Origin: Escherichia phage vB_EcoM-P3322 | DNA: 64,000 nucleotides | Sequence record: PV191315.1 | Strand: one strand, 5' to 3' | Shown: positions 1 through 64,000 of the stretch, one piece after another | Position numbering within the stretch: the first letter of the stretch is position 1 | How the letters are laid out: every line of letters begins with the position of its first letter | The notes under the pieces: model-generated | What the model was told of the DNA's origin: nothing | Seen by the model: only the letters and a program-made list of their open reading frames with translations | Database searches by the model: none | Translations under genes and position numbers: made by a program

Positions 1-744
1 ATTAACATGAAAGGAGAGTGTTTATCAAAAGCTGGGGAAGTGTACAACCTGCCACCTCATTGGAAAGGTATTCCAAACTTTATTAGTGAAGTTGTTGGTC
101 ATCCTCTTGATGGTGAAGTGTTTGCTGGGTTAGGTGTCCTTAGTCTACAACAAATTAACAGTGCCTGGAAGAAGCATAATGCAAATACACCTTTGCTGAA
201 CTATTACGTATACGATATTCCAGTTCCAGATCTACCGTTTGAAAAACGTGTTGATGTTCTTACTGCTCTTAAGGCAGTAGTGGAGGATTATGGTCTTGAT
301 GAGCTTATTTGTGTAGTTCATACAGAGTATATTGAAAACCAAGAACAGTTTGATGCTTTCTATGAAAAAGCTTTACTTGAGAAAGCTGAAGGTGTAGTAT
401 ATCGTAATGCTCACGGAGTTTACGAATTTGATAAACGTTCTTATGATGTTATTAAACGTAAGCCTCGTCATACGCTTGAAGTTAAAGTAATAAATTCAAA
501 AAGTGATAAAAATGGCGATGGAGTGTTGACAGGTGAGATGGAAAATGGTAAAGTAGTCGAATTCTTAATGCGTAAAGATGCTCATGAGACTATCAATTAT
601 CGTAAAGCAGAGAATGCTTCGACCTTGATTAATCAGTTCGTTGAAATAGAGTATGAAGAATTTTCAGATGAAGGTATTCCAACAAAACCTGTTGGTGTTC
701 GTATTCGAGAAATGATCCCAGGCACTTGGGAACCAGCAGAATAA
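1..744 (+). CDS. ATP-dependent DNA/RNA ligase, C-terminal part (5' end truncated by window edge)
   Basis: Frame open from nt 1; ligase nucleotidyltransferase motifs DGEV (III), EGVVYR (IV), KRK (V) by recall. Confidence 0.55.
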   Translation: MNMKGECLSKAGEVYNLPPHWKGIPNFISEVVGHPLDGEVFAGLGVLSLQQINSAWKKHNANTPLLNYYVYDIPVPDLPFEKRVDVLTALKAVVEDYGLDELICVVHTEYIENQEQFDAFYEKALLEKAEGVVYRNAHGVYEFDKRSYDVIKRKPRHTLEVKVINSKSDKNGDGVLTGEMENGKVVEFLMRKDAHETINYRKAENASTLINQFVEIEYEEFSDEGIPTKPVGVRIREMIPGTWEPAE

Positions 745-797
745 GGAGGAAAAATGTTCTTAGCTTATCATTGTGCAAAATACCTGGAGGCATTTTT

Positions 798-980
798 ATG
801 ATAATTTTAGCAACAATTCTTATGATGTTGATAGCAATTGCTATTGTAATTCTGGCATCTTTTCCGGCGGATAAATGGTATTTCAATATTCCACGTATGC
901 TTGTTTTCGGTTTCGCAGGAATTTACATGGGTGAGACTGTAGTAAATATTAGCAACTTTCTAGAAAGCTATTTTAAATAA
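798..980 (+). CDS. small hydrophobic membrane protein
   Basis: GGAGG RBS 8 nt upstream of ATG 798; hydrophobic core ILATILMMLIAIAIVILA. Confidence 0.4.
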   Translation: MIILATILMMLIAIAIVILASFPADKWYFNIPRMLVFGFAGIYMGETVVNISNFLESYFK

Positions 981-989
981 GGAGTTATA

Positions 990-1715
990 ATGATCGAGAA
1001 TTTTTTTAAAGATATTAAATTCGATACTGAATTTTTCAAAAATGCAGCAAAGCACGTGATTGATTGGAATGCCAAAGCACGCGGTGGTGAACAACCTGAA
1101 TTCACTCAAGAGCTATTTATGTCCCAAATCGGGTTCGTTCGTGAAGAGCTTAAAGAGTATGAAACAGCCGCGAAAGTAAACGATCATGTAGAACTCTTGG
1201 ATGCAGCAGCGGATATTTTTGTAGTATCCAGTTATCTGACTTACATGTTCTTTGGTGAAGAACATACGATGAATTTCTTGGACTATGCTGTAGGCGATGT
1301 TTTTACTCCAACTGTGTATACTGATTTTGATGCTTTGGAACAAACATTTACAGAGCCAGTTCAAATGGCACTAATGGCTGCTGGTATTATGCGTATGTCT
1401 CGTGACACTCTAATCCGTTCAAAATATCCAGAAAAGAAAGTTATTAAAGAGGTATTGAAAAGTAATGATTCCAAGTATCCAACTAAACAACAGTTGCTGA
1501 AAACTTGGAAAACTTCGGATATCGATTCAGCCATTGCACAAGAATGCGCTGCAATTGAAGAACGAAATGCCAATCGTCCAGAAGGGGCATACACTGGTGT
1601 TCATGCTGTTTATAATGAAAAACAGAAAGTGTATGTGTTCTTTGATGATAAAGGTAAGATCATGAAACCATCGACCTTTGTCAAACCTAATATTGCAGGT
1701 ATTATTAACAAGTAA
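990..1715 (+). CDS. putative MazG-like all-alpha NTP pyrophosphohydrolase
   Basis: RBS AAGGAG; acidic motif REELKEYE...ELLDAAADIFVV resembles MazG/dCTPase EExxE...D signature (recall only). Confidence 0.4.
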   Translation: MIENFFKDIKFDTEFFKNAAKHVIDWNAKARGGEQPEFTQELFMSQIGFVREELKEYETAAKVNDHVELLDAAADIFVVSSYLTYMFFGEEHTMNFLDYAVGDVFTPTVYTDFDALEQTFTEPVQMALMAAGIMRMSRDTLIRSKYPEKKVIKEVLKSNDSKYPTKQQLLKTWKTSDIDSAIAQECAAIEERNANRPEGAYTGVHAVYNEKQKVYVFFDDKGKIMKPSTFVKPNIAGIINK

Positions 1716-1722
1716 TGTTGTA

Positions 1723-1742
1723 AGCCGCCCTTTACGGGCGGT
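1723..1742 (+). terminator. GC stem-loop downstream of 990..1715 (weak T tract)
   Basis: gccgccc-ttta-cgggcgg inverted repeat right after stop. Confidence 0.3.
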
Positions 1743-1771
1743 AATGTGAGATGTATTAAATAGGAGGAAAC

Positions 1772-2650
1772 ATGTTTGTAAAATCTTTTAAATCCGCTCT
1801 GCCTATGGTTGTTGGTGACAATGCTTCTGTAGCATCCCTTAACAGCATTACAGATATTCCTCTGGAATTTGTAACAGCAGAAGGCTCCCAGTCACACACT
1901 ATTGGTCTTGTTCGTTTCGAAGATGACTCTAAATTTGTAAAAGAGTTCTCAGATCTTGAACTGCTTAATGTAGGTCAATCTGTGAAGAAGGTAGATAAAA
2001 AGAAAGTTAAACGTATTCTGAATGAACGTCTAGAAGAAATGCGTCAGGACATGGAGAGCGAAGGTAAAGAGTTTTATGTCGATAAAGAAGTAGTCAAAGC
2101 AATGAAGGAAGATATTGAATTTGCACTATTGCCTGAAACAGAACCTGAAGATTTCTTTAACTATGTTGTCTTGGATAAAACTACGAATCTTCTTTATGTT
2201 CTTAATGGAAGTAAAAAGGTCGCAGAAGAGATTACTTCTTTCCTCCGTTCAGTTCTGGGGACTTTCCCTTCGGTAGGTTTTAGTGTGCATGAAGAAGCTA
2301 TTGTAAAAGGTTTTGGTGAATTGCTGGAGAATCACGAAGCAGATCGTATTACTCTCGGAAATTATATCAAAATGGAGGATAGCGAGGGCGTTGTTGTTTG
2401 GAGTAAAGAATCCCTATACGAGTCTAAAGCTGTCGAACTAAAAGAAGATGGTAAAGATGTTGTTGCAATCGGTCTTGAATATGACGGTGTTGTAGATTTT
2501 GTAGTGGATAAAGAGTTTAAACTTTCTAAACTACGTTTTCCGAAATATTTTGCAGACGAAGAAGGTAGTATTGAAGCTTCAGTCCTTCTGTGCTTCAATG
2601 AGATTCGAGGTCTGATGGAAGATTTAACCAAAGCAACAATCCTTAAATAA
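1772..2650 (+). CDS. rdgC: RdgC-like recombination-associated protein
   Basis: Strong RBS AGGAGG; ~290 aa; several blocks align by eye with E. coli RdgC (LLPE..D.T..L..V, KLS.LRF). Confidence 0.5.
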   Translation: MFVKSFKSALPMVVGDNASVASLNSITDIPLEFVTAEGSQSHTIGLVRFEDDSKFVKEFSDLELLNVGQSVKKVDKKKVKRILNERLEEMRQDMESEGKEFYVDKEVVKAMKEDIEFALLPETEPEDFFNYVVLDKTTNLLYVLNGSKKVAEEITSFLRSVLGTFPSVGFSVHEEAIVKGFGELLENHEADRITLGNYIKMEDSEGVVVWSKESLYESKAVELKEDGKDVVAIGLEYDGVVDFVVDKEFKLSKLRFPKYFADEEGSIEASVLLCFNEIRGLMEDLTKATILK

Positions 2651-2654
2651 GTTC

Positions 2655-2683
2655 TTGACTTGCGGGATTAGTTATGATATCAT
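2655..2683 (+). promoter_or_regulatory. sigma70-like promoter
   Basis: TTGACT-17nt-TATCAT upstream of 2723 gene. Confidence 0.45.
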
Positions 2684-2712
2684 GCCTACCTACTTAATGA
2701 GGTAGGCTTTTT
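2684..2712 (+). terminator. leader hairpin with T-run (terminator for rdgC-like gene or leader structure)
   Basis: gcctacc-tacttaatga-ggtaggc followed by ttttt. Confidence 0.45.
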
Positions 2713-2722
2713 AGGAGGCGTT

Positions 2723-2932
2723 ATGAAAAAGATTCTGACAGTCGTTCTTTTAGCTTTTAGTTTCACAGTAGCAGCAGGTCAAATTACTTTAATCTTGTCT
2801 GATTCTGAAGTTAATGGCAACACAAAATATTGCTACTATTCTAACGCTAACCAAGATGAAGTTATAGCAATCCCGAAAAGTCGTCAATGTCCGTATACTA
2901 AAACATTCTCAACAGAGGATGACGATGAATAA
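2723..2932 (+). CDS. small secreted protein (signal peptide)
   Basis: RBS AGGAGG; N-terminus MKKILTVVLLAFSFTVAAG is signal-peptide-like. Confidence 0.6.
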   Translation: MKKILTVVLLAFSFTVAAGQITLILSDSEVNGNTKYCYYSNANQDEVIAIPKSRQCPYTKTFSTEDDDE

Positions 2933-3373
2933 TTAGGGGGAAATATTAGCGGTTATATTTTAATTAAACCTGAAGATCTTCATTTATATGTCAACGAAGA
3001 AACAATAGCTGCAATTGATTATGATCAGATCGCTTTCCAAGCAGCGTCTGCATTAGAGAAAAGAACAATCATTGCGAAGCACATACCTTCAGGTGCTCAA
3101 AAGGAATTCAAAAATAAGACAGAGTTTTGGGGTAAAAGCAAGACTAAAATTGGAGGTTGGCTAGGAGATACAAATGCAGAAAGAGCCTCCAAAAACAAAC
3201 GTCCCTTCACAAAGGAAGAGTTCGAAATCATTGATAAGCAATACCCGCCAGAAGATATCGGACACACCTTCCAAGCAGCTAAAACAAAAGTCTTAGGTAT
3301 TCTAAAACATCTACGTTTAGAAAAATATTGCGGAGTTATTGGCGTAGGAAAAACTTTCAGACACGCCTTCAAA

Positions 3374-4063
3374 ATGCCTGTAGAATATAAATCTGAACGA
3401 TTAGATATCAAACCACTTCAGCTTTCAGAAACCAAAGATTATCTTGTGGAGTTCCACAATGGTGATGTTGTTACTGTAATAGAGGCTGATGATGAGTTAG
3501 AGAAGTATGGTTTCCAAGGTTATAAAGATTATAAAAGGACGGGTAAATTTTCTTATATTGTAGTGTCTATAGATAAAGATAGTTTACATACTCCTAGTAT
3601 CCTTTTTAATTTCTACAAAGAGGATGGAGTATTTAAAAATCCAGATATAATTCTTATTGACGAGTCTATTGGCGACATATGGATCGTAGATAAAGGTAAA
3701 AAGAAAGAAGTTAAAGGTTGGGGAAGTTATTGGTTAGCCTATCAGATGCTAATGGGAGATAAAACAGATAGTATCCGACCTTATCAAGATTTTGATATTA
3801 AGTTTGGAGATATTACTTGTTTTAATCTTCTTTCAGCTTGTAAAACTCAAGCAGAGCTTTTCCAAACAGTTAAAGATACTTACTACTCGTGGTTCCCAGA
3901 TGGTGTTAATTTTACTTCTTGGGATGGAGAAGAAGTCCATATGACAACAGATGAATGGATAGAAACAATTTTCCAGTTGGTATACATGAAACGCTGGGAT
4001 AACGACGATACAACATTTGAGAGTATGCTTCAGTCATACATCTCACAACAGGAGGCAGAGTGA
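3374..4063 (+). CDS. hypothetical protein (possible nuclease); reading frame is open upstream to 2933 without ATG/GTG/TTG
   Basis: Track ORF from first ATG; same frame is stop-free for 147 codons upstream (see findings). Confidence 0.55.
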   Translation: MPVEYKSERLDIKPLQLSETKDYLVEFHNGDVVTVIEADDELEKYGFQGYKDYKRTGKFSYIVVSIDKDSLHTPSILFNFYKEDGVFKNPDIILIDESIGDIWIVDKGKKKEVKGWGSYWLAYQMLMGDKTDSIRPYQDFDIKFGDITCFNLLSACKTQAELFQTVKDTYYSWFPDGVNFTSWDGEEVHMTTDEWIETIFQLVYMKRWDNDDTTFESMLQSYISQQEAE

Positions 4064-5019
4064 GCAGATTAACAGAAGAGCAGAAAGCAGATATCCTTAG
4101 TATGAGTGCAGAGGGTATGTCTTCTCGCAATATTGCAGCAATTGTTTTAGGTAGTCCAACAAGAAAAAGCACAGTAAATGATTTCCTTGCACGTTTCGGT
4201 GCAAGTAAACAAGAGCCAGTTAAAAAGAAACAACCAGTTATTAAAATTATTGATGTTGAAACTGCACCAGAGATTGCATATACTTTCCGTCGATTCAAAG
4301 CCTTCATTTCTCCAGACCAGGTAATTCGTAGGGGTTATTTGTTATCTTACTCTTCTGCTGATTTGTATACAGGTGAAGTGGAAGGTAAGAACTTGTCTTC
4401 TTATCCTCTTTTTGATATTGATCATACAGATGATTGGGAGCTTTGCCAAGATCTTTGGAACCTTCTGAACGAGGCAGATGTAGTTGTGGCACACAACGGG
4501 TATAAGTTTGACCGTGCATACATTAACCAACGATTTGCATATCACGATATGGCTCCTCCTTCTAATTATGTAGTTGTTGATACATTGAAGGCAGCTAAGA
4601 AACAATTTGCACTTCCTTCCAACTCCCTTAAAGAAATGGGAGCATATTTCGAAACAGAAAGTGAAAAACTGGATAACGAGGGGTTCCCTTTATGGAAAGC
4701 ATGTTGTGAAGGTGATCGTGATGCTTTTGAACGTATGCAGATTTACAATGATGGTGATGTTGTTTCACTCCGTGATTTGTATATGAAAATCCTTCCGTGG
4801 ATTCCGCAGCATCCTAACTTATCCGCTTATTACCCAGATGAGAAGGTCCGTTGTTCTCGTTGTGGAAGTGATCATGTTCACGTTGTTACTGGTAAGCAAT
4901 ACCACACTGCGGTAAGTTCTTTCGATATCATTCGTTGTGAATCTTGTGGAGGTTTGTCACGTAGTAGAGCAAACACCAGATCCAAGGATAAACGAGCAGC
5001 AACTATCATTGGAATCTAA
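4060..5019 (+). CDS. DEDD-type 3'-5' exonuclease with N-terminal HTH-like region and C-terminal Zn-ribbon
   Basis: GTG start overlapping upstream stop; motifs IDVET, HNGYKFD, YNDGD; CSRCGS...CESCGG. Confidence 0.6.
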   Translation: MSRLTEEQKADILSMSAEGMSSRNIAAIVLGSPTRKSTVNDFLARFGASKQEPVKKKQPVIKIIDVETAPEIAYTFRRFKAFISPDQVIRRGYLLSYSSADLYTGEVEGKNLSSYPLFDIDHTDDWELCQDLWNLLNEADVVVAHNGYKFDRAYINQRFAYHDMAPPSNYVVVDTLKAAKKQFALPSNSLKEMGAYFETESEKLDNEGFPLWKACCEGDRDAFERMQIYNDGDVVSLRDLYMKILPWIPQHPNLSAYYPDEKVRCSRCGSDHVHVVTGKQYHTAVSSFDIIRCESCGGLSRSRANTRSKDKRAATIIGI

Positions 5020-5025
5020 TAATCA

Positions 5026-5049
5026 GGGAGCTTATTGCTCCCTTTTTTA
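5026..5049 (+). terminator. rho-independent terminator
   Basis: gggagc-ttatt-gctccc then TTTTTT. Confidence 0.7.
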
Positions 5050-5078
5050 TTGACAAAAATTTTATATTAGTGTATACT
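5050..5078 (+). promoter_or_regulatory. strong sigma70-like promoter
   Basis: TTGACA-17nt-TATACT. Confidence 0.7.
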
Positions 5079-5105
5079 CTGCTAACCACAATAAAAGGAG
5101 GAAAT

Positions 5106-5333
5106 ATGAGCATTACATTAACAGGTAACGAAATTTTCGAACTGTTTGAAATGTTAGGTTTGAACTATACCATCGAGAAAGACCCAGATTTACTTGATGT
5201 TGAAATAACAATTCAAGAAGATACAGCAATCTACAATGATGATGGTGATGTTATCTATCAAGGTAGGGTAGCTTATTATACAGACTACCCAGAAGAAGGC
5301 GCAGTAGGAATTCAGGAGGAAAATTATGTCTAA
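5106..5333 (+). CDS. hypothetical protein
   Basis: RBS AAGGAGG 6 nt before ATG 5106; acidic 75 aa. Confidence 0.6.
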   Translation: MSITLTGNEIFELFEMLGLNYTIEKDPDLLDVEITIQEDTAIYNDDGDVIYQGRVAYYTDYPEEGAVGIQEENYV

Positions 5334-5721
5334 TGCTTTTGATAATCAGGTTGACGGTGATCACTACACAAAAATGGCAATGCAACCTATTGAACTAGCT
5401 TATTTGGTTGGTGGCACACCTTGTTTTTGCAAATTGGCAAAATACGCAACACGTATTAAAGGTGAACGTCAGATTAACCTAGATAAAGCTATTCATTGTA
5501 TTGAACTAGAAAGAACCCTTATGCAAAATAACACGTATATGGTTCGTGAAAATTATCCATCTATGACAAATGCAGCTAAACATGATCAAACTATGCTTCT
5601 GATTGATTTCTTCACAAAAGATCCTTTAGTACGAGTAGCACTGAAACATATGTATAACTCTTCTTATGTAGATGCAATCGAAGCTATTAAACAACTTAAG
5701 GAACGTATTAGTGGCGAGTAA
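5326..5721 (+). CDS. hypothetical protein
   Basis: RBS AGGAGG; start overlaps upstream stop. Confidence 0.6.
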   Translation: MSNAFDNQVDGDHYTKMAMQPIELAYLVGGTPCFCKLAKYATRIKGERQINLDKAIHCIELERTLMQNNTYMVRENYPSMTNAAKHDQTMLLIDFFTKDPLVRVALKHMYNSSYVDAIEAIKQLKERISGE

Positions 5722-5817
5722 TACTAAACAATATGGAGCAGGAGAAGTTTATAAAATATTCAACCGAAAAGGTGATAAACTTTTACTAACTTTGACTATT
5801 CCAGAAACAATGTGCAA

Positions 5818-5846
5818 GGCGGGGTTAGACCGCCTTTTGTTTTTTA
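5818..5846 (+). terminator. rho-independent terminator
   Basis: ggcgg-ggttaga-ccgcc followed by ttttgtttttt. Confidence 0.65.
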
Positions 5847-5915
5847 AACACAATATCCCACCAGGGGAATATACAGCTAAAAAGGTGAGCAATATTGGCA
5901 GGTGAACCAAAAATA

Positions 5916-6470
5916 ATGTGGGGTGAAGGAACACCCTGGAAAACACAAGCTGAATTTTATACTTATCTTAGGGGATGTTTTAGAAAAGCATGGATGAGAC
6001 ACCCTAATAAAATTAAGGTTATCAATGCAAGGCGTTTTAAAGTTGATCGTGTAGATAAAGACGGCAATGTAATGATAGACAAGAAAACTGGAAAACCAAA
6101 ACAAGTTTGGAATTGTGAGTGCGAAATATGTGGACACAGAGGAGGAATGAAAGACTTCCAAGTGGATCATATTCACGCAGCAAAACAACTTCAATGTTTT
6201 GAGGATATTCCCCTTTTTGTTTTCCGTTTGATCTATGTGAAAGAAGAAGATTTGCGAATGGTTTGTAAATTGTGCAACTCTATTCTTGCTTATGCAGACA
6301 AGCAAGGCATATCTTTTGAAGAAGCAAAAGCTGAAAAAGAAGCGATAGCTTTGTGTAGAGCTAAGAAAGATAAAGCGTGGCTGAAGAAGCGTAAAATAGA
6401 ACCTGAAAGCACAGTAGCAAAACGCCGTAAACAAATAGTCAAAATCCTATTGCAGGAAATTGAAAGTTAG
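5916..6470 (+). CDS. HNH-family endonuclease
   Basis: C-x2-C...DHIH...C-x2-CN zinc/HNH pattern; ATG 5916 after AGGTGA (TTG 5895 alternative). Confidence 0.55.
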   Translation: MWGEGTPWKTQAEFYTYLRGCFRKAWMRHPNKIKVINARRFKVDRVDKDGNVMIDKKTGKPKQVWNCECEICGHRGGMKDFQVDHIHAAKQLQCFEDIPLFVFRLIYVKEEDLRMVCKLCNSILAYADKQGISFEEAKAEKEAIALCRAKKDKAWLKKRKIEPESTVAKRRKQIVKILLQEIES

Positions 6471-6506
6471 TATAAGATAACTATACTAAAAGAGAGAGGA
6501 GGTTTT

Positions 6507-7115
6507 ATGCAGATAGTATGTGATTGGGATTTAGTTGTGGCTCCATTAGATGTTGCTTGGTTAGAATGGTTGAATAAGATTAGTGGACTTGGTGTTAAGA
6601 TAGACACATTCACAAAAAATGCAGACTATGATCTTACCAACTACTTTCCTGGTTTCAGGGAGGAGTTCAATATAGATCCTTACGGATTTCTGGATAATCC
6701 TCATCTCTATGATACAATGGGTTTTGTTCCAGGTATGCCAGATTTCTTAAAGTATGTTTCAAGGAAAGGTAGCAATCTTTTGATCGCAAGTGTGACAAAA
6801 GGTGGTCACTTAAGTTCTAAACATAAACATGTTTTAAGAACGTTAGATACGATTGATTTTAGCAAAGGATCTGGTAACGGCTTTTTTGCTACGAAAGAAA
6901 AATACTTATTGCCTTGTGACATAGCAATAGATGACAGGGCTGATAACCTACTATATTTTCCAGATGAAGTGGTTAAAATATATTTTAATACGCCTTATAA
7001 AGATAACCATCTAGAAGAACTAAAGAAAAAACCAAATGTTGTGATCACAGGTTTAGAAGATCAGTGGCTAACATGTTTGGATGTTTTTAACACTTTGAAC
7101 AATTTTAAAAACTAA
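6507..7115 (+). CDS. putative HAD-type 5'(3')-deoxyribonucleotidase
   Basis: RBS GAGGAGG; N-terminal DWD and later IDDRADN motifs resemble NT5C/HAD (recall only). Confidence 0.4.
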   Translation: MQIVCDWDLVVAPLDVAWLEWLNKISGLGVKIDTFTKNADYDLTNYFPGFREEFNIDPYGFLDNPHLYDTMGFVPGMPDFLKYVSRKGSNLLIASVTKGGHLSSKHKHVLRTLDTIDFSKGSGNGFFATKEKYLLPCDIAIDDRADNLLYFPDEVVKIYFNTPYKDNHLEELKKKPNVVITGLEDQWLTCLDVFNTLNNFKN

Positions 7116-7124
7116 GGAGAAAAA

Positions 7125-8123
7125 ATGACAAAACAGATTTCGGCTAGTATTATTGCGCATTCCATCACTGAAGACGGAAAAGAGATTGTAACTTTTGAAC
7201 TAGAATATCCACGTATTATTCATTCAGAATTGATGACTCACCGCCTGTTCAGTCGTAATGCTGCTTCTAGCCGTGCTATACCTGTTAAAACACTGATTGA
7301 AATGGTGCGAAATCAACCTGCTCGTCCTTATCGTTTTGGGGCTAACCAACCTGGTATGCAGGATAAAGGTGTTGATCATGACGCTCTTATTGATGCAGGT
7401 TATACTGCTCAAGAGTGGTGGAATCTTGCCGCGCTTAGTGCAGCACGTTTTGCAGAAGAATTCTCTTTGGCAGGGTACCACAAACAAGTTGCAAACCGTC
7501 TTCTGGAACCTTTCCAACGAATTAAAACAGTTCTGACAGCAACAGAATATGAAAATTTCTGGTGGCTACGTGATGACAAAGAAGCCGATCCTACTATCGA
7601 AGCTTTGGCTAAAGAGATGCACAAAGAGTATGAAGAATCTACACCAGAAGTGCTGAAACCAGGGCAATGGCACACACCTTATGTAGACCATTTCTATGAT
7701 ACTATTGGCACAGAAGGTGACGATCATTTTGTTTTTGGTGGATACTACGTTCAAGATGAATCTGGAGAAGTCGTTGTGCTTACTTTGGAAGAAGCCAAAG
7801 CTATTTCAGCTTCGTGTTGTGCACAGGTTAGCTATCGTCGTTTAAATGCAACTAAAGATAAAGCTTTAGATATCTATGGTCGCTTGCTGACTGGGCGCAA
7901 GGTTCATGCTTCTCCGTTTGAACATCAAGCCACTCCAATGCAAGAAACATACGAACAATATGGAGAGAACTGTTTTGAAGATTTGTTTATCAATGCTCCT
8001 TGGGATTTTAACTCTTGGGAACCAGGTATTACCCATGTAGATCGTAATGGTAAGTTTTGGTCTGGCAATTTCAAAGGCTGGATTCAACATCGTCAACTTT
8101 TAACAAATCATACTAAATGGTGA
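7125..8123 (+). CDS. thyX: ThyX-like flavin-dependent thymidylate synthase (unusually long, 332 aa)
   Basis: RBS AAGGAG; HRLFSRNAASSR resembles ThyX RHR-x7-S motif. Confidence 0.55.
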   Translation: MTKQISASIIAHSITEDGKEIVTFELEYPRIIHSELMTHRLFSRNAASSRAIPVKTLIEMVRNQPARPYRFGANQPGMQDKGVDHDALIDAGYTAQEWWNLAALSAARFAEEFSLAGYHKQVANRLLEPFQRIKTVLTATEYENFWWLRDDKEADPTIEALAKEMHKEYEESTPEVLKPGQWHTPYVDHFYDTIGTEGDDHFVFGGYYVQDESGEVVVLTLEEAKAISASCCAQVSYRRLNATKDKALDIYGRLLTGRKVHASPFEHQATPMQETYEQYGENCFEDLFINAPWDFNSWEPGITHVDRNGKFWSGNFKGWIQHRQLLTNHTKW

Positions 8124-8139
8124 TCTGTTTAAATAGTTA

Positions 8140-8167
8140 TTGACTTTAGTATTAGTTTTAGTATAAT
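8140..8167 (+). promoter_or_regulatory. sigma70-like promoter
   Basis: TTGACT-16nt-TATAAT; leader hairpin gggagga/cctccc follows. Confidence 0.55.
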
Positions 8168-8221
8168 ATAGCACAATACTGGGAGGAGGTGAGTCCTCCC
8201 ATTCAAAATGAAGGAGAAAAT

Positions 8222-8632
8222 ATGTCATTAGTAAATACTACAACTTGGGCTACCGTAAGCATGTCTACTGTAATGTCTACCCCTATCTGGAAACTAGAAT
8301 CAAATAAACACAATGGCAATATCCCACACGAGAAACAAAATGCTGTTATTAGAGCGTCGCTTGTAATGCTGGGTATGGCTGAAGATTCACACTATTCTGT
8401 TGAGCGTAATGTGAATATCCGAAGCAATAACGATAAGCGAGTAGTGTTTGCAAATACAACGCTTTTCACTTTCCCTGTTTCACCTAATTGTGGTTTTAAA
8501 CGAATCTATCAAGAAAATGATATTTTTCATTTTGGTGATGAAGAATTTACAGGTTGGGGTGCGTCACATATTAAGATGGATGATTTCGGTAACTCTTATG
8601 ATCCTGCGAAAGCAGATGATACTAATCAATGA
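8222..8632 (+). CDS. hypothetical protein
   Basis: ATG 8222 after AAGGAG; track start 8189 lies inside the leader hairpin. Confidence 0.6.
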   Translation: MSLVNTTTWATVSMSTVMSTPIWKLESNKHNGNIPHEKQNAVIRASLVMLGMAEDSHYSVERNVNIRSNNDKRVVFANTTLFTFPVSPNCGFKRIYQENDIFHFGDEEFTGWGASHIKMDDFGNSYDPAKADDTNQ

Positions 8633-8640
8633 GAGGGACA

Positions 8641-8883
8641 ATGACTGATAATAAATATGAAGGCTGTGAAATCGAAGTCTATTTTGATGAAACTGTTGGT
8701 TGTAATGTAACTGTAATTCTAGACACTTCAAAACGTTTATCTCCTAAAAGACAAGAAGCAGACCGTCGAGCAAAAGCAAAAGGGTTTGATGACATAACTC
8801 ATTTTGAAGGTTTTCTATATGCTAATGGACTTTTTAATGAAATGAAGTTCGGTTATGATGTAGATGTTTTGAATATGCATTAA
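8641..8883 (+). CDS. hypothetical protein
   Basis: ATG 8641 after GAGAGGGA; 80 aa. Confidence 0.5.
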   Translation: MTDNKYEGCEIEVYFDETVGCNVTVILDTSKRLSPKRQEADRRAKAKGFDDITHFEGFLYANGLFNEMKFGYDVDVLNMH

Positions 8884-8899
8884 TAATAGGGAGGAGAAG

Positions 8900-11140
8900 T
8901 TGATTCGTTTTGTAACTAAATCTAACGGTAAGACAGAGGAGTTTAATCCAGAAAAACTTCGCAAGTGGTCTGAATTTGCAGCAGGTAAACTAAACTGGTC
9001 TGAAATTGAATTAGAAGCTGTGAAGCGGTGTTATGACGGTGTGTCTACACGTGATCTGCATAAAGCAATGATTGCAGCGTGTATTGACAAGAAAACACAA
9101 GCTTACAGTGATATGGCAGGAAGACTTCTTCTTGGTATGATTTACAAACAGGCTCATGGGGGATACCACAGTATCCCTTCACTGAATACCTTTTATCATG
9201 ATATGGTAGAACGTGGACATTGGGCTAAAATGGATTATACTGATGAAGAGATCAAAGAAATCGGTAAGATTGTAAAGCATAATAAAAATCTAACTTATGG
9301 TTATTCTGTTTTACGTCAGATGGTAGATAAATATCTTATTCGAGATGCAGTAAACGATGTGGTGCATGAGTCTCCACAGTTTCTTTTCATTGGTATCGCA
9401 ATGAAGGTTATGGAGATCCAACCAAAAGAACGCCGTATAGAAGATATTAAAAAACTTTATACTTATGTTAGCGATCTTAAGATTAATCTGCCATCGCCGT
9501 ATCTGACAACTCTACGAACTCCAATCAAAGGAAGTGCGTCTTGTTGTTTATTCCGTGCAGACGATACAGCAGAGTCTTTAGCCATTGCTAATTACTTAGC
9601 TCATGAGTATACGTTGAATAACGCAGGTATTGGTGTTAATCTTCAAACTCGTGCCACAGGTCAAGGTGTTAAGAATAATCGTATTATTCATGGTGGTCTT
9701 CTTCCGTATCTGAAATGGATGGAAGATAGTGTTGGAGCTTCGAAGCAAGCAAGCCGTGGAGGTAGTGCTACAGTTACCTTTACCATACTTGAACCAGATT
9801 TCGACGATCTGATTCGACTGAAGAATCCAACAACACCTATAGATAAACGAGTAGACAAACTGGATTATTCTATTGTTGTTAACCGTTCGTTCTTGCGTCG
9901 AGCAGCAAAAAACGAAGATTGGATGTTAGTTAGTTGTGACGATGCTCCTGAACTTTATGAAGCTTTGTATAAAAGTGAAGAAGAGTTTGATGCAGTTTAT
10001 GACAAAGTAAGCCGTCGTCGCATTAAGAAAAAATTTGTTAAGGCTCGTGATCTTCTGACAGAGATTATTGTTCAACGTGCAGAAACAGGACGTATTTACA
10101 TGTTCTTTGCTGACAACGTTAACAACCATACACCTTTCCTGGATACGGTGTATCAATCAAACCTGTGTCAAGAAATCTTCTTACCAACTAAAGCTTTCCA
10201 TAGTATGCCGGATCTCTTTACTGGTGAGAATACAGAAGATCAAGAATTGGCTTTATGCTTCTTATCTTCTATTGTTGCTGGTCGTGTATTACCTGAAGAA
10301 TATGAAGATGTTGCATACTACACTGTATTGACAATTGACAACGTTATTGAAACAATGGATTATCCATTTAAACATAACGAAATAACTGCTAAAGCACGTA
10401 GATCTATTGGTGTAGGTATTACAAACTTAGCGCATTATTTGGCAAGTAATTTTGTAAATTATTCAGATGCTTATGCTAAAAAATTAATGCATGAACTTGC
10501 AGAACGTCATTACTTTTGGTTGGCAAAAGCCTCTCTGCGTCTGGCTAAGGAAAAAGGTAATGCAGAATGGATCGATAAGACCAAATGGCCTCAAGGTTGG
10601 CTACCAATTGACACTTATGCTAAAACAGTAGATAGTATCGGTAATTTTGATCTTAAAATGGACTGGGAAGGCTTACGTGCTGAAATCATTGAACAAGGTG
10701 GTATCCGTAACAGTGTCTTGGCTGCTATTGCACCTAATGAGTCCAGCAGTTTGGTAAGTAATACGACTAACTCTCTGTACCCTGTTCGTGATACTATTAT
10801 GTATAAACAAAGTCAGAAAGGTAGCGTATTATTTATTGTTCCAGATTACGAAAAACTGAAAATGTTCTACCAATCCGCCTGGGATACTCCGGCTAAAGAC
10901 CTTGCAGAAATGTATGGTATCTTTACCAAGTTTACGGACCAAGGAATTTCTTGTGATTCTTGGTTAGATTATTCTAAATTGGTAGGGGGACGTTTATCAG
11001 TTAAAGAAGAGATGAAATTTATTTTGAACTTTGCTAGACTGGGTGGTAAGTCATTGTATTACCTTAATAGTAGAACAAAATCAGCAGATTCTTTAGCACA
11101 AGAAGATTCTGATGGTGGTTGTGAAGCTTGTAAGATGTGA
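8900..11140 (+). CDS. nrdA: ribonucleotide reductase class Ia large subunit
   Basis: 746 aa colinear with E. coli NrdA incl. C-terminal redox cysteines (CEACKM); TTG start after GGAGGAG. Confidence 0.95.
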   Translation: MIRFVTKSNGKTEEFNPEKLRKWSEFAAGKLNWSEIELEAVKRCYDGVSTRDLHKAMIAACIDKKTQAYSDMAGRLLLGMIYKQAHGGYHSIPSLNTFYHDMVERGHWAKMDYTDEEIKEIGKIVKHNKNLTYGYSVLRQMVDKYLIRDAVNDVVHESPQFLFIGIAMKVMEIQPKERRIEDIKKLYTYVSDLKINLPSPYLTTLRTPIKGSASCCLFRADDTAESLAIANYLAHEYTLNNAGIGVNLQTRATGQGVKNNRIIHGGLLPYLKWMEDSVGASKQASRGGSATVTFTILEPDFDDLIRLKNPTTPIDKRVDKLDYSIVVNRSFLRRAAKNEDWMLVSCDDAPELYEALYKSEEEFDAVYDKVSRRRIKKKFVKARDLLTEIIVQRAETGRIYMFFADNVNNHTPFLDTVYQSNLCQEIFLPTKAFHSMPDLFTGENTEDQELALCFLSSIVAGRVLPEEYEDVAYYTVLTIDNVIETMDYPFKHNEITAKARRSIGVGITNLAHYLASNFVNYSDAYAKKLMHELAERHYFWLAKASLRLAKEKGNAEWIDKTKWPQGWLPIDTYAKTVDSIGNFDLKMDWEGLRAEIIEQGGIRNSVLAAIAPNESSSLVSNTTNSLYPVRDTIMYKQSQKGSVLFIVPDYEKLKMFYQSAWDTPAKDLAEMYGIFTKFTDQGISCDSWLDYSKLVGGRLSVKEEMKFILNFARLGGKSLYYLNSRTKSADSLAQEDSDGGCEACKM

Positions 11141-11147
11141 TGAAACT

Positions 11148-11168
11148 AGGGGCTTCGGCCCCTTTTTA
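11148..11168 (+). terminator. rho-independent terminator
   Basis: aggggc-ttcg-gcccct then ttttt. Confidence 0.7.
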
Positions 11169-11184
11169 TTGAGGAGAATTTTAA

Positions 11185-12270
11185 ATGGCAGCAATTAATT
11201 TACACAATGAAGTTTACAAAACAGGAAAATATCCAGTATTTTTAGGGGAACAATTAGGGATTTTTGATTCTGTTAACGTAACTTATCCAGAGATGCACAA
11301 ACTCTACAAACTTCAAAAAGCACAAGATTGGGATGAGAATGAAGTCAATCTGGATCAGACACGTAAAGATTTCGTAGCTTGTTCTAAAAACAACTATGAT
11401 GTTATGATTAAAAACTTATCGTTCCAATGGGAAAATGATTCTCTTGCAAAATCAATCATCACTTTGTTCTCTCCATTCTTGAGTAACAATGAAGCCTGTG
11501 CTATGATGATGAAGCAGAGTGAAATGGAAGTTCTCCATGCGTTAACGTATTCTGAAATAATCCGTCAATGTACTCCAGATCCAATTGAAGTCATCAATCA
11601 GATTATGATTAATGATAAAATTTTCAATCGTATGGGTATCATTGCTGATATCATGGGTCAGTTGGAAGAAGCTGGTCATAAGTATGCTCTAGGATTGATT
11701 GAAGCTAACGATGAACTTCGATTGCTGATTCTTAAAGGGATGGTAGCCCTGATTGGATTAGAAGGTATTCAGTTTATATCTTCCTTCTCTGCTACTTTTG
11801 CTATGGCAGAACAACAACTGTTTGTTGGGGCTTGTAAACTGATCCAGAAAATTATGCTAGATGAAATCTTGCATGTTAAGATGGATTATGCTGTAATTGA
11901 TGCATTGATGCATGACCCAATTTGGCGTAAAATTTACGAAGACAATATTGAAGAGTTGACTTTGATCCTCGACACTGTTGTTGAACAAGAGGAACAGTGG
12001 TGTGACTACCTGTTTAGTGAAGGTCGTTTTATTGTAGGTCTTAACGCCGAATTGTCTAAACAGTGGGTTTATTTCAATGCTGCGCCTATTTATCGTCGAT
12101 TGAAAATGAAAGCCAAGTTTAAAGCACCTAAACATAGTCCTTTAGCTTGGATGGAAAAATGGTTGAATCCTGATTTGATTCAGTCAGCAGCCCAAGAGAT
12201 TCAGTTAACTAATTACAAATTGAATTCAGCTAACAAAGATCTCTCTGATGATGAGGAGCTTGACTTCTAA
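11185..12270 (+). CDS. nrdB: ribonucleotide reductase class Ia small subunit
   Basis: 361 aa; NrdB-like N-terminus (PVFLGEQ) and iron-ligand regions; RBS GAGGAG. Confidence 0.9.
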   Translation: MAAINLHNEVYKTGKYPVFLGEQLGIFDSVNVTYPEMHKLYKLQKAQDWDENEVNLDQTRKDFVACSKNNYDVMIKNLSFQWENDSLAKSIITLFSPFLSNNEACAMMMKQSEMEVLHALTYSEIIRQCTPDPIEVINQIMINDKIFNRMGIIADIMGQLEEAGHKYALGLIEANDELRLLILKGMVALIGLEGIQFISSFSATFAMAEQQLFVGACKLIQKIMLDEILHVKMDYAVIDALMHDPIWRKIYEDNIEELTLILDTVVEQEEQWCDYLFSEGRFIVGLNAELSKQWVYFNAAPIYRRLKMKAKFKAPKHSPLAWMEKWLNPDLIQSAAQEIQLTNYKLNSANKDLSDDEELDF

Positions 12271-12479
12271 TGATTTTGAGATGTGTTGGTATAATCGACA
12301 CATTCAAAGACGTTTTTGATAAAGGGGCTTCTTATGAAGCCTCCGAAATGAAGAATGGTTTTTGTGATGTATTCGGTAAACGCCTGAAGAAAAACGGCGA
12401 TCCTTGGCTAGGAGTTATGTCTTGTGGTCATATTATTGTAAATGGTGTTGCCAAGTTTGAAATAATTAAGGAGGAATAA
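12270..12479 (+). CDS. hypothetical protein
   Basis: ATG overlaps nrdB stop (TAATG). Confidence 0.5.
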   Translation: MILRCVGIIDTFKDVFDKGASYEASEMKNGFCDVFGKRLKKNGDPWLGVMSCGHIIVNGVAKFEIIKEE

Positions 12480-12625
12480 TGGCTGAAAAACTTATTTTTT
12501 GTCCTGTGTGCGGTGGGACTGGACAGATGGAAGTGGAAATTATGGTAACATTTCCTTGCCTGAATTGTCATGGTGAGGGACGAGTAGTAGTCTTTGAAAA
12601 AGAAGAGGTGGAAGATGGAGAATGA
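12479..12625 (+). CDS. small zinc-ribbon protein (DnaJ-type CxxCxGxG)
   Basis: 48-aa ORF below track threshold; RBS AAGGAGG; CPVCGGTG...CLNCHGEG. Confidence 0.45.
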   Translation: MAEKLIFCPVCGGTGQMEVEIMVTFPCLNCHGEGRVVVFEKEEVEDGE

Positions 12626-12779
12626 AAAAGAGTATGTCCGTATTCCACGAGAATTAACAGATCACATTGCAGAAGCAATAGCTTTCGAAGCTAGATGTTG
12701 TGGAGGCATTGCTTACGATATTTATGAAGCAATTATTAAAGCTGCTCAAGAAGAGGAGGAGATGAAAAATGGGTATTGA
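12615..12779 (+). CDS. hypothetical acidic protein
   Basis: ATG 12615 overlaps previous stop; start uncertain (track 12594). Confidence 0.4.
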   Translation: MENEKEYVRIPRELTDHIAEAIAFEARCCGGIAYDIYEAIIKAAQEEEEMKNGY

Positions 12780-13095
12780 TATCGAATGGCGTATGTTACA
12801 GGGTGCACCTTTTAATAAGTGGGAAGAGGCTGTAGGAGAAGATCCTAGAATTGAAGAAGAATTTGATGGAGATTTTAACTGGTTCTTACAAGAAGGTCTG
12901 GACTTAAGCCGCATCTCTCCTTTCTACGATGCGGATGAGTCTTATTGCATATATGGCCTTGATTTAGAAGGCGGAGAGGGAAGCATAGCTGTAGATCTTG
13001 AGCAATTGAATGAGAATGCAAAAGAAGCCTATGCAAAGCTACTTGAAAAATATAACATTAAAACGGAAACTATTATTTCTCAACATGTCTGGTAA
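12769..13095 (+). CDS. hypothetical protein
   Basis: RBS GAGGAG before ATG. Confidence 0.55.
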   Translation: MGIDIEWRMLQGAPFNKWEEAVGEDPRIEEEFDGDFNWFLQEGLDLSRISPFYDADESYCIYGLDLEGGEGSIAVDLEQLNENAKEAYAKLLEKYNIKTETIISQHVW

Positions 13096-13104
13096 GGAGA
13101 ACTG

Positions 13105-14097
13105 ATGCGCTATCTGGTAACAGGTGGTCTTGGTTTTATTGGGAGTGCCGTGGTGCGCTCTCTTTGTCAAGATCCTAATAACGAAGTTTTTGTCGTTGAT
13201 AAGATGGGCTATGCAGCAGATATTGAGAATGTAGGCGATATCACTCACGTTAAACTAAGCATGACAGATTTGGCAAACGAAACCCAGGTCAAAAGTTTAG
13301 TAGTAGAGTGCAATCCTGACTTCATCATTCACTTAGCGGCAGAAAGTCATGTGGATAATTCTATCAAGAATCCACGAGTTTTCATCGACTCCAATATTAT
13401 CGGTACATACAATTTATTGGAAGCTGCAAGGCTCCTCCCAAAAAATAAACTGAAGATGTTCGTACACGTCTCCACAGACGAAGTGTACGGCGATATGGCA
13501 GACTCTGGCGTTCCCTTTACCGAAGAGACAGCTTATGCCCCTTCAAGCCCGTACAGTGCGTCTAAAGCAGCATCTGACCATCTTGTGAAAGCTTGGCACC
13601 GCACCTACGATTTGCCTGTTGTGATAACCAACTGCTCCAATAACTTTGGGCCTTATCAACATCCAGAAAAGCTGATCCCAAAAATCATCACAAGTATCTT
13701 GACGAATAAAGAGATTCCGGTGTATGGTAAAGGCGACCAGGTGCGAGACTGGCTTTTTGTTGAGGATCATGCGCGAGCTATTCTTCAAGTGGCAACAGGT
13801 GGAGAACCAGGTCAAACGTATAATGTTGGAACACGTAATCCCAAAACCAATATGGAGATCATCTATATGGTTTGTGACTATATGGATACTGTACATCCAG
13901 AAGCAGTAACCTACCCTTCTTCCAACTTGATAACTTTTGTTGAAGATCGTAAAGGACATGACTTGCGTTATGAAATCAATCCTTCTAAGATAGAGTCTGA
14001 ACTGGGCTGGAGTGCAAACTCTACATTTGAACAAGATCTCTACTCAACGATTGAATGGTACTTAAACAACCCTCAATGGTGGAGTGAGAAAATTTAA
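13105..14097 (+). CDS. rfbB: dTDP-glucose 4,6-dehydratase
   Basis: [10 protein letters not shown] Rossmann motif, YSASK catalytic motif, RmlB-like length. Confidence 0.9.
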
Positions 14098-14105
14098 GGA
14101 GGGTT

Positions 14106-14984
14106 ATGAAAGGTATTATTTTGGCGGGAGGAAGTGGAACCCGCCTTCATCCGGTAACACGCAGTGTGAGCAAGCAATTGCTCCCTGTGTATGACAAACC
14201 CATGATCTACTACCCTTTATCGGTATTGATGTTGGCTGACATTAAGGATATTTTAATCATCACCACACCAGGTGATCAGGAAGACTTTCAGTATCTTCTC
14301 GGAGATGGGTCTATGTTTGGAATAAAACTCACTTACGCAATCCAATCCGAGCCACGAGGTCTTGCGGAAGCTTTCATCATAGGTAAAGATTTTATCGGAG
14401 AAGACTCTGTTGCTCTTATTTTAGGTGACAACCTATTCTTCGGACAAAGCTTTGGTAAACTACTGATTAACGCCAGTGAGATGGTAGATGTTTGGGGAGG
14501 AGCTTGTATTTTCGGGTATTTGGTGAAAGATCCTGAACGATTCGGTGTGGTTGAATTTGGGAGTAATCGTCAAGCTATTTCTATTGAAGAGAAACCTGAA
14601 AATCCTAAATCAGATTATGCTGTCACAGGTTTGTATTTCTATGATAACTCTGTTATTCAACGTGCATTAGAAGTAACCCCTTCCGCGCGTGGAGAACTGG
14701 AGATCACTGATATCAATCGCAGCTACCTAGAAGACAGGAAGTTACAAGTGGAAGTTCTCGGACGAGGATTTACTTGGCTTGACACAGGAACACACGCCAG
14801 TCTGATGGAAGCTGGTCAATTCGTGCAGACTATTGAGAACTGTCAAGGATTGAAGATTGCGTGCCTGGAAGAAATTGCTTTCAAAAAAGGGTGGATTTCT
14901 TTAGAGACTTTGGTGTATCATGGAAACTCACTGAAGAAAACAGAGTACGGGCAATACCTACTCAAATTAGCGGAGAGAAAATGA
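14106..14984 (+). CDS. rfbA: glucose-1-phosphate thymidylyltransferase
   Basis: [16 protein letters not shown]...[17 protein letters not shown] signature. Confidence 0.92.
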
Positions 14985-15547
14985 AAGTAGAAAAAACAAA
15001 AATTGAAGGTGCGGTAATTATCAAACCAGACGTTTATAAAGATGATCGTGGTTTCTTTCTAGAAACATATAATGAACAAAAATACGAAGATATTATTGGT
15101 AGACAAACTTTCGTTCAAGATAACATGTCTAAATCAAACTTCGGTGTTTTGCGAGGAATGCACTTTCAAACAAATAACCCGCAAGGTAAGCTAGTTCGTT
15201 GTGTAAGTGGGGAAGTATTGGATTTCGCTGTAGATTTACGTAAAGATAGTCCAACTTACGGTGCTTGGGACGGTGTTGTTCTTCGTGCACGACACCATAC
15301 GCAGTTTTGGCTTCCGCCTGGTTTGGCTCATGGTTTTATAGTTTTGAGTATGGATGCTATCTTTGAATACAAATGCACAACTCCATACGACCCTTCTAGT
15401 GAACAAAGTTTACGTTGGGATGATCCTGATATAGGGATCGATTGGGGCTTCGATATGATTTTTGACGAAGGTTTTAAACCTATTCTATCAACAAAAGATG
15501 CAATGGCTAAATCTTTTCAACAGTTACGTAGCGAGGGTGTATGCTAA
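14981..15547 (+). CDS. rfbC: dTDP-4-dehydrorhamnose 3,5-epimerase
   Basis: ATG overlaps rfbA stop (ATGA); RmlC-like DDRGFF and cupin motifs; track start 14861 is an upstream GTG. Confidence 0.88.
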
Positions 15548-16382
15548 CATATCTGGTATTGGGCGGTAATGGACAACTGGGACAAGCTTTACGTAAAGTG
15601 GCTCCTTCAAATGTATCTTTAATTTATCCTAAAGAACGTGTAGATATTACAAATTTTGAAGCTGTGCGAAACGCTATTATTGAAGATTATGTAGATGGTG
15701 TTATTAATTGCGCCGCTTATACGGCTGTAGATAAAGCAGAACATGATTTTGCTACTGCTTTGGCTGTTAATGCGTATGGACCTGCAAATATTGCGGCAGT
15801 GTGCAGCAAACTTAAAATTGATTTTGTGCATATTTCTACAGACTATATTTTTAATTATTCTCATCCTATTTTTGAAGATACTACACCTAACCCAATAAAC
15901 AATTATGGGTATACGAAAGAACTTGGTGAAAAATGGTGCGAGGAGTTAACCCAAATGCATATATTATTCGAACAGCCTCGGTATATAGCGAATTTGGAAA
16001 TAACTTTCTAAAAACCATGTTGTCTCGCTATAATGATGGACAACGTGATTTTATTATTGTTGCTGATCAGTTCTCTTGTCCAACATATGCTCCAGATTTA
16101 GCAGAAGCTATTTTTGAAGTATTAAAAACAGGTTGGTCAAGGTCTATTAAGACTTACCATTTTGCAGGAAGCCATCTTATTTCTTGGGCGGAGTTTGCGG
16201 AAAAGATCTTGACACAGATGCCAGAACCTGTTAAGATATCGGCGGTATCAGCTTCAACCTACAATGCTCCAGCAGCACGTCCGGTGAAGTCACAACTAGT
16301 AACCAGTCACTATCTTACAAAATCAGATTTAAATAAAGGTATTGAACAGTCTTTAGCAGTATTACTTAATAAGGAGAGGTAA
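15541..16382 (+). pseudogene. rfbD: dTDP-4-dehydrorhamnose reductase, interrupted by 1-nt frameshift in A5 run near 15928-15933
   Basis: N-terminal half (15541..16011) and C-terminal half (15933..16382) in different frames; together colinear with RmlD. Confidence 0.75.
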
Positions 16383-16642
16383 TGGAATTTGTAATTTTTG
16401 GTAAACCTAACTGTCAATTTTGTGAAATGTCAAAACAACTATTAACTATGCGCAATAAACAGTTTGAATATTTAAGTCTTGATCAAGACTATGATTTAGA
16501 ATCAATGACTAAAACAGTTGTTGATCTTACCGGAGTTCCTCCACGCACATTTCCACAAATTCTGTCCGAAGTGAACGGGGAGGTAACATACGTAGGCGGT
16601 TTTACCGAACTGCGTGATCTCATGGCTCAAATTGCGGAGTAA
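16382..16642 (+). CDS. nrdC: glutaredoxin (T4 NrdC-like)
   Basis: CQFC active site; C-terminal PQI...GGF..LR resembles T4 NrdC. Confidence 0.75.
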   Translation: MEFVIFGKPNCQFCEMSKQLLTMRNKQFEYLSLDQDYDLESMTKTVVDLTGVPPRTFPQILSEVNGEVTYVGGFTELRDLMAQIAE

Positions 16643-16647
16643 CAATT

Positions 16648-16797
16648 ATGAAAAGTAAACAGAAACGTAAGATCTTTTCTCGTGCTTTGGCAAATGAGCT
16701 GAAGTCCAACATAAAGAAAACGAAACCAAAACGTGAAACTTCTCCAGAACATCTGTTGTTTAACGAGTTGGATCACGGAGTAGGAGACGACGAATAG
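16648..16797 (+). CDS. small basic hypothetical protein
   Basis: 49-aa ORF below track threshold; fills gap between nrdC and lysozyme. Confidence 0.35.
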   Translation: MKSKQKRKIFSRALANELKSNIKKTKPKRETSPEHLLFNELDHGVGDDE

Positions 16798-16804
16798 GAA
16801 GTAA

Positions 16805-17305
16805 ATGGCTAAAGTAGTAGATGAGTTTGATATGCTACGAGTCGATGAAGGACTGAAGCTTACTGTTTATCAAGACCATCTTGGTTATTGGACAGTCGGC
16901 ATAGGACACCTTCTGACTAAAATAAAAGATAAAGCAAAGGCTATTCAAATCTTAGATAATCTTCTTGGTCGTAAGACTAATGGAGTTATCACAGAAAAAG
17001 AAGCCCGTCAAATCTTTGCTGACGATGTTGCAAAAGTGAAGAGAGACATAAAAAACAGTACTATCTTATCACCAATCTATGATAAGGTTAGTGATACTCG
17101 TAAATTGGGAATAATTAACATGGTTTTCCAGTTGGGGTTAAAAGGTGCTGAAGGGTTTCAAAATAGCTTGACTTTAATCAGCAATGCATATTATACTCAA
17201 GCAGGTAAAAACATGCGTAAAAGCCGATGGTATAGCCAGACGCCAAACCGTGCTGAACGAGTAATTAAAGTTCTGACTTCTGGAACTTTAGATGCTTACA
17301 ACTAA
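16805..17305 (+). CDS. e: T4-type lysozyme (endolysin)
   Basis: MLRVDEGLKLTVYQD..GYWTVGIGHLL and SRWYSQTPNRAERVI match T4 lysozyme. Confidence 0.92.
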   Translation: MAKVVDEFDMLRVDEGLKLTVYQDHLGYWTVGIGHLLTKIKDKAKAIQILDNLLGRKTNGVITEKEARQIFADDVAKVKRDIKNSTILSPIYDKVSDTRKLGIINMVFQLGLKGAEGFQNSLTLISNAYYTQAGKNMRKSRWYSQTPNRAERVIKVLTSGTLDAYN

Positions 17306-17309
17306 TAAA

Positions 17310-17330
17310 GGGGCTTCGGCCCCTTCTAAA
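17310..17330 (+). terminator. stem-loop terminator
   Basis: aggggc-ttcg-gcccct. Confidence 0.6.
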
Positions 17331-17342
17331 AGGAGTGCTACT

Positions 17343-18101
17343 ATGGGAAATAAAACCGCAGCTAAAACACAACGGCAGAAACTGGCTAATTCAGCAAAGA
17401 TTGAAAGCCGTTATGCAGCAAAAGCGGTAGGTAATGACGATTACCGTTTAGATGAATTTATGCCTGAAGGGGACCAAAATAAGATTGTTCAAAGCATGAT
17501 TTGGAATGATCTGACTGTTGTAAATGCTCCGGCAGGGACTGGTAAAACCTCTGTTGCTTTATGGAAAGCTTTGCAGATGCTTCGTTCAGGAGACTTCCGT
17601 AAACTACTTTTTATCAAGAACCCTACTGAAGTCGGAGATGACCAGATTGGTTTCTTGTCTGGGGATAAAACAGATAAACTAGCAGCACACTATGAATCTA
17701 CAAAACGTATTTTCCAGCAATTCATGACAGCCAACAAATTGGAAAACGATATTGGATCAGGTAAGATCGAATTGAATATTCCTAACTATTTGTTGGGGGC
17801 CACCCTGGATAATACTATCGTCATTATTGACGAAGCACAACTTATGTCAACAGAAACACTTAAACTTCTTATTGAACGTGCAGGTATTAATACGCATGTT
17901 ATTGTATTAGGCGATGTTCGCCAGACATATGCAATTAAAAAACGTAGTAATGGTCTGCATCAAATTTTGGAACTTTTATATCCAGAGAATGAAGAAGGTG
18001 TTCGTGAGCCAATTGTAGATTTTATTGGATATGTTGAACTGACAACGGACGATAATAAACGTGGACGTTTGTCTAAACTGATTACTGAAGTGTTTATTTA
18101 A
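17343..18101 (+). CDS. phoH: PhoH-like ATPase
   Basis: Walker A GTGKTS; PhoH-like length; ATG 17343 after AAAGGAG. Confidence 0.85.
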   Translation: MGNKTAAKTQRQKLANSAKIESRYAAKAVGNDDYRLDEFMPEGDQNKIVQSMIWNDLTVVNAPAGTGKTSVALWKALQMLRSGDFRKLLFIKNPTEVGDDQIGFLSGDKTDKLAAHYESTKRIFQQFMTANKLENDIGSGKIELNIPNYLLGATLDNTIVIIDEAQLMSTETLKLLIERAGINTHVIVLGDVRQTYAIKKRSNGLHQILELLYPENEEGVREPIVDFIGYVELTTDDNKRGRLSKLITEVFI

Positions 18102-18136
18102 TAATGTGGCAGGGAAGCCATTTATAAGGAGGATTG

Positions 18137-18637
18137 ATGGGTGTAGCAACAATAGCTATCGGAAGAAGCGGTATAGATGAGTGCTATCAAACGGGACTCG
18201 TAAAACCTAACGAATTTCGTCAAATTTGTGTAAACCATATTGAAAAAGAGATTGCTCTTACTTTAGAGAATATGACCCTCCGAGATAAACTGGAAATGTT
18301 TAAATGTTGGTGTCTAGGAGAAGATTGGCTTTTAAACCATTTTCAAGAACTTTCTGATAGTAAAGAAAGCTTGTTTGATTGTATAATAGGAATAGCTGGC
18401 TCCGATCCTAGCCTTCTGCACATAACAGAAGAAGAGGCGAAGTTACTGTTCTTAAGTAATTTGTTTAATAAGAAAGCACTGCTTGTTCGTGATTGCAGTG
18501 ATCTTCTTAATAACCCGCTCGCAACGTCTGATCAAATTTTTGTTGACAAAGAGACACTACGTGCGATAGAATACATCTGCAAATATGTGAATGGCGGGAA
18601 AGCGGTTCTTAAAACATTAACAGAGGAGGAAGAATAG
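18137..18637 (+). CDS. hypothetical protein
   Basis: RBS AAGGAGG. Confidence 0.6.
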   Translation: MGVATIAIGRSGIDECYQTGLVKPNEFRQICVNHIEKEIALTLENMTLRDKLEMFKCWCLGEDWLLNHFQELSDSKESLFDCIIGIAGSDPSLLHITEEEAKLLFLSNLFNKKALLVRDCSDLLNNPLATSDQIFVDKETLRAIEYICKYVNGGKAVLKTLTEEEE

Positions 18638-19329
18638 TGACGACAATTATTGCAACCAAAAATAAGATTTTGAGTGACGGTAAGGTAACTTTTGGTGGAC
18701 GTGTAGATTCTATTAATTTCAAAAAGGTTCGAAAAATTGGAGATTACCTTGTAGGTGGTGCTGGTCGTCTGACCTCCGTGCTTTCTTTCTTTCAATGGTT
18801 TGAACAAAATCTACAGTGCGAAGCAGCACGTGATGCTGTCCCTGGTTTGATGATTCACTCTGATCCAGACAAAGAAGATGAAGAATTTATTGCACTTGTT
18901 GTTCATCCAGATGGACGTATTTTCCTGCACGAAGGTAACAACCCAACACGTGCATATCCGATTGATGAAGAATATTATGCAGTAGGAAGTGGGTCAGACT
19001 TTGCTTTAGCTGCTCTTGACGCAGGGGCAACACCAGAACAAGCTATGGAAGTAGCTAAAAAGCGAGATGCTTTTTCTGGTGGTGAAACATTTATTGAAGA
19101 ACAAGACGAGATTATTGAATTAACAGACGATGATTTAGAAAACTTCTCCAAAGAAGAATTGATCAATCTTTTGAAATTCGGTAATCCCTACGGTGAAGAA
19201 GAACCTCGTAACGTGGCAGGTAACGAGGCGGATACTGAAGAAAAATCTGTTGCAGAAAACAACTTGACTTCTAAATCTGAAAATATTAATCTCGTAAATG
19301 TGGCGGATTTCGAAGGAACCGCTATTTAA
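18637..19329 (+). CDS. HslV/proteasome-beta-like Ntn peptidase with acidic C-terminal extension
   Basis: N-terminal MTTIIATKN (Thr1 nucleophile); GxGxxxS-like segments; GTG start after GAGGAGGA. Confidence 0.5.
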   Translation: MTTIIATKNKILSDGKVTFGGRVDSINFKKVRKIGDYLVGGAGRLTSVLSFFQWFEQNLQCEAARDAVPGLMIHSDPDKEDEEFIALVVHPDGRIFLHEGNNPTRAYPIDEEYYAVGSGSDFALAALDAGATPEQAMEVAKKRDAFSGGETFIEEQDEIIELTDDDLENFSKEELINLLKFGNPYGEEEPRNVAGNEADTEEKSVAENNLTSKSENINLVNVADFEGTAI

Positions 19330-19335
19330 CAAACT

Positions 19336-19355
19336 GCCCCTTCGGGGGCATTTCT
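19336..19355 (+). terminator. stem-loop terminator
   Basis: gcccc-ttcg-ggggc then atttctt. Confidence 0.6.
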
Positions 19356-19374
19356 TAAACATAGGAGATTAATA

Positions 19375-19809
19375 ATGTTACAAGTTCCTGCTAAGTTTGT
19401 TGAAGGCGCTATCCACTCTTACCGTCAAACATGTAAGAGGGCAAGAAACTGTTTAGATGGTCTGGTGGCAAAAACCTATACTGTTGAAAAGAAGAAACGT
19501 TGGTTTGGCAAAGATGTTTACGAAGTTAATATTTTTGGTGAACATAAACTAAACCACGATACTCCTGAAAACATGTTAGAAATATTTCTAAGAGATGACA
19601 AAATATCTCCTATGGATTACCAACTTTTAAAATTTTATGATTCTTCTTTGGCTATTGATAAGTTTGTTGAAGATATTCTATCTAGAAAAACAGATAAAAA
19701 CACTTATCCTCTAGAAGCTGATCAAATAGGATTATTAAACGAGATTTCATCCTTTAAAGAGTTGGATAATATTACAAAAGAGGAGATTTTAGATGGCATT
19801 AGATTATGA
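19375..19809 (+). CDS. hypothetical protein
   Basis: RBS AGGAG. Confidence 0.6.
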   Translation: MLQVPAKFVEGAIHSYRQTCKRARNCLDGLVAKTYTVEKKKRWFGKDVYEVNIFGEHKLNHDTPENMLEIFLRDDKISPMDYQLLKFYDSSLAIDKFVEDILSRKTDKNTYPLEADQIGLLNEISSFKELDNITKEEILDGIRL

Positions 19810-20302
19810 TCGCCCAACGAGCGATTATTATCCGACACCGCAAAAAGCAATCAATAGTTTGTTTAGTGTTATAGATTTCAAAAATCTAAAGGAAGAAGGT
19901 TGGGTTTTTGCAGAACCTTGCAGAGGTGAAGCTGAAGCGATTTATCGCCATTTTCCTGAAGGTTCAGAATATTGCGAACTTGAAGAAGGTAAAGATTATT
20001 TTAGTCATGAATGGGAAAATCGTCCCGACATTATAATCACAAATCCTCCATTTAAGTTAGCAATGGAGTTCTTGGAAAAGAGCTTAAAAGAGGCGGATGT
20101 TTGTATTTATCTTCTTCGGTTGGGCTTCTTGGAGTCAAAGAAACGACGAGAGTTCCATCAAAAGAATCCACCAACAAACCTTATAGTCCTTTCAGAACGG
20201 CCTTCGTTTGTTGCAGGTGGAACAGATAAGACAGCATACGCTTGGTATGTATACGACCCAAAGAATCGTTTGGGCCTCTCTCAACCATTTTATTTTGTTT
20301 AA
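19793..20302 (+). CDS. putative small DNA N6-adenine methyltransferase
   Basis: NPPF catalytic-type motif and upstream YYPTP motif. Confidence 0.45.
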   Translation: MALDYDRPTSDYYPTPQKAINSLFSVIDFKNLKEEGWVFAEPCRGEAEAIYRHFPEGSEYCELEEGKDYFSHEWENRPDIIITNPPFKLAMEFLEKSLKEADVCIYLLRLGFLESKKRREFHQKNPPTNLIVLSERPSFVAGGTDKTAYAWYVYDPKNRLGLSQPFYFV

Positions 20303-20314
20303 GGAGTGTGAACT

Positions 20315-20551
20315 ATGGGTAAACTAATTATGACAGTGGCTATTGATTTTGATGAAGTAGATGAAAGCCTCAACCTTTCACTTTCTACTGACGTAGATGG
20401 CGAAATGGATAATATTGAAGCAGCTACTGCTCTTTTCTTCAAAAAAGCCATTGAAGTTTATGCCGAACATGCTGCAAATCAGGCAGTAGATTACGGTGGT
20501 ATCGTGCGAGCTTTAGTTCACTCTACCGAGGGCAATGACTGGGAAGATTAA
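20315..20551 (+). CDS. hypothetical acidic protein
   Basis: RBS AAGGAG. Confidence 0.5.
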   Translation: MGKLIMTVAIDFDEVDESLNLSLSTDVDGEMDNIEAATALFFKKAIEVYAEHAANQAVDYGGIVRALVHSTEGNDWED

Positions 20552-20754
20552 TGGCTTACAATTATTACTGCATTTATGCACATGAAAAGAAAAAAGGTGA
20601 CACTGGGACTAACGTTTATGCGGAGTCCGAATCTCATGCAAAAGAGATTGGTGCTATCCTTTTATCACGCTGGACTGGAAATAATTACAGTGCAGAAGAT
20701 ATGTTTGCAGAAGTGGATTCTAGAATCCAAGAAGACAACATAACAACTACGTGA
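20551..20754 (+). CDS. hypothetical protein
   Basis: ATG overlaps upstream stop. Confidence 0.5.
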   Translation: MAYNYYCIYAHEKKKGDTGTNVYAESESHAKEIGAILLSRWTGNNYSAEDMFAEVDSRIQEDNITTT

Positions 20755-20763
20755 TATACTTAT

Positions 20764-20790
20764 ACTCCCTTTTCGGAGGGAGTATTTTAA
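20764..20790 (+). terminator. stem-loop terminator
   Basis: actccct-tttcgg-agggagt then attttaa. Confidence 0.6.
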
Positions 20791-20799
20791 GGAGGGATT

Positions 20800-20994
20800 A
20801 TGCAGAGCGGAGAAGAACTTTTAGAGAAACAATTCTCAACGCGTCAACAAGCTTTAAGTTATATGGTTTTTCTAAGCAATCTTGATGTGAATGAGATACT
20901 TTTACGGCGCGAAGGTAATTTCTGGAGCGTTAAATATCATGCAACAAGGTCTGTAATCTACCTGGAAGAGGCGGAATTCTCTTTGGTAGAATGA
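20800..20994 (+). CDS. hypothetical protein
   Basis: RBS AAGGAGGG. Confidence 0.5.
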   Translation: MQSGEELLEKQFSTRQQALSYMVFLSNLDVNEILLRREGNFWSVKYHATRSVIYLEEAEFSLVE

Positions 20995-21008
20995 TCCGAG
21001 GAGTAGTT

Positions 21009-21581
21009 ATGCGTTCAACTTTCACTGGCAAAATAAATGCTGGTTTGATTTTTACAGCAGTAAGCATTCTTAGCAAAAAGTTTAAAGTTGTTAACTTACC
21101 TGTGTGTGTCGATTTCGATCATGTTTTTGATCCTTCGAACCCCACTCGTTGCATAGTAAGGAGTAATGTTGAAAACCCAACAGAAAATCTTTTTTATGTA
21201 ACAAAACCATCTCAAAGCATACTTAACCAGGTTGAGGCGAAATTGATACCTAACGGTAAATATTACTCCTTTTTACCTTGTAAGTCGGTTGAAGTAGAGA
21301 ATAGCAATACTTTCGCTAATAACTTGTCTGTATTCGTTTTCTTTGTTTCACAGGAAGACGAAACAGATGAAATGGTAGCAACAGTGAGATCACTTTATGA
21401 CTCTTTAGGGGTTGTTTATAGTCAACAAGTGTGCGAAAATAATAAAGCCTGTGTAGATTTCATTATCAACGGTATTTGTGTTTGTAGAGTAGAATCTTTT
21501 TGGCTGCACGATACATATGTGACTGTAGCAGAGGTTATATCTGAACCAAGATTTAGTCATGCGGTTTCGTTAATAATTTGA
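21009..21581 (+). CDS. hypothetical protein
   Basis: ATG 21009 after GAGGAG. Confidence 0.55.
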   Translation: MRSTFTGKINAGLIFTAVSILSKKFKVVNLPVCVDFDHVFDPSNPTRCIVRSNVENPTENLFYVTKPSQSILNQVEAKLIPNGKYYSFLPCKSVEVENSNTFANNLSVFVFFVSQEDETDEMVATVRSLYDSLGVVYSQQVCENNKACVDFIINGICVCRVESFWLHDTYVTVAEVISEPRFSHAVSLII

Positions 21582-21591
21582 GGAGGAAGGA

Positions 21592-21921
21592 ATGGAAATT
21601 ACTACAGAACAAGCCCTTATCGACGAGGGTCGTAAAATCTTAGAAAAGTATTTAGGGGAGATTCATAAAACCCCTGGCTATTTGGGTTGGAGAATTGTTG
21701 AAGCTGTAGATTTCCTTCCTCGTAACAGTAAAAACGTCGAAATGCGATCTCTTTTCTTATTAGTAAAGGTGGATGGGGATACGCCTTTTAAAGATGCCGC
21801 AGAACATATTGAAAAAGTTGAAGAGAAAGCTTATGCAGAATTTGCCGATCTTGTTTTAGAACAAGAGATTGAAGGAAAGGTGAATATTTTTATTTTCTTA
21901 GATTTTGAGGAGGATAAGTGA
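21592..21921 (+). CDS. hypothetical protein
   Basis: RBS GAGGAGGAAGG. Confidence 0.55.
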   Translation: MEITTEQALIDEGRKILEKYLGEIHKTPGYLGWRIVEAVDFLPRNSKNVEMRSLFLLVKVDGDTPFKDAAEHIEKVEEKAYAEFADLVLEQEIEGKVNIFIFLDFEEDK

Positions 21922-22661
21922 TCATACACAGAGAAATTACTGTTAAAAGCGATCAAGATCTTTTTATAATTGGAGATCTACACGGTTGTTATAATTTGTA
22001 TGAAAAAGGAAAGGCAAAGTTAGGTATCCGAGATACAGATGTGGTTGTATCTCTAGGAGATCTTACTGACCGTGGAAAGCAAAACTTTCGTTGTGTTTTA
22101 GAATTTACTCGTAAACACAATCGCTACGCTATTCGTGGCAATCATGAAGACATGATGATTAAAGGTATGCTGGAAGGAGATCGTAGCTACTACGAGTGTT
22201 GGTATCAAAATGGAGGATATACGGTCTTTGAAGAATGTGGTGAAGAAGGAGCTACAGCCTTAGCAATGATGACAGAAGATTTACCTGTTGTTCTCATTGT
22301 TAACTACAGAGGCATGAAACTTGCGTTTATTCATGGTGGGTATCCATCTTCTTTGGAATATCTCCCTGTAACAGATATTCCAGAATACATTTCGAAGATG
22401 ACAAAAACACAGGAAAACCGTTTTGCTGAAGCACTTATGTGGGACAGAGATATGGTAGACTGTGCTAAAGAGGGAATGAAACTTCCTGTTGTGATGGGTG
22501 TGGATTATGTGTTTCATGGACACTCTTATGTAAAAACACCTATTATCAATGCGAATCGTGTTTATATGGATACTGGATCTGTGTTCAATAATAACTTAAC
22601 ATTTGCTTATTTCGATATGGACGGTGGTCTTCAATTTTATTCAACTCTTGAGGAGGATTAA
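21918..22661 (+). CDS. Ser/Thr protein phosphatase (calcineurin-like metallophosphoesterase)
   Basis: GDLHG, GDLTDRG, GNHE motifs. Confidence 0.8.
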   Translation: MIIHREITVKSDQDLFIIGDLHGCYNLYEKGKAKLGIRDTDVVVSLGDLTDRGKQNFRCVLEFTRKHNRYAIRGNHEDMMIKGMLEGDRSYYECWYQNGGYTVFEECGEEGATALAMMTEDLPVVLIVNYRGMKLAFIHGGYPSSLEYLPVTDIPEYISKMTKTQENRFAEALMWDRDMVDCAKEGMKLPVVMGVDYVFHGHSYVKTPIINANRVYMDTGSVFNNNLTFAYFDMDGGLQFYSTLEED

Positions 22662-22969
22662 TGTATAAGATTACAATTATTCAAAGTGTAGGTAATATCC
22701 GTAAAGAAGTTATCTTAGAAACAGAAGATGTTAATCTTGTTCGTGAGATTGTTCTTAAGGAAGATAACCTGCAAGCTGTAGAATCAGATGCACCGAATCT
22801 TATGGTGGATCAAGAATATTCTGAACTTCGTCGTATTTTTGAAGAGATTCAGAAGAAAGAAACACAACCTACCATAAAACCTTTTGGTCCTTATGATCCG
22901 AGCAATCCTAGCAGTCCTTGGATCATGAGAAATACGGAACCCTATACACCTTTTGAAATTACTTGTTGA
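22661..22969 (+). CDS. hypothetical protein
   Basis: RBS GAGGAGG; ATG overlaps stop. Confidence 0.55.
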   Translation: MYKITIIQSVGNIRKEVILETEDVNLVREIVLKEDNLQAVESDAPNLMVDQEYSELRRIFEEIQKKETQPTIKPFGPYDPSNPSSPWIMRNTEPYTPFEITC

Positions 22970-22976
22970 GGTGATT

Positions 22977-23558
22977 ATGGCAGAACTGTTCTATACGGGA
23001 GTTGGAAGTAGGGACATATCTGAAGAAGAGTGGGCTTTGATGGTAGGCATAGGGAAATGGCTTTCAAACCTTGGGTTTAAATTACGGTCTGGGAAGGCAG
23101 AGGGTAGTGATTCTGCTTTTGAAACAGGTGTCCAAGAGTCTGAAAATCCTACTAACAAGGAGATTTATGTTCCTTGGGAAAATTTCAAAGGTAATCAGAT
23201 TCCAGGTGATGTTATTGTTCTTGCAAAACCAGATACAATGAACTATGCTATCTCTGTGCAATGGATCAAAGATGTTCACCCAGCTTATGAAAAGCTTAAG
23301 CAGGGTGCTAGAAAATTGCACCAACGTAATGTGCATCAAGTGTTAGGCAGAGATTTGGAGAATCCTGCTCCATCATGTTTCTTGTTGGCTTGTGCTAATA
23401 CTGATAAATATGGAGATGCAAAAGGTGGAACAGCTACGGCTTGGAAGATAGCTAAAGCCAATAATGTTCCTTGTTTAAACATTCGTGGGAAAACAAAACA
23501 AGAGATTTACGATTTTCTACGACCTTTGGTAATGAGGGCGATAACAAGTGATTCCTAG
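22977..23558 (+). CDS. DprA/SLOG-like Rossmann-fold protein
   Basis: GVGSRDIS...G..L..LGFKLRSGKAEGSDSA resembles DprA/LOG core; ATG 22977 after GAGGTGA. Confidence 0.45.
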   Translation: MAELFYTGVGSRDISEEEWALMVGIGKWLSNLGFKLRSGKAEGSDSAFETGVQESENPTNKEIYVPWENFKGNQIPGDVIVLAKPDTMNYAISVQWIKDVHPAYEKLKQGARKLHQRNVHQVLGRDLENPAPSCFLLACANTDKYGDAKGGTATAWKIAKANNVPCLNIRGKTKQEIYDFLRPLVMRAITSDS

Positions 23559-24060
23559 ACGTAAACGTGGTGAACAAAGAACAAACTTGGCAGAAATCTT
23601 AGATTACAACATGGTTAATGATGTGACAAAAGAAATTCTGCCTGTTGTAGAAGATATTCTTCGTAGAGGGTTACGATTCTGCTCGGATCGGGTGCATTTC
23701 ATGTGGACACATAAAAGTGACTCCGCTTTGAATTTCTATCCTTTGGACTATACTCTGAACAATACAGAGATGAAAGATATCAACAAATATTTAATGGGAT
23801 ATAAAGATATAACCGAAACTGTTCTTGGAGAATTGGCAGAAATCTTGGCTAACGATATCCTTAGAAATATTAATAAGGCTCTTGACAGAAGCCCAGCAGG
23901 AGTAGTAATATCTTTTGCTGTGCCAGATATGGTTAAATATGAGTCTACAATACCTAATAAAGCTTATGCCTTTCTTCGGAGAGACGTTCGTGGAAATGTG
24001 TTGGAGATGGAGTCAAACTACAAGATTGAGGAGGTTTTATGGCAGAGTTCGGATCAGTAA
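23548..24060 (+). CDS. hypothetical protein
   Basis: Track ORF; start uncertain (ATG 23608 alternative). Confidence 0.5.
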   Translation: MIPRRKRGEQRTNLAEILDYNMVNDVTKEILPVVEDILRRGLRFCSDRVHFMWTHKSDSALNFYPLDYTLNNTEMKDINKYLMGYKDITETVLGELAEILANDILRNINKALDRSPAGVVISFAVPDMVKYESTIPNKAYAFLRRDVRGNVLEMESNYKIEEVLWQSSDQ

Positions 24061-24329
24061 CAAGTTTTGAAAGTAACTTCGTTACCGCTTGGGAAGCTTG
24101 GGATGAAATGGGTGTTGGGGAACTTTATTTTTACAATGTAACACTACGCCCAGAATATGCTTACCTGGTACCAGAAGGAACAGTTCAAATTGGCATGTAT
24201 TTGTCTTCTCAAGACGGTGTTGTTCAATTTGAGTTTTATTCTAACACAACGGACAACGAATTTACATACCGCGCATTTCATGTCAACATGTCTTTAGGAG
24301 AGGAGAAATTTTATGACGACCAAGTTTAA
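24039..24329 (+). CDS. hypothetical protein
   Basis: RBS GAGGAGG. Confidence 0.5.
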   Translation: MAEFGSVTSFESNFVTAWEAWDEMGVGELYFYNVTLRPEYAYLVPEGTVQIGMYLSSQDGVVQFEFYSNTTDNEFTYRAFHVNMSLGEEKFYDDQV

Positions 24330-24510
24330 AACAGTAGAAGAAGCCGTAAAAGCAGCTTATGAGGCTTTAGCGGAAGCAGAGCAGTTAGCAGACGAGACTG
24401 GTGAAGGTTTCAGTTTCTCCCCTGAATATGGGATGGGTGGTTATTATGATCCAGAAGATGAAAATGAGAATACTGGAACAAATTGGCATCCATCTTCTTT
24501 AAGTTGTTAA
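24313..24510 (+). CDS. small acidic protein, C-terminal W-x-SS-x-C motif family
   Basis: RBS GGAGAGGAG; C-terminus NWHPSSLSC. Confidence 0.5.
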   Translation: MTTKFKTVEEAVKAAYEALAEAEQLADETGEGFSFSPEYGMGGYYDPEDENENTGTNWHPSSLSC

Positions 24511-24521
24511 TAGGAGGTAAA

Positions 24522-24791
24522 GTGGGAATCGAAGATATCAAAGGTTATAAACCGCATACCGATGACAAAATTGGTAAAGTGAATGCTATTAAAGATGCTG
24601 AAGTTCGATTAGGATTAATCTTTGATGCTCTAATGTCTGAATTGTGGGCTGAACTGGATGATTGTGAAGATTTGGAAGAGTCTACCAATATATCCACCCG
24701 CCTTGACCAAATTTCAATAGCAAAGACTAAGTTGAAAGAAGCTTCTATGTGGGCCTGTCGTTCCGTTTTCCAACCAGAGGAGAAATACTAA
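24522..24791 (+). CDS. hypothetical protein
   Basis: GTG 24522 after TAGGAGG; track start 24483 lacks RBS. Confidence 0.45.
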   Translation: MGIEDIKGYKPHTDDKIGKVNAIKDAEVRLGLIFDALMSELWAELDDCEDLEESTNISTRLDQISIAKTKLKEASMWACRSVFQPEEKY

Positions 24792-25009
24792 TGAGTTATC
24801 GTAATGTTGAAGAATTAACTGAAAAAGCCCAAGCTATTATGGCTTTGGTGGACGAACTTACAAAAGAAGCTGAAGATGCTGGTTTTGGTCTTAGTTTAGA
24901 AGATGACGCAATCTGTTTTGAAGATTGGCAATCCTCTTCTTGTTATGGTGAAGGTGATGATGGTTTCGTTGTTAATTCTCAAGGCGTTTGGCACAGTAGT
25001 AGCTGTTAA
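24791..25009 (+). CDS. small acidic protein, C-terminal W-x-SS-x-C motif family
   Basis: RBS AGAGGAG; C-terminus GVWHSSSC. Confidence 0.5.
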   Translation: MSYRNVEELTEKAQAIMALVDELTKEAEDAGFGLSLEDDAICFEDWQSSSCYGEGDDGFVVNSQGVWHSSSC

Positions 25010-25018
25010 GGAGAGATT

Positions 25019-25291
25019 GTGGAGTCTGAAGGCGAACTGCTGATAAAAAAGAAAGTTAAAGAGATGGAACAAGCACAAAGAAAGTTTCGTAAGGAAATTG
25101 AAGAACTTTGTGAACAGTTTCAGGAACAAGCTTGGATAGGTGACTACGGTAACGGAGAAACTTATTACCCTACAGGAACGCCAGCCGCAGATCACTATAT
25201 TGATTTCATTTGTGAAGATTATGGTGTAGAGTTGGATGAAAATGGTTTAACCACAAGAGGTGTTTGGATCTCTTCTTCCTCAATGTGTTAG
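25019..25291 (+). CDS. small acidic protein, C-terminal W-x-SS-x-C motif family
   Basis: RBS AAGGAGAG; C-terminus GVWISSSSMC. Confidence 0.5.
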   Translation: MESEGELLIKKKVKEMEQAQRKFRKEIEELCEQFQEQAWIGDYGNGETYYPTGTPAADHYIDFICEDYGVELDENGLTTRGVWISSSSMC

Positions 25292-25299
25292 TAAATAAT

Positions 25300-25322
25300 A
25301 ACCCGCTTCGGCGGGTTTTTTA
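25300..25322 (+). terminator. rho-independent terminator
   Basis: aacccgc-ttcg-gcgggtt then tttttt. Confidence 0.7.
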
Positions 25323-25351
25323 TTGACAGGAATCTGGAAGCTTGATAAACT
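25323..25351 (+). promoter_or_regulatory. sigma70-like promoter
   Basis: TTGACA-17nt-TAAACT. Confidence 0.6.
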
Positions 25352-25381
25352 TAACCTATCAACCAATAGAGGAGAAATATT

Positions 25382-26323
25382 ATGGTGTTAATTGGTAGCC
25401 GTGCATTACAAATTCATGCTATGGACATGGGAAAAGACTTGTATCGCCCTTGTGTAGATTTAGATTACCTGTGTACAGAACAAGAGTGGGAAGAATTATC
25501 AAAAATGTTCTCTCAAGACGAGTTTGTTGAACTTGTAGAACGTAAAGGGAACAAAGGCCATGTCAAAATGATAGCTGGTGCACATTTGGAATACGATATT
25601 GCTTCTCAAGGAGATAGCACAGAAGCTTTGATTAGTTATTGTGAAGATTCTGATGATGTTCGTCGAACTTACGCTGGACATGTTGTTGCTCCTTTAGATG
25701 TGCTCTACCTTCTTAAAATGAGTCATCGTTTTAAAAAGGATAGTCCTCACTTCTTTAAAACTATGAAAGATATTCATTTCATGCGGTCACTGGGCGCAAA
25801 GATCCCAGAAAATCTTAAGAGTATTTATGAGTTGCGTGAGAAAGAAACATACACTTACTCTCATCCTAACTTAAACGTAAAAAGTAAAGAGTTCTTTAAA
25901 GGTGACGAGGTTCCGTATGTTTATGATCATGATTCTATCCATGAAGCAATCGCGTTAATGGATGCTCCAGCATATAAATCTTATATGAAAGATGGAAGTG
26001 AAGTTATGACCAGCAAAGAAAAGTTTTTTGCTCAACCAAAACATGTGCGCCTGTTAGGTGTTTATGAAGAAGCGTGTGTTTTGGCTTTGGAACGTTCACA
26101 AATTCCTTTCGGTGGAGAGATCGGAGGTCCAACCCCTAAGCAAAGTTTTATAATGGCTTTATCTAAAGTCTGCACATCCATCACTAGTGGTTGGTTTAGG
26201 GAATATGCTTGGGAAAACTTTTATGTTGTTATTAAGCTATATGAAAACATGGGCGAAAACGACTATGTTGAACGTTTTAAAGCTAATCAACATGTAGTAA
26301 AGCCTTTTGAAGGAGGTTATTAA
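25382..26323 (+). CDS. hypothetical protein (possible Pol-beta-type nucleotidyltransferase fold)
   Basis: RBS AGAGGAG; N-terminal IGSRA...DLD pattern, weak. Confidence 0.55.
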   Translation: MVLIGSRALQIHAMDMGKDLYRPCVDLDYLCTEQEWEELSKMFSQDEFVELVERKGNKGHVKMIAGAHLEYDIASQGDSTEALISYCEDSDDVRRTYAGHVVAPLDVLYLLKMSHRFKKDSPHFFKTMKDIHFMRSLGAKIPENLKSIYELREKETYTYSHPNLNVKSKEFFKGDEVPYVYDHDSIHEAIALMDAPAYKSYMKDGSEVMTSKEKFFAQPKHVRLLGVYEEACVLALERSQIPFGGEIGGPTPKQSFIMALSKVCTSITSGWFREYAWENFYVVIKLYENMGENDYVERFKANQHVVKPFEGGY

Positions 26324-26324
26324 T

Positions 26325-26720
26325 ATGTGTGGATATCTTTCAGAAAGTTATTTCAAAGTGACGCATGAGGATTTAGAAAAAGCACGATTGAAACTGACAG
26401 CTATTATTGAATACTCTAATACTGTTGAACACAGATTAAAGACTACTAAAGTATCTGTTCCTTGTTGGTTAGGTTTACGGCATAAAATAATGTCTCAACA
26501 TGACCATGTTGTTCGAGAGATGCATGGTTGGTGTTGGTTTCACGATGTGGCTCTGCATTTTGGTTATATTACAGAAGAAGAGCATAGATTCTGTGAACTA
26601 ACATATCGTATTCCAACCCTTCACGATTTAGATTTGTGGAAGAAAGCAAACGAGATTTTTCTTACAGAAAGTGATTGGCGTAAAGTTATGGCTTGTCTTG
26701 AATGGAGGGGTAATGAGTAA
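26325..26720 (+). CDS. hypothetical protein
   Basis: ATG 26325 after GAAGGAGG. Confidence 0.5.
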   Translation: MCGYLSESYFKVTHEDLEKARLKLTAIIEYSNTVEHRLKTTKVSVPCWLGLRHKIMSQHDHVVREMHGWCWFHDVALHFGYITEEEHRFCELTYRIPTLHDLDLWKKANEIFLTESDWRKVMACLEWRGNE

Positions 26721-27396
26721 AACAGTTTTGTCTATGTTTGACGGATCTGGGATCATGGTGTTACGTTATGCCGAAGCAGGTCACAAGTGTTTTTGTGTAA
26801 ACGCTGATGAAGGGGATCACGGTAAATACGAGGTTAGGATGGAGCACCCAAACATAACCTATGTGAATGCCTGGATAGATTCTACATTCAACCCTGAAGA
26901 TCATGGGATACCTAAACCCGATATTATTTTTGGATTTCCACCTTGCACTATGTTAGCAGGTAGTGGTAGCAAACACGAACGTAGCACAGAGGAATTAGAT
27001 GAAGCTTTAGCTAATATTCGTGTAGTGGAAGCTTTGGGTAACAAATATAATGTTCCTTGGATGATTGAAAACCCAGTAGGTAAACTTTCAACCTTATGGC
27101 GTAAACCCGATTTTTACTTTGATCCTTATGAGTATGGTGGGTATTTGTTTGAAGAGGAAGGAAGCTTTCATCCTAAAATGCCTACCCGTGATGGGTATAC
27201 AAAGAAAACTTGTATTTGGCACGGCAATGGTTTTGTTCAACCAGTGAAGAAACCAGTAGATCATATAGGCTGCTTCTGGGGTTGGAAAAGCTTAGGCGGA
27301 GCTAGTGCAAAAACAAAACAACTTAGATCCCTAACCGCACGTGGTTTTGCTCGTGCCGTGTTTTTGTCTAACAATCTTCTAGATAAGGAGAAATAA
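26713..27396 (+). CDS. C5-methyltransferase-like protein (short, PPCT in place of PCQ)
   Basis: FDGSG (motif I-like), FGFPPCT (motif IV-like), ENPVG (motif VI-like); ATG 26713 after GGAGGGG. Confidence 0.5.
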   Translation: MSKTVLSMFDGSGIMVLRYAEAGHKCFCVNADEGDHGKYEVRMEHPNITYVNAWIDSTFNPEDHGIPKPDIIFGFPPCTMLAGSGSKHERSTEELDEALANIRVVEALGNKYNVPWMIENPVGKLSTLWRKPDFYFDPYEYGGYLFEEEGSFHPKMPTRDGYTKKTCIWHGNGFVQPVKKPVDHIGCFWGWKSLGGASAKTKQLRSLTARGFARAVFLSNNLLDKEK

Positions 27397-28049
27397 TGTC
27401 AAATTCAAAACCAATAGTTGCTTATCAAGTAGATCGTAATGATGGTGAAGGAAGTGTTATTATTTTCAGTACACACGGTCTTGAGGCTCGTCGAAAAGGT
27501 GCATATCGTTTAGAATGTGAGTTTGAAGACTGCACAAGCCACCGTGTCAAACAATTCGATCAATATGCTGATAAAGGCTTCGTCCCTATCAAAGCCTTAC
27601 TGGAAGATGGTTGGTGGGTATATTCTGCTTTTGATTACTCAAGACTGGAGGAGTCAGCCTCGTGCGCCTCCGAGATCGAATATGATGATTACTATGACAC
27701 TCTCTACCTTCCAGAATGGCTTGTCTTTTCTCCTGATGAAAGAAGTGTCTGGAAAACGTGGGAAGAAATGGAGAGACATGCATATAGCATCAATGAAGCT
27801 TTAGATCGTAAAGCTTGGTTTATTGAGGCAGTAAAGGCGGCATACCCCCAATTCTCATTCTGTGATTTCACTGGTGGCCCAGGATACATTACACATACAG
27901 CCTCTTTTGAGTTCCCTGGTTCACGTTATAAGGGTAATGTTTATTGGGACTGGGATGAAAATAAACAACCTTCGGCTCAAGACTTCCGTTGCTATGTTTG
28001 TCAAGGCGATCAAGAAGCCCTTGACAAATACCTACAAAGTCTGGTATAG
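27396..28049 (+). CDS. hypothetical protein
   Basis: RBS AAGGAG; ATG overlaps stop. Confidence 0.55.
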   Translation: MSNSKPIVAYQVDRNDGEGSVIIFSTHGLEARRKGAYRLECEFEDCTSHRVKQFDQYADKGFVPIKALLEDGWWVYSAFDYSRLEESASCASEIEYDDYYDTLYLPEWLVFSPDERSVWKTWEEMERHAYSINEALDRKAWFIEAVKAAYPQFSFCDFTGGPGYITHTASFEFPGSRYKGNVYWDWDENKQPSAQDFRCYVCQGDQEALDKYLQSLV

Positions 28050-28065
28050 TGCCAGCATCTGAACA

Positions 28066-28096
28066 AAGCCTCCTGTTTCAGGGGGCTTTTCTTTTA
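28066..28096 (+). terminator. stem-loop terminator
   Basis: agcctcc-tgtttca-gggggct then ttttctttt. Confidence 0.6.
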
Positions 28097-28107
28097 TAGG
28101 AGGGAAT

Positions 28108-28593
28108 ATGTTTCAAGTAAATGTCAATGTGCATAATAGTTACTCTGATTGTGAAACGTGTGGCTATAATTCATCTAATGTTATTCGTATTAGTGGCGAT
28201 TTAGGAGAAGCTTCTTTTGGAGAAGAAGCAAGTTGCTTTAGTGGTATGGATGCAGAATGGAATGATATTGCACATTGGTTAGTGAGCAAACTAAAAGAAA
28301 AAGAGAAACCATTTCCTACTCTGCTTGATCGTTCTCTTGTGGAAGATGCAGGTAAAGCATATGCAGACTATGCGTATGCAGACGGGAAATATTTGGAAGA
28401 TGATAAGGCTAACCATTTGCTTTATGTTTACTATGAAGCTGAATCTGCCTACGATAATTATTACAGCATGTCTAACATCCTACGTCTGTTTGCAGAGTTT
28501 GATATTTATTTCGAAGTAGAATTTTCAGAAGATGATACTTACGAGTACAATTCTTATGATCCATTTGAGGAGGAAGAATGCCAAGACGAGTGA
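28108..28593 (+). CDS. hypothetical acidic protein
   Basis: RBS AGGAGGG. Confidence 0.55.
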   Translation: MFQVNVNVHNSYSDCETCGYNSSNVIRISGDLGEASFGEEASCFSGMDAEWNDIAHWLVSKLKEKEKPFPTLLDRSLVEDAGKAYADYAYADGKYLEDDKANHLLYVYYEAESAYDNYYSMSNILRLFAEFDIYFEVEFSEDDTYEYNSYDPFEEEECQDE

Positions 28594-29393
28594 TTTTTGT
28601 AAGCGGTGCAGGTTTAAGTGCAGACAGTGGGATTCGAACATTTAGAACAGACACAGATAGTGGTCGTGCTTTATGGGAAGAATATGATTTAGAAGAGGTC
28701 TGCGATATTGGAGCTTTCCAGGCAGGTTATCGTGTTAGAACATCTCCAGATCTTCCAGTGGTCGGTGGTGTAGACGAGAACGGTATGGATTTGTATGCCA
28801 AAACACACGAATTTTATAACAAAAGACGTGTTGAGCTTAAAGATGTACAACCTAATGCTGCACATATTCAAATAGCAAAGTGGTTTAAGGAATATCCTAA
28901 CCAAATAGTAAACTTGACAACAAACGTTGATGATCTACTAGAGCGAGCAGGTGTAGACAGAGATTCTGTTATTCACGTACACGGATATCTTCCTGAAGTA
29001 GTTTACCGTATGCATCCTGGAGATTACAAAACACTGGTAGATATTGGTTACAATAGTATAAACATAGATGATTATAACTGGGTGAAGCCTAATGTTGTAT
29101 TTTTTGGTGAGGCTGCACCTTTGTATGCAGATATGGCTCACTTGTTTGATACTTTGACCATGCAAGATTTGGTTGTTGTAGTGGGATGTTCAAACCAAGT
29201 TATCAATTTTAATTGGGAATTGTTCCCTGCACTTAGTATGGGTACAAAAATGATTGTTGTTAACCCAGGAATTAATTACGAAGAAACTCTTCTTTACGAA
29301 GATAGAGGAGTCTTTGTTTACCGAGAAAAAGCTGCAACAGCCTTCAGTAATGAAGGTTTCATTAAAATGGTCGAAGACCACTTAAACAAATAA
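28578..29393 (+). CDS. Sir2-family (sirtuin-like) NAD-binding protein
   Basis: GAGLSADSGIRTFR and TTNVDDLLERAG...HVHG resemble Sir2 motifs; RBS GAGGAGGAAG. Confidence 0.7.
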   Translation: MPRRVIFVSGAGLSADSGIRTFRTDTDSGRALWEEYDLEEVCDIGAFQAGYRVRTSPDLPVVGGVDENGMDLYAKTHEFYNKRRVELKDVQPNAAHIQIAKWFKEYPNQIVNLTTNVDDLLERAGVDRDSVIHVHGYLPEVVYRMHPGDYKTLVDIGYNSINIDDYNWVKPNVVFFGEAAPLYADMAHLFDTLTMQDLVVVVGCSNQVINFNWELFPALSMGTKMIVVNPGINYEETLLYEDRGVFVYREKAATAFSNEGFIKMVEDHLNK

Positions 29394-29401
29394 ACCACTC
29401 A

Positions 29402-29425
29402 AGGGGCTTCGGCCCCTTTCTTATT
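29402..29425 (+). terminator. rho-independent terminator
   Basis: aggggc-ttcg-gcccct then tttcttatt. Confidence 0.7.
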
Positions 29426-29436
29426 AGGAGAATAAA

Positions 29437-29709
29437 ATGACTGAAGAAATCCGTGATTACTACCTTGCACATTACGTTTACTACTTTGCTAATGCTACAC
29501 AAAAAGGGGAAGGTAATCTTTACTTGGCAACAGGACATGGAACAGGCGTTAGGAAATCAAATATTGATAATGCCTTGGCTCAAGTGGCTGCGGGGCTAGA
29601 AGATAAACTTCAAACACCTGTAGTTGTAGTGATGCAAAATATAAGTTACCTAGCAAGTTGTACTGAAACCGAATTTAACGCGTCTGAGACGCAATCTAAC
29701 GAAGAATAA
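29437..29709 (+). CDS. hypothetical protein
   Basis: RBS TAGGAG. Confidence 0.55.
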   Translation: MTEEIRDYYLAHYVYYFANATQKGEGNLYLATGHGTGVRKSNIDNALAQVAAGLEDKLQTPVVVVMQNISYLASCTETEFNASETQSNEE

Positions 29710-29712
29710 AAC

Positions 29713-29745
29713 AAAGGCACCCAAGTGGGTGCCTTTTCTATTTTA
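29713..29745 (+). terminator. rho-independent terminator at end of + strand block
   Basis: ggcaccc-aagt-gggtgcc then ttttctatttt. Confidence 0.65.
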
Positions 29746-29778
29746 GAGCGTCTCTGTTCGATTTAGGTGGGTTCTAGC

Positions 29779-30009
29779 TTACTTGTGTAGTGCTCTCTCG
29801 TATAACTCAATGATCAATTCATCCTCTACTGTAATACGCGCCATTTGATCCGTCTTAAGTATTGTTGGTTGGTAGTGGTGCATTTCACTATTGATACTGC
29901 AATCCCATTCGTCATAACCTAAATACTCTCCTACATGGACCTTAACCATAAAGGGAAACGGGTTATCTACCAAAAATGCCATACAACCTTCTTCGATTTT
30001 ATTTAACAC
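29779..30009 (-). CDS. hypothetical protein
   Basis: Track ORF; first gene of minus block. Confidence 0.45.
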   Translation of the reverse strand: MLNKIEEGCMAFLVDNPFPFMVKVHVGEYLGYDEWDCSINSEMHHYQPTILKTDQMARITVEDELIIELYERALHK

Positions 30010-30034
30010 ACGACCTCCTATTGCTACAGATATG

Positions 30035-30055
30035 AAAAAACCCGCCGAAGCGGGT
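30035..30055 (-). terminator. rho-independent terminator (minus strand)
   Basis: aaaaaa-cccgc-cgaa-gcggg on + strand = hairpin+T-run on minus. Confidence 0.65.
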
Positions 30056-30100
30056 TCTATTGCTACGATAGGATCACTATCCTATAGTATTGTTTCTGTG

Positions 30101-30382
30101 TCAAGCCTTAGCGTAGAAAAACTTCTCATATTCAGATTTTGTTACGATTGTGGGGCAACCTTTTGTTCCATCCTCGATAACAGGGGCTTCTACCATTCTG
30201 GTGTTGAATAAGCAATAAGTTCCACGCATGTAAATACCCAGTTTTGTTTCTACGATGTGCTCTTTACTTACGCTTGAAAACTTAATCTCACCATCGGAGT
30301 CTCTTATAGCAATAAGCGCATGTTCGGGCCAATCTTTTCCTTTTGCTCCTAAAGCATTATACAATTCTTGAACGAGTTCCAT
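30101..30382 (-). CDS. hypothetical protein
   Basis: RBS AAGGAGG. Confidence 0.6.
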   Translation of the reverse strand: MELVQELYNALGAKGKDWPEHALIAIRDSDGEIKFSSVSKEHIVETKLGIYMRGTYCLFNTRMVEAPVIEDGTKGCPTIVTKSEYEKFFYAKA

Positions 30383-30394
30383 ATGACCTCCTTA

Positions 30395-30568
30395 TTAAAT
30401 AACAAATTTTTCTTCTTCTGGCTTATCGTAATCTGGAGAATAAACATGTGCGGGATTAAAACCTTTAAAATTTCCGCGACCTTTACGTGGACAGTTGAAT
30501 GTGCGAGCTTGATGATCCCCAAAAGATTTCCCACAATGCATACATTTAAAATCAGTGCGTTTAGTCAT
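30395..30568 (-). CDS. small zinc-ribbon protein
   Basis: ATG 30568 after AAGGAG; CMHCGK...CPRKG. Confidence 0.5.
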   Translation of the reverse strand: MTKRTDFKCMHCGKSFGDHQARTFNCPRKGRGNFKGFNPAHVYSPDYDKPEEEKFVI

Positions 30569-30588
30569 GCCATATCTCCTTTTAAAAG

Positions 30589-30611
30589 GCTGCACCTATT
30601 GAAGATGCAGC
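30589..30611 (-). other. intergenic hairpin (terminator/attenuator-like)
   Basis: gctgca-N11-tgcagc inverted repeat. Confidence 0.35.
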
Positions 30612-30620
30612 TTTGATAGA

Positions 30621-30722
30621 TTATTTAGATGAGTCTAAAATGTCTTTTACTTTTGCCGTGATAACGTCTTGATATTTGTTAATAAGATAGCCTACAACTA
30701 CACCTACGATAAATGAAACCAT
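30621..30722 (-). CDS. small hydrophobic peptide (33 aa)
   Basis: Below track threshold; RBS GGAGAAATA; MVSFIVGVVVGYLINK. Confidence 0.3.
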   Translation of the reverse strand: MVSFIVGVVVGYLINKYQDVITAKVKDILDSSK

Positions 30723-30731
30723 TATTTCTCC

Positions 30732-31340
30732 TTATTTAAGTGGTGAGAGAACAATCTCTCGGTTTTTTAAGAACCAAAGCATGTCATCTTGATCATAGTC
30801 TGATCCCTCTGTAGTAGAATTTTTGATAGAATCAAAAAACCAACGAGGTATACCAAAACAACTTCCAGATGACTGTATGTCTTTCTGCGACATTTTAAAT
30901 GTGATTGGAAAATCACAATTATCAATCTCTCGGATATCTGCTGAAGATAAGATTGTAACTTCAACCAGTTCGTCGTTAGATGTAGTATCGTTGTCTTCCT
31001 GAATAATGTCAAATGCTTTTTGCACATCTTTTGCATCTAATGTTAAACCTGTGGCTTTCTGAAAAGCCGAAACAAAAATTAGAGCTTCTTCAGAGCAAGG
31101 GGCTTCCAGCAAATGAGCCATAATAGGTGACAAGCAAATGTTAAGATCTTTGTCATACCAACGAACAATCCACACAGGCGTTGCTCCGTTTTGTTTGTCA
31201 CGAGCCAAAATTGTAACGTGCTGACCTTCTTCTTGTATATGATACAAACCAGAAAAACCAGGACCTGTAGTAGATTTTTTGACACGCGCTACGTGTCCAA
31301 CTTCTAAAGGATCTTTACCATCCCAAATCTTCTCTTCCAT
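30732..31340 (-). CDS. hypothetical protein
   Basis: RBS TAGGAGG. Confidence 0.6.
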   Translation of the reverse strand: MEEKIWDGKDPLEVGHVARVKKSTTGPGFSGLYHIQEEGQHVTILARDKQNGATPVWIVRWYDKDLNICLSPIMAHLLEAPCSEEALIFVSAFQKATGLTLDAKDVQKAFDIIQEDNDTTSNDELVEVTILSSADIREIDNCDFPITFKMSQKDIQSSGSCFGIPRWFFDSIKNSTTEGSDYDQDDMLWFLKNREIVLSPLK

Positions 31341-31348
31341 ATAACCTC

Positions 31349-31612
31349 CTAAATAACATCTTTGAAATAGTGAATCACTTCAATATTATGGTACAAAGTA
31401 CTTCGCTCTTTTGTGTACTCTGTTTTAGTAACAAACACTTTTGCAATACCGTACTTATGCGCTGGTAGGTTTGGATTGGTTTGCATAATTTCTTTCACTA
31501 CACTTATAGTTTCGTGCTCGGATTCCCAATAAGTGAAGTAACCCTCACTATCAACGATTAAAGACTCGTTTTCAAGATCTACAAAACAGAAAAATATTGA
31601 CGGATGGCTCAT
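31349..31612 (-). CDS. hypothetical protein
   Basis: Track ORF; start overlaps upstream stop (ATGA). Confidence 0.55.
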   Translation of the reverse strand: MSHPSIFFCFVDLENESLIVDSEGYFTYWESEHETISVVKEIMQTNPNLPAHKYGIAKVFVTKTEYTKERSTLYHNIEVIHYFKDVI

Positions 31613-31776
31613 TCTTTTTCTTCAACCTTCCTCAAAGCTTTTTGATCGAATATAGCGTGTTGCAACTCCCCGTTTTCATCAAACCAAGTTACTTTACAAG
31701 ATTCACCATAACTTTCTATTACTGTCATTTGTTTGTTTGCACCTTTAAGACAAACCACATCACCTACTTGCATCAT
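31609..31776 (-). CDS. small DUF2158/YodC-like protein
   Basis: 55-aa ORF below track threshold; RBS AAGGAA; GDVVCLKG...MTV...C.WFDENGEL pattern. Confidence 0.5.
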   Translation of the reverse strand: MMQVGDVVCLKGANKQMTVIESYGESCKVTWFDENGELQHAIFDQKALRKVEEKE

Positions 31777-32222
31777 GATTGAGTTCCTTTTTGTTTTTCA
31801 ATAGCTGCACGAATTTCTGCTAAAGGCTCTGCTACCAGATCTTCAACTTCTTGGATTTGTTCATTCATTACGTCACGAACCATTTGAATCCGCTCTTCAA
31901 GGGAAACAGCAAGTTCATCTGCATAAGCCATATTAAGAACGTGGTAGAAATTTTCTTGTGCACTTAAAGCACCAGATAACAAATAATCCTGATCTTCCTC
32001 TGGTAAAAGCATGTGTTGCTCATATTCAGCAAAAGTGTTTTTGTTAATCTCAAGCAAAGCACCCATCATAACATCATACTGATAATCTTTATGACCAGGA
32101 TTGTTTAAAATAACATCTTCAAAGATATTAAGAAGAATCTTAGTAACAAAAGCATTGTTTTCGGCACCTTCCATCTGACGGATTACCGTGATTACTTCTT
32201 TTTCTTTAGTGTTTTGGCTCAT
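31773..32222 (-). CDS. hypothetical acidic protein
   Basis: RBS GAGGAG. Confidence 0.6.
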   Translation of the reverse strand: MSQNTKEKEVITVIRQMEGAENNAFVTKILLNIFEDVILNNPGHKDYQYDVMMGALLEINKNTFAEYEQHMLLPEEDQDYLLSGALSAQENFYHVLNMAYADELAVSLEERIQMVRDVMNEQIQEVEDLVAEPLAEIRAAIEKQKGTQS

Positions 32223-32412
32223 AGTGTTTCTCCTCTGATTCTATTTGGATATAACCTGTGGTTTTGCACGGGTTACACTCGTAAATTTGACCTACATCCG
32301 CCATAACATATCCTGCACCACCACAATAGGGACAAGGCATAGGAGGACAAGGTATGGACGTAGTGATTGTTACGACATTATCAATTTCCAACATTTTCGC
32401 CATTATTACCAT
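32206..32412 (-). CDS. small zinc-ribbon protein (CxxCxGxG)
   Basis: CPYCGGAG...CNPCKTTG. Confidence 0.45.
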   Translation of the reverse strand: MVIMAKMLEIDNVVTITTSIPCPPMPCPYCGGAGYVMADVGQIYECNPCKTTGYIQIESEEKHYEPKH

Positions 32413-32654
32413 TCCGCTATTAACGTCAAACCAAGTGCATCGTTAAAACGCTCAACATTTGAGTATAGGTATGGAGGGGTTATTTGCTCTAAAATTTGTG
32501 CTGCTTCCACTTGGTGTTCTATGTTTTGAGAAGTTCGGGCATAAACTAAGACACCCATTTTATTCAAAATAAAAACAGAATCAGACCCATCCAGCTTATC
32601 AACGGCTGCATACATTTTAGTCATATTTTCTCCTGGATTACCACTCAGCAACAA
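32406..32654 (-). CDS. hypothetical protein
   Basis: Track ORF, overlapping neighbours. Confidence 0.5.
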   Translation of the reverse strand: MLLSGNPGENMTKMYAAVDKLDGSDSVFILNKMGVLVYARTSQNIEHQVEAAQILEQITPPYLYSNVERFNDALGLTLIAEW

Positions 32655-32853
32655 GACTAGGATTCATAGCAAAAGCTTTGAAAGTTGTTATGTCATGACT
32701 AACATTAAAACTAACACCTTTTACTTTCTCTAGTATTTGAACTTTCGTCTCTCCGTCCCACGGCAGGATGATAACACCATCTGCTGTGATCAACCACCAA
32801 TGGTTCTCTCCATCTCGTGAATCTTTTGCTTTGTATAGAAAATTGGAACTCAT
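32638..32853 (-). CDS. hypothetical protein
   Basis: RBS GGAGGAAG. Confidence 0.55.
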   Translation of the reverse strand: MSSNFLYKAKDSRDGENHWWLITADGVIILPWDGETKVQILEKVKGVSFNVSHDITTFKAFAMNPSLVAEW

Positions 32854-32904
32854 TCTTCCTCCTGTTCGGTATTATTCACCTGTGAGACACAATGTAACAC
32901 AAGC

Positions 32905-32940
32905 TTTGTGAGTTTGTCAAGGATCTAATTACATTCTACA
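32905..32940 (-). promoter_or_regulatory. sigma70-like promoter (minus strand)
   Basis: rc: TTGACA-18nt-TACATT. Confidence 0.4.
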
Positions 32941-33213
32941 GAAGAAGAGGGTTAATAACTATAGGAATAGTCTTACTATAGGTGCAATACTAGTTAAGAG
33001 TTAGATTGATAGGTAAGATTTATCTTAAACGGATAATTGATAGGTGAGTCAGCATTGACTTTTTCAAAAAAATATGGTACCCTAAACATATGTTTACGAG
33101 CGATAGCGAGTAGTAGATTTCTATATAATAGTGTTTCATGTTACTCACGATAGTGAGGTATGAAACGTAAGTGAAGGTAGATAAACTATGATCATCTATC
33201 TACCATCTATTAA

Positions 33214-33423
33214 TCAGTATAGATCCAATGTTAGACTAACAGTTATCCAACAAACAATAACAGTCCATATAACAAGTAATGATCTACAAACTACATCCCA
33301 TTCAAATACATTGTATGTTAACCATTCTCCCATCACAACACAAGAACCTAACCAACATCCGACAATAACTATAATCCAATAAAAGAATCCTACAGTAGAG
33401 TATATAGCAAAAGCTTTTAACAT
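33214..33423 (-). CDS. small membrane protein
   Basis: RBS GGAGGA; two hydrophobic segments. Confidence 0.5.
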   Translation of the reverse strand: MLKAFAIYSTVGFFYWIIVIVGCWLGSCVVMGEWLTYNVFEWDVVCRSLLVIWTVIVCWITVSLTLDLY

Positions 33424-33836
33424 CTTTCCTCCAGAAGTTGTTCAACAGTTTGACGAGTATGATTGTCCCAGTAAACCTTAGTGAAGTCAAGAGTTCCTTG
33501 TTCGTTTCTCTTAGTTTCGAAGAAGTATCCGCCTTCTCTTTCTACTCTGTCTCTAATGTGCTCTATGAGGTGCTTTTTACAAGATGCTGATAAACAATAG
33601 TCATACTCCCCACGAAGCAATGCTATAGCTGCAAGTCTGTTATCACCAACTTGAGATATTGTCCAAGAAAGCATACTACCTTTTATACCTAAAGGTGTTT
33701 GTTTAATTGAATATCCACCATACCGACTGATAGAAATTATGGCAAGTGGTTCTCCTGTTAGAGATCTTCCTAATGCACCTTCTGTTGGACTTCCTTCAAC
33801 AATACGTTTGAAAAAAGCTTTGATCTTACCTAACAT
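33417..33836 (-). CDS. hypothetical protein
   Basis: RBS AGGGGGAC. Confidence 0.6.
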   Translation of the reverse strand: MLGKIKAFFKRIVEGSPTEGALGRSLTGEPLAIISISRYGGYSIKQTPLGIKGSMLSWTISQVGDNRLAAIALLRGEYDYCLSASCKKHLIEHIRDRVEREGGYFFETKRNEQGTLDFTKVYWDNHTRQTVEQLLEERC

Positions 33837-33853
33837 AAGTCCCCCTTAAAAAT

Positions 33854-33988
33854 TTACTTGTTTAAAGTATCTCTTACTTGTTCTGCTTGACGTTTAGTAA
33901 TAAAAGTCCCAACCGAAACGTTAAACTCATTGACTACAGAGAACGATCCATCACGGTTCTCACGAATATTAAACAATTTCTTACTCAT
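33854..33988 (-). CDS. small hypothetical protein (44 aa)
   Basis: Below track threshold; strong RBS GAAGGAGG. Confidence 0.4.
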   Translation of the reverse strand: MSKKLFNIRENRDGSFSVVNEFNVSVGTFITKRQAEQVRDTLNK

Positions 33989-34184
33989 TTCTACCTCCTT
34001 CAATGCTTTGTGCCGTACCATCCCAAGCCATTAGAATGTTTTCCAATAGTTCACGAGGCTCTTTAAACCAAACTTCCATTTCATCAAGAATCTCGTCCGT
34101 GTCGTAAGTATAACCTGGAACACCAAGTTCACATTTCTTAAGATAGCTTTCTAACCAGCGGTGATAATTCTTAACCCCATTCAT
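33981..34184 (-). CDS. hypothetical protein
   Basis: Track ORF. Confidence 0.45.
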   Translation of the reverse strand: MNGVKNYHRWLESYLKKCELGVPGYTYDTDEILDEMEVWFKEPRELLENILMAWDGTAQSIEGGRNE

Positions 34185-34557
34185 ACTGTGCTACCTTTTC
34201 TTTTACCCAATCTACACGATCTTTATCATAATGTTGAGTGCCAAGGAAAAGACCATTGTGGAAACTTTCCTCACCGAAAGGATAAATTGGATCTAAACCA
34301 TCTTCTTCAAACAACATTTTTAATCTGTTTGATGTAGATTTCTTAGTTTCTGAATTGTAGTTTGTGGTTATAAGCCAATCTTCCAAACAACGACACAAGC
34401 CTTGACGAGAATCCCAAGGAAAAACACAATCTCCGACAGGAGCTTGTTCCGCCCATTTCAACCAACCTTTAAAAAAGTTATACAATATGTAGTCTTCAGT
34501 GTAATACATTAGCGCCTCCTTTACATATACAATAACACCCCGCAGAACGGGGTGCAA
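34171..34557 (-). CDS. paralog family A member (divergent)
   Basis: Shares W..W......GLC.C....PF.....(V/I).WVKE.(V/I) pattern with 5 other ORFs. Confidence 0.55.
   Translation of the reverse strand: MHPVLRGVIVYVKEALMYYTEDYILYNFFKGWLKWAEQAPVGDCVFPWDSRQGLCRCLEDWLITTNYNSETKKSTSNRLKMLFEEDGLDPIYPFGEESFHNGLFLGTQHYDKDRVDWVKEKVAQYEWG
34536..34554 (-). other. intergenic hairpin
   Basis: caccccg-cagaa-cggggtg. Confidence 0.35.
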
Positions 34558-34560
34558 CTA

Positions 34561-35172
34561 TTATTTAATCTGTTTAAAAATTTCGTTTGGAACGGTACCG
34601 TTTAAAATACCTTCTACGATCTCTTGTGCAGATGTGTAAGAGAGTCCAAAAGAAGCTACGCCTAAAATTGCCTCCTTCAAAGGATCTGGCAGGGGTTCAA
34701 AATTACCTGCAACAAAGCCACCTGCACAAGCAGCGCCTTCATCATCCCAGAAAACAACTGCTACATCGTTACCATGCGAAGTTGTGCGATGTGCAATAAC
34801 TTCAACTTCGGTGCCTTCTTTAGGAATAGAATAAGAACTGTCCCAAGAATATCTTTCCAAATCAGGAACAAAGATAACCTTTACACCTACTGGCGGCAGT
34901 TCACAACGATAATACCAAGAATTTTTTTCGTTCATTGTTTTATTTTCCTCCACGTCTTCAAAAGTAACGATCCAATCGTAGCCGTAAGAAAACGGATATT
35001 TTAGATCTAAAGAATAAGTTTGACCCAGATCGTCCTCAACAAGAACCATCCTATCAAAGTTTGCGATGTTAGGATTATGTTTAATGACAGGATATGTTTC
35101 CCCTACAGTAAATTGTCCCAAATGGTAAAGTTCATCTCTCCAAGTAATTTGGATATGAGTGCATTGAATCAT
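34561..35172 (-). CDS. hypothetical protein
   Basis: Track ORF, 203 aa. Confidence 0.6.
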   Translation of the reverse strand: MIQCTHIQITWRDELYHLGQFTVGETYPVIKHNPNIANFDRMVLVEDDLGQTYSLDLKYPFSYGYDWIVTFEDVEENKTMNEKNSWYYRCELPPVGVKVIFVPDLERYSWDSSYSIPKEGTEVEVIAHRTTSHGNDVAVVFWDDEGAACAGGFVAGNFEPLPDPLKEAILGVASFGLSYTSAQEIVEGILNGTVPNEIFKQIK

Positions 35173-35176
35173 AAAA

Positions 35177-35449
35177 TCACCCCCAAGAAATATTTATATA
35201 TCTTACAATGTTTGCACTGTCTAAAGCCATGTTTGCACCACACCCACGCTCGCGCCAGTAACTAACAATACCTTCACAGATACTCTCTTGTATCTTCTTA
35301 TCACTTGGCATTTCTAGTATAAGACTTGGGTTGTGGATGTTTATGTTATAATATCCTTCCTCTGCGGCTTGAGCTACCAATTTACTTACTTTTTCAAAGT
35401 ACGGGGAATTAGTGGCATCTGCCATTGTTTTTAAGGTTTGTCTATCCAT
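35177..35449 (-). CDS. hypothetical protein
   Basis: Track ORF. Confidence 0.55.
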   Translation of the reverse strand: MDRQTLKTMADATNSPYFEKVSKLVAQAAEEGYYNINIHNPSLILEMPSDKKIQESICEGIVSYWRERGCGANMALDSANIVRYINISWG

Positions 35450-35814
35450 TATTCTGCCTCATCATAGAAGAAATCCAACTCTTGTTCCAGTTGTTTAACT
35501 CGATCCTTAACCCACTGTACACGTTTTTCATTAAACATGCAACGTTTTTCCTTACACTCTTGCTCAAAAGATTTTGCTGTGTTAAATGGGAAAGTTGTAT
35601 CTAAGCCAGCGTTTTCAAAACTGGCTAATTGCATACCATAAACAGAATATGCTAAAGAATGCTCGGCCCGAAATTCATCACTTATATACATACGTAGACC
35701 TCGGCATAAGCCAACATCAGCGTAACCACTTTCTCTTGGAAAGAGCCGGAGGTGTTCTAACCAATTATTATAGAAATCTAAAAGAATCCTCTTACACTTC
35801 AAATCGATTGTCAT
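35449..35814 (-). CDS. paralog family A member
   Basis: ATG 35814 after GAAGGAG; LLDFYNNWLEH...GLCRGL...PFN...RVQWVKDRV. Confidence 0.6.
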   Translation of the reverse strand: MTIDLKCKRILLDFYNNWLEHLRLFPRESGYADVGLCRGLRMYISDEFRAEHSLAYSVYGMQLASFENAGLDTTFPFNTAKSFEQECKEKRCMFNEKRVQWVKDRVKQLEQELDFFYDEAE

Positions 35815-36214
35815 AAAAAGTTTCTCCTTCATCAAACAAGTTGGCAAGATTGTTCACGGCAATCTGGGTGGAAAGAAGACAACTGTTTGCAGACACATAA
35901 GCACGAGCTATTTTGTAAACATAGACTTTCGTATTACAATTATCTAGGATCGGAAGACTTTCGTCGATAGCATCTATAACACTAAACATCACATCTAAAA
36001 CTTTAATGGTGAGTGTTGTATTTGTATCTTCGTAACCTTTTTCAATCCGACCTGAATAGAAAGCATAGTCCTCAACAGTTCGTCGTTTAAACTGGCGCAT
36101 AAAATCGGAACCATCTGTAGCAGAATTGAACAAATTTTCAAAAAATACGTCCCATCCGGCAAAAAGGGCTGACAGCATGATTAAGTGATCTACAGATTCA
36201 TTTTCTTGTTTCAT
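35792..36214 (-). CDS. hypothetical protein
   Basis: RBS AGGAGAGG. Confidence 0.55.
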   Translation of the reverse strand: MKQENESVDHLIMLSALFAGWDVFFENLFNSATDGSDFMRQFKRRTVEDYAFYSGRIEKGYEDTNTTLTIKVLDVMFSVIDAIDESLPILDNCNTKVYVYKIARAYVSANSCLLSTQIAVNNLANLFDEGETFYDNRFEV

Positions 36215-36222
36215 ATCCTCTC

Positions 36223-36894
36223 CTATTTAATGTTCAGTCTGGCACACAAACGAGAAACAGTTTTAGCATCCCATTTACCACCACGTGCTGTTGCTATTTT
36301 CTTACTATTGAATTTTTCAGCAATAGTTTTGTAAGGGGTATTTAAATCTCTAAGGATCTCCAAGCGTTCACGGAATGTCTCTGCAAAAGCGTCTGCTTTA
36401 ACAGAATTGTATTCCATTTTTCCTTTTCTACGTGCAGCGGCAGTTTTAGGATTAGCACTGCCTAATAAAACACCTTTACTTTTTGCTACAGCAAGACCCT
36501 TTTTAATACGATCAGCAATACCTCTAACTTCTTGTTCAGCCAGAACAGACAGAAGCTGTATAACCATTTTATCTGCGTCTGGCATAATGGCTATCTTAAC
36601 ATCGATCATTTCTAGAAGAGTTGCTACGGAGGCGTTGTTACGACCCAAGCGGTCAACTTTAGCTACCAATAAAGTTGCTCCGGTAGCTTTACACATTTCA
36701 ACCGCTTTAACCAGTTCCTTACGTTGCTTCCAATCGCCCTTACCCGAATAGTATTCAGAAAATTGACCAATAACTTCCGCATCAGGCACAGAGTCTAAGA
36801 AGTAACGGATATCATTCTCTTGGCTCTCCATACCATATTGTGCCTCACCTTTTTTCTGTTTAGAAAGACGACTGTAAACAACAAACTTTTTCAT
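36223..36894 (-). CDS. serine recombinase (resolvase/invertase family)
   Basis: YSRLS (catalytic Ser region), VAKVDRLGRN, C-terminal HTH-like TARGGKW..TVSRL; ATG 36894 after AGGAGTGG. Confidence 0.75.
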   Translation of the reverse strand: MKKFVVYSRLSKQKKGEAQYGMESQENDIRYFLDSVPDAEVIGQFSEYYSGKGDWKQRKELVKAVEMCKATGATLLVAKVDRLGRNNASVATLLEMIDVKIAIMPDADKMVIQLLSVLAEQEVRGIADRIKKGLAVAKSKGVLLGSANPKTAAARRKGKMEYNSVKADAFAETFRERLEILRDLNTPYKTIAEKFNSKKIATARGGKWDAKTVSRLCARLNIK

Positions 36895-36914
36895 AACCAC
36901 TCCTAAACTATTGC

Positions 36915-36945
36915 TGTATTCTCACTTTACAAAACGAATAAACAC
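36915..36945 (-). promoter_or_regulatory. sigma70-like promoter for recombinase
   Basis: rc: TTGACA-17nt-TAAAGT. Confidence 0.45.
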
Positions 36946-36964
36946 TTGTCAAGGTATTTATTAT

Positions 36965-37177
36965 TTACAGCCATTCTACTCTTAAGCAGTATTCCTCGAC
37001 ATGTTGTTTACGCTTGTTTTTGTCTATGTAAGTGTATTCAACAAATGTCCCAAGATAGTCCTTGTCTACATTGTGTGGGCTATTGATTGGACATTTAGTA
37101 CGACAAACCCGTTGCCACTGACGAAGAATTACGGCTTTGTTTTTAGGATCAAAGGGATGAGGGTAATGTACCTTCAT
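36965..37177 (-). CDS. hypothetical protein
   Basis: RBS AGGAGG. Confidence 0.55.
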   Translation of the reverse strand: MKVHYPHPFDPKNKAVILRQWQRVCRTKCPINSPHNVDKDYLGTFVEYTYIDKNKRKQHVEEYCLRVEWL

Positions 37178-37501
37178 TCACGCCTCCTGTTTTAGTCGAA
37201 AAATATTTTGAATAACTAGAGATGTATAGTTATCACCTAGTCCCATAAGTTCTACTTCCAAGTTTCGAATATCCTCCACCGTAGGAGGATATGTTGGTAA
37301 AAATGCTTGAGCATTACCAGATCCAACTTCATTGCTGTAAGCAGTTGTAAAATTGTAAGATACAAAACATGAAACACCTTTTTGTCGGTACCCGATTAAT
37401 CGACGAATACACCAGATAAGAGCCAAACCTATGAGAACACCTCCTAAACCAGCTAACAAGAAGGATAAGTTCATAATAGCTTCGTTAACAACTGCTTCCA
37501 T
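37178..37501 (-). CDS. membrane protein
   Basis: RBS AAGGAG; TM segment LSFLLAGLGGVLIGLALIW. Confidence 0.6.
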   Translation of the reverse strand: MEAVVNEAIMNLSFLLAGLGGVLIGLALIWCIRRLIGYRQKGVSCFVSYNFTTAYSNEVGSGNAQAFLPTYPPTVEDIRNLEVELMGLGDNYTSLVIQNIFRLKQEA

Positions 37502-37511
37502 TCTTTTCTCC

Positions 37512-37811
37512 TTAGTTATGTAAACCCAAATGTGCTACAACTTCTCTACGATAAGACAACTGCATAGCGATTTTATAGCCAGGATGAAAACCATTTACAT
37601 CAATGTCATCAAACCAAATCTCAAACGAACCGTGCTTAAGAGTCATTAAGTTGATATACCATTCGATAATATAATGATCGTCAGCAATACCTTCGATGTA
37701 AAATTCTCGGCAACAGTGAGATAGGTCTTCACTCGTTTCACGTTTCCAGTCTTTGATAGCACCCTTCTCTTTGGCTTTATTCAGAATCTGGATCAGGTCT
37801 TCAACTTGCAT
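37512..37811 (-). CDS. hypothetical protein
   Basis: RBS AAGGAGAG. Confidence 0.6.
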   Translation of the reverse strand: MQVEDLIQILNKAKEKGAIKDWKRETSEDLSHCCREFYIEGIADDHYIIEWYINLMTLKHGSFEIWFDDIDVNGFHPGYKIAMQLSYRREVVAHLGLHN

Positions 37812-37864
37812 TTTCTCTCCTTTTGTGGTTAATCTTTATATTTTAAATATTGCACCGTTTTCTG

Positions 37865-38278
37865 TCAAATAGCCTCTTTCTCTAAAACAACTCTTTGGAT
37901 CACAACATCTTCAATGTTTGCCAAACAATGACCCAAAGTCAATCCCGCCTTGAAAGGTGCTTGTAGCTTGGATTCGGCTTCTACGCGAACAGAATGTTCC
38001 GCTCCGCACATGGTGTAATCTACACGGTAAACGTTTAAACCTAAGAACATAGATTCTTCTTCTTCACAACAAGGATTGAGTTCAGCCCAGTCCCAAGCAT
38101 CTCCTTCTAAAGCAAATGGAGTGTTGTAATTGAAGAAAGTGCAGCGCGGATATTCCCCGTTGAAAGAATCTTTCAGCAGAATATATTTCTTACCGTTTGC
38201 ATGGAAGAGTTCTCCTTTGATAACCTTACCTACAAGGATATCACTGTTAGTGGAACGGGTGCAAATAAACTTTTTCAT
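37865..38278 (-). CDS. hypothetical protein
   Basis: RBS AGAGGAG. Confidence 0.6.
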   Translation of the reverse strand: MKKFICTRSTNSDILVGKVIKGELFHANGKKYILLKDSFNGEYPRCTFFNYNTPFALEGDAWDWAELNPCCEEEESMFLGLNVYRVDYTMCGAEHSVRVEAESKLQAPFKAGLTLGHCLANIEDVVIQRVVLEKEAI

Positions 38279-38332
38279 GATTTTCTCCTCTTTGTTTCGA
38301 TGAGATGATTATGACAAAGACAGATCCTTCTG

Positions 38333-38659
38333 TCAACTATTTATTTCTTCTGCTACACGTTCTTTTACCCAGTTCACACGATCCACATTCAAATGACAAC
38401 GGCTTTTTTCCGCTTCTAAGGTGTACTTTCCAAAATTACTGTTGAAAGGCAACACCATAACCAAATCTTTGTGGTAGAACTGCTCATGCATTTCATCCAG
38501 TACGGGTTCGTATCGTTCGCTTTCACCCATATCGTAAAAATCATAGAGGTTCGAGCACAAACCTGTGCAACGGGTGAACGGTTCGCCTTCAGGAGCACCA
38601 GCTTCCAACCATGCCAAATACGTGCGGTAAAATGTTAATAGTTCTTCGCTCATTTCCAC
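38333..38659 (-). CDS. paralog family A member
   Basis: RBS GAAGGAG; FYRTYLAWLEAGAPEG...GLCSNL...PFN...HLNVDRVNWVKERV. Confidence 0.65.
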   Translation of the reverse strand: MEMSEELLTFYRTYLAWLEAGAPEGEPFTRCTGLCSNLYDFYDMGESERYEPVLDEMHEQFYHKDLVMVLPFNSNFGKYTLEAEKSRCHLNVDRVNWVKERVAEEINS

Positions 38660-38868
38660 TCTCCTTCATGATAGTAAACCTCAAAAGAATAGTAAGTGAA
38701 CATGCTCATTGTAACACCTGCCATTTCTGGATCAACGGAAGTGTTGTTATACATGTCAACTACTGCCTGACCCGCTGCTTTGGCATGTGCTGCCGAATCA
38801 CAAGCACAAACATCTTTCTCCCACGGAAACTTGCCATCATACTTAAGACGCACAATCCACATGATCAT
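38650..38868 (-). CDS. hypothetical protein
   Basis: Track ORF, translationally coupled. Confidence 0.5.
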   Translation of the reverse strand: MIMWIVRLKYDGKFPWEKDVCACDSAAHAKAAGQAVVDMYNNTSVDPEMAGVTMSMFTYYSFEVYYHEGEWK

Positions 38869-39092
38869 TCTTCCATCTCAAACCATTCAGGGAACACTTT
38901 GCGGAAGACCCGCGTGTTTTCTAAGAGAAATTCCAACTCTTTTTCCAAATCTGCGTTCCAACCGTTTATTTTAACACGGATTGCCAATGCACTTGCACGG
39001 CGACTCAATTCTTGACAGATTGGATCACGCAGAACTATTGAGTCATAAAACTGACAAACAGCCTCAAGTTCATACCAGTTATAATCCGACAT
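38865..39092 (-). CDS. hypothetical protein
   Basis: Track ORF, ATGA-type overlap. Confidence 0.5.
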   Translation of the reverse strand: MSDYNWYELEAVCQFYDSIVLRDPICQELSRRASALAIRVKINGWNADLEKELEFLLENTRVFRKVFPEWFEMEE

Positions 39093-39418
39093 TATTCATC
39101 CTCCTCTGCAATACGATCTCTTACCCAATTAATCCTGTCCACATTCAGGTGACATACCTCTGCATCTGATTCTAAGACATATGCATCGTAGTTCTCATTG
39201 AAGGGTAATTCTTGACTCAACCCTTTGTGGTAAAACTGTGCGTGCATTTCATCTGCCAAGGTTGTTATAAGGGGATTGTAGCCATCCGCGTGCACATAGT
39301 CGAATAAGTTGGCACACAAACCGCAATCCCGCCGAAAAGGTTTACCATCAGGAGCACCAACATCAATCCATGCTAGATAAATTTTATAAAACTCCATCAA
39401 CCTTGCGCTTGTTTTCAT
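39092..39418 (-). CDS. paralog family A member
   Basis: FYKIYLAWIDVGAPDG...GLCANL...PFN...HLNVDRINWVRDRI. Confidence 0.65.
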   Translation of the reverse strand: MKTSARLMEFYKIYLAWIDVGAPDGKPFRRDCGLCANLFDYVHADGYNPLITTLADEMHAQFYHKGLSQELPFNENYDAYVLESDAEVCHLNVDRINWVRDRIAEEDE

Positions 39419-39656
39419 TTAGCCACCTCGTTAGTTTTTCTTGCTCTTTGTTTGCGCGTTCTAAGCTTCTGAACTTTAAACAGAGGGAACGAGAATCCCT
39501 ACCCATGCACAAGCTTTCATCTAAGCTGTGCTCCCCAACCAACCAAAGAGAGTATGTTTGAACATCTAACCCATAGTTTCTGTCTTTCCATAATCTCACC
39601 CCAAGAACATCAAAAGGCGCTTCCGCGACTAAAGAAAGAAACCGATCTTTATTCAT
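39384..39656 (-). CDS. hypothetical protein
   Basis: RBS AAGGTGG. Confidence 0.45.
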   Translation of the reverse strand: MNKDRFLSLVAEAPFDVLGVRLWKDRNYGLDVQTYSLWLVGEHSLDESLCMGRDSRSLCLKFRSLERANKEQEKLTRWLNENKRKVDGVL

Positions 39657-39714
39657 ATTACACCACCTTGCTCACGTTGATAATGTACACCATACATAAA
39701 ATAAATGTCAAGGC

Positions 39715-39912
39715 TTATCGACACAGATGGTTGTAACGATCTGCTTTATCCTCTGCTTCAGCAAAGTCAGCAATCAAGGAAGTTTTGAGTTCTTCCAACT
39801 CTTTCACCCAAGAGTCGTAATCGTTCTGTGTTTCTCCAATAGTTTGGAGAAAACAATCGTCGTAGCCAATAGACATGGCTAACTCGATAATACGTTCCAG
39901 TTTTTCTTCCAT
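39715..39912 (-). CDS. hypothetical protein
   Basis: ATG 39912 after AAGGAGAG. Confidence 0.5.
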   Translation of the reverse strand: MEEKLERIIELAMSIGYDDCFLQTIGETQNDYDSWVKELEELKTSLIADFAEAEDKADRYNHLCR

Positions 39913-40274
39913 CACTTCTCTCCTTCTACACACTTCTGTTTAACATAGAAGTAAGCACCACGAGCAAGATACAAATCATGTTCAATATCGCTCACAGGAA
40001 AACCATCTGGATTTTTAAAGCCATCTTCTACAGCCAAAATGAGAGATCGTAAACTGATAGCTAACAACTCCATTTGATCTTGTAGTTTTCTATTTTCTGC
40101 GTAAAGGTTTTTGCATTTTTGTTCTGCATTTTTCCATTGTTCTAGTGCATGATCATAGCGGTGCATAAGAATAGCTTTTTCTTGTTCACGCTTAAAAGTT
40201 TCTTCACAAATGAAACCCGTGCCTAAACCAGTTTCTTCATCTTTAACAAATACTTCAACAAAATCTTTAGACAT
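39912..40274 (-). CDS. hypothetical protein (coiled-coil-like)
   Basis: ATG 40274 after AGGAGAT; track start 40394 overlaps next gene. Confidence 0.5.
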   Translation of the reverse strand: MSKDFVEVFVKDEETGLGTGFICEETFKREQEKAILMHRYDHALEQWKNAEQKCKNLYAENRKLQDQMELLAISLRSLILAVEDGFKNPDGFPVSDIEHDLYLARGAYFYVKQKCVEGEK

Positions 40275-40275
40275 A

Positions 40276-40539
40276 TTATCTCCTATTTGCTTTTGGATAC
40301 TCCCAACCCTCTGGGAGATCTTCTTTACACATCCACTCAAAAGGCCAGCGACAATAACTGTGCCACTTTCCATCGAGATACAAGCAATCTTCATCTACTG
40401 GTCCACAAGGGTTGATAACTACAACACACCCTTTCGCTCGCCAATATTGAACTATTTCAGGGTAAAAACAAGAAACGTCGGTCCACTCCCAAATACGCTC
40501 ATCATTCAAACGGTATGCTGCTGGCAATGTTTCTTCCAT
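40276..40539 (-). CDS. hypothetical Cys/Trp-rich protein
   Basis: RBS AGAGG. Confidence 0.5.
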   Translation of the reverse strand: MEETLPAAYRLNDERIWEWTDVSCFYPEIVQYWRAKGCVVVINPCGPVDEDCLYLDGKWHSYCRWPFEWMCKEDLPEGWEYPKANRR

Positions 40540-40543
40540 ATTA

Positions 40544-40990
40544 TTAAACCTCTGTCAAAGAGAAACGCCAATCCTTACTACTACCTACACCAAGGAAGAT
40601 ATAGTTTCCGGTACTAACGGAATATCTCCAAGCGGGAATCCAATCAGGAATCTCTGGCTTATGGCTGTAGCCATAACGCTCGCCACTCGAATCTGTTGCA
40701 ATATAATTAACAAATTCAGGAACCTCTAAAGTTTCACCTTGATACTCTACACGCTTGAAGCCATCTTCCACTTCTTTCTCACCTTCTACCAGACAAGCAA
40801 GAAGTTTGATGTGAGGGCAAGTGAAATCTTGTCCTGGATAACGTGAACGGATATCGGTTAACAATGCGATCACAGCATCCGATAACTCTTTATAATCCTC
40901 ATATCTTACAAATGTGCCTTCTGTCGGATCATCAGGACACAAACGCCAAGCATCGTTGCAGTTTACAGCATAATGTCGCACTTTAGTCAT
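40544..40990 (-). CDS. hypothetical protein
   Basis: RBS AGGGGG. Confidence 0.6.
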   Translation of the reverse strand: MTKVRHYAVNCNDAWRLCPDDPTEGTFVRYEDYKELSDAVIALLTDIRSRYPGQDFTCPHIKLLACLVEGEKEVEDGFKRVEYQGETLEVPEFVNYIATDSSGERYGYSHKPEIPDWIPAWRYSVSTGNYIFLGVGSSKDWRFSLTEV

Positions 40991-41000
40991 AAATACCCCC

Positions 41001-41399
41001 TTATCGTTGCGTACAATCAGCTTCTAGAGTAAGAACATTCGTTATTGTTTTATCATTTTTTAGAAATGCAAACCAAGCTAAAGTGTCTCGATACTCTGTG
41101 CGCATCATCACAACTTCAGTAGTGCCAATAAACTGTTGTGAACCATACATAGCACTACCATCTTTACTTTTTTCTCCTGTGTATTGCAGAATGCCACTCA
41201 TCAAAGCACCACCTGAATTTTTAAGGATAAAGGAGTTATCTTTATTAATGACAACAGAAGCCATTTTCTTAGGACCAGAAATCACTTCACCTTTCAGATT
41301 TTTAACAACCACATCTGACACACACTCATAAACTTGAGACGCATTTGCTGTTCCGAGTGATGCAATGAGTAACAATAAACCTACGATGATCTTTTTCAT
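41001..41399 (-). CDS. secreted/lipoprotein-like protein (signal peptide)
   Basis: RBS AGAGGAGAG; MKKIIVGLLLLIASLGTANA. Confidence 0.6.
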   Translation of the reverse strand: MKKIIVGLLLLIASLGTANASQVYECVSDVVVKNLKGEVISGPKKMASVVINKDNSFILKNSGGALMSGILQYTGEKSKDGSAMYGSQQFIGTTEVVMMRTEYRDTLAWFAFLKNDKTITNVLTLEADCTQR

Positions 41400-41494
41400 A
41401 TAAACTCTCCTCTTTATTTACCCGACGCGCCCCTGTTGGGCGGAAAGGGTTGTACGCAAAATTTTTAGCTCCAATCGTCGGGTGTCCCGACTCC

Positions 41495-41701
41495 TTACGC
41501 TTTTAATGTTTTAACAGAATGACAAGCTTTGCAAACCATAACCGGAACAAGTTCGTCTCCACTGTCCGCATAAATCACTGTTTTCTTCATTCTGCTACCA
41601 CATGAACAATACTCTGTATGATCCGCTGGAATATTAAATATTCCGTAATCACTTTCATACTGTTTCTTACATATGGACACTGCTTTTGTAAAACGAGACA
41701 T
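41495..41701 (-). CDS. small zinc-ribbon protein
   Basis: RBS GGAGTAGG; CSCGS...CKACHS. Confidence 0.5.
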   Translation of the reverse strand: MSRFTKAVSICKKQYESDYGIFNIPADHTEYCSCGSRMKKTVIYADSGDELVPVMVCKACHSVKTLKA

Positions 41702-41703
41702 AC

Positions 41704-41925
41704 CTACTCCGCAAGAACATTCACTTCGTCAGAGAAAAATACGTAATCACAACCTTCCCAAACATCTTCTTCAAACCACTCCCATCCCTCAACTTTGGAC
41801 ATTTCTTCTATCGTAACAAAGAATGTTGTCATATCATCGCTAACAAGATGCGCTTCAACAACAAAAGGAATCTGAACATTCTCAAAACCAACATAACCCA
41901 ATACATCACAAACTCTAATTTTCAT
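41704..41925 (-). CDS. paralog family B member
   Basis: RBS AAAGGAG; shares W.W...........DYVFF motif with 45957..46187. Confidence 0.55.
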   Translation of the reverse strand: MKIRVCDVLGYVGFENVQIPFVVEAHLVSDDMTTFFVTIEEMSKVEGWEWFEEDVWEGCDYVFFSDEVNVLAE

Positions 41926-41926
41926 A

Positions 41927-42115
41927 TTATGCTCCTTTGTAGATTATGTTGGTGCGTTCACACTCTGCCACCAGCAAGCGATTAGCAATGTTGTCCATAG
42001 GAACATCAATCTCTACGCTCCAGGCATTGATATACACTTCTTCAATCTTTGCTCCAAGCATTTGTGCGATCAGAGCAACAGCCCCAGCATATTCAAGTTT
42101 AATCTCAATTACCAT
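41927..42115 (-). CDS. hypothetical protein
   Basis: ATG 42115 after GAGGTG. Confidence 0.5.
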   Translation of the reverse strand: MVIEIKLEYAGAVALIAQMLGAKIEEVYINAWSVEIDVPMDNIANRLLVAECERTNIIYKGA

Positions 42116-42129
42116 TTTGCACCTCAAGG

Positions 42130-42330
42130 TTATTTATCTTGCTTGTATCTTACAAGGCGATCACACTCCAGGTCAAGAAATTTCTCCGCATTTCGTTCGT
42201 GTTTGAGCACAATACATTGTTCTTTCCAGTCTGTAGCTCTTTGCTGCGCTGCTCCTGGGTCAAAATCCCAAAGCCATGCCGCGAAAAGAACAACCATAAC
42301 AATTACTAAGAAACTAAACACTATTGGCAT
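42130..42330 (-). CDS. small membrane protein
   Basis: ATG 42330 after AGGAGGA; TM segment IVFSFLVIVMVVLFAAWLW. Confidence 0.5.
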   Translation of the reverse strand: MPIVFSFLVIVMVVLFAAWLWDFDPGAAQQRATDWKEQCIVLKHERNAEKFLDLECDRLVRYKQDK

Positions 42331-42635
42331 TGCACATCCTCCTGTGTAGCATGGTCTTTTACCCATTTTATACGGGCAGCATTCAAATGCAATAGCCCGT
42401 TTCTTTGTGCAAAATCATATTTAAACCAGTCTCCGTCATCAAACGGGTATTCTTCAGACAATCCTGCCTCACGGAATTGCATTTGCATTTCATAATTTAG
42501 ATCATCATAACCTCCAGTCCAAAGGTAGAGGCAACTACATAATCCTTTATCATGCCAGAAAGGATTATTATCTGGAGCACCAGCTAATAGCCAATTATGA
42601 TATGCCTGATAAAATTCTTTAAGTTCCTCTGACAT
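42321..42635 (-). CDS. paralog family A member
   Basis: RBS AGGAGG; FYQAYHNWLLAGAPDN...GLCSCL...PF...HLNAARIKWVKDH. Confidence 0.65.
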   Translation of the reverse strand: MSEELKEFYQAYHNWLLAGAPDNNPFWHDKGLCSCLYLWTGGYDDLNYEMQMQFREAGLSEEYPFDDGDWFKYDFAQRNGLLHLNAARIKWVKDHATQEDVQCQ

Positions 42636-42812
42636 TTAACCTCCTGTATATAGTGTTGAAAGATACACAGCAAAAGCATTCTCGGCTGTTTTCACCTCCT
42701 CTTCAAGATCTTCACGCTCTGCTGGCGTTAATGCATTCCGCACAGCAGCGTCTGCTTCTCGGATTTTTCTTACTAAACGTGAAACATCTTTCAGTTGTTG
42801 AAAAGTAGCCAT
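42636..42812 (-). CDS. small hypothetical protein (58 aa)
   Basis: Below track threshold; RBS AACAGGAGAAAG. Confidence 0.4.
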   Translation of the reverse strand: MATFQQLKDVSRLVRKIREADAAVRNALTPAEREDLEEEVKTAENAFAVYLSTLYTGG

Positions 42813-42827
42813 AGTCTTTCTCCTGTT

Positions 42828-43187
42828 TTAGTGAGTGTCGCGCCATTCGGCAATCTCTTCGGCTAAACGATCACAAGAATCGAAAGCCACTTTACCTTCG
42901 CCAGGGTAGTTCCAGAAGACACCCCGTGAATCTGTAATGTTTATATGATACTTGTCCCACATCTCTTTTGCAAGTGGTCGATCAACATATCCTTCAAAAT
43001 ATACTTCAGTTTCTGCTGAATATGGAGTGTAATCGCTGGCAGCAAAAGCGTTCTGGAAGATCACCATCACATTACGTGTTGTGCTTGGATGCATCAATTG
43101 GTGAAATTTTAACAATCTTCCGTTGATCCTAACAACATCTCCTTCAAACAAGGAGATATCTTTTACTTTACGAAATTCTCCGCTCAT
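42828..43187 (-). CDS. hypothetical protein
   Basis: RBS AAGGGGG. Confidence 0.6.
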   Translation of the reverse strand: MSGEFRKVKDISLFEGDVVRINGRLLKFHQLMHPSTTRNVMVIFQNAFAASDYTPYSAETEVYFEGYVDRPLAKEMWDKYHINITDSRGVFWNYPGEGKVAFDSCDRLAEEIAEWRDTH

Positions 43188-43196
43188 TTTACCCCC

Positions 43197-43388
43197 TTAA
43201 TACACATCTCCTACAAACCAGATTTCTGGATCGCCATACTGATCCTTCTCGTAAGATTTATAGACACTACAGCAATATTTCAAAACACCATCGACAAGGA
43301 TTGTTGATCTTTCTTCTGGAATCTCTGTGATTTCACCTTTGCGGGTTTCGAAGATGGTATCACCCTTTTCAATCAGTCTGATTTTCAT
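43197..43388 (-). CDS. hypothetical protein
   Basis: Track ORF. Confidence 0.5.
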   Translation of the reverse strand: MKIRLIEKGDTIFETRKGEITEIPEERSTILVDGVLKYCCSVYKSYEKDQYGDPEIWFVGDVY

Positions 43389-43587
43389 ATCGTACTTCCT
43401 TCAATGCGAGTAATGCATTTACCAGATTATCAACACCTTGATCATCCAGTGCGATAACATCGAAGTTAAACCCTGTGTCAGTTGGGACTTTACGTTTTAT
43501 GGTGTAATAGTCCCCTTCATGACGTTCAACATACACGTATGGGTAACTGCTGTTCGGATCATGTTTCACGCGAATAGATGTTTTCAT
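43369..43587 (-). CDS. hypothetical protein
   Basis: RBS AAGAGGAG. Confidence 0.55.
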   Translation of the reverse strand: MKTSIRVKHDPNSSYPYVYVERHEGDYYTIKRKVPTDTGFNFDVIALDDQGVDNLVNALLALKEVRYENQTD

Positions 43588-43602
43588 GTTTTGTTCTCCT
43601 CT

Positions 43603-43839
43603 TTAGTCAAACCAGTTGTATTCAGAAGGGTAACGAGCGTAGTTTGGCTTATACCCCAGCCTTTTCATCTTGACAGACATACGAGTGAAGCCAAAAGTTG
43701 TTTTGCCCTTAGACATAAACTTCTTCCCACTCTTCATTGGCTTCTTAGGGTCTTTGATCGTCTGGTGTAACGCTCGCGCAAGCCACAAAGTGTATGCGCT
43801 CGGCACTTGATTAACTTTCATCTTGTTACCTTTCATCAT
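43603..43839 (-). CDS. small basic protein
   Basis: ATG 43839 after GAGGT; Lys/Arg-rich. Confidence 0.5.
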   Translation of the reverse strand: MMKGNKMKVNQVPSAYTLWLARALHQTIKDPKKPMKSGKKFMSKGKTTFGFTRMSVKMKRLGYKPNYARYPSEYNWFD

Positions 43840-44135
43840 TTTACCTCGGACCAATCAATAGTGATCCACTCGTATGCCCCGTTCAGATCCATTTCTTTAT
43901 AAACAATAAGCCCACGCTCACGAAGAATTGCTACTGCTTCATCCATCCACTTCACCTGATTGTAGATCTGCTCTGGGTGGGTGGGAGAATTATTCAGACC
44001 AAAATCGGATGGCGTGAAATTTCTTGAAGAGTTTCCCGCTCGGGCTTCAGCAAAACATGTCTCGATCACTTCTTCAACAGGGAAATTGAAGGAAGCTTCT
44101 TTTGCAATACGGCGTAACTGTTCGGTCAGATTCAT
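43836..44135 (-). CDS. hypothetical protein
   Basis: RBS AAAGGAG. Confidence 0.6.
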   Translation of the reverse strand: MNLTEQLRRIAKEASFNFPVEEVIETCFAEARAGNSSRNFTPSDFGLNNSPTHPEQIYNQVKWMDEAVAILRERGLIVYKEMDLNGAYEWITIDWSEVK

Positions 44136-44162
44136 CTTATTCTCCTTTCGTTGTGCGAAACA

Positions 44163-44600
44163 TTATAACAGATCTAATGCTTTCAACTCTTCTTTCAATG
44201 ATTCAGGCAGGTCACATTCAATGTCAATCAGAGATAACAAGTGACCAACAATGCCTTCCAGATGTTGATACTCACTATAACTTATAAATTCAGAATTGTA
44301 AACAGAAACATCCTTAGTTTCTTTCACAACTTCCCCCGCAGACACGCACATAAAAAAGTTACGCTCTCCGCGAGCTAACAATATCTCCCAACTCCTGAAC
44401 GGATACTGTCCAGCTTCAATAATATCTCCACTGTCCAGTAAAGTCAATGAGCAAACAGACCCTGATTCACTAACATCTTCGACGCGGAAACAAGACCCTT
44501 CAATCAAAGCTGCCATTTTGAAATTTTCATCAGAGATCATAGAGAAAGCTTCACATGCAGCTTTACTTTTGAAACAATAAACAGCATTAACTTTAAACAT
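44163..44600 (-). CDS. hypothetical protein
   Basis: RBS AAAGGGGAA. Confidence 0.6.
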   Translation of the reverse strand: MFKVNAVYCFKSKAACEAFSMISDENFKMAALIEGSCFRVEDVSESGSVCSLTLLDSGDIIEAGQYPFRSWEILLARGERNFFMCVSAGEVVKETKDVSVYNSEFISYSEYQHLEGIVGHLLSLIDIECDLPESLKEELKALDLL

Positions 44601-44612
44601 AACATTCCCCTT

Positions 44613-45068
44613 TTAAACAAAAGATACGCCGATGGTAGCAACAACCAAACGTTTATAAACTTCAACCTCTTCTGTAGGATTAGCCATTTTATGCTCTGCT
44701 GCTTCTTTCAAAGCTTCTTCATAACTTTCAAATCCAGAAATACAGGTGTCATCAGTCATTACAACATACCACTCTTCTTTTGTTGTATCAACAGGTTCTT
44801 CTTGGGGTTTTCCACGACCACCGCGAATACCACCGTCAACAAAATAATCTATATGAGCAGAATTGATTATGTAACGATCCCCATCACTAGCAGTGATAAT
44901 ACCGTCTCTCCCTATCACAACAATTGACAAGATATTACCATTTGCATCAGTGCTCAACACCTCGAAAAAATTCTCTCCAATGATAGCAGCAATACTGTTA
45001 TCAAAGGTAGAATATAGTCGCATATAATCCTCATCCTGGAAACGGTAGACATGACCTTCTTTAAACAT
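44613..45068 (-). CDS. hypothetical protein
   Basis: ATG 45068 after GAAGGAG. Confidence 0.55.
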   Translation of the reverse strand: MFKEGHVYRFQDEDYMRLYSTFDNSIAAIIGENFFEVLSTDANGNILSIVVIGRDGIITASDGDRYIINSAHIDYFVDGGIRGGRGKPQEEPVDTTKEEWYVVMTDDTCISGFESYEEALKEAAEHKMANPTEEVEVYKRLVVATIGVSFV

Positions 45069-45161
45069 TGTATGCTCCTTCTTGTTCAAGAGTAAAAGGA
45101 ATGATCTCACCATAGCTGTATTGCATGGCATCCACTTCTGCTTCTGCACGTTGTGCTAGTT

Positions 45162-45254
45162 CTAATGTTGCACAGATCTTGTAAGGGACAGTGCTGCATT
45201 GGCTCCAGCCTGGGTATTCTTTGTTACTAAATATACAGTAGTTCCTTTATTCAT
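45162..45254 (-). CDS. small hypothetical peptide (30 aa)
   Basis: Strong RBS AGAGGAGAAAG; below track threshold. Confidence 0.25.
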   Translation of the reverse strand: MNKGTTVYLVTKNTQAGANAALSLTRSVQH

Positions 45255-45708
45255 AACTTTCTCCTCTTAGTTCATCATACCATTTCAAAGCGTCTTTTGG
45301 AAGCATACCAAAATCTTCTTTTAGTTCTTTTTCAATCTCTTCTTGCATTTCCATCAGCGTTTTCAGTTGACGGACTTTTTTGTGCATAGCCACATTCCTT
45401 TCATTAAGGTTTGTCACTACATTATTTGCACGACTTGGTGGAAATGACAAAGGTTTCACGGGAAGATAATCTTCGATATTATCTAGTGCGTTACGAAAAT
45501 TATGATCCAAGAAACGTACATCTACACGATTGTAATCGGCAGCTACAACAGTGAACACTTTAAACGGCACATTGGATAAAGTATGTTGCACATAGACAGT
45601 ACCCATATTGCCTTCAATTTTACTATTAACTTCCAGCAAACCTGTATGAGCACTAACATAATCGTGAACACATTGCACATAAGCTGCCAGTATAGTGAAT
45701 TGTCTCAT
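45247..45708 (-). CDS. hypothetical protein
   Basis: RBS GGGGAGG. Confidence 0.6.
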   Translation of the reverse strand: MRQFTILAAYVQCVHDYVSAHTGLLEVNSKIEGNMGTVYVQHTLSNVPFKVFTVVAADYNRVDVRFLDHNFRNALDNIEDYLPVKPLSFPPSRANNVVTNLNERNVAMHKKVRQLKTLMEMQEEIEKELKEDFGMLPKDALKWYDELRGESYE

Positions 45709-45953
45709 TTTCTACCTCCCCATAATGCTAACATTTTATTGAAAATGGAAACGCGTCGTGCGCGAGATGCCATATCATAATTCATTCTTTCCGTCTCTGC
45801 AAGAAATTGATCTACTGTAATCAACGCTTTTGTCTTCTCTTTCAGAGTTTGCATATTCATCCATTCACATTCAGAATACCAATTATCGAAATACAAACTA
45901 TCAAGAAGATCCATTGCTGCTTCGTTCTGCTGTGGTGTGATCATTGCACACAA
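45705..45953 (-). CDS. hypothetical protein
   Basis: Track ORF; start likely internal ATG. Confidence 0.5.
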   Translation of the reverse strand: MCAMITPQQNEAAMDLLDSLYFDNWYSECEWMNMQTLKEKTKALITVDQFLAETERMNYDMASRARRVSIFNKMLALWGGRK

Positions 45954-45956
45954 CCT

Positions 45957-46187
45957 TTAATAGACAATTTCATATTCGTGAGGAAAGAAAACATAATCTT
46001 CCCCTTCTCGTGCATCTATCTCGTCCCAAAACCATTCCTGCACTTCCATCATCTTCGAGAATCGCACATGAGCAAGCCCACTGTATTCCACCGTAGCTTC
46101 CAGCACAAGTGGAAATTTTGCATGTGCCAATCCTTTATAACCACCATCATTCTCAATACGAATTTTCATGCGTTTCATATTATGCAT
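45957..46187 (-). CDS. paralog family B member
   Basis: Shares W.W........DYVFF motif with 41704..41925. Confidence 0.55.
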   Translation of the reverse strand: MHNMKRMKIRIENDGGYKGLAHAKFPLVLEATVEYSGLAHVRFSKMMEVQEWFWDEIDAREGEDYVFFPHEYEIVY

Positions 46188-46389
46188 CCTTCAGACCCTT
46201 AATGAAATAACGACCAACCGGATTCCCTCGGAAGTATTCGTTAATGAAATCGATAACACACGTTTCACTACCTGTCACAACGGACGGTGCGAAGTTTCGG
46301 AACTGCACGAGTACACGACTTGCGTTAGCAAGGGTGTGCACACGATCAGTGTTAGCTAAATACAAGGATACAGTTTTCAAATTCTTCAT
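46180..46389 (-). CDS. hypothetical protein
   Basis: RBS GAGGAG. Confidence 0.55.
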   Translation of the reverse strand: MKNLKTVSLYLANTDRVHTLANASRVLVQFRNFAPSVVTGSETCVIDFINEYFRGNPVGRYFIKGLKDA

Positions 46390-46438
46390 TTCATCTCCTC
46401 ATTGGCTATCTGTTATGTCATCCATTATACAAACATCT

Positions 46439-46813
46439 TTATTCAAAGCAAACATTATTTGCATCTTCAATTCTGTCTTTCACCCATTGAAGACGTAACG
46501 TGTTGGTATGACACGCCAAGTTTATACACTCTGAAAGGTAATCCATGCAATCTGCATTGAACGGAAGATTGTAGTCCAGCCCTGCACATGTAAACTGTTT
46601 CCTCATTTCGTATTTCAAACTATCCAACAAACGATCACGCCATCTTTTATCTTCTTCTCTGGTTGTCTCACCAACAAAATCATCTACATAATCTACCAGA
46701 CAACCACATAAGCCACTCGTTGTGCGATTCATTGCAGGATAGTTGGCAATCCATGCTTTATAGAAGCGAAGCAATGTTGCACTACTCAACGGAATATTTT
46801 TACTCTCTTGCAT
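46439..46813 (-). CDS. paralog family A member (N-terminally extended)
   Basis: RBS GAGAGGAG; FYKAWIANYPA...GLCGCL...PFN...RLQWVKDRI. Confidence 0.6.
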   Translation of the reverse strand: MQESKNIPLSSATLLRFYKAWIANYPAMNRTTSGLCGCLVDYVDDFVGETTREEDKRWRDRLLDSLKYEMRKQFTCAGLDYNLPFNADCMDYLSECINLACHTNTLRLQWVKDRIEDANNVCFE

Positions 46814-48434
46814 GACAATCTCCTCTCATCGTTAGCCATCTTTCATGGCAATCATCAATCACCAACATCATACGATCAATCTCAGGGAATTACAATCGAA
46901 TTATCATAGGGGATTCCTATCAATTATCCCATATATACCGATTATTTTTGACACCCCACTCTTGTATAAAAAGTAACCCAAAATATCTACGGGGAGAGAT
47001 TATTTCGGGACACCCTGTTTCATGGCAATCATGGCAAGAATATCTAATAGAATCAATATCATATGGCAAAAATCATGACGCATACGTAAGAAGTGCTTAA
47101 CGCGAATTTTCGGGCCGTCAGGTCCACGCAGCGACAATTCCCAAATATCATGAGAATGAGAATAATTATCATTCGTATTCAATGACTTATGCAAGGCTCA
47201 TGCCAACATAGCGACAAGGTGGGCCACTTGATTATAAATCACACAAACACTTATTTATCAATAGGTTGGCAACTTCATCATATGACGGAACATTGTCAAC
47301 TGATCCCGCTCATGACAAGCAGACTATTATTTATATGAGAATGATTATTATTTAAACGTTTATTAACATAAAAATTAAAATAAATCAAGAATTTTCTGAT
47401 TTTATTTACGTTTAAGAGAAGATGCTCAACATCCTACCGGATCGCCGTTGGCAATCCTCGGATATTTACGCCCCCATGATTAAGGTTTATCTCTTTTCTT
47501 AGTGCTCAACATTCCCGCCCGTGGCGGTAACATTTCGCCCCCAAAATTATTGCTTTTTATTCTATTATGTGCATAGTGTGCAATGTATCGGAATGATGAT
47601 AATCATCCTCCCATTGCCCCCATAATTATTGCCATGCTAATGATTTCATCTTGTAATTACCACAATGATTATTGTTATTGCGCTAATGTTATGATCTTGG
47701 TAATTACATATAATGCTAATAATAAGCCAGCGCAATAAGTGTAAGCGTCATTACGCTTGCAATTATTGCAAGCTACGCAGTAACAAGAAATAACCATCAC
47801 CGATGGTTATGATTGTTGGGGTGTAGTTGGCTTATTATTAGCTCGCTATGTGTCCGGCATAGCGTGCTAATGATGATCCTGGGAATGATTCGTTTTGTAA
47901 TGATTTCATTCAGTCACTATTATGGCAATAGTTATTATTTTAATGGTTTCGTTTGTTATTGTTCGTTAGTTGGTTGTTTTGTCGTGTTATCGTTATCTTG
48001 CTTAGTATTCATCATGGTTTGATTGTTTGTCGTTATCAATCATCTTGCTATTATTCCTTTGATTATGATTAGTTTGCTTATTGTTTTAGGTTGTTGGTTA
48101 GTTAGTTGTTGCGAACTATTATCAACATTATAGTTATGCACTTATATTGCATAGATAAACATGGATAGATGATAATGGTTATCATTGAACTAGAAAAGAG
48201 GTAAAAGGGTGTTTTTGATGGTTTGTTGTTGGTTGTTGATCGATTTTAACCGCTATAAATGGCTCTCTAACAGCCTGTTACCCTGGGAGGTATGGTTATT
48301 CGTTTAATGGTTGATTAGCTCGATACCGCGATTTATTCAATTTTGTTCTGTGTCGGTTTTTCATAGGCGAAAGCTATCAACATTGTTCGGGCAAAAAGAA
48401 AGGGCGCTTGGTGCGCCCCTTGTTTTGTTGTCGC
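46814..48434. other. 1.6-kb ORF-poor region with iterons, palindromes and a GT-skewed tract; candidate origin/packaging/regulatory region
   Basis: No convincing ORF; direct repeats gctaatg..atcttg.taattac; perfect palindrome gcttgcaattattgcaagc; GT-rich low-complexity 47930-48130. Confidence 0.5.
48398..48429 (-). terminator. bidirectional hairpin terminator (copy 1 of AAGGGCGC-N5-GCGCCCTT)
   Basis: aaagggcgc-ttggt-gcgcccctt flanked by T/A runs. Confidence 0.6.
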
Positions 48435-48854
48435 TTATAACGCTTCATAGATTGAGTAGATCCGGTTTGCCAGATCATTACGAAAGCGGAATTTTTCATC
48501 ACGTTTGATCATCAGATCCTTAAAACCGCATTCTTTCAGTGCTTCATTAACTTTATGGCGGCAAACGTTCATATTATCCTGCGCGTCACCAATAAACTTA
48601 TTGCTGTGATGCATTGCTTTGATCTCTTCCTCTAATACCAGGGCAACTACACGGATCGGATCAAGCTGATATGCGGTAACATCCATGCGGCATTGTAGAC
48701 GGCTTTTAACATCGTTTACCGGATATACTGCAACCTCTTCCCCGTCAACGTTCACAATAACCAATTTACCATCGATTTCGAAGCCTTTGGCGGCGCTACC
48801 GTGACAAAAAGCGTTATCGAAGGAGTAAGCTGGATTATTTGATTTAATGTTCAT
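48435..48854 (-). CDS. hypothetical protein
   Basis: ATG 48854 after AAAGGATAA; track start 48938 lacks RBS. Confidence 0.55.
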   Translation of the reverse strand: MNIKSNNPAYSFDNAFCHGSAAKGFEIDGKLVIVNVDGEEVAVYPVNDVKSRLQCRMDVTAYQLDPIRVVALVLEEEIKAMHHSNKFIGDAQDNMNVCRHKVNEALKECGFKDLMIKRDEKFRFRNDLANRIYSIYEAL

Positions 48855-48894
48855 AGTGTTATCCTTTGTTTCGTTGTTTGCTGCCAGTGAATTA

Positions 48895-48923
48895 AATATA
48901 ATATAACGCCGATCCCCTGTCAA
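48895..48923 (-). promoter_or_regulatory. sigma70-like promoter embedded in palindrome
   Basis: rc: TTGACA-17nt-TATATT; -35 flanked by atcccct/aggggat inverted repeat. Confidence 0.5.
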
Positions 48924-48959
48924 TAGGGGATAGCGCATTATTTACATTTCTTTACGTTA

Positions 48960-48980
48960 AAGGGCGCTTAGTGCGCCCTT
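48960..48980 (-). terminator. hairpin terminator (copy 2 of AAGGGCGC-N5-GCGCCCTT)
   Basis: aagggcgc-ttagt-gcgccctt. Confidence 0.55.
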
Positions 48981-48988
48981 GTATAATC

Positions 48989-49357
48989 TTACTTTGTGCT
49001 GTTGTAAACGTTATCGCGTTCAACCATCACGGCAAGGCGGATCAGTTGATCAGTTGTATCGCGTAAATTGTCGGGCCATGTTTTACTGTTCCAGCTATCC
49101 AGGTTTGATTGTATATAGGTTTCAATGGCTTGATCCATATTATCAAACAAGTTTTCCTCCAGGCTCTCGGCTGTTTCACACTGGAAAGCATTAGCGACAC
49201 TATTAATCAATAAGCAAGCCAGTAAATCAGCATTACGCCAATTTTTACGGATAGTTTCATCTGTCAAATAACCAACGAGATTAACCTTTGCGCCAGTGGT
49301 TGACGTTGCGATCACTTCTTGTGCTTTTTCAAGTGCTTTAATTGCTGATTTGCTCAT
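48989..49357 (-). CDS. hypothetical protein
   Basis: RBS AAAGAGGAAAAG. Confidence 0.6.
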   Translation of the reverse strand: MSKSAIKALEKAQEVIATSTTGAKVNLVGYLTDETIRKNWRNADLLACLLINSVANAFQCETAESLEENLFDNMDQAIETYIQSNLDSWNSKTWPDNLRDTTDQLIRLAVMVERDNVYNSTK

Positions 49358-49369
49358 CTTCTTTTCCTC

Positions 49370-49425
49370 TTTGTGGGCTTGCTGTATTGCTCGCCCTACG
49401 CAATAACTATAAGTTAACAGGAGAA
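49370..49425 (-). promoter_or_regulatory. PeSL-like unit (degenerate)
   Basis: gcccTACGcaataa core; weak stem gggc/gccc. Confidence 0.35.
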
Positions 49426-49435
49426 ATAAAGCAAG

Positions 49436-49669
49436 CTATTTTTTATAAAATTTTTCTGCTGTGATATTCTTCCCAGTAGGCTTAACCACTTGCAAGATCT
49501 TATCATGTGCCGAACGTCCAAAAGAGTAAGATCCGTACACGGTAAACCAATAATCCCCGTTCGGTTGAACGGTTACGGCGGCGTACGGTGTACCTCTTTC
49601 ATTATCCCCGATGAAGTGAGAAACATTACCGTTAACATTTGGTTTAGTGCTTTTAATTTGTTCGATCAT
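49436..49669 (-). CDS. hypothetical protein
   Basis: Track ORF preceded by PeSL-like unit. Confidence 0.6.
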   Translation of the reverse strand: MIEQIKSTKPNVNGNVSHFIGDNERGTPYAAVTVQPNGDYWFTVYGSYSFGRSAHDKILQVVKPTGKNITAEKFYKK

Positions 49670-49685
49670 GATATGACTCCTAAAT

Positions 49686-49748
49686 CAGGCGGGAAACATT
49701 CCCGCCCTACGTGATAAATGATAATGTAAGCGTGATCCGGTGTCAATA
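49686..49748 (-). promoter_or_regulatory. PeSL-like unit
   Basis: hairpin ggcgggaaacattcccgcc; rc TTGACA-17-TATCAT. Confidence 0.65.
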
Positions 49749-49887
49749 GGTAGGATTGTAAAGATTTGATAGTTTATCTCTTTGATGTTTTGTTGTTTGA
49801 TAGATGTTAGCTATCAATATATAGCGGGGTCGTCCGGTGATTATCTTCCCCTGCTCCCAGGTGCCGCCCGTTCAATAAGTATAACAA

Positions 49888-49913
49888 AAAACAGGACAAA
49901 AACAAGCCCTGTT
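49888..49913 (-). terminator. hairpin terminator (minus strand)
   Basis: aaacagg-acaaaaacaagc-cctgttt with T-run on minus. Confidence 0.45.
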
Positions 49914-49921
49914 TATTTATC

Positions 49922-50056
49922 TTAAAACCAGTTGCCAACCGTTTCCAATAGGTCACTGACTACCAGGACAACATTAATCAGCACATATTCAACCAGGAAG
50001 GGAATAAGCGCCAGCGTTGCTACTACGATCCCCATTGTGATGATTACCTTTCTCAT
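49922..50056 (-). CDS. small membrane peptide (44 aa)
   Basis: Below track threshold; ATG 2 nt after upstream stop; hydrophobic. Confidence 0.35.
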   Translation of the reverse strand: MRKVIITMGIVVATLALIPFLVEYVLINVVLVVSDLLETVGNWF

Positions 50057-50058
50057 GG

Positions 50059-50343
50059 TTAGCGGCTTACGTAAGCTTTACCGTTTACGGTCATCGGTAT
50101 GGCCTCAAGGTCTGGATCTTCCTTAAGGTCGCGTGCAAGCTCACCGCAGCGGATACCCTCGAATCCGTGGTATTCTGTCGCGCCGTCCTGGAAAGTTTTA
50201 GCGGCAAGGCATAGGCGATAATTAACACCGATCCGGTTTACCGCGTTGATATCGGTTAACGTGATGGATTCAGGCAAATCATTAGCCATTACAGGCGCGT
50301 TAATACCAACAACCAGGGCAACTACTGCGATCATCTTTTTCAT
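50059..50343 (-). CDS. small secreted protein (signal peptide)
   Basis: MKKMIAVVALVVGINAPVMA; PeSL-like hairpin upstream. Confidence 0.6.
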   Translation of the reverse strand: MKKMIAVVALVVGINAPVMANDLPESITLTDINAVNRIGVNYRLCLAAKTFQDGATEYHGFEGIRCGELARDLKEDPDLEAIPMTVNGKAYVSR

Positions 50344-50369
50344 GTGTCTATCCTCTTCCTATTGCGTTT

Positions 50370-50392
50370 AATGGGGGCGTTACCGCCCTGCT
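50370..50392 (-). promoter_or_regulatory. PeSL-like hairpin
   Basis: gggggcg-ttac-cgccc. Confidence 0.5.
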
Positions 50393-50398
50393 TATGGT

Positions 50399-50635
50399 TT
50401 ATTGATTGATGTTATAATGAAAATTATTTTCTTCAATAGCTTTTAAAATAAAAGCCGTGATCGCTTTCGTGTCTACTTGTTCGAACGTATCAGAATAGCA
50501 CCAATAATAATCATCCCCTACTTTCGGCGGGTAAACCTGGACAAGGAGATCGCCACCTGGTTGATCTATAAGCTCAACATGCAAGCCGGATGATTCAGCG
50601 GTTTTAACGGCGGTTAATACTGTTGCAATACTCAT
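50399..50635 (-). CDS. hypothetical protein
   Basis: Track ORF; hairpin upstream. Confidence 0.6.
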   Translation of the reverse strand: MSIATVLTAVKTAESSGLHVELIDQPGGDLLVQVYPPKVGDDYYWCYSDTFEQVDTKAITAFILKAIEENNFHYNINQ

Positions 50636-50652
50636 AATCTTTTCCTTTCTGA

Positions 50653-50672
50653 TGTGGGGCGTTGCCGCCCCT
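50653..50672 (-). promoter_or_regulatory. PeSL-like hairpin
   Basis: ggggcg-ttgc-cgcccc. Confidence 0.5.
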
Positions 50673-50679
50673 TTGTTGA

Positions 50680-50979
50680 TTAGATCGCTGTTTCCAGTAG
50701 TTCGGCTAACGTCTTACCGCCTGATAGTTGGTCTAACGTTTGCTCTTCTGGCAAGAAATTAGCTGATATTAATCCGACTTGATTTCCTTTGTGCCAATTA
50801 GCTTGACGGATGATTCCATCCTTTAAAGATTTTACCGCCATTGTGCAACCGTCGCCAAATGATTCATTTTTATGATCCATCACTTCATAAGCGCCCAGCT
50901 TGCTACTGTTAGGCACCATTAACGCGAATACATCACCAACAACCAGTTTTTCTACGGTAATAATAGCGATAGTTTCCAT
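50680..50979 (-). CDS. hypothetical protein
   Basis: RBS AGGAAAG; PeSL upstream. Confidence 0.6.
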   Translation of the reverse strand: METIAIITVEKLVVGDVFALMVPNSSKLGAYEVMDHKNESFGDGCTMAVKSLKDGIIRQANWHKGNQVGLISANFLPEEQTLDQLSGGKTLAELLETAI

Positions 50980-50985
50980 TTTACT

Positions 50986-51046
50986 TTCCTCATTATCGGC
51001 GGCACCATTGCCGCCCTACGTGGTAAATATTAGCACACTGGCGATC
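50986..51046 (-). promoter_or_regulatory. PeSL-like unit
   Basis: hairpin ggcggcaccattgccgcc; rc TTGACA at 51039-51044. Confidence 0.65.
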
Positions 51047-51060
51047 TGTGTCAATACTTT

Positions 51061-51447
51061 TTATTCAATATAAATCAAATTATCTTCACCAATGTAAGCC
51101 GACACGTTCGGCATAAACTTAGCTGCATTGGTTAGGCGGTTGGCTGTGTTAGTGGTGTATATTTCAGGGCGATCCCAAAAGCCTACGCCGTGACCGTTAC
51201 GGGTAAAATGTAAATCATTCCCGATCTGGTTGGCTGTTGCGCCGTCGCTCATTGCCTCAGAGATAGCGGCAAGATTAGCATTAATAAAGGCTGTTACATC
51301 CTGGGCGATCCGTTGATCTGCGCTAGGAGAAAAATCATAATCGTCTAAGTTATCAATAAAATTACCTTCATGATCCCTTGCTGATTCAGCAAAAATAAAG
51401 GCTTCTTTATAGCCGTTGATGATTTCAATAATGATTTCTGTTTTCAT
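51061..51447 (-). CDS. hypothetical protein (conserved HFTRNGHGVGFWDR motif)
   Basis: Track ORF, 128 aa. Confidence 0.6.
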   Translation of the reverse strand: MKTEIIIEIINGYKEAFIFAESARDHEGNFIDNLDDYDFSPSADQRIAQDVTAFINANLAAISEAMSDGATANQIGNDLHFTRNGHGVGFWDRPEIYTTNTANRLTNAAKFMPNVSAYIGEDNLIYIE

Positions 51448-51668
51448 GCTGTACGCTCGACAATAATAATAGTTTGCGGGATCTCGTTTTCTACTACTAA
51501 CAAGGCTTTTTTCTGTGTGATAGATATTTTAACACGTTGTAAAGTAGCGGTAAAATCTTTCATTTCATTATGCGCGGATTTAGTACAATGCCAGATCTCA
51601 GGCTTACCAACTTGTAAGCCGCGTAAAAATTCCGTTTTGCCTGTTTTGTTCGTGATCATTTGTTTCAC
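51444..51668 (-). CDS. hypothetical protein
   Basis: Track ORF, overlaps neighbours. Confidence 0.55.
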   Translation of the reverse strand: MKQMITNKTGKTEFLRGLQVGKPEIWHCTKSAHNEMKDFTATLQRVKISITQKKALLVVENEIPQTIIIVERTA

Positions 51669-51669
51669 C

Positions 51670-51774
51670 TTAACCGATACCGTGGGAAGATAGGATCATA
51701 TTAGCCATAGTTGCAACTACTCCAACCGATAACGCCAGGCCAACCACTGCAACCGTGAAAATTTTCTCTAACAT
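51670..51774 (-). CDS. small single-TM peptide (34 aa)
   Basis: ATG 51774 after GAGGGTAG, downstream of PeSL; track start 51873 reads through the hairpin. Confidence 0.45.
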   Translation of the reverse strand: MLEKIFTVAVVGLALSVGVVATMANMILSSHGIG

Positions 51775-51790
51775 GATTCTACCCTCATTA

Positions 51791-51856
51791 ATGGGCGTTG
51801 CACCATTGCCCCGCCCTACGTAATACACTTTACTAGATAACAAATTATTGTCAAGC
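51791..51856 (-). promoter_or_regulatory. PeSL-like unit
   Basis: hairpin gggcgttgcaccattgccccgccc; rc TTGACA at 51849-51854. Confidence 0.6.
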
Positions 51857-51857
51857 T

Positions 51858-51995
51858 TTATTTTACTTCCCAAACGGAAAATTCGCTGCCTGTTGGGATC
51901 ATTTTTTTAATCTTGTTTGCTGCCGCTACCAGGTCAACGGCTTGTACTGTAATAATATAACCAATTGTCGAGGCTGTTGCGTTGAAAGTTTTCAT
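51858..51995 (-). CDS. small hypothetical protein (45 aa)
   Basis: Below track threshold; RBS AAAGGG; perfect palindrome upstream. Confidence 0.35.
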   Translation of the reverse strand: MKTFNATASTIGYIITVQAVDLVAAANKIKKMIPTGSEFSVWEVK

Positions 51996-52012
51996 TATAT
52001 TGCCCTTTAATA

Positions 52013-52034
52013 CAGGCGGGATTAATCCCGCCTT
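52013..52034 (-). promoter_or_regulatory. perfect palindromic hairpin
   Basis: ggcgggattaatcccgcc. Confidence 0.5.
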
Positions 52035-52039
52035 TTTGA

Positions 52040-52210
52040 TTACTCTTCATTATCGCCGTTATAGTATTCAATGCCGTTTTCATCGGTTACGGTGATGTTA
52101 ACGCCACCGATAGCAACACGATCACGGGCAAACGTCATAGCTTCATTTAAATCTTCAGACCAAAAAATATTGTGACCTTTGCGCGATACATAAAACATAG
52201 TCGGGATCAT
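52040..52210 (-). CDS. hypothetical protein
   Basis: ATG 52210 after AGAAGAGAAA; track N-terminus reads through PeSL. Confidence 0.5.
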   Translation of the reverse strand: MIPTMFYVSRKGHNIFWSEDLNEAMTFARDRVAIGGVNITVTDENGIEYYNGDNEE

Positions 52211-52230
52211 GATTTGTTTCTCTTCTGTTA

Positions 52231-52296
52231 TGAGCGGTGGACCATTCCGCCGCCCTATGTGGTAAACTTTACTACGTTGTTTGCCTGCTGTCAAAC
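52231..52296 (-). promoter_or_regulatory. PeSL-like unit
   Basis: hairpin agcggtggaccattccgccgccc; rc TTGACA at 52289-52294. Confidence 0.6.
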
Positions 52297-52580
52297 TATT
52301 TTTTAATGTTTTGCCCTACAAAATCGATCACTTCCTTAAGCTGTCTCTCTGTCATGATCGTACCTGGTAACTCTTCTTTAATTTCTTCCGGTAAATAGAT
52401 ATTACCGCGCCAGGTTAACAAACAACCGTTTTGATCTTCGCAGATAGAATAAGAAAACATCCACTCGCAATCATTTTCAAGCTCCCAAAAACACAAAAAG
52501 TCTTCTTTCCCTAAGTTTTCAACGGTTAAACATAATCCGCGACGTGCTGCATAATTAGTTAGGCTTTTTGTGATTTTCAT
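52296..52580 (-). CDS. hypothetical protein
   Basis: ATG 52580 after AGAAGAGAGAAA. Confidence 0.55.
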   Translation of the reverse strand: MKITKSLTNYAARRGLCLTVENLGKEDFLCFWELENDCEWMFSYSICEDQNGCLLTWRGNIYLPEEIKEELPGTIMTERQLKEVIDFVGQNIKK

Positions 52581-52598
52581 GATTTTTCTCTCTTCTTG

Positions 52599-52659
52599 TG
52601 AGCGGCACCATTGCCGCCCTACAAGATACATATTACCAGATTAAGCGGACTTGTCAAAC
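52599..52659 (-). promoter_or_regulatory. PeSL-like unit
   Basis: hairpin agcggcaccattgccgccc; rc TTGACA-17-TAATAT. Confidence 0.65.
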
Positions 52660-52769
52660 TATTTTTTCTTTTTCTTTGCTTTCAATCGTCTAAGGTTACG
52701 GCTGGACTTATTGCGCAAGGCGCTTAGATCGTCGTACCCTTTCCATGCTTGCATATCTTTCGGATTCAT
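52659..52769 (-). CDS. small basic peptide (36 aa)
   Basis: Below track threshold; RBS AAGGGGATAAC; Lys-rich C-terminus. Confidence 0.35.
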   Translation of the reverse strand: MNPKDMQAWKGYDDLSALRNKSSRNLRRLKAKKKKK

Positions 52770-52778
52770 GTTATCCCC

Positions 52779-52940
52779 TTACTTGTTAGCCGGATCATAT
52801 ACCAGGACCGCGCCGCTTGCTTTCACGCTTTCCGCTTCATAGTTGCGCAGATCGTTTTCTGTAAGATTGAGCGCGATCACTTCCTCGATCTCAACGCCAG
52901 CGGCAAGGGCGATCTCTTTGATAATATCTGTTGTTTTCAT
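52779..52940 (-). CDS. hypothetical protein
   Basis: ATG 52940 after AAGGTG. Confidence 0.5.
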   Translation of the reverse strand: MKTTDIIKEIALAAGVEIEEVIALNLTENDLRNYEAESVKASGAVLVYDPANK

Positions 52941-52950
52941 GGTGTGCACC

Positions 52951-53070
52951 TTATAAGATGATTGATAAGATAGTGACAACGAAAGCGATTATACTGATGG
53001 CAAATGTCATCTTTTTACCTTCGGATACTGCCGGATTTTCTACCGTGTATTCTACTGTGTACTTGCTCAT
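52951..53070 (-). CDS. small single-TM peptide (39 aa)
   Basis: Below track threshold; RBS GAGAGGATTA; FAISIIAFVVTILSIIL. Confidence 0.4.
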   Translation of the reverse strand: MSKYTVEYTVENPAVSEGKKMTFAISIIAFVVTILSIIL

Positions 53071-53091
53071 CGTGTAATCCTCTCGTTTGCT

Positions 53092-53152
53092 TTGGGAACT
53101 ATTCCCGCCGCCCTATGAATTAAATATACACTATCTCAAAATGATTGCAAGC
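53092..53152 (-). promoter_or_regulatory. PeSL-like unit
   Basis: hairpin gggaactattcccgccgccc; rc TTGCAA -35. Confidence 0.55.
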
Positions 53153-53168
53153 CTTTTTCTAAATTATT

Positions 53169-53453
53169 TTATTCAGTAAACAAACCATCATTTACAACGG
53201 CGGCGATGATCTCCCGTGCCATTGATTCAGGGAAAGGGGCGCTATAGTCCTGGCTTGTCTCATCGGTATCGGTGATCCAATGATAAGCTAACGAGTAAAA
53301 GCCTTTACTAACTGTTTTCAGTGAGATGATGATCACTCGGTCAAGCTTATTGGTGAATGTTGCCGTTAATGTGTTACCCTCCTGCGTCATGTTGGACAAG
53401 TAAGCGAGATCATTAATCAGGGAAAACATTAGCACGGTGTTAGCTTTACTCAT
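53169..53453 (-). CDS. hypothetical protein
   Basis: ATG 53453 after GAGGATG. Confidence 0.55.
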   Translation of the reverse strand: MSKANTVLMFSLINDLAYLSNMTQEGNTLTATFTNKLDRVIIISLKTVSKGFYSLAYHWITDTDETSQDYSAPFPESMAREIIAAVVNDGLFTE

Positions 53454-53468
53454 GATTGCATCCTCAAA

Positions 53469-53529
53469 GGGGCGCGGCACCATTGCCGCCCTACACGATA
53501 ACTATAACACAATGTAAAACAGGGTCAAC
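53469..53529 (-). promoter_or_regulatory. PeSL-like unit
   Basis: hairpin gcgcggcaccattgccgccc; rc TTGACC -35. Confidence 0.6.
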
Positions 53530-53731
53530 CTTTATTTTTCCACGGTGTCAGCTTGTTAATCATTGGTGATAAATAGCGTTTACCAACGTAAAACAGTACG
53601 CCAACTGATGCAACGGCGGCGACCTCATGCATAGCCGACGGGAAACGGGTATCATAATAAGATCCAATAATAGCAATAGCGGCAACGGCTGCAACGTCGA
53701 TAATGATTTTCTCTTGTTTTGCGGTGATCAT
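53525..53731 (-). CDS. small two-TM membrane protein
   Basis: RBS AAAAAGG; hydrophobic segments. Confidence 0.55.
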   Translation of the reverse strand: MITAKQEKIIIDVAAVAAIAIIGSYYDTRFPSAMHEVAAVASVGVLFYVGKRYLSPMINKLTPWKNKG

Positions 53732-53750
53732 AGTATTTACCTTTTTGTAT

Positions 53751-53811
53751 GGTGGGGAACTATTCCCCGCCTGATGTAATACAGTTTAACAGGTCCGGTT
53801 ATGGTGTCAAC
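53751..53811 (-). promoter_or_regulatory. PeSL-like unit
   Basis: hairpin ggggaactattccccgcc; rc TTGACA at 53804-53809. Confidence 0.6.
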
Positions 53812-53816
53812 CACTT

Positions 53817-54002
53817 TTAAAGATATTTTATGCTAATGACGTTTTCAGGTTTTACCTTGTTATAATGTGCATCAACATAGATCAAACCATCGTCAGAAAA
53901 GCCCAGGATCACGCCCTGCGCGATAAAACCGTACTCGTCACGGTAACGCACGGCTATTTTTAATGTTGCGTTGTAGGCTGTTTTAAGCTCGTTTAAAGTC
54001 AT
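53817..54002 (-). CDS. hypothetical protein
   Basis: RBS AGAGGATAA. Confidence 0.55.
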   Translation of the reverse strand: MTLNELKTAYNATLKIAVRYRDEYGFIAQGVILGFSDDGLIYVDAHYNKVKPENVISIKYL

Positions 54003-54029
54003 TTTTGTTTATCCTCTACATGTAAAAAG

Positions 54030-54051
54030 AAAGGGCGCTTGATGCGCCCTT
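54030..54051 (-). terminator. hairpin terminator (copy 3 of AAGGGCGC-N5-GCGCCCTT)
   Basis: aaagggcgc-ttgat-gcgccctt. Confidence 0.55.
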
Positions 54052-54057
54052 GTTATG

Positions 54058-54204
54058 TTAATCCTCTAAATCCATCCAATTATATTTGTCACTCTTCCCG
54101 CGCTTTGTTTTATTACGCTTGTCACCTTTGCGGATCACTTCCTCGTTCCAGGCCTTGCGGATCTTGGAAGATTGAATTTTTTCTGCGCGATTAGATGTAT
54201 TCAT
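54058..54204 (-). CDS. small basic protein (48 aa)
   Basis: Below track threshold; RBS AAGAGGAAAC. Confidence 0.4.
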   Translation of the reverse strand: MNTSNRAEKIQSSKIRKAWNEEVIRKGDKRNKTKRGKSDKYNWMDLED

Positions 54205-54220
54205 TTTGTTTCCTCTTTAT

Positions 54221-54279
54221 ATGAGCGGCACCATTGCCGCTATATTGTTAATTTAAACTGTTTTGTAAAATTGTCAAGG
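54221..54279 (-). promoter_or_regulatory. PeSL-like unit
   Basis: hairpin gagcggcaccattgccgct; rc TTGACA at 54272-54277. Confidence 0.6.
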
Positions 54280-54283
54280 TTTA

Positions 54284-54637
54284 TCATTCATAAGAGCAAG
54301 CAAGGATCACGCCTGCAATATAAAGCCAATAATTTTCCCTTTCTCGTTGGATTTTATCATCGCTGCTATTCTCTTTAATGTATCCCCAGGATGTTAACAA
54401 GCGATCAATTTCCCAATATTCGAAAGCTATATTAATATCTGATGGCAAACCTTGTAACCATGATGCAAGTGCTTTAACAATACTATAATTAAAACGTGAT
54501 TGATTATCAGGGTACCAGTACTCGGAATTAAAACGGCGCATCAATTCCGCGATCTTCTCTTTTTCGGTTGTAATACCGTAATCATTAAAATCGATAGCGG
54601 CAAGGATGTACTCTTTAATTGCATTTTGTGCTTTCAT
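54284..54637 (-). CDS. hypothetical protein
   Basis: RBS AAGAGAGAAAG. Confidence 0.6.
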   Translation of the reverse strand: MKAQNAIKEYILAAIDFNDYGITTEKEKIAELMRRFNSEYWYPDNQSRFNYSIVKALASWLQGLPSDINIAFEYWEIDRLLTSWGYIKENSSDDKIQRERENYWLYIAGVILACSYE

Positions 54638-54652
54638 GGTCTTTCTCTCTTT

Positions 54653-54714
54653 TTAGCGGGAACTATTCCCGCCCTACGTGTAACAGTTTACTGAAAATTA
54701 AATCCGTGTCAAGC
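54653..54714 (-). promoter_or_regulatory. PeSL-like unit
   Basis: hairpin agcgggaactattcccgcc; rc TTGACA at 54707-54712. Confidence 0.65.
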
Positions 54715-54715
54715 T

Positions 54716-54937
54716 TTATTTTGTTACTACCATTTGGTACCCTGTTTCAATGTTAGTAAATACTGTTATCCCGTCCTGGCGTTCACTCATTAGCATACAA
54801 GGCGCTAACATCCTTTCTACTGCCTTGCACTCATTGTAAACGGCGGTTATGTCTCCTGCGGCCTTGTCTTCTGTGGTGAATGTATCGTTTATGTAAACTT
54901 GACTAGCGACAACGGCGACAATAGCGAAAGTGATCAT
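54716..54937 (-). CDS. small secreted protein (signal-peptide-like)
   Basis: RBS AAAGAGAAA; MITFAIVAVVASQVY. Confidence 0.55.
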   Translation of the reverse strand: MITFAIVAVVASQVYINDTFTTEDKAAGDITAVYNECKAVERMLAPCMLMSERQDGITVFTNIETGYQMVVTK

Positions 54938-55010
54938 GATATTTTTCTCTTTATGTGTTTCTATTAGTTGATATTACAGCAATTCGCAGATTATTTTTTA
55001 GCAATTCGTG

Positions 55011-55229
55011 CTATTTACTCATAACAGTATCGAAAACAAATTTTTCTTTGTTGTCAAAGCTCACGTATCCGATTCTACCACGCAAGCCGCAAGTAGTGCC
55101 GTATTCGTAACCGTCAAGACCTTTAACCTTCCAATCCACGCCCATTAAAACCGCATTATATTTCTGACCAACTACAAACGCGCCACCAGTTGATTCAATG
55201 CAAACAACTTTAATTTTACGGATTGCCAT
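55011..55229 (-). CDS. hypothetical protein
   Basis: RBS AGAAAGAGAGAAAG. Confidence 0.55.
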   Translation of the reverse strand: MAIRKIKVVCIESTGGAFVVGQKYNAVLMGVDWKVKGLDGYEYGTTCGLRGRIGYVSFDNKEKFVFDTVMSK

Positions 55230-55267
55230 TTTCTTTCTCTCTTTCTGGTGATTGGTTTCTCTTCTCT

Positions 55268-55310
55268 ATAGCGCCCATTGTAAGGCGCTATAACGAAAAG
55301 TCAACGATTA
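55268..55310 (-). promoter_or_regulatory. variant promoter/hairpin unit
   Basis: hairpin tatagcgcc-cattgtaa-ggcgctata; rc TTGACT -35. Confidence 0.45.
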
Positions 55311-55475
55311 TTTTTTAAGGCTTAAAGTACCTAACTTGTCAGCATGACGCAGACCAGGGAATATCCATTTGCCTGACTCATCTTTCACCGGGGCTTTAAG
55401 CGTAGCGCCCAGGTTGGCGGCGTTAACTTTACGTGCAACGTTGCGAGCGGCTTCACGGGTAGCGAAAGTGATCAT
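55308..55475 (-). CDS. small hypothetical protein (55 aa)
   Basis: Below track threshold; RBS GAGGAAAACACC. Confidence 0.4.
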   Translation of the reverse strand: MITFATREAARNVARKVNAANLGATLKAPVKDESGKWIFPGLRHADKLGTLSLKK

Positions 55476-55497
55476 GGTGTTTTCCTCTTCTCTTTGT

Positions 55498-55563
55498 TAG
55501 GCGGTGGACCATTCCGCCGCCTTGATGTAATACAGTTTACTTTATTTTATTAAGATTGCAAGC
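55498..55563 (-). promoter_or_regulatory. PeSL-like unit
   Basis: hairpin ggcggtggaccattccgccgcc; rc TTGCAA -35. Confidence 0.6.
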
Positions 55564-55567
55564 GGTT

Positions 55568-55783
55568 TTATGAAATAATTGTCAAAGTAAAATCATAAGA
55601 CTGATTTAATTTATATTGTACTTTATTGCCGTAGTAGTCACCTTTACGTAAAGATCCGCGAATACCTATCACATCCTTTACATCTTTAAGATTTTTTACG
55701 CCTGTAATGTCTTTATTGAAATACTCGTCATCTGAAAATAAAACTTGACTTGCATTTTTTAACAGTGTACGGATATTAGCCAT
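55568..55783 (-). CDS. hypothetical protein
   Basis: RBS AGAAGAGAGATTA. Confidence 0.55.
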   Translation of the reverse strand: MANIRTLLKNASQVLFSDDEYFNKDITGVKNLKDVKDVIGIRGSLRKGDYYGNKVQYKLNQSYDFTLTIIS

Positions 55784-55805
55784 CGTGATAATCTCTCTTC
55801 TGTTG

Positions 55806-55866
55806 TGAGCGGCACTATTGCCGCCCTACGTAATACAGTTTACTCTTTTTCTTTCCGGTGTCAACA
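55806..55866 (-). promoter_or_regulatory. PeSL-like unit
   Basis: hairpin gagcggcactattgccgccc; rc TTGACA-16-TAAACT. Confidence 0.65.
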
Positions 55867-55873
55867 ATCTTTT

Positions 55874-56101
55874 TCAGATTAATTCATCCAGGCATAACAG
55901 GCGATCAACGTTGAGATCGGTTAGGCTGATGGTTGGCACCTGGTAGGATTCGATGTACTCGACGCTTGCATATTCCCCAAAATTAGCAACAGCCCACTTA
56001 TTCAAGATCTCACATACATCATTAATCTTTTTGTTTGTTACAACTGCAATGACCTGGGAAGTGCCAACGGTGCCGGATACGCGAACAATATTGATAGCCA
56101 T
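55874..56101 (-). CDS. hypothetical protein
   Basis: RBS AGAGAGATTAAAG. Confidence 0.55.
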   Translation of the reverse strand: MAINIVRVSGTVGTSQVIAVVTNKKINDVCEILNKWAVANFGEYASVEYIESYQVPTISLTDLNVDRLLCLDELI

Positions 56102-56120
56102 AATCTTTAATCTCTCTGTT

Positions 56121-56184
56121 TTGGCGGGAAACCACTTCCCGCCCTATGTGATACATCTTACACTAATTTTAAACGTTGTCAACT
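56121..56184 (-). promoter_or_regulatory. PeSL-like unit
   Basis: hairpin ggcgggaaaccacttcccgccc; rc TTGACA at 56177-56182. Confidence 0.65.
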
Positions 56185-56191
56185 GTTTTTA

Positions 56192-56431
56192 TTACATTCC
56201 AACCATCGCGGCACGGATCGCAGTAGTGCTATATTTGAAACCGTCTGGCGTTTTATCTTGTCCAGTTTGTTCCAGAAAAAGCATCATATCCCGCGCCGCA
56301 TCATTACGATTAGCATTAGCGTTAATAAAATCTTGGGCCAACCGGTATAACGATTCATCGTTATTAATCCAAAGGCTTACATTCCAATGAGTTTTGTTTT
56401 TGTGACCGTTGTACATTTTAGATTTAGCCAT
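56192..56431 (-). CDS. hypothetical protein
   Basis: RBS AAAGAGAGAAAA. Confidence 0.55.
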   Translation of the reverse strand: MAKSKMYNGHKNKTHWNVSLWINNDESLYRLAQDFINANANRNDAARDMMLFLEQTGQDKTPDGFKYSTTAIRAAMVGM

Positions 56432-56452
56432 GATTTTTCTCTCTTTTTCAGT

Positions 56453-56516
56453 GAGGCGGGAAGTGTTCCCGCTCTCTATGTAATACAGTTTACTCTTTTT
56501 ATTCGTGCTGTCAATG
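56453..56516 (-). promoter_or_regulatory. PeSL-like unit
   Basis: hairpin gaggcgggaagtgttcccgctctc; rc TTGACA at 56509-56514. Confidence 0.6.
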
Positions 56517-56520
56517 CTTT

Positions 56521-56886
56521 TTATAAATCTTTTTTACGTTTTACATCGCTCGCATGACTGTATACAGTGATCCCATTGTCACGGCAAAAACGGGAAAGAT
56601 ACGCGCCGCGTGAAAACTCTTTACCTTCCATATTAATAACCTTGCTAAATTCTTCTAGGGCAACGGTATCAAAATGATCCCCATAGCCATATTGAAACGG
56701 AACGTTAACTACTTCGATCAGTTTACCGCCGATCTCAACATCAACCATCAAAGAGAAATAAGTATTACCATAAGACTTTTGAAACCAGCGACGGGCGCTA
56801 ATATGTACCGCTTCAATGCTGGATAGTTCAATTTTAGCAGTGTTAGCCAGGGTAGCATAAGCAGAAACATTGATATTTTTAGCCAT
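56521..56886 (-). CDS. hypothetical protein
   Basis: RBS AAGAGATTAAAG. Confidence 0.6.
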   Translation of the reverse strand: MAKNINVSAYATLANTAKIELSSIEAVHISARRWFQKSYGNTYFSLMVDVEIGGKLIEVVNVPFQYGYGDHFDTVALEEFSKVINMEGKEFSRGAYLSRFCRDNGITVYSHASDVKRKKDL

Positions 56887-56909
56887 AGTCTTTAATCTCT
56901 TTTGATTAG

Positions 56910-56964
56910 TTAGGAGTATTCCCGATAAAAGTTATTATGCTTATACTATCACTCATTGTCAATA
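56910..56964 (-). promoter_or_regulatory. PeSL-like unit (degenerate hairpin)
   Basis: rc TTGACA at 56957-56962; truncated ggagtattcccg. Confidence 0.4.
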
Positions 56965-56981
56965 GTATAAGACTAAAACTT

Positions 56982-57161
56982 TTAACGATAATCGTTATAG
57001 GCTTTATTGACCTGGCGAATGTAACATTCGAAAGCAAGATCAATGTATTCGTATTCACGCACATAATCACCATAGGTCACTACATACATTTTTAAAGTTT
57101 CCTCATAAGCCAGGAGGATCGAATCTAAACCTATAATCTCAGTTTTTGCAATGATAGCCAT
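56982..57161 (-). CDS. small hypothetical protein (59 aa)
   Basis: Below track threshold; RBS AAAGG. Confidence 0.4.
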   Translation of the reverse strand: MAIIAKTEIIGLDSILLAYEETLKMYVVTYGDYVREYEYIDLAFECYIRQVNKAYNDYR

Positions 57162-57179
57162 GATGTTAACCTTTTATTG

Positions 57180-57240
57180 TTGGCGGCACCATTGCCGCCC
57201 TACGTGATAAACTATACCAGAATTTTAAACAGTGTCAACC
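57180..57240 (-). promoter_or_regulatory. PeSL-like unit
   Basis: hairpin ggcggcaccattgccgcc; rc TTGACA at 57233-57238. Confidence 0.65.
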
Positions 57241-57244
57241 GTTT

Positions 57245-57607
57245 TTATTCGTAAATTTTACCGCTTTCGGCCCATACCATAACGCGGCGCATACTATCCC
57301 AAGTGTTTTGATCCAAGTTTAAGCCGTGCAACTCTTCGGTACTTCCCAGACCAGGTACCGCTTTGTTGTAAGTTGCATATAAGCGCCCTTGATACTCATA
57401 CGCCAGAGTAAGATCCGTTTGAATCATCTTTTTAAGCATAGCATTAAGCATCATATTAGCGGCATGTTGATCACGTTTTAGCGGTAACATATCAATAAGG
57501 GCGCGATAAGCTGAAACATGAATATCAACCGTTTCACGTGGTAAATTTTTCATATCATCACGGAAAGATACCAGATTAAACATGATAGTATTGATTTGCT
57601 TGCTCAT
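57245..57607 (-). CDS. hypothetical protein
   Basis: RBS AAAGGGTAA. Confidence 0.6.
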   Translation of the reverse strand: MSKQINTIMFNLVSFRDDMKNLPRETVDIHVSAYRALIDMLPLKRDQHAANMMLNAMLKKMIQTDLTLAYEYQGRLYATYNKAVPGLGSTEELHGLNLDQNTWDSMRRVMVWAESGKIYE

Positions 57608-57626
57608 TGTGTTACCCTTTTTTGTT

Positions 57627-57691
57627 TTGGCGGGGAAGTATTCCGCCGCCCTATGTGATACATCTTACCAGATTAAAAAACGTTGTCAAGA
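57627..57691 (-). promoter_or_regulatory. PeSL-like unit
   Basis: hairpin ggcggggaagtattccgccgccc; rc TTGACA at 57684-57689. Confidence 0.65.
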
Positions 57692-57698
57692 ATATTTT

Positions 57699-57794
57699 TT
57701 AGAAAATAATAACCGCTACTACAACCCAAAATGGAACGGCTAGAATGATAGCGTTAATCGTTCCAACCGTCAAGCTATTTTCTTTATTAATCAT
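57699..57794 (-). CDS. small single-TM peptide (31 aa)
   Basis: Below track threshold; RBS AAGAGGCTTACA; AIILAVPFWVVVAVIIF. Confidence 0.4.
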   Translation of the reverse strand: MINKENSLTVGTINAIILAVPFWVVVAVIIF

Positions 57795-57820
57795 TGTAAG
57801 CCTCTTGCATAATTTCACTA

Positions 57821-57883
57821 TTAGCGGCACCATTGCCGCCCTACGTGGTAAATATTATGCCAGTGGCGGCGATATGTCAAAGA
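57821..57883 (-). promoter_or_regulatory. PeSL-like unit
   Basis: hairpin agcggcaccattgccgcc; rc TTGACA at 57876-57881. Confidence 0.65.
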
Positions 57884-58434
57884 CTATTTTCAAAGTTTTC
57901 TAGTGCGATCCTTTTTTCTTCCTCTGTTGGCTGATAATCAGGAAAAGCATCAACACACAACAACGGCGGGATCTCTTCGTACTCTTCCTCTTCCGTTGTC
58001 TCCTCGTCTTCCTCCTGGGCTATGGCTGCAATTTTGGCTAATTTTCTTTCAGCTTGAATCAATTTACCATCAAGTACGTTTTTTGCCATGTTGTAAGCGG
58101 TCCAGGTGATGCGCTTACTTTCCAATGCTTCATCAAGCGCCGCTATCTTGCTGGGGTATTCATCCAGGACACGAAAAGCCGGATCAATTTTGTACAAAGG
58201 ATTATCTTTCGCGCCGTCGCTCGCATCTTCCGCACTGGATAAATCAGCGTTACCATTTGCCAGCCAGCCAGGGCGCACATAACGCGCTTTTACGTTGCCG
58301 TTACTACGTGCTAATCTGTTACCTATTTGCTCACCGCTATATCCCGTGGATTCATCGATAAGATGATCGGGAATGATGCGCGGATCATCTGCTTCATGTT
58401 TTACCCAAGACTGGATCACATATTCGCGGCCCAT
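57877..58434 (-). CDS. hypothetical protein with acidic C-terminal tail
   Basis: ATG 58434 after AAGGTGG. Confidence 0.6.
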   Translation of the reverse strand: MGREYVIQSWVKHEADDPRIIPDHLIDESTGYSGEQIGNRLARSNGNVKARYVRPGWLANGNADLSSAEDASDGAKDNPLYKIDPAFRVLDEYPSKIAALDEALESKRITWTAYNMAKNVLDGKLIQAERKLAKIAAIAQEEDEETTEEEEYEEIPPLLCVDAFPDYQPTEEEKRIALENFENSL

Positions 58435-58435
58435 A

Positions 58436-58693
58436 TTAACCACCTTTTTTCAACAATTGGCATACTTTAAAAAGACTTGCTGAATCCTTGCAAGGGTAGA
58501 AAGATGTACGATAATCACGTACGCCAACCTTGCGGATCTCGATGTTTTCGCATGTTGTTTGATCAAAGATATTTATTTCATCACGCCCCCTTATATAAAC
58601 ATAGTGGGGATGTATTAACGCATATTTTGCTAATCTGTAAAAAGCGTTATCTTTGAACGCGATCACGTGACCTTTTAATTTGATGTAAAACAT
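58436..58693 (-). CDS. hypothetical protein
   Basis: RBS AAGGTGG. Confidence 0.55.
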   Translation of the reverse strand: MFYIKLKGHVIAFKDNAFYRLAKYALIHPHYVYIRGRDEINIFDQTTCENIEIRKVGVRDYRTSFYPCKDSASLFKVCQLLKKGG

Positions 58694-58707
58694 TCTACCA
58701 CCTTACA

Positions 58708-58767
58708 AATAGCGGGAACTATTCCCGCTTTATGTAACATATTAACAAATTATTCGTTAATGTCAAG
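58708..58767 (-). promoter_or_regulatory. PeSL-like unit
   Basis: hairpin agcgggaactattcccgct; rc TTGACA at 58760-58765. Confidence 0.65.
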
Positions 58768-58769
58768 CC

Positions 58770-59042
58770 TTAAAGCAAAAACGCTACATCTTGCGCTTTT
58801 AGTGTAGTATCAACCATTTTCGGGCTTTTATAATCAACAAAGCGCGCGGTTTTTTCAATAGCGAAACCGAGATAATCTTGCTTGTTGAAATTACATTCTT
58901 TCTTAAATGTTTCCCGTGCAATGGCAATCGCTGCGTCCAGGGATAAACGCCCGTCAATATTGATATTAGCGAAAGATCCGCCACCGCTCATAGGTTTACC
59001 AGTGGTGCCAGCTACGATCATTGTTGCGCTATATGATGCCAT
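58770..59042 (-). CDS. hypothetical protein
   Basis: RBS AGAAGAGAGATTA. Confidence 0.6.
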   Translation of the reverse strand: MASYSATMIVAGTTGKPMSGGGSFANINIDGRLSLDAAIAIARETFKKECNFNKQDYLGFAIEKTARFVDYKSPKMVDTTLKAQDVAFLL

Positions 59043-59064
59043 GATGATAATCTCTCTTCTGTTA

Positions 59065-59128
59065 CGAGCGGGAAACCACTTCCCGCCCTATGTGATACAT
59101 CTTATCAGGTTGTTGTTTGTTGTCAATA
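59065..59128 (-). promoter_or_regulatory. PeSL-like unit
   Basis: hairpin agcgggaaaccacttcccgccc; rc TTGACA at 59121-59126. Confidence 0.65.
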
Positions 59129-59132
59129 CTTT

Positions 59133-59330
59133 TTATTCTATCCCTGCAATTTGATTAACGCGCTTGCATTTTGTAGCGTGCTGGTCTTCTGTAATGACTC
59201 CCATTTCTAACAGGGAATCAATGAAAGATAAAACCGTTTCATGATCATCCTGGGGATGACTGAACTCAGTAAAACCGTTTACTATTACGTTGATTTGTCC
59301 AGCTTTCGCCACAATATGCAATGTTGCCAT
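59133..59330 (-). CDS. hypothetical protein
   Basis: RBS TGGAG; long GC-rich leader upstream. Confidence 0.55.
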   Translation of the reverse strand: MATLHIVAKAGQINVIVNGFTEFSHPQDDHETVLSFIDSLLEMGVITEDQHATKCKRVNQIAGIE

Positions 59331-59603
59331 GATCTTAACTCCAGGTGATGAATGATGTTTTTTGTTGGTGGACGGTGGATTATGGAGATCCTCACCTTTG
59401 CCCGTCCTGCATTGCGCCCTCCTGTTGTTTATTGTCGTTGTGCCGCGCCCCCCTCGACAAGATGAATACTACGCTACCAGGCGAGGAACGTCAACCACTT
59501 TTTCAATCTTTTTTATTTTCTTTTTGCTTGCTATATATAAAGGAAAGGGCTATCATCTTTCTACCGCGCCAACCAGGGCGCACAACAAAGAAAGGGCGAC
59601 ACC

Positions 59604-59870
59604 ATGACAAATACTACATTACACCTTATGCACTCATTGGGCTGGCAAGGCGGCACGGTGCACCAGGTAGCAAGCGCAACGGGCTTAAAGGTTGAAACAG
59701 TTCTCAACCTGGGCGATCATAAGGTGGAAGAGATAGACCATTTTGATCCGTTCGCTGATGGTTATTTATGGGCTTGCAGTGGCGGCGGGGAAAGCAAGAT
59801 CCCACCAGGGGCGCGGGGCGATATGCATTTTTGGTTAGGTGTCCTTTCCTGGCAAGAAAACAAAAAATAA
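59604..59870 (+). CDS. hypothetical protein (isolated + strand ORF in GC-rich island)
   Basis: Track ORF with non-repetitive sequence; weak RBS. Confidence 0.3.
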   Translation: MTNTTLHLMHSLGWQGGTVHQVASATGLKVETVLNLGDHKVEEIDHFDPFADGYLWACSGGGESKIPPGARGDMHFWLGVLSWQENKK

Positions 59871-59872
59871 TC

Positions 59873-59901
59873 TTGACAAGCCCAGGGATCGGGCTTATAC
59901 T
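59873..59901 (+). promoter_or_regulatory. strong sigma70-like promoter with palindromic spacer, no downstream ORF
   Basis: TTGACA-17nt-TATACT; spacer agccc-agggatc-gggct. Confidence 0.55.
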
Positions 59902-59907
59902 GTTTTA

Positions 59908-60010
59908 CATACAGAAGAGGAAGCGCCACCCCACGGCGTAAAGGCGGGGCTAACATACCAGGGCGCTGGTTGGAAGGTTGATCGCCGGTAGGCTGGGCGC
60001 TATATATTTG
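59908..60010 (+). ncRNA. candidate small structured RNA
   Basis: GC-rich transcript from consensus promoter; no credible ORF; boundaries approximate. Confidence 0.25.
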
Positions 60011-60119
60011 TAAAGAAATGTAAAGATAAAATAATCGCTTGCTTTCCTGGCTGGATCTGTTATTCTTATTACATGGCGAGGGGACACGGGAGCGCGAGAC
60101 AAACACCGCCCCTGCGCGT

Positions 60120-60500
60120 CATTCTCTAAATGAGAATGATTATCATTTACCTTATCAAATAAGAATCAATCTCATTTATAAACCTAAATGCGAATCATTA
60201 TCATTTGCATTTCCATATGAGAACTCTTCTCATTCCCATCTGCATAAATTTTTGTAAACTTTAAATTTTGCTTTTGTACTTTCATTTTTGTAAAAGCAAA
60301 AAAACTTTAAATACTGTGGGCGCGCAAAATTTTTAAAATTTTCCTTGACTTTTGAGTTTTGTTTTGTATCTAACATTTTAAGATAATTTTCCTAAACTTT
60401 AAATTTTGGTTTTCAACTTTCACTTTTGTAAATTCTTAAAAAGTTTAAATAATTTGAGGAATTTTTGAGATAACAAGTAGGGGTAATTTGAGATAACCTT
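60120..60500. repeat. AT-rich iteron cluster
   Basis: Direct repeats aaactttaaattttgNttttNNactttcaNttttgtaaa x2; aatgattatcattt x2; tttgagataac x2. Confidence 0.5.
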
Positions 60501-60593
60501 TAATCTTATTGGCAGACCTTCAGGAACCCACCTAGATCGAATCCTAATGATGCAAACTGAAAAAGATAAGTGTTTGTATAGGACAAAATAATA

Positions 60594-60626
60594 GGCTCTC
60601 TACAGTGTTGTAGGAGCCTTATTTCT
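60594..60626 (-). terminator. bidirectional hairpin terminator downstream of NADAR gene
   Basis: ggctc-t-ctaca-gtgt-tgtag-gagcc flanked by T-rich runs on both strands. Confidence 0.55.
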
Positions 60627-60674
60627 GTGCTACAAAGTGACACCTTTGTTCTAAAAATGAAAAAAGTTAAAATA

Positions 60675-61217
60675 TCACAAATATCGTCTTTGCGGTATTT
60701 TGTCTGGGAAAAGTATTTCGATCAGTTTGTTATGATATTTGCCTAAAAGATTCTGCCCTTTCCAGGTGGCAGGGTTTAGCACCCCTGGTTCATACATCCC
60801 CATTCCAATTCCGTAAACCTTATCGTAGGGGCTTGCTTCAACAAACGTTTTGTATTGGTAAAGGTGTAAGTCTGCATACAAATCTGGATTCTGTACATAT
60901 TTCAAGCATAAACCTCGCATAACAATACGCTCACGGTTCTCTTCCCATACGTTGTTATCAAAATCCGACACTGCCCTACCCATACGTTTGTAATAAGCTT
61001 GGATCTTCTCATCTTTCCGTATCAAACTATGAGTCAGAATAGCCTGTGCAGTGTTGTGGTCATTAAAAAGCAAAGCTTTACGCCACATCATGTATTGTTC
61101 GACACAATTAAATGTCTGATTGTAACCTGGTTCGGTTTCTGTAAAGGGTGCAATATACCAATTACTAAAAACATCTTTATGTGAAAAGAAGAATACATAT
61201 TCGTCAGTTATTCTCAT
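60675..61217 (-). CDS. NADAR-domain (YbiA-like) protein
   Basis: 180 aa; N-terminal FFFSH..FSNWY and central NCVEQYMMWRKALLF resemble the NADAR/DUF1768 signature (recall only). Confidence 0.6.
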   Translation of the reverse strand: MRITDEYVFFFSHKDVFSNWYIAPFTETEPGYNQTFNCVEQYMMWRKALLFNDHNTAQAILTHSLIRKDEKIQAYYKRMGRAVSDFDNNVWEENRERIVMRGLCLKYVQNPDLYADLHLYQYKTFVEASPYDKVYGIGMGMYEPGVLNPATWKGQNLLGKYHNKLIEILFPDKIPQRRYL

Positions 61218-61393
61218 TTTTTCATACCTTCTAAGACTTTAGCTTGCCCGTCTTGAAAAGCTTTCATCAGAACTATCTTAAGATTGACTTCCAAGCGTTC
61301 TTCATCCTCTTTATAACAATCCAACACTGCTTTAAGTTCATCATAGTGGTTCAGAATAGGTTTAAAGATTTCATGATCTGCTAAACGTGCCAT
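61214..61393 (-). CDS. hypothetical protein
   Basis: ATG 61393 after AAAGGAGAAAC; track start 61429 overlaps next gene. Confidence 0.5.
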   Translation of the reverse strand: MARLADHEIFKPILNHYDELKAVLDCYKEDEERLEVNLKIVLMKAFQDGQAKVLEGMKK

Positions 61394-61406
61394 AGTTTCT
61401 CCTTTG

Positions 61407-61772
61407 TTAATCCATCCACCAGTAGCCATAAACTGCGTCTGCGTCGATTAGTTTGTGTTTGTTGTTCCGCATGTAGTCTAAGATAAGTAGGCGTTTATTG
61501 TATCTGGAGAGATTATGACCCTCTTTTCCGCCATAGTCAAAATATTTTGCAAGATCTTTGCACTCAAACAAAATTAGTTCGGGAGTTTCTTCACACTGGT
61601 CTGTCTGGTACACTTGACGAATGATCATGTATACATCGTCGTCTTCCGCTAAATGCTCTACTGGTCCACATCCAGCAGGAACAAATTCATAGTCCCATCT
61701 GATCAGATGTTTCTCTACTGCTTCAAAGAAGTCCATTCTTTCGTTGCGCATAATTTGAACGTCAACTAACAT
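61407..61772 (-). CDS. hypothetical protein
   Basis: RBS CAGGAGGAAAC. Confidence 0.6.
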   Translation of the reverse strand: MLVDVQIMRNERMDFFEAVEKHLIRWDYEFVPAGCGPVEHLAEDDDVYMIIRQVYQTDQCEETPELILFECKDLAKYFDYGGKEGHNLSRYNKRLLILDYMRNNKHKLIDADAVYGYWWMD

Positions 61773-62755
61773 GTTTCCTCCTGTAATGTTCCACCATAAA
61801 GTTTATAAATGTTTTGTATTGAGGCCATGCAAGATAACTCTACTGTTTCTGTGTAGCCATCTGGCATAGAATATTTGCTCACTGCTTCCGTGTGAAGGAC
61901 ACGCTTACAACGCTTTTCTGCATCTTTGCATTGCTTCACAGTAGGGAAGTGCCACACTTGGCTCTGTTTCATAGTAAACACATTATGACTATTTTGTTCT
62001 TTGATACGGCGATCACTACTATTGGCAATACCAAACTTCAAAGCACAGAGAAGATTTTGTTCATCGTAGATATAGTTGATGTATGCCTGTTGTTGTGTAT
62101 GCCCTTTACACTTCGGACAACCACGCCCCTTATGTAATAAGTGGTCAGCATTCCCTATTTGCTCCCCGTGATCCTTACATCCATATTTAAACTCTCCTGT
62201 TGAGGAAGGTTTACTAATCCACTCTATCCAGATATATCCTTTACTTTCTAAACCTTTTCTCACCTTGTAAGTGATCTGATCTTTTGTATAACGGTAAACT
62301 CTAGTACAACGACAAGGGATAATCCCTTTTTTAAGATCGTTCCCTGCAATGTAAAATTTACCATCACACACTCCTGCTTGTACGTATTCATCATGAGAAC
62401 AAACAGGACATTCAACCATCCAGAGAATATGACTCCCTTTACGTTTGCCTGTATTGGTGAAAATGGTACCAGGTTTAAACTTTCCTGTGTTAATGAAATC
62501 TTTTATGTGCTGATCGTCTGTCTTACCTCCTTTCCCAAATCCTTTCCCAATTGCACAGACAGGACAACCAGCACGACCAGTTTTAAAGTTTTTAAATGTT
62601 GTAGTGTTCCATTCATGAGCATACTGACAACGATTGATCATTTTCGTGTGTTGTCCTGTAAACGGCTCAACAATTCCAATAATCTCAATCCCTTTAGCAG
62701 CAGCAATAGGTTGACACTCTTCAATATATTGTTCAATACTCTTCTTTACTGGCAT
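61766..62755 (-). CDS. multi-zinc-ribbon protein with C-terminal T5orf172/GIY-YIG-like domain (possible homing-endonuclease-like)
   Basis: Repeated CPVC/CPKC motifs; C-terminal YINYIYDEQNLLCALKFGIANSSDRRIKEQ; ATG 62755 after AGGGAGA. Confidence 0.5.
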   Translation of the reverse strand: MPVKKSIEQYIEECQPIAAAKGIEIIGIVEPFTGQHTKMINRCQYAHEWNTTTFKNFKTGRAGCPVCAIGKGFGKGGKTDDQHIKDFINTGKFKPGTIFTNTGKRKGSHILWMVECPVCSHDEYVQAGVCDGKFYIAGNDLKKGIIPCRCTRVYRYTKDQITYKVRKGLESKGYIWIEWISKPSSTGEFKYGCKDHGEQIGNADHLLHKGRGCPKCKGHTQQQAYINYIYDEQNLLCALKFGIANSSDRRIKEQNSHNVFTMKQSQVWHFPTVKQCKDAEKRCKRVLHTEAVSKYSMPDGYTETVELSCMASIQNIYKLYGGTLQEETC

Positions 62756-62796
62756 ATCTAACAATTATCTCCCTGTTAAACTGAAATCAATATAAC

Positions 62797-62815
62797 AAAA
62801 CCCGCCGAAGCGGGT
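62797..62815 (-). terminator. rho-independent terminator (minus strand)
   Basis: aaaa-cccgc-cgaa-gcggg on + strand. Confidence 0.65.
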
Positions 62816-62833
62816 TTAGCTATTTGTGCTGTA

Positions 62834-63973
62834 TCAGAATACGCTACCCAGGGTAGTGGAACGTTGTGTTACAGGCTCCAGCACCACTCGCAGAGTGTTT
62901 CCTGGTGTAGTGCTCATAACCAGAATCTTACCACCTTCAATCAGATCACAAGTTAGACCATCAGCCGTTGCACATAGATCAATATGTGGATCACCATCTT
63001 CATCCAGGATAACATAACTGTTGGTTTCCATTGCTTCCACTTCATCATCTTTCAAACTTTGTAGATAGATGTTCAGGGAACAAGCACCCGACAAAAACTT
63101 AGTAGGGGTGAAGTCGTGCCAGTTATTGATCCAATTCACCTTCAGCGTTTTGCCATTAGCTACGATAGAAGCCACATTCCATTTAGCATCGTTGCCTAAA
63201 GAAATACCCATCATTTCAAGACATTCTTTAAAAGTCATTTTTGGATAGAAATTCAATTCTTCTACAATACCTTGAATAACATCGAAAGACAACTCTGTGC
63301 TAACATCCCATAAACGTTGGAAGTTATCTACGTGTTTTTTATTTACCAAGTTCTTATCCAAGTAATCTAACATAGTTTCACTAGACAGTTTATCGTAATT
63401 GAAACTGTAATAGATACGACTAGGACGGTTTACAAAATATTCCGAGATATAACCACTATTTTTAGTTAGGATGTAAAGTTTATTCCCACTTCCTGTTCCA
63501 TCCAACAAGGTCAACAGTGCTTCCTGATCTTCTTTCTTAGCGTACACTTTATCAAATTCGTCAAATAAAACAACAGCACGATCTGTAATTTTACTCATAA
63601 ATTCTAAGAAGCCAGCATCTGTGTAAGGCTGTGTAACCAAAATGGTTGGAATACCTAAACCTTCTGTGGACATTAGGGACATGCTAATTAGTTTAGCTAA
63701 CATCGTCTTACCACTGCCTTTTGTGCCTGTCAGTAACACCCCAGTATTTTTACCTTCTTTACTACGACGAGCAAATGTTTTAATAACATGTGCGGCGCGG
63801 TCTTTAGTTTCCCCATAAAGAGTGTTCGGAAGAGAGAAACTTTCGCCACGCACTAAAGAGTAGTTACCGTGCGGATCGCAGTTGACAACCCAAACTCCAG
63901 CAGGAAGTTTATTAGCTTCAACACCATATTCCTTATTTACAACAGCCACATCTCCAAAAATAGTGTATTTCAT
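62834..63973 (-). CDS. AAA+/P-loop ATPase (possibly clamp-loader/RFC-like)
   Basis: Walker A GTKGSGKT, Walker B VVLFDEFD; motif order resembles T4 gp44 (recall only); RBS AAAGGAGAAAC. Confidence 0.6.
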   Translation of the reverse strand: MKYTIFGDVAVVNKEYGVEANKLPAGVWVVNCDPHGNYSLVRGESFSLPNTLYGETKDRAAHVIKTFARRSKEGKNTGVLLTGTKGSGKTMLAKLISMSLMSTEGLGIPTILVTQPYTDAGFLEFMSKITDRAVVLFDEFDKVYAKKEDQEALLTLLDGTGSGNKLYILTKNSGYISEYFVNRPSRIYYSFNYDKLSSETMLDYLDKNLVNKKHVDNFQRLWDVSTELSFDVIQGIVEELNFYPKMTFKECLEMMGISLGNDAKWNVASIVANGKTLKVNWINNWHDFTPTKFLSGACSLNIYLQSLKDDEVEAMETNSYVILDEDGDPHIDLCATADGLTCDLIEGGKILVMSTTPGNTLRVVLEPVTQRSTTLGSVF

Positions 63974-64000
63974 TAGAACGTTTCTCCTTTTAAAATAATT

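Follow-up and report, generated by a model that had tools for sequence, protein, structure and literature searches.

In bacteria, dTDP-L-rhamnose is made mainly for surface polysaccharides, by the four enzymes RmlABCD encoded in the rfb loci of E. coli and Salmonella and the rml loci of Pseudomonas. In T-even phages glucose is placed on DNA by way of the gp42 hydroxymethylase and alpha- and beta-glucosyltransferases with host UDP-glucose as donor, and virion glycosylation by phage glycosyltransferases (GTs) is established in mycobacteriophages (Che8, Corndog, Myrna). The stretch of 64,000 nucleotides analysed here (the window) belongs to a virulent myovirus, a Phapecoctavirus (phAPEC8-like) with 99.1% identity to phage tuntematon, which encodes the same four enzymes as the bacterial loci. 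The rml genes of phapecoctaviruses were published before, in the study from which tuntematon also comes (Olsen et al. 2020, PMC7552041) and in which rhamnosylated hydroxymethyl nucleotides were proposed, an idea repeated in PMC10844046; the gene set of the window is identical to that of these phages and of the phages of Maffei et al. 2021 (PMC8594841). Neither the pathway nor the DNA-rhamnosylation hypothesis, in print since 2020, is new. What is added here is the insertion point of rml relative to Vequintavirus, a co-occurring GT cassette together with prophage copies that include an RmlB-like dehydratase, the logic of phage ESCO37, a private rmlD frameshift and a permuted ThyX topology.

All features of the window described here lie on the plus strand. 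The Rml enzymes are recognised at the NCBIfam/TIGRFAM equivalog level: RmlB, dTDP-glucose 4,6-dehydratase (13105-14097; TIGR01181, 431.2 bits, cut-off 365.1), RmlA, glucose-1-phosphate thymidylyltransferase (14106-14984; TIGR01207, 465.5 bits, cut-off 360.65), RmlC, dTDP-4-dehydrorhamnose 3,5-epimerase (14981-15547; TIGR01221, 225 bits, cut-off 155.75), and RmlD, dTDP-4-dehydrorhamnose reductase, for which the intact protein of relatives was used (280 aa; TIGR01214, 237.4 bits, cut-off 224.05). RmlC begins at the ATG at 14981, the annotated start in tuntematon; a mechanically called ORF from the GTG at 14861 was set aside as an upstream extension. The GC content of rmlB is 0.427 against about 0.37 in the flanks, and that of rmlA is also above the flanks. 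In contrast to bacterial polysaccharide loci, the phage genes follow the order B-A-C-D, are embedded in a nucleotide-reductase transcription unit and adjoin no glycosyltransferase, flippase or polymerase.

A further difference from the bacterial set is that rmlD (15541-16382) is interrupted, being split into two ORFs (15541-16011 and 15933-16382) that match PF04321 at profile positions 4-145 and 136-266, respectively. Alignment places the cause in a 1-nt deletion within an A-run (A5 at 15929-15933, A6 in tuntematon). Across an 81-nt stretch at this site the window finds no match among 64 Phapecoctavirus records, and each of the 30 listed differs from it by the one-base gap only, so that the deletion is either a sequencing error or a private mutation; its occurrence in a single sequence and in a homopolymer means that it may be the former. 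The frameshift, if real, would leave the isolate unable to finish the pathway without host RmlD. The complete rfbB-rfbA-rfbC-rfbD set described in the earlier note thus holds for RmlB, RmlA and RmlC, the fourth gene not being intact here.

The surrounding nucleotide-metabolism genes named in that note are likewise all in place. A MazG/PRA-PH-like nucleotide pyrophosphohydrolase (990-1715; Pfam PF01503, E 2.7e-6; PHROG 671) and an NT5C-like 5'-deoxynucleotidase (6507-7115; Pfam PF06941, 26.1 bits, cut-off 24.8), both belonging to an ancestral block, are accompanied by a ThyX-like protein (7125-8123), by the class Ia ribonucleotide reductase subunits NrdA (alpha; 8900-11140; Pfam; TIGR02506, 467.7 bits, above cut-off) and NrdB (beta; 11185-12270; Pfam PF00268, E 6e-33), and by a glutaredoxin, Grx (16382-16642; Pfam PF00462, E 1.8e-9), presumed to be the reductant for NrdAB. 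The first base of the glutaredoxin gene is the last of the range over which the locus was first delimited (990-16382). The block is collinear in Vequintavirus JeffSchatz, which has a partial homolog of the MazG-like protein and, directly upstream of ThyX, an NT5C-like homolog of 37% identity, and in which rml is absent. Because this rml-less block is collinear, rml is an insertion between nrdB and grx that shares no joint pathway with ThyX. The nrdB-rmlB interval (12270-13095) holds four small ORFs without assigned function that are also annotated in tuntematon and ESCO37, one of which (12769-13095) matches PHROG 15453; JeffSchatz has no equivalent of them, its grx coming immediately after nrdB. 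Glutaredoxin is therefore the ancestral neighbour of nrdB, and the small ORFs belong to the insertion relative to Vequintavirus. From nrdB through grx the genes overlap or are closely spaced, and no convincing rml-specific promoter or terminator was found in this stretch; the rml genes appear to be co-transcribed with the nucleotide-metabolism block and to stand functionally outside it.

The ThyX-like protein entered the earlier proposal as the putative maker of a modified pyrimidine. Its 332 residues, called unusually long, are normal for its family (PHROG 85, E 1.5e-108; Pfam Thy1, 34.9 bits; score below the TIGR02170 equivalog cut-off), although it is about 100 residues longer than the canonical ThyX of T. 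maritima (TM0449), M. tuberculosis and PBCV-1, whose fold it has in common. A profile search of the PDB matches ThyX only, in three pieces and in permuted order; with the AF2 model (pLDDT 92.1) as query, Foldseek returned 142 PDB matches at E <= 0.001, and the 50 of these that were listed are all ThyX. The protein thus appears to have a circularly permuted ThyX fold, in which the canonical N-terminal segment has moved to the C-terminal half. It retains the HxxPFEH and LR...AQxE regions and the xHRx7SxR motif, with THR in place of the canonical RHR and Ala in place of Tyr after the SxR motif. The family occurs at full length in 1034 phage records as against 168 with RmlC, such that most phage genomes with this ThyX lack rml; together with the collinear block of JeffSchatz, this argues against its making a modified pyrimidine. 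The C5-MTase-like protein noted further downstream is confirmed as a short C5-cytosine-methyltransferase-like ORF (26671-27396) with the motifs FDGSG, GFPPC and IENP and a match to PHROG 757 'DNA methyltransferase' (E 6.7e-85), though with none in Pfam or NCBIfam; its tuntematon counterpart is annotated as Dcm-like, and it has no demonstrated link to rml.

The genome search for glycosyltransferases that the earlier note had advised gives none within the 64,000 nt of the window and four genes in the genomes of close relatives (tuntematon gp113-gp116, 48463-51607; also PaulScherrer): a small GT-A-like protein, a DxD GT-A and two GT4-like GT-B paralogs. The cassette lies outside the window, just upstream of primase/helicase and about 60 kb from rml, a distance that in this lineage counts against coupling. 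Phage records number 145 for the GT-B family and 168 for RmlC, each set including about 64 from Phapecoctavirus and about 66 from Justusliebigvirus as well as Klebsiella relatives, and no Vequintavirus stands among the matches listed for either. Since this co-occurrence largely reflects one phylogenetic event in a single subfamily, it is statistically weak. The cassette of a 135-kb phage contig, like that of an Enterobacter prophage, consists of a gp113-like protein, an RmlB-like 4,6-dehydratase, a GT-A and a GT-B; distant tblastn matches extend to GTs of Streptomyces and Arthrobacter phages.

The explanation we prefer, with about even confidence as a whole, is that a bacterial-type dTDP-L-rhamnose pathway was acquired as the donor-sugar supply for the phage GT cassette. 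The operon would have entered the Stephanstirmvirinae lineage horizontally, rml and the four small ORFs being placed between nrdB and glutaredoxin in an otherwise ordinary block (MazG, NT5C, ThyX, NrdAB, Grx) presumably inherited from the common ancestor with Vequintavirus, and its activated 6-deoxy sugar would feed the phage's own soluble GTs, the homologs of gp113-gp116. From the presence of four GT genes in the rml genera and of an RmlB-like dehydratase inside the GT cassette of other phages, we infer that the rml operon probably provides the donor for a glycosylation system of the phage. Phage ESCO37 lacks exactly rmlB and rmlA; rmlC and rmlD are retained, as are at least the GT-B genes gp115/gp116. 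RffH and RffG, which to our knowledge every E. coli has for enterobacterial common antigen (ECA), can supply dTDP-4-keto-6-deoxyglucose, which would explain why the loss is tolerated. It counts against a dTDP-rhamnose donor that the usual donors of GT4 enzymes are UDP or GDP sugars.

As to the acceptor, we infer a ranking in which a phage or virion protein is slightly favoured, tentatively. The GT-B model (pLDDT 94.8, GT4-like) has the protein Ser-O-glycosyltransferases SdgB, Gtf3 and GtfC among its structural neighbours, which also include small-molecule and lipid-linked GTs. As in actinobacteriophage virion glycosylation, the GTs are phage-encoded and soluble, and the GT-A/GT-B pair conserved in Pseudomonas prophages sits just upstream of the genes for terminase, portal and capsid. 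The systems differ in that here the hosts are Gram-negative, the GTs stand in the replication region and the donor pathway is phage-encoded; no report of glycosylated virions of phi92 or phAPEC8 was found in the literature outside the key papers. Some other acceptor is somewhat less probable, ahead of DNA and of a host envelope glycolipid.

That the GTs place rhamnose on a hydroxymethylated or otherwise functionalised base of phage DNA, protecting it against nucleases or other defences, is in our view unlikely. This was the reading both of the earlier note and of Olsen et al. 2020, where it was put forward (PMC7552041; repeated in PMC10844046), and it is disfavoured here. It draws on the position of rml inside a nucleotide-metabolism transcription unit, on the MazG-like, NT5C-like and C5-MTase-like proteins, and on the GT cassette, which in three myovirus lineages lies directly upstream of primase/helicase and DNA polymerase (in tuntematon with a Dam methylase between). 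A location among replication rather than structural genes is as compatible with a DNA target as with any other. T-even and TAGT systems likewise express phage-encoded sugar transfer alongside DNA-metabolism genes, and the GT-A family shows weak TET-associated glycosyltransferase (TAGT) matches in 15 of 16 members (best E 1.1e-4), which fall below the Pfam cut-off and about equal generic GT2 matches in strength, and a match confined to residues 32-70 with the PHROG for T-even beta-glucosyl-HMC alpha-glucosyltransferase (E 7.6e-6). However, the annotation of the whole tuntematon genome contains no ThyA-family hydroxymethylase, TET/JBP dioxygenase or dNMP kinase, and tblastn with E. coli ThyA, a weak test, gave a best E of 0.5. 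The GT-B is GT4-like, T4 AGT and BGT being absent from its top 50 structural neighbours in PDB or BFVD, and the donor would be a phage-made dTDP-6-deoxyhexose. MazG, NT5C and ThyX are common to rml-less Vequintavirus, temperate prophages carry the same GT pair without base-modifying genes in its vicinity, and the phi92-like phages, a sister genus that has this machinery too, are reported to be 'exceptionally susceptible' to RM systems (PMC8594841, echoed elsewhere).

Equally doubtful is a host envelope glycolipid as acceptor, a reading close to the other suggestion of the earlier note (modification of host surface polysaccharide for superinfection exclusion), in which the GTs would rhamnosylate a cytoplasmic-face intermediate of LPS core, ECA, O-antigen or capsule; this, if true, would mask receptors, leading to superinfection exclusion, or keep progeny from being trapped on cell debris. 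It would accord with the main bacterial use of dTDP-L-rhamnose, with GT2-like and GT4-like enzymes as typical polysaccharide-assembly transferases, with structural neighbours such as PglA, PimB', TarM and RfaG-like viral proteins, and with ECA and LPS core as the receptors reported for these phages (PMC8594841). We found no positive evidence for it: none of gp113-117 has a membrane-spanning segment or is a flippase or Gtr-like component, a strictly lytic cycle would leave little time to replace existing outer-membrane LPS, and the acceptor structures differ among the E. coli, Klebsiella, Pseudomonas and Enterobacter hosts carrying the same cassette. The presence of the cassette in temperate prophages would be consistent with lysogenic conversion, but it sits there in the late region, between lysis/holin genes and terminase and away from the integrase.

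It is least probable that rml has no dedicated glycosylation role and is a dispensable, partly decaying metabolic passenger (topping up or diverting host dTDP-sugar and dTTP pools, for example) linked to the GTs by coincidental shared ancestry, as the viability of ESCO37 without rmlB and rmlA, the frameshift in the window's rmlD, the wide separation of rml and GTs and a co-occurrence essentially limited to one subfamily might suggest, since in every Phapecoctavirus record listed the four genes are intact and RmlC is 98.9-100% identical and the sister genus keeps the pathway with a protein identity of about 62%, all of which implies purifying selection, while in unrelated phages the GT cassette contains an RmlB-like dehydratase and the frameshift, private and homopolymeric, may be a sequencing error.

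With rml as the donor supply of its GT cassette, the phage would possess a pathway of its own, such that glycosylation would be independent of the presence of rmlC and rmlD in the host strain.

From 990 to 16382 the sequence aligns end to end with that of Escherichia phage tuntematon (99.1% identity) and is 99.0% identical to phAPEC8, and 66 database records match it over at least 80% of the query; the window accordingly comes from a virulent myovirus of the genus Phapecoctavirus (Stephanstirmvirinae), about 150 kb in size. Gene identities were checked by Pfam, PHROG and NCBIfam scans, which bore out all the nucleotide-metabolism genes named in an earlier note made from the sequence alone, namely those for a MazG/PRA-PH-like protein (990-1715; Pfam and PHROG), an NT5C-like protein (6507-7115; Pfam), a ThyX-like protein (7125-8123), NrdA (8900-11140), NrdB (11185-12270) and glutaredoxin (16382-16642). 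The profile scans also placed RdgC at 1772-2650 and two exonucleases at 3374-5019. [quoted passage not shown] The C5-methyltransferase-like protein that the note had placed further downstream is found at 26671-27396, a short ORF with FDGSG, GFPPC and IENP motifs and a match to PHROG 757, and a second small methyltransferase-like ORF (19793-20302) has an NPPF motif, as is usual in methyltransferases of the N6-adenine or N4-cytosine type. Both ORFs match PHROG DNA-methyltransferase families and no Pfam or NCBIfam model; likewise, the NCBIfam scan returned no match for the MazG-like and NT5C-like proteins or for four glycosyltransferases of tuntematon.

Some observations concern the wider setting. 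Downstream, at 25382-26323 and 28578-29393, lie a DUF7277/DUF7275 protein (E 1e-75) and a Sir2-family protein. At about 30 kb the sign of both coding strand and GC skew flips, and 30000-64000 is densely filled with small minus-strand ORFs. Scans of the whole 64-kb window for tRNA genes and Rfam families gave no match, the tRNA cluster of the relatives being located elsewhere in the genome, outside the window. Five records labelled 'Campylobacter phage' (MG065650, MG065656, MG065689, MG065644 and MG065684) either share about 98% identity with E. coli Phapecoctavirus or encode proteins whose identity to those of the window is like that of phi92-like and Vequintavirus proteins; probably these host labels are wrong or the preparations were contaminated.

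The earlier note had also claimed a complete rfbB-rfbA-rfbC-rfbD (here rmlBACD) set. RmlB (13105-14097; TIGR01181, 431.2 bits against a cut-off of 365.1), RmlA (14106-14984; TIGR01207, 465.5 against 360.65) and RmlC (14981-15547; TIGR01221, 225 against 155.75) all exceed their NCBIfam equivalog cut-offs and are on this basis assigned to the dTDP-L-rhamnose pathway, whose product in infected cells is predicted. The rmlD gene of the window consists of two ORFs (15541-16011 and 15933-16382), the first matching the N-terminal and the second the C-terminal half of the RmlD domain, and alignment traces the split to a single missing A, the run at 15929-15933 having five where tuntematon has six. An 81-nt query spanning this deletion had an identical match in none of 64 Phapecoctavirus records, the 30 of these that were listed each differing by a one-base gap only, so that the interruption is private to the window's sequence and due either to a sequencing error in the homopolymer or to a recent, inactivating mutation. 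A programmed frameshift is ruled out because the A5 run is private in this way. The intact RmlD of tuntematon (280 aa) passes TIGR01214 (237.4 bits against 224.05), and it is to the Phapecoctavirus lineage that the 'complete' pathway belongs, the window itself carrying three intact genes and an interrupted fourth.

How these genes came to lie among those of nucleotide metabolism is indicated by comparison with JeffSchatz, which lacks rml. There the homologs run in the order exonucleases, NT5C-like, ThyX-like, two small ORFs, NrdA, NrdB and glutaredoxin, with PhoH further downstream and a partial MazG-like match at the edge of the locus, and the glutaredoxin gene directly follows nrdB; in the window the two are separated by four small ORFs (12270-13095) and rmlBACD. 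The GC content of rmlB and rmlA is 0.43, against about 0.37 in neighbouring genes. Judged by this gene order and composition, rml was inserted into an ancestral set of nucleotide-metabolism genes; the juxtaposition reflects that event and is in itself no evidence for a common pathway. Since the genes from nrdB to the glutaredoxin gene overlap or are separated by gaps of at most 10 nt, and since a promoter and terminator scan gave nothing convincing for rml alone and no clear independent rml transcription unit, the rml genes are probably co-transcribed with both neighbours.

The second element of the proposed module was the ThyX-like protein, regarded as unusually long at 332 aa and as a possible source of a modified pyrimidine to be glycosylated. 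Its length is usual for its family: at least 6893 homologs of 290-350 aa, clustered at 90%, align end to end, the family comprising 5425 representatives at 50% identity; it also includes proteins of about 630 aa that match the profile in two stretches. A tblastn search gave matches in 1034 phage records (at least 80% of the protein covered in 992), including Vequintavirus, Vibrio phage ICP1, PAK_P-like Pseudomonas phages, N4-like phages and phiCbK-like phages, whereas RmlC occurs in only 168, so that the family is unlinked to rml. This distribution, together with the collinear position of the gene in the rml-less JeffSchatz, rules out an rml-linked base-modifying enzyme and leaves the ThyX-derived sugar target unsupported.

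The protein nevertheless differs from canonical ThyX in its architecture. Pfam PF02511 is matched with 34.9 bits (cut-off 24.8) over profile positions 59-191 only, and TIGR02170 with 31.8 bits, below its equivalog cut-off of 87.9; PDB searches matched no ThyX when the query was the single sequence or a narrow profile. With a more diverse profile the PDB matches were ThyX entries only (E 1.3e-5), in three pieces and in permuted order: profile positions 210-255 (ISASCCAQVSYR...HASPFEH) correspond to residues 32-75 of Thermotoga maritima ThyX, positions 21-50 (THR...SSR) to residues 73-102, and positions 125-173 (LR..DAQPE) to residues 165-213. The equivalent of T. maritima 32-75 is thus placed after the RHR and R174 segments, and in place of the canonical RHRx7S signature the phage protein has T38-H39-R40...S48-S49-R50, with THR for RHR. 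The fold itself is shared, since in a Foldseek search with the AlphaFold (AF2) model (pLDDT 92.1) all 50 PDB matches listed are ThyX (probability 1.0, best E 4e-6), and their span of only about 155 columns is as expected if the segment order differs. The protein therewith appears, from profile and model, to be a phage-specific long ThyX, circularly permuted relative to the canonical enzyme, for which a literature search found no description. An unrelated C-terminal extension, the other possibility raised in the note, is ruled out, as the C-terminal half contains the relocated canonical N-terminal HxxPFEH segment, is conserved throughout the family and so belongs to the fold. Synthesis of dTMP by the protein is putative, and nothing connects it to rhamnose.

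If the rml product is to be used, transferases are required, and the search for these that the note had advised found none in the 64-kb window and four consecutive genes annotated as glycosyltransferases in tuntematon (gp113-gp116; 48463-51607), directly upstream of genes for a primase/helicase, a Dam-like methylase and DNA polymerase. The assignment of gp113 (187 aa) derives from PHROG and record annotation only, plus a DTD read as a possible DxD motif; gp114 is a GT-A protein with an invariant FDDD motif, and the paralogs gp115 and gp116 are of GT-B type, with weak matches to Glyco_trans_1. The same four genes occupy the same place in PaulScherrer, of the sister genus Justusliebigvirus. The GT-B family is found in 145 phage records and RmlC in 168, each including about 64 Phapecoctavirus and 66 phi92-like records besides Klebsiella, Citrobacter, Serratia and Pseudomonas relatives, and Vequintavirus is absent among the matches listed in both searches. 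This co-occurrence supports a link between transferases and rml but mostly reflects one shared ancestry. A few kb upstream of the transferases, on the same strand, tuntematon carries a Ter-type cluster (36459-46027) encoding TerC, a vWA-TerF-like protein, a ComF-like phosphoribosyltransferase, HAD hydrolases and phosphatases; such clusters are predicted to make a nucleoside-like metabolite.

More telling is the recurrence of the cassette elsewhere. As a mobile cassette, GT-A and GT-B occur together at four loci from a 135-kb phage contig and from Enterobacter- and Pseudomonas-type prophages (L007, 2103-5319; L009, 7797-10921; L008, 9357-10960; L010, 714-2317), in two of them with genes for a gp113-like protein and an RmlB-like 4,6-dehydratase in front. 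In the 135-kb contig the order is gp113-like protein, RmlB-like NDP-hexose 4,6-dehydratase (best model dTDP-glucose dehydratase, E 3e-50, below the equivalog cut-off), GT-A, GT-B, primase/helicase and PolA, and an Enterobacter huaxiensis prophage carries the same four-gene cassette between endolysin and HNH/terminase genes. This repeated physical linkage of a 6-deoxyhexose enzyme to the cassette is the strongest argument that rml feeds these transferases. The Phapecoctavirus ESCO37, noted in a 2023 study (PMC10269720) to lack rmlA and rmlB, has a clean and precise natural deletion of both (4991-5001 of its locus, against 13095-14984 of the window), which makes it a genetic tool at hand, and retains rmlC, rmlD and the gp115/gp116 pair at 99% identity. 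As is generally understood, every E. coli makes dTDP-4-keto-6-deoxyglucose via RffH and RffG for enterobacterial common antigen (ECA), whereas only those strains whose O-antigens contain rhamnose have RmlC and RmlD. For this reason we infer that the last two Rml steps would be the phage-specific contribution and the first two a booster. The cassette outside the window supports the more general idea that the phage has a glycosylation pathway; the ThyX-made pyrimidine of the note is unsupported.

What the sugar is attached to is a separate matter, on which we rank a protein above DNA and host glycan with low confidence. The GT-B model (pLDDT 94.8) has a GT4-like, retaining-type fold that does not discriminate between acceptors: among solved structures it is closest to sucrose-phosphate synthase, GlgM, BshA, MshA, PglA, PimB' and TarM, as well as to the protein serine O-glycosyltransferases SdgB, Gtf3 and GtfC, and PDB sequence searches with GT-A and GT-B profiles gave no meaningful matches. 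Virion proteins are suggested by the prophage cassettes, which lie at the head of the late or structural region: in a Pseudomonas silvicola prophage the GT-A/GT-B pair directly precedes the genes for terminase, portal and capsid, as it does in metagenomic contigs that resemble prophages and share this set of virion genes, where it also follows the holin gene. There are also distant matches to transferases of actinobacteriophages, in which mycobacteriophages provide a precedent for virion-protein glycosylation; for the window's lineage such glycosylation is at most hinted at by gene context. In a Burkholderia dolosa contig (3025-8440) an intimin/invasin-like outer-membrane adhesin gene and a 571-aa unknown are closely followed by a 411-aa homolog of the phage GT-B, a context which hints at proteins as possible substrates of some members of the family.

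The location of the cassette among replication genes in myoviruses would instead suit DNA, an acceptor to which we give little confidence. Olsen et al. (2020; PMC7552041), who isolated tuntematon, suggested rhamnosylation of hydroxymethylated nucleotides, as in T4, and Vitt et al. (2024; PMC10844046) repeat both this suggestion and the restriction sensitivity reported for phi92-like relatives, which are exceptionally RM-sensitive despite a "putative dTDP glycosylation machinery" (Maffei et al., PMC8594841). Besides this sensitivity of the sister genus, DNA is disfavoured by the annotation of the complete tuntematon genome, which has no ThyA-family hydroxymethylase or TET/JBP dioxygenase, that is, no enzyme making a hydroxymethyl-pyrimidine as in T-even- or TET-type base glycosylation; a ThyA tblastn search, a weak test, gave a best E of 0.5 only. 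The sole thymidylate synthase-like gene is that for ThyX, common to rml-less phages, and temperate prophages carry the cassette with no base-modification genes nearby. The match of GT-A to the TAGT model (19.5 bits, below the 27.5 cut-off) is of a strength like that to GT2 and GT7C and is judged non-specific, and the T4 alpha- and beta-glucosyltransferases were not in the top 50 for the GT-B model in PDB or BFVD. The host envelope, the usual destination of dTDP-rhamnose and the site of the ECA and LPS receptors of these phages, is a doubtful acceptor given the short lytic cycle and the want of membrane components, gp113-gp117 having no transmembrane-like segment (maximum 19-residue Kyte-Doolittle hydropathy at most 1.65) and neither the window nor tuntematon any annotated gene of a Gtr-type seroconversion module (GtrA flippase, GtrB bactoprenol glucosyltransferase, membrane GtrC).

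Apart from the interrupted rmlD the observation is real, and both the gene set and the hypothesis of DNA modification, having already been published, are not a new discovery; we found no published experiment that resolves rml function. The window adds little to this question, which is experimentally tractable, and the gain is in sharper targets, namely the glycosyltransferase cassette, the natural rmlBA deletion of ESCO37 and the separation of ThyX from the question. On a speculative reading, which we think rather unlikely, rml and the gp113-gp116-type cassette would make up a self-sufficient and mobile system for 6-deoxyhexose glycosylation in Gram-negative phages, lytic myoviruses as well as temperate prophages, decorating virion proteins, or DNA without a hydroxymethylase; decoration of virion proteins by such a system would, if true, be the first such case outside actinobacteriophages. 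Phapecoctaviruses and phi92-like phages have a broad host range and are used in therapy and biocontrol cocktails. Were their virions, their DNA or the envelope of their hosts rhamnosylated, immune recognition, stability, defence evasion and host range would be affected.

Follow-up and report, generated by a model that had tools for sequence, protein, structure and literature searches.

The stretch of DNA analysed here, referred to as the window, comprises 64,000 nucleotides of Escherichia phage vB_EcoM-P3322 (PV191315.1) and is a Phapecoctavirus genome of the phAPEC8/ESCO13-like type. The features at the locus in question, with coordinates counted from the first letter of the window, are the following.

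2655-2683, plus strand: candidate promoter-like site TTGACT-17-TATCAT with TG, from a consensus scan
2684-2714, plus strand: GC-rich hairpin with a T-run directly after the promoter-like site, from a consensus scan
2723..2932, plus strand: upstream gene, encoding a signal-peptide protein of 69 aa (PHROG 4641), with the Shine-Dalgarno (SD) sequence AGGAGG at 2713-2718, then 4 nt and ATG
2935..2940, plus strand: SD sequence AGGGGG of the nuclease gene, read from the sequence, with GG[AG]GG kept at this place in all relatives
2945..2947, plus strand: proposed non-canonical start ATT, the sole near-cognate codon at SD spacing, with near-cognates at the aligned codon in relatives
2945..4063, plus strand: full coding sequence of a predicted 372-aa FEN-type 5'-3' exonuclease/flap endonuclease (PHROG 107)
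3017..3025, plus strand: codons for D25-Y26-D27, upstream of ATG 3374, from an alignment of 45 homologues and an N-terminal alignment
3174..3296, plus strand: out-of-frame 40-aa ORF within the nuclease gene, labelled 'hypothetical protein' in phAPEC8 and further records
3374..3376, plus strand: internal ATG (Met144) without an SD sequence, the start in most database annotations (229 aa)
4060..5019, plus strand: downstream gene, RNase_H_2/'DNA polymerase exonuclease subunit', with a GTG start and AGGAGG 4 nt upstream

The promoter-like site and the adjoining hairpin (2655..2714) probably constitute the boundary and the start of a putative three-gene unit, 2723..5019. The upstream protein begins MKKILTVVLLAFSFTVAAGQ, and its earlier designation as a signal-peptide protein agrees with the SignalP annotation of the phi92 orthologue. 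Its stop codon, TAA 2930-2932, is located 12 nt ahead of ATT 2945. The downstream gene is probably translationally coupled to the nuclease gene, since its GTG at 4060 overlaps the nuclease stop codon (GTGA), with the AGGAGG placed 4 nt upstream.

After TAA 2930-2932, an open frame, 2933..4063, extends for 376 sense codons up to TGA 4061-4063 and, as an earlier note on this DNA had pointed out, lies in the same frame as the upstream gene across a single TAA. Its first 147 codons contain no ATG, GTG or TTG, the earliest in-frame canonical start being ATG 3374. With the base composition of the window (38.9% GC), the probability that 147 codons remain free of stops is 5.6e-5, which accords with the previous estimate of order 1e-5, and the probability of encountering neither a stop nor a canonical start over this distance is 2e-8. 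All stop-to-stop frames with a minimum length of 120-150 codons were ranked across the six reading frames of the 64-kb window, and 2933..4063 has by far the longest start-less leader, with 147 codons as compared to 75 for the runner-up. The remaining long start-less frames (44466-44927, 41897-42349 and others) look antisense and unlike genes.

Sequence comparisons indicate that 2945..3373 is genuine coding sequence. Between the window and six close relatives, all 22 nucleotide differences within 2945-3373 are at codon position 3 without any amino-acid change, and versus relatives that are 50-83% identical, pN is 0.16-0.34 and pS 0.66-0.91, corresponding to pN/pS of 0.2-0.4. The 372-aa protein matches PHROG 107 'exonuclease' over residues 10-367 (1e-55), the 147-aa upstream part by itself matches the same family at E=5e-7, and at least 80% of the 372 aa is matched by 900 phage records. 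These observations bear directly on the alternative that the gene starts at ATG 3374 and encodes 229 aa, with 2933-3373 as conserved non-coding sequence or a decayed remnant. ATG 3374 is the earliest canonical codon and the choice of gene callers in phAPEC8 and most other records; however, it is not preceded by an SD sequence, its Met144 is not conserved (Leu in L015 and L016), the synonymous changes and the low pN relative to pS lie upstream of it, and homologues with canonical starts begin at the equivalent of 2945. By the alignment and the structural model, a product from ATG 3374 would also be devoid of D25 and of the strands with which the fold begins. A start at ATG 3374 is hence highly improbable, and homologues all beginning at its equivalent, the pattern that the earlier note had named in advance as speaking for the short form, were not seen. 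The proposal of the same note that the true protein has about 375 rather than 229 aa is upheld by the full-length homology, the purifying selection and the N-terminal catalytic Asp, with 372 aa predicted from ATT 2945. The 40-aa ORF at 3174..3296 was rejected as a gene and represents a spurious call within the nuclease coding sequence.

The assignment of the 372-aa product to the FEN family of 5'-3' exonucleases/flap endonucleases, with its activity predicted, is based on the fold, the PHROG match and distant homologues bearing PF02739. The AF2 model is a single fold with a pLDDT of 96.2 and has the PIN-like alpha/beta fold of the 5'-nuclease domain. The alignment of 45 homologues shows no variation at D25, E180, D182, D183, D210, K211, D212, D272 and D275 and at least 90% conservation at D27, and the metal-binding carboxylate clusters N-terminal Asp, ExD, DxD and DxxD are present. 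In the FEN fold, D25-Y26-D27 corresponds to the first strand of catalytic carboxylates, with D25 presumably equivalent to T5 D26 and T4 RNase H D19. Pfam searches with the 372-aa protein and with both halves gave nothing meaningful, PF02739 being without a match at E<=1, although precomputed PF02739 assignments are present on 9 of 84 homologues (E 1e-19 to 1e-104). When the protein was searched on its own against PDB sequences, nothing matched, and with the family profile only a marginal match to the Taq 5'-nuclease was obtained (E=0.09), in which the EADD and DKD motifs are aligned. In this sole, weak alignment, a nearly invariant Gly133 occupies the position of Taq D67/T5 D68, and the nearly invariant D27 might substitute for this second-strand carboxylate. 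As compared to T5 D15 flap endonuclease, T4 RNase H, E. coli ExoIX, M. smegmatis FenA and the Pol I 5'-nuclease domain (PF02739), the phage protein has about 70-100 aa more, with extra sequence inserted at about residues 40-125, between core strands one and two.

With the coding region extending to the 5' side of any canonical codon, the nuclease gene of 372 codons most likely starts at the rare ATT 2945, 4 nt past a strong ribosome-binding site. The position of this ATT in frame and 4 nt past GGGGG (2936-2940) is as had been described earlier. The spacing between SD and start in this phage has its mode at 4 nt (23 of 42 genes) and its maximum at 9 nt, and both neighbouring genes share the AGG[AG]GG-N4 geometry (ATG 2723 and GTG 4060). 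ATT 2945 is the only candidate in the window that lies at SD spacing without an adjacent canonical start. Two other near-cognate codons, ATT 2957 and ATT 2963, are in frame and ahead of D25 and might serve as the start instead, but they are 16 and 22 nt from the SD sequence, and the codon at 4-5-nt spacing in relatives is a near-cognate every time, which makes either of them an improbable choice.

For the comparative survey, 23 different start contexts were compiled from relatives sharing at least about 50% identity. The aligned start codon was found to be ATT in 9, ATC in 9, ATA in 4 and CTG in 1, with no canonical codon, and in all 23 contexts it sits 4-5 nt past GGAGG or GGGGG. In measurements in E. 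coli, exactly these four near-cognates performed best among non-canonical starts (10.1101/063800). In four contexts (L014, L025, L026 and L028), an in-frame TAA immediately precedes the ATC, and hence initiation further upstream is not possible there. A canonical start ahead of the catalytic Asp is absent in most contexts; in phiWec179 (TTG) and L037 (ATG), a canonical codon is present a few codons downstream and before the catalytic Asp, and could serve instead. Since ATT, ATC and ATA all encode Ile, for which the Leu of CTG is a conservative replacement, such an alternation would also fit an internal codon, and what carries the case is thus the in-frame stops, the SD geometry and the absence of alternatives. 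Taken with this reservation, the recurrent geometry in the 23 tabulated relatives and the four adjoining stops support the option of non-canonical initiation at ATT 2945 raised in the earlier note, and we infer that this codon is the one used.

More distant relatives (FV3/rV5-like phages, mydoviruses, Felix O1-like phages and PAK_P5) have TTG, GTG or ATG at the homologous N-terminus, which argues that the N-terminus is correctly placed. The rV5-like (Vequintavirinae) orthologue, a 'putative exodeoxyribonuclease', is 37-42% identical over its full length and shares the N-terminus and the SD geometry, but differs in having canonical, mostly weak starts: TTG in FV3, L060, L061, L063 and L039, GTG in L059 and ATG in others. 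Because of these canonical starts, such orthologues are found by gene callers. In Felix O1-like and PAK_P5-like homologues no near-cognate start was found, both having ATG with normal SDs in contrast to the ATT of the phage nuclease. Within the clade of Stephanstirmvirinae and uncultured relatives, the start has wandered over saturating divergence among AUU, AUC, AUA and CUG and never to AUG, GUG or UUG, with the SD sequence staying perfect.

The same survey is informative on whether the start-less frame could stem from an indel or the loss of an ATG around 2925-2950, introduced by sequencing or assembly or marking a recent pseudogene. The G-run at 2936-2940 is a homopolymer, with six G's in ETEC-TG, but this extra G lies upstream of the start and leaves the nuclease frame unaffected. 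Furthermore, the arrangement is common to 64 independently sequenced phage genomes and to IMG/VR and metagenome contigs, and a near-cognate is kept at the site in lineages down to about 50% identity. An error, one of the options listed earlier, can thus be dismissed with near certainty.

The stop codon between the two genes brings up read-through of TAA 2930-2932, also suggested previously, by which the 69-aa signal-peptide protein would be fused to the nuclease. The two frames coincide in the window with a gap of 12 nt, and the gap is divisible by three in 15 of the 23 relatives; however, the frame relation is 0 in these 15, +1 in 2 and +2 in 6 contexts, with the shifted ones including phi92, phiWec179 and ETEC-TG, the last of which is more than 99% identical and out of frame by the single extra G. 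A second in-frame stop is present in L014, L025, L026, L028, L032, L049, L015 and L016. The upstream stop is moreover TAA, the strongest stop codon, and a secretion signal on a DNA nuclease would be functionally senseless. A 444-aa 'fusion' homologue (P0005), which might have been taken to support read-through, is a gene-caller artefact in which a TAG in the DNA was translated as Gln. Read-through is therefore rejected as very unlikely, primarily due to the variable frame relation of the upstream gene and the in-frame double stops. A programmed frameshift of the prfB type, with AGGGGG acting as an internal SD that moves ribosomes arriving from the upstream gene to the frame of the nuclease, was considered as AGGGGG is identical to the prfB stimulator hexamer. 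Yet the upstream ORF stops ahead of the SD and not past it, the slippery CUU-U/stop motif is absent and no Rfam element was found. In addition, gaps of 8, 9, 11, 12, 13, 14, 15, 16 and 18 nt occur among relatives with varying frames, so that no single shift would suffice, and such a frameshift is scarcely credible. RNA folding of 2895-2995 gave no unusual stability (z=-1.28) and a Rfam search over 2400-3500 gave nothing above noise, and thus a structured element for recoding or regulation is not indicated.

Taken together, the explanation that we hold with high confidence is that 2945..4063 constitutes one Phapecoctavirus gene for a 372-aa FEN-family nuclease, whose synthesis would rely on SD-directed initiation at a near-cognate AUU, with a likely low dosage. 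In this scheme, the strong SD AGGGGG (2935-2940) would position the 30S subunit such that AUU (2945-2947), four nt past the SD, pairs with the initiator fMet-tRNA, and the protein would start Met-Ser-Gly-Tyr-Ile-Leu-Ile-Lys, i.e. (M)SGYILIKPEDLHLYVNEETIAAIDYDQIAFQAASALEK. In E. coli, initiation at AUU, AUC, AUA and CUG amounts to roughly 0.02-3% of that at AUG. The likely result would be that a nuclease with the potential to do harm is kept at a low dosage, perhaps because a low yield is itself selected, and the output of 4060..5019 may fall too, as its GTG overlaps the nuclease stop. No tRNAs were found in the window. ESCO13 has ten tRNAs including tRNA-Ile(GAU) and two tRNA(CAU), and in a search for a tRNA that might decode AUU as an initiator, none of the ten showed an altered anticodon. 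One ESCO13 tRNA(CAU) has an initiator-like A1xC72 mismatch, but is without the GGG/CCC anticodon stem.

Re-initiation by ribosomes completing the signal-peptide ORF, whose stop lies 12 nt upstream, probably contributes to initiation at this AUU. It is a possible, though not the favoured, alternative that termination-reinitiation is the main route, with ribosomes ending at TAA 2930 being caught by the SD and restarting at ATT, which is compatible with the near-cognate start proposed above but would tie nuclease output to translation of the upstream gene instead of free 30S initiation. Such a route is favoured by the finding that a signal-peptide orthologue of 66-70 aa terminates 8-18 nt ahead of the near-cognate start in every one of the 23 relatives, with its stop often overlapping the SD (e.g. 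TAGGAGG), and by E. coli reporter data, in which reinitiation accounted for about half of second-cistron initiation at gaps of at most 20 nt, including an infC-like UAA-GGU-AUU junction (PMC3592434). Close gene spacing is, however, usual in this phage and not peculiar to the nuclease gene, and the SD is conserved at full strength, as needed for de novo initiation.

SD-directed initiation at AUU, as preferred here, is already known in kind, and the phage FEN nuclease would add a further case. Only two E. coli chromosomal genes, infC (IF3) and pcnB (poly(A) polymerase), are confirmed to be AUU-initiated (10.1101/063800), and in both the SD-directed AUU start limits translation of a dosage-sensitive protein (10.1101/063800; PMC3592434). 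The infC gene also starts a few nt past the stop of the preceding cistron (PMC3592434). In contrast to infC and pcnB, the gene described here is from a lytic phage and has a proposed non-canonical start that is kept clade-wide while drifting among AUU, AUC, AUA and CUG; an autoregulatory logic of the IF3 type is not evident for a phage nuclease. Two further cases are described: Enterococcus faecalis ebpA, whose ATT start had been mis-annotated as an ATG further downstream, and Streptomyces sigR, with a GTC start repressed by IF3 (PMC4447247, PMC5472188). Both resemble the phage gene in that the rare start attenuates expression and the annotated start is a downstream canonical codon, and differ in organism, in protein class and in having reporter and mutational proof (PMC4447247, PMC5472188).

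Most records annotate the nuclease gene 143 codons short, due to the start codon being ATT, ATC, ATA or CTG in the relatives. Only the GenBank and RefSeq records of ESCO13 contain exactly the 372-aa ATT-start CDS, together with an RBS feature, and among 60 listed Phapecoctavirus records (64 matches in all) these two entries alone cover the N-terminal 143 codons. The remaining listed records have a gap of about 440 nt or the spurious 40-aa ORF, plus a truncated 229-aa 'exonuclease' lacking a catalytic Asp. The literature searched (the phAPEC8 and ESCO13 papers, ATT start codons in phages and Stephanstirmvirinae proteomics) does not mention this start codon, and no proteomics or ribosome profiling for this phage group was found in it. 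The analysis corrects the annotation of a core replication/repair gene, with several of the affected phages being therapy candidates, and exposes a systematic blind spot of gene callers, whose outputs are variants of 229 to 373 aa and, once, the 444-aa pseudo-fusion reading TAG as Gln.

Beyond annotation, these enterobacterial-phage genes, apparently starting at AUU, AUC, AUA and CUG, present a natural and evolutionarily replicated case, and their replicated starts in the clade provide a ready allelic series for studies on start-codon selection, IF3 fidelity and translational coupling. That the non-canonical start is actively maintained across the clade (Stephanstirmvirinae and uncultured relatives) and not merely tolerated is a speculative suggestion, which we regard as rather unlikely. 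If true, it would imply selection for initiation at about 1%, or gating by IF3 or the physiological state, and the phage tRNA(CAU) whose acceptor stem resembles that of an initiator might conceivably be involved. Such maintenance might serve to keep the nuclease below the level at which it harms the phage's own DNA or trips nuclease-sensing host defences such as retrons, or expression may be timed by changing initiation fidelity during infection.

Across 2600-4200, identity to 64 Phapecoctavirus phage genomes (phAPEC8, ESCO13 and others; subfamily Stephanstirmvirinae) is 95-99.3%, and this region contains or adjoins the following genes.

1772-2650, RdgC-like gene
2723-2932, plus strand, 69-aa signal-peptide gene ending in TAA (2930-2932)
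2933-4063, plus strand, frame under study, ending in TGA (4061-4063)
4060-5019, plus strand, RNase_H_2-type 'DNA polymerase exonuclease subunit' gene

The frame had been described accurately in the earlier note: after the TAA at 2930-2932 the same frame stays open for 376 codons up to the TGA at 4061-4063, its first ATG, GTG or TTG is the ATG at 3374 (codon 147 of the open frame), and an in-frame ATT is located at 2945, 4 nt 3' of GGGGG. Given the base composition of the window, the probability of 147 stop-free codons is 5.6e-5, and the start-less leaders of the other long frames in the window do not come near this length: the next, of 75 codons, lies in an apparently antisense frame. Three successive genes share a layout of AGG[AG]GG, 4 nt and start codon (2713-2725, ATG; 2935-2947, ATT; 4050-4063, GTG), with the flanking genes reading AGGAGG-cgtt-ATG at 2723 and AGGAGG-caga-GTG at 4060. 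A promoter-like site, TTGACT-17-TATCAT plus extended TG, lies between the RdgC-like and signal-peptide genes, with a GC-rich hairpin of 8 bp and a T-run directly after it (2655-2714), and the three-gene unit is closed by a second terminator-like hairpin (5025-5043) and a promoter-like site (5050-5078). In this region the entries for Campylobacter phage B15/A145, Acinetobacter phage vB_AbaM_ABPW7 and Klebsiella phage ZCKP1 share about 99% identity with E. coli phapecoctaviruses or phi92-like phages, and contamination or misassignment may lie behind their host names.

Three independent lines of sequence evidence, from close relatives, distant relatives and homology, indicate that 2945-3373 is coding. 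Compared with six close relatives, all 22 nucleotide differences in this stretch fall at third codon positions, with no amino-acid change. Relatives with 50-83% protein identity show saturation at synonymous sites (pS 0.66-0.91) against a pN of 0.16-0.34, a value close to, or only moderately above, that of the downstream part. The 372-aa translation from ATT 2945 matches PHROG 107 ('exonuclease') over residues 10-367 (E=1e-55), the upstream 147 aa alone match it with E=5e-7, and tblastn gives 900 phage records with coverage of 80% or more of the 372 aa, N-terminus included. Sequencing error, an option in the earlier note, and decay to a pseudogene are both excluded by the 64 independent genomes together with this deep conservation.

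As a single sequence the 372-aa protein stays below the Pfam and PDB sequence thresholds, and PF02739 (5'-3' exonuclease, N-terminal domain) is present in distant homologues. Its invariant residues are D25, E180, D182, D183, D210, K211, D212, D272 and D275, whose order and spacing match the FEN carboxylate clusters, and the carboxylates among them we take to be equivalent to T5 D26, E128/D130, D153/D155 and D201/D204. D25 lies in the strand AIDYDQ (codon 3017-3019), far 5' of ATG 3374; this residue and the first core strands are encoded upstream of that ATG and are therefore absent from the 229-aa product of most database annotations. The methionine encoded there, Met144, is not conserved, being Leu in the homologous loci L015 and L016. 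In a weak profile alignment, the nearly invariant Gly133 (3341-3343) aligns at Taq D67/T5 D68, a canonical FEN carboxylate whose place D27, also nearly invariant, might take. Unlike T5 FEN and T4 RNase H, the phage nuclease has an extra insertion of about 80 residues (approximately 40-125; 3060-3320), placed between the first and second core strands and confidently modelled as strands (39-55), helices (58-82), a strand (93-100) and a helix (105-123).

Homologous loci were gathered from GenBank phages, IMG/VR and metagenomes, the sequence 5' of the conserved N-terminus was read for each, and 23 distinct start contexts were tabulated for relatives of at least about 50% protein identity. All 23 have the same architecture of a 66-70-aa signal-peptide ORF, a stop, GGAGG or GGGGG, 4-5 nt and a near-cognate codon, and none has a canonical start at the aligned site; more distant orthologues have canonical codons at the homologous position.

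Codons at the proposed start site of the nuclease gene (L numbers, homologous loci from other phages or metagenomes; TTG, GTG and ATG, more distant orthologues)
ATT: Phapecoctavirus, phi92-like phages, 64%-identity clade, L037, L038
ATC: phiWec179, Klebsiella phage phi1_175008, L008, L013, L014, L024-L028
ATA: L015, L029, L030, L036
CTG: L016
TTG: FV3/rV5-like phages, L039, L060, L061, L063
GTG: L059
ATG: L017, L019, L020, L056, Felix O1-like tootiki, Pseudomonas phage PAK_P5

The codon set of the relatives is exactly that of the four near-cognates with the highest reported non-canonical initiation in E. coli, ATT, ATC, ATA and CTG (bioRxiv 10.1101/063800). In L014, L025, L026 and L028 an in-frame TAA immediately precedes the ATC, hence the 5' coding limit of the frame is that codon. 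Since about 84% of SD-associated starts in the window are ATG, the codons of the distant orthologues point to a general tendency of the family to weak starts, and in the Stephanstirmvirinae-like clade the start, as read from these alignments, is fully non-canonical.

Spacing from GG[AG]GG to canonical starts among real-sized ORFs of the window has a clear mode at 4 nt (23/42), and ATT 2945 is unique in the window as an SD plus near-cognate site from which a long frame runs with no adjoining canonical start. The non-canonical start named first among the options of the earlier note is borne out by the coding evidence and the conserved SD/near-cognate geometry: the FEN-type gene is full-length and conserved, lacks a canonical start and keeps this geometry in relatives, and translation very probably begins at ATT 2945. 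Read-through of the upstream stop, also raised in that note, would join the signal-peptide gene to the nuclease, and the two are indeed in the same frame in the window; however, this relation is not conserved, as the stop-to-start gap is 8, 9, 11, 12, 13, 14, 15, 16 or 18 nt, 8 of the 23 contexts are out of frame, and many in-frame contexts have a second stop. Among the out-of-frame contexts, the phage ETEC-TG (L002, OR786310.1), otherwise 99% identical, has six G's rather than five in the SD G-run (equivalent of 2936-2940), and this one difference shifts the upstream gene out of the nuclease frame with neither gene affected. The sole 'fusion' in the protein database, the 444-aa P0005 (L008 2024-3358; Logan contig SRR30397360_28145), is an artefact in which the gene caller applied an alternative genetic code and translated the junction TAG as Gln. 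A prfB-like frameshift does not fit, because the upstream ORF has already stopped when the SD is reached and the frame relation is variable. Part of the initiation at ATT 2945 may plausibly be reinitiation by ribosomes that have completed the upstream ORF, as opposed to entry of free 30S subunits, given that the gap is constantly 8-18 nt (PMC3592434). At the start region, the local RNA fold is unremarkable and Rfam gives no match.

Initiation at AUU 2945 would use fMet-tRNA, with a yield of perhaps 1% of the AUG level, and low nuclease dosage may be the selected outcome; for the four near-cognates named above, reported E. coli levels relative to AUG are 1-2% with one construct and 0.02-3% with the rest (bioRxiv 10.1101/063800). 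Any specific regulatory rationale for the weak start is much less certain than the start itself. As the GTG of the next gene overlaps the nuclease stop (GTGA), coupling to the weak ATT may reduce output of the 'DNA polymerase exonuclease subunit' too. One of two tRNA(CAU) of ESCO13 (L124 9471-9549, NC_047770.1 59471-59549) has an unpaired A1xC72 atop the acceptor stem, and its positions 2-6 (GCGGG) match the E. coli initiator, but the three G-C pairs that an initiator carries in its anticodon stem are missing. This tRNA, which may be an initiator-like one of the phage, is conserved in Phapecoctavirus and Justusliebigvirus with identities of at least 94%. E. coli carrying retron Eco2 is protected from Stephanstirmvirinae and Vequintavirinae, and the triggers of this retron in other phages are phage nucleases (PMC12916289); a link to the low-expression nuclease start is pure speculation.

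The exact 372-aa CDS from ATT, with an RBS feature, is already annotated in the ESCO13 GenBank and RefSeq records, and is not mentioned in the ESCO13 genome announcement. In the type phage phAPEC8 and the other annotated records listed, 2960-3360 is blank or given a spurious 40-aa ORF. This ORF (3174-3296), a 'hypothetical protein' in phAPEC8, vB_Ec-G1, ETEC-TG and others, is read in a different frame within the nuclease gene and is almost certainly a false call filling the apparent gap. The phi92 record has a shortened nuclease from an internal GTG, annotated 'No RBS identified'. AUU starts are established for E. coli infC and pcnB (bioRxiv 10.1101/063800; PMC3592434), and rare starts with an attenuating effect are documented in ebpA (ATT) and sigR (GTC) (PMC4447247, PMC5472188); the mechanism is therefore of a known kind. 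No published description of clade-wide ATT/ATC/ATA/CTG use was found in the literature, and the nuclease start is a new, well-replicated case within the known class of near-cognate start codons. It corrects a widespread error in the annotation of this nuclease, and its significance would grow should canonical starts turn out to be avoided through selection.

Follow-up and report, generated by a model that had tools for sequence, protein, structure and literature searches.

The window, a stretch of 64,000 nucleotides from Escherichia phage vB_EcoM-P3322 (PV191315.1), belongs to a Phapecoctavirus genome (phAPEC8-like, Stephanstirmvirinae) that carries the gene cluster rmlB-rmlA-rmlC-rmlD. The genes are arranged in the order nrdA, nrdB, small ORFs, rmlB, rmlA, rmlC, rmlD, glutaredoxin and lysozyme, which is the same in annotated relatives. 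The region is 99.2% identical to that of Escherichia phage tuntematon over 24 kb, and its identity to phAPEC8 and many other Phapecoctavirus members is about 98.5-99%.

All genes of the cluster are on the plus strand. Those adjoining rmlD upstream are intact, and each scores above its NCBIfam equivalog cutoff. They are rmlB, encoding dTDP-glucose 4,6-dehydratase (13105-14097; TIGR01181, 431 bits against a cutoff of 365), rmlA, encoding glucose-1-phosphate thymidylyltransferase (14106-14984; TIGR01207, 465 bits against 361), and rmlC, encoding dTDP-4-dehydrorhamnose 3,5-epimerase (14981-15547; TIGR01221, 225 bits against 156). The RmlB protein is identical to those of tuntematon, nieznany and phAPEC8. 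RmlA has a private nonsynonymous substitution, E62Q, at position 14289 (codon 62), which is not found in the four relatives compared. The stop codon of rmlC overlaps the start of rmlD (ATGCTAA). Downstream, the glutaredoxin gene (16382-16642, plus strand) is coupled to the rmlD stop in relatives with an intact rmlD (TAATG) and has a strong Shine-Dalgarno sequence of its own, AAGGAGAGG.

The place of rmlD is occupied by two ORFs, identified from the ORF calls and profile matches. The 5' ORF (15541-16011, plus strand, frame 1) encodes 156 amino acids. Its first 131 codons are native; 25 codons in the wrong frame (15934-16008) come next, before the TAA stop at 16009-16011, and the peptide ELGEKWCEELTQMHILFEQPR comes from the truncated tail of its product. 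The 3' ORF (15933-16382, plus strand) encodes 149 amino acids in frame 0, which is -1 relative to the 5' ORF. It corresponds to Met132-Arg280 of the intact protein, the substrate-binding half, and its stop overlaps the glutaredoxin start. The frames part at gaaaaatgg (15928-15936), where the A run, 15929-15933, is five bases long in the window sequence. An earlier note had described rmlD as split by one nucleotide at this A5 run, and both its coordinates and its frames were confirmed.

The Pfam RmlD_sub_bind profile, 287 positions long, matches the 5' ORF at positions 4-145 (E = 4e-37) and the 3' ORF at positions 136-266 (E = 9e-31). The two ORFs thus represent a single RmlD in two colinear halves, as the earlier note had proposed, far beyond what chance would give. 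A search with the TIGR01214 profile yields the same picture of two halves. Because frame 0 has a TGA stop at 15927-15929 and the homology in frame 1 ends after Lys131, the shift must be confined to the A run. Insertion of one A, predicted earlier to restore a single reading frame, does so: the resulting ORF is 843 nt long and its 280-residue product is identical to the RmlD of phages tuntematon and nieznany. In an alignment with nieznany and phAPEC8 the lone gap is situated in the A run, which is A5 in the window and A6 in the other two. This A6 run is the longest homopolymer of the intact rmlD gene.

The comparison with related phages that the earlier note had suggested found A6 and an intact gene throughout, in 64 GenBank records and three contigs. 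Thus the A5 homopolymer (15929-15933, plus strand) is the site of a 1-nt deletion relative to A6 in all of these relatives. In a nucleotide search with rmlD, all 40 of the full-length matches listed span 843 nt for a query of 842 nt. A 91-nt probe centered on the A run matches 64 GenBank (INPHARED) phapecoctavirus records, none at 99% identity, and in each match listed the stretch of the record is one base longer than the query, as expected for A6. A scan for the pattern with A5 or A6 retrieved three contigs (IMG/VR and JGI metagenomes), all with the longer form, and gave no match in GTDB genomes, RefSeq complete E. coli genomes or PLSDB. A contingency (phase-variable) locus would have a long, hypermutable tract whose ON and OFF lengths recur in one lineage. 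Here the tract is six nucleotides long in the intact gene, A6 is found in 67 of about 70 sequences, counting the assemblies described below, and A5 stands on two backgrounds.

At the protein level, a tblastn search with intact RmlD recovered one uninterrupted piece (at least 80% coverage) in 149 of 150 phage records. Identity in such single-piece matches goes down to 54% or lower, the Justusliebigvirus and phiWec phages being at 54-65%. The gene is therefore normally under purifying selection and conserved across the subfamily. By sequence comparison, the loss of one nucleotide that gives A5 is rare and derived, and not a conserved feature.

Some of the rmlD matches are labeled as coming from hosts other than Escherichia. 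Campylobacter phage B15, Acinetobacter phage vB_AbaM_ABPW7 and Klebsiella phage ZCKP1 show 98.5-98.9% identity in rmlD to E. coli phapecoctaviruses, and one of the 70 rmlD matches at 95% identity or more bears a Pseudomonas label. Several of these host assignments seem doubtful.

Two Logan contigs, each of 50-200 kb, encode exactly the same truncated product of 156 residues; the product of the 149-residue C-terminal ORF was not found in the protein collection searched, and exact searches with a 121-residue C-terminal piece and with the RmlA of the window gave no match either. One of the two contigs, SRR32236305_686 (144 kb; L004 below), was read in detail and carries A5. It has diverged from the window by about 1% (81 sites in 11 kb and 133 sites in 9.4 kb) and differs from it elsewhere by 3-nt and 6-nt indels. 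One in-frame 3-nt difference, in the number of GAA repeats, is at 19195 within the ORF 18637-19329. L004 lacks rmlB and rmlA and has rmlC-rmlD only. Its rmlC haplotype differs from that of the window and resembles that of OBRO01000001.1, a metagenome contig in which rmlC and rmlD likewise stand without rmlB and rmlA, but whose rmlD is intact with A6. The rmlC-rmlD haplotype of the window is that of tuntematon and nieznany.

The presence of A5 on two genomic backgrounds suggests either recurrence at a hotspot homopolymer or recombination of a short tract. Nearly all sequences are the same over 15787-16145, so that these two cannot be told apart. The private substitutions in rmlD, at 16262 in the window and at 15786 and 16205 in L004, are all synonymous. 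No signature of relaxed selection was found in rmlD, where the sites are too few to be informative.

Among phapecoctaviruses, rmlB and rmlA are present or absent as one block. There are 22 GenBank records with rmlC-rmlD but without rmlB and rmlA, among them ZCKP1, anhysbys, nepoznato, Mt1B1_P17 and WPEC1/2/4/6, and rmlC and rmlD are intact in all 22. The junction is identical in the Logan contig, the metagenome contig and the 22 GenBank records, and is situated at the GGAGA that the ribosome-binding sites of rmlB and rmlC have in common. The block spans 13101-14971 in the window; the junction is at 9432-9436 in L004 and at 6775-6779 in the sequence L007. Phages without rmlB and rmlA may rely on dTDP-4-keto-6-deoxyglucose supplied by the host.

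The complete dTDP-rhamnose pathway of phapecoctaviruses and phi92-like phages has been termed "peculiar", and glycosylation of DNA by this pathway was offered as speculation only (PMC7552041). A "rhamnose modification" is mentioned in a later paper for phages that are nonetheless sensitive to many restriction systems (PMC10844046). The rml cluster is conserved across Stephanstirmvirinae without a demonstrated role, and DNA rhamnosylation is a speculation (PMC7552041, PMC10844046).

Membership of the RmlD family was assessed with TIGR01214 and PF04321, the former having a curated equivalog cutoff of 224.05 bits. The two ORFs of the window score 121.7 and 103.1 bits, both below the cutoff; the protein with the A restored scores 237.4 bits and exceeds it. 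The 5' ORF keeps the NAD(P)H-binding motif GxxGxxG (GGNGQLG, residues 8-14) and the catalytic SDR residues, which are found in STDY (99-102, with Thr100) and YGYTK (122-126, the Tyr122-x3-Lys126 motif). These motifs align with their equivalents in the structures 3SC6 and 1VL0. The product of the 5' ORF lacks the last strand of the Rossmann fold (YIIRT) and the whole substrate-binding half. The cofactor-binding and substrate-binding halves are not on one polypeptide, being encoded by two ORFs in different frames.

The deletion of one A from A6 would truncate RmlD after Lys131 and thereby inactivate the phage dTDP-4-dehydrorhamnose reductase, while rmlB, rmlA and rmlC would stay intact. Both fragments are predicted to lack activity, and the phage-encoded pathway would end at dTDP-4-dehydro-L-rhamnose. 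The earlier note had placed the stop at a dTDP-4-keto-6-deoxy sugar, which is correct in principle, with the reservation that RmlD of the host could carry the pathway further. E. coli K-12 and many O-serotypes encode RmlD (RfbD). Host RfbD could complete the synthesis, to judge by the usual course of the Rml pathway and by E. coli genetics.

The reliability of the assembly was assessed by comparing the window with its relatives. Over 40 kb there are three single-base indels between the window and tuntematon: in the rmlD run, at 20785 and at 21190. At the last two positions L004 aligns to the window without a gap, and the sole gap in the sequence L005 is that in the rmlD run. Since L004 and L005 agree with the window at 20785 and 21190, tuntematon is the outlier there. 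Over 20 kb, L004 and the window do not differ by any 1-nt indel. Among the homopolymers of the window are 27 A6, 36 T6, two A7 and three T7 runs, and within its well-conserved 40 kb no other homopolymer discrepancy with the consensus of the relatives was found. The segment 42-64 kb was omitted from the census of errors against tuntematon, as it is too divergent and has many intergenic indels.

Several features of these regions were observed in passing. The ORF 20991-21581 (196 residues) is single in the window, L004 and an IMG/VR contig, and has a T6 run at about 21190. In tuntematon the annotation has two CDS in its place (tuntematon_224 and 225) and the run is T5, so that tuntematon looks frameshifted at the T run matching about 21190 of the window. 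The difference at 20785 is intergenic, T4 in the window and T5 in tuntematon, and adjoins an AGGAG ribosome-binding site. The minus-strand early-gene region (40559-40642 and 42000-60000) has 92-97% identity to tuntematon with many short indels, the metabolic region at 1-40 kb being much closer. A small ORF at about 24520-24791 (18979-19248 in L004) has the Pfam domain Acb2_Tad1_hairpin, according to matches on the Logan contig; this is an anti-CBASS/Thoeris sponge fold.

The A5 tract is probably a genuine and recent A6-to-A5 loss-of-function deletion in rmlD. Its simplest explanation is slippage during replication of this run, the longest homopolymer in the gene. The allele may be tolerated, as the rml cluster is accessory and many E. 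coli hosts encode RmlD. The private substitutions being all synonymous, the event would be very recent, although this pattern equally fits an artifact. Of the possibilities raised by the earlier note, a true pseudogene is the best supported, as a recent event. Most likely, a phage gene that is well annotated in general carries an ordinary frameshift here; a basecalling error is less probable, and the locus is not a recoding device.

The foremost alternative is a sequencing or assembly error, the phage being truly A6 and one A having been lost in basecalling or in the consensus. A single base in a homopolymer is the classic type of error, the restored protein is 100% identical to those of the closest relatives, and all private changes in rmlD are synonymous. 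However, two further assemblies contain the truncated product, and one of them demonstrably represents another genome, in which the gene order differs. Furthermore, the window has many A6, T6, A7 and T7 runs, yet only the run in rmlD is discrepant in the well-conserved 40 kb. A random error is unlikely for these two reasons. A site-specific, systematic miscall common to the window and the SRR32236305 assemblies is conceivable. The suggestion of an error in the earlier note is thus weakened, and we consider this explanation unlikely on the whole; reads of the phage are expected to carry A5.

A variant of the genuine deletion is that the A6 tract is a recurrent target and that its loss arose independently on the rmlBACD and rmlCD-only backgrounds, being advantageous or neutral on some hosts. 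This is a rather improbable reading. If it were true, recurrent loss of rmlD would provide a natural series of knockouts for studying the role of the Stephanstirmvirinae rml module.

Programmed recoding would produce full-length RmlD either by -1 frameshifting on A_AAA or by slippage of RNA polymerase adding an A. The tRNA-Lys on AAA 15931-15933 can re-pair perfectly at 15930-15932, from where the -1 frame reads Met132, and trace spontaneous slippage at A5 is conceivable. However, the X XXY YYZ heptamer is absent: the zero-frame codons are GGT GAA AAA TGG, of which only AAA can re-pair at -1, whereas GAA and TGG cannot. No stimulatory Shine-Dalgarno-like element was found 10-14 nt upstream of the A run. 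The 80 nt downstream of the run fold with -14.4 kcal/mol (z = -0.80), which is no better than shuffled sequences, 36 of 200 folding as well. Bacterial RNA polymerase slips appreciably at A/T runs of roughly 8-9 or more, and A5 is below the length for transcriptional slippage. None of the 64 GenBank phapecoctavirus records needs a two-frame arrangement. Programmed recoding, and with it the slippage option of the earlier note, was rejected as highly improbable: there is no conservation, heptamer, stimulator or structure, and the run is too short.

Equally improbable is a split enzyme whose halves are translated separately and reassemble, the C-terminal half starting at ATG 15933, which is exactly at the junction (the native Met132), or by reinitiation at ATG 16017, which is 5 nt past the stop of the N-terminal fragment and from which the gene caller used on the Logan contig predicts a second piece of 121 residues; the break is inside the Rossmann fold, before the strand YIIRT, the N-terminal fragment bears 25 junk residues, and a split RmlD is found in no relative. 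A working two-piece RmlD is moreover unlikely because neither ATG has a usable Shine-Dalgarno sequence, the GGTGA before 15933 being just 3 nt away and nothing having been found upstream of 16017.

The annotation of this genome ought to mark rmlD as frameshifted or as a pseudogene. Variants with a broken rmlD, or without rmlB and rmlA, are ready genotypes for studies of DNA modification, host range and fitness.

The closest known counterparts are the RmlD/RfbD proteins of Phapecoctavirus (phAPEC8, AFU62673.1; tuntematon, QHR72068.1), which are encoded at the same place, after rmlC and before glutaredoxin. Unlike them, the window has a frame broken after Lys131 and no single polypeptide at the family threshold. 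The bacterial RmlD structures 3SC6, 1VL0 and 1KBZ are solved homologues, and the window shares GxxGxxG, Thr100 and Tyr122-x3-Lys126 with 3SC6 and 1VL0. With E. coli dnaX (A AAA AAG) the site has in common the A-rich lysine codon context and the -1 direction. Unlike dnaX and the G/GT sites of phage tail chaperones, it has no heptamer, stimulator, structure or conservation, and the relatives have the gene in a single frame. Frameshift pseudogenes formed by homopolymer slippage are an ordinary class of indel in AT-rich phage and bacterial genomes. The window allele resembles them in being a rare, derived loss of one nucleotide from the longest run with unchanged flanks, and differs from the typical case in being situated on two genomic backgrounds.
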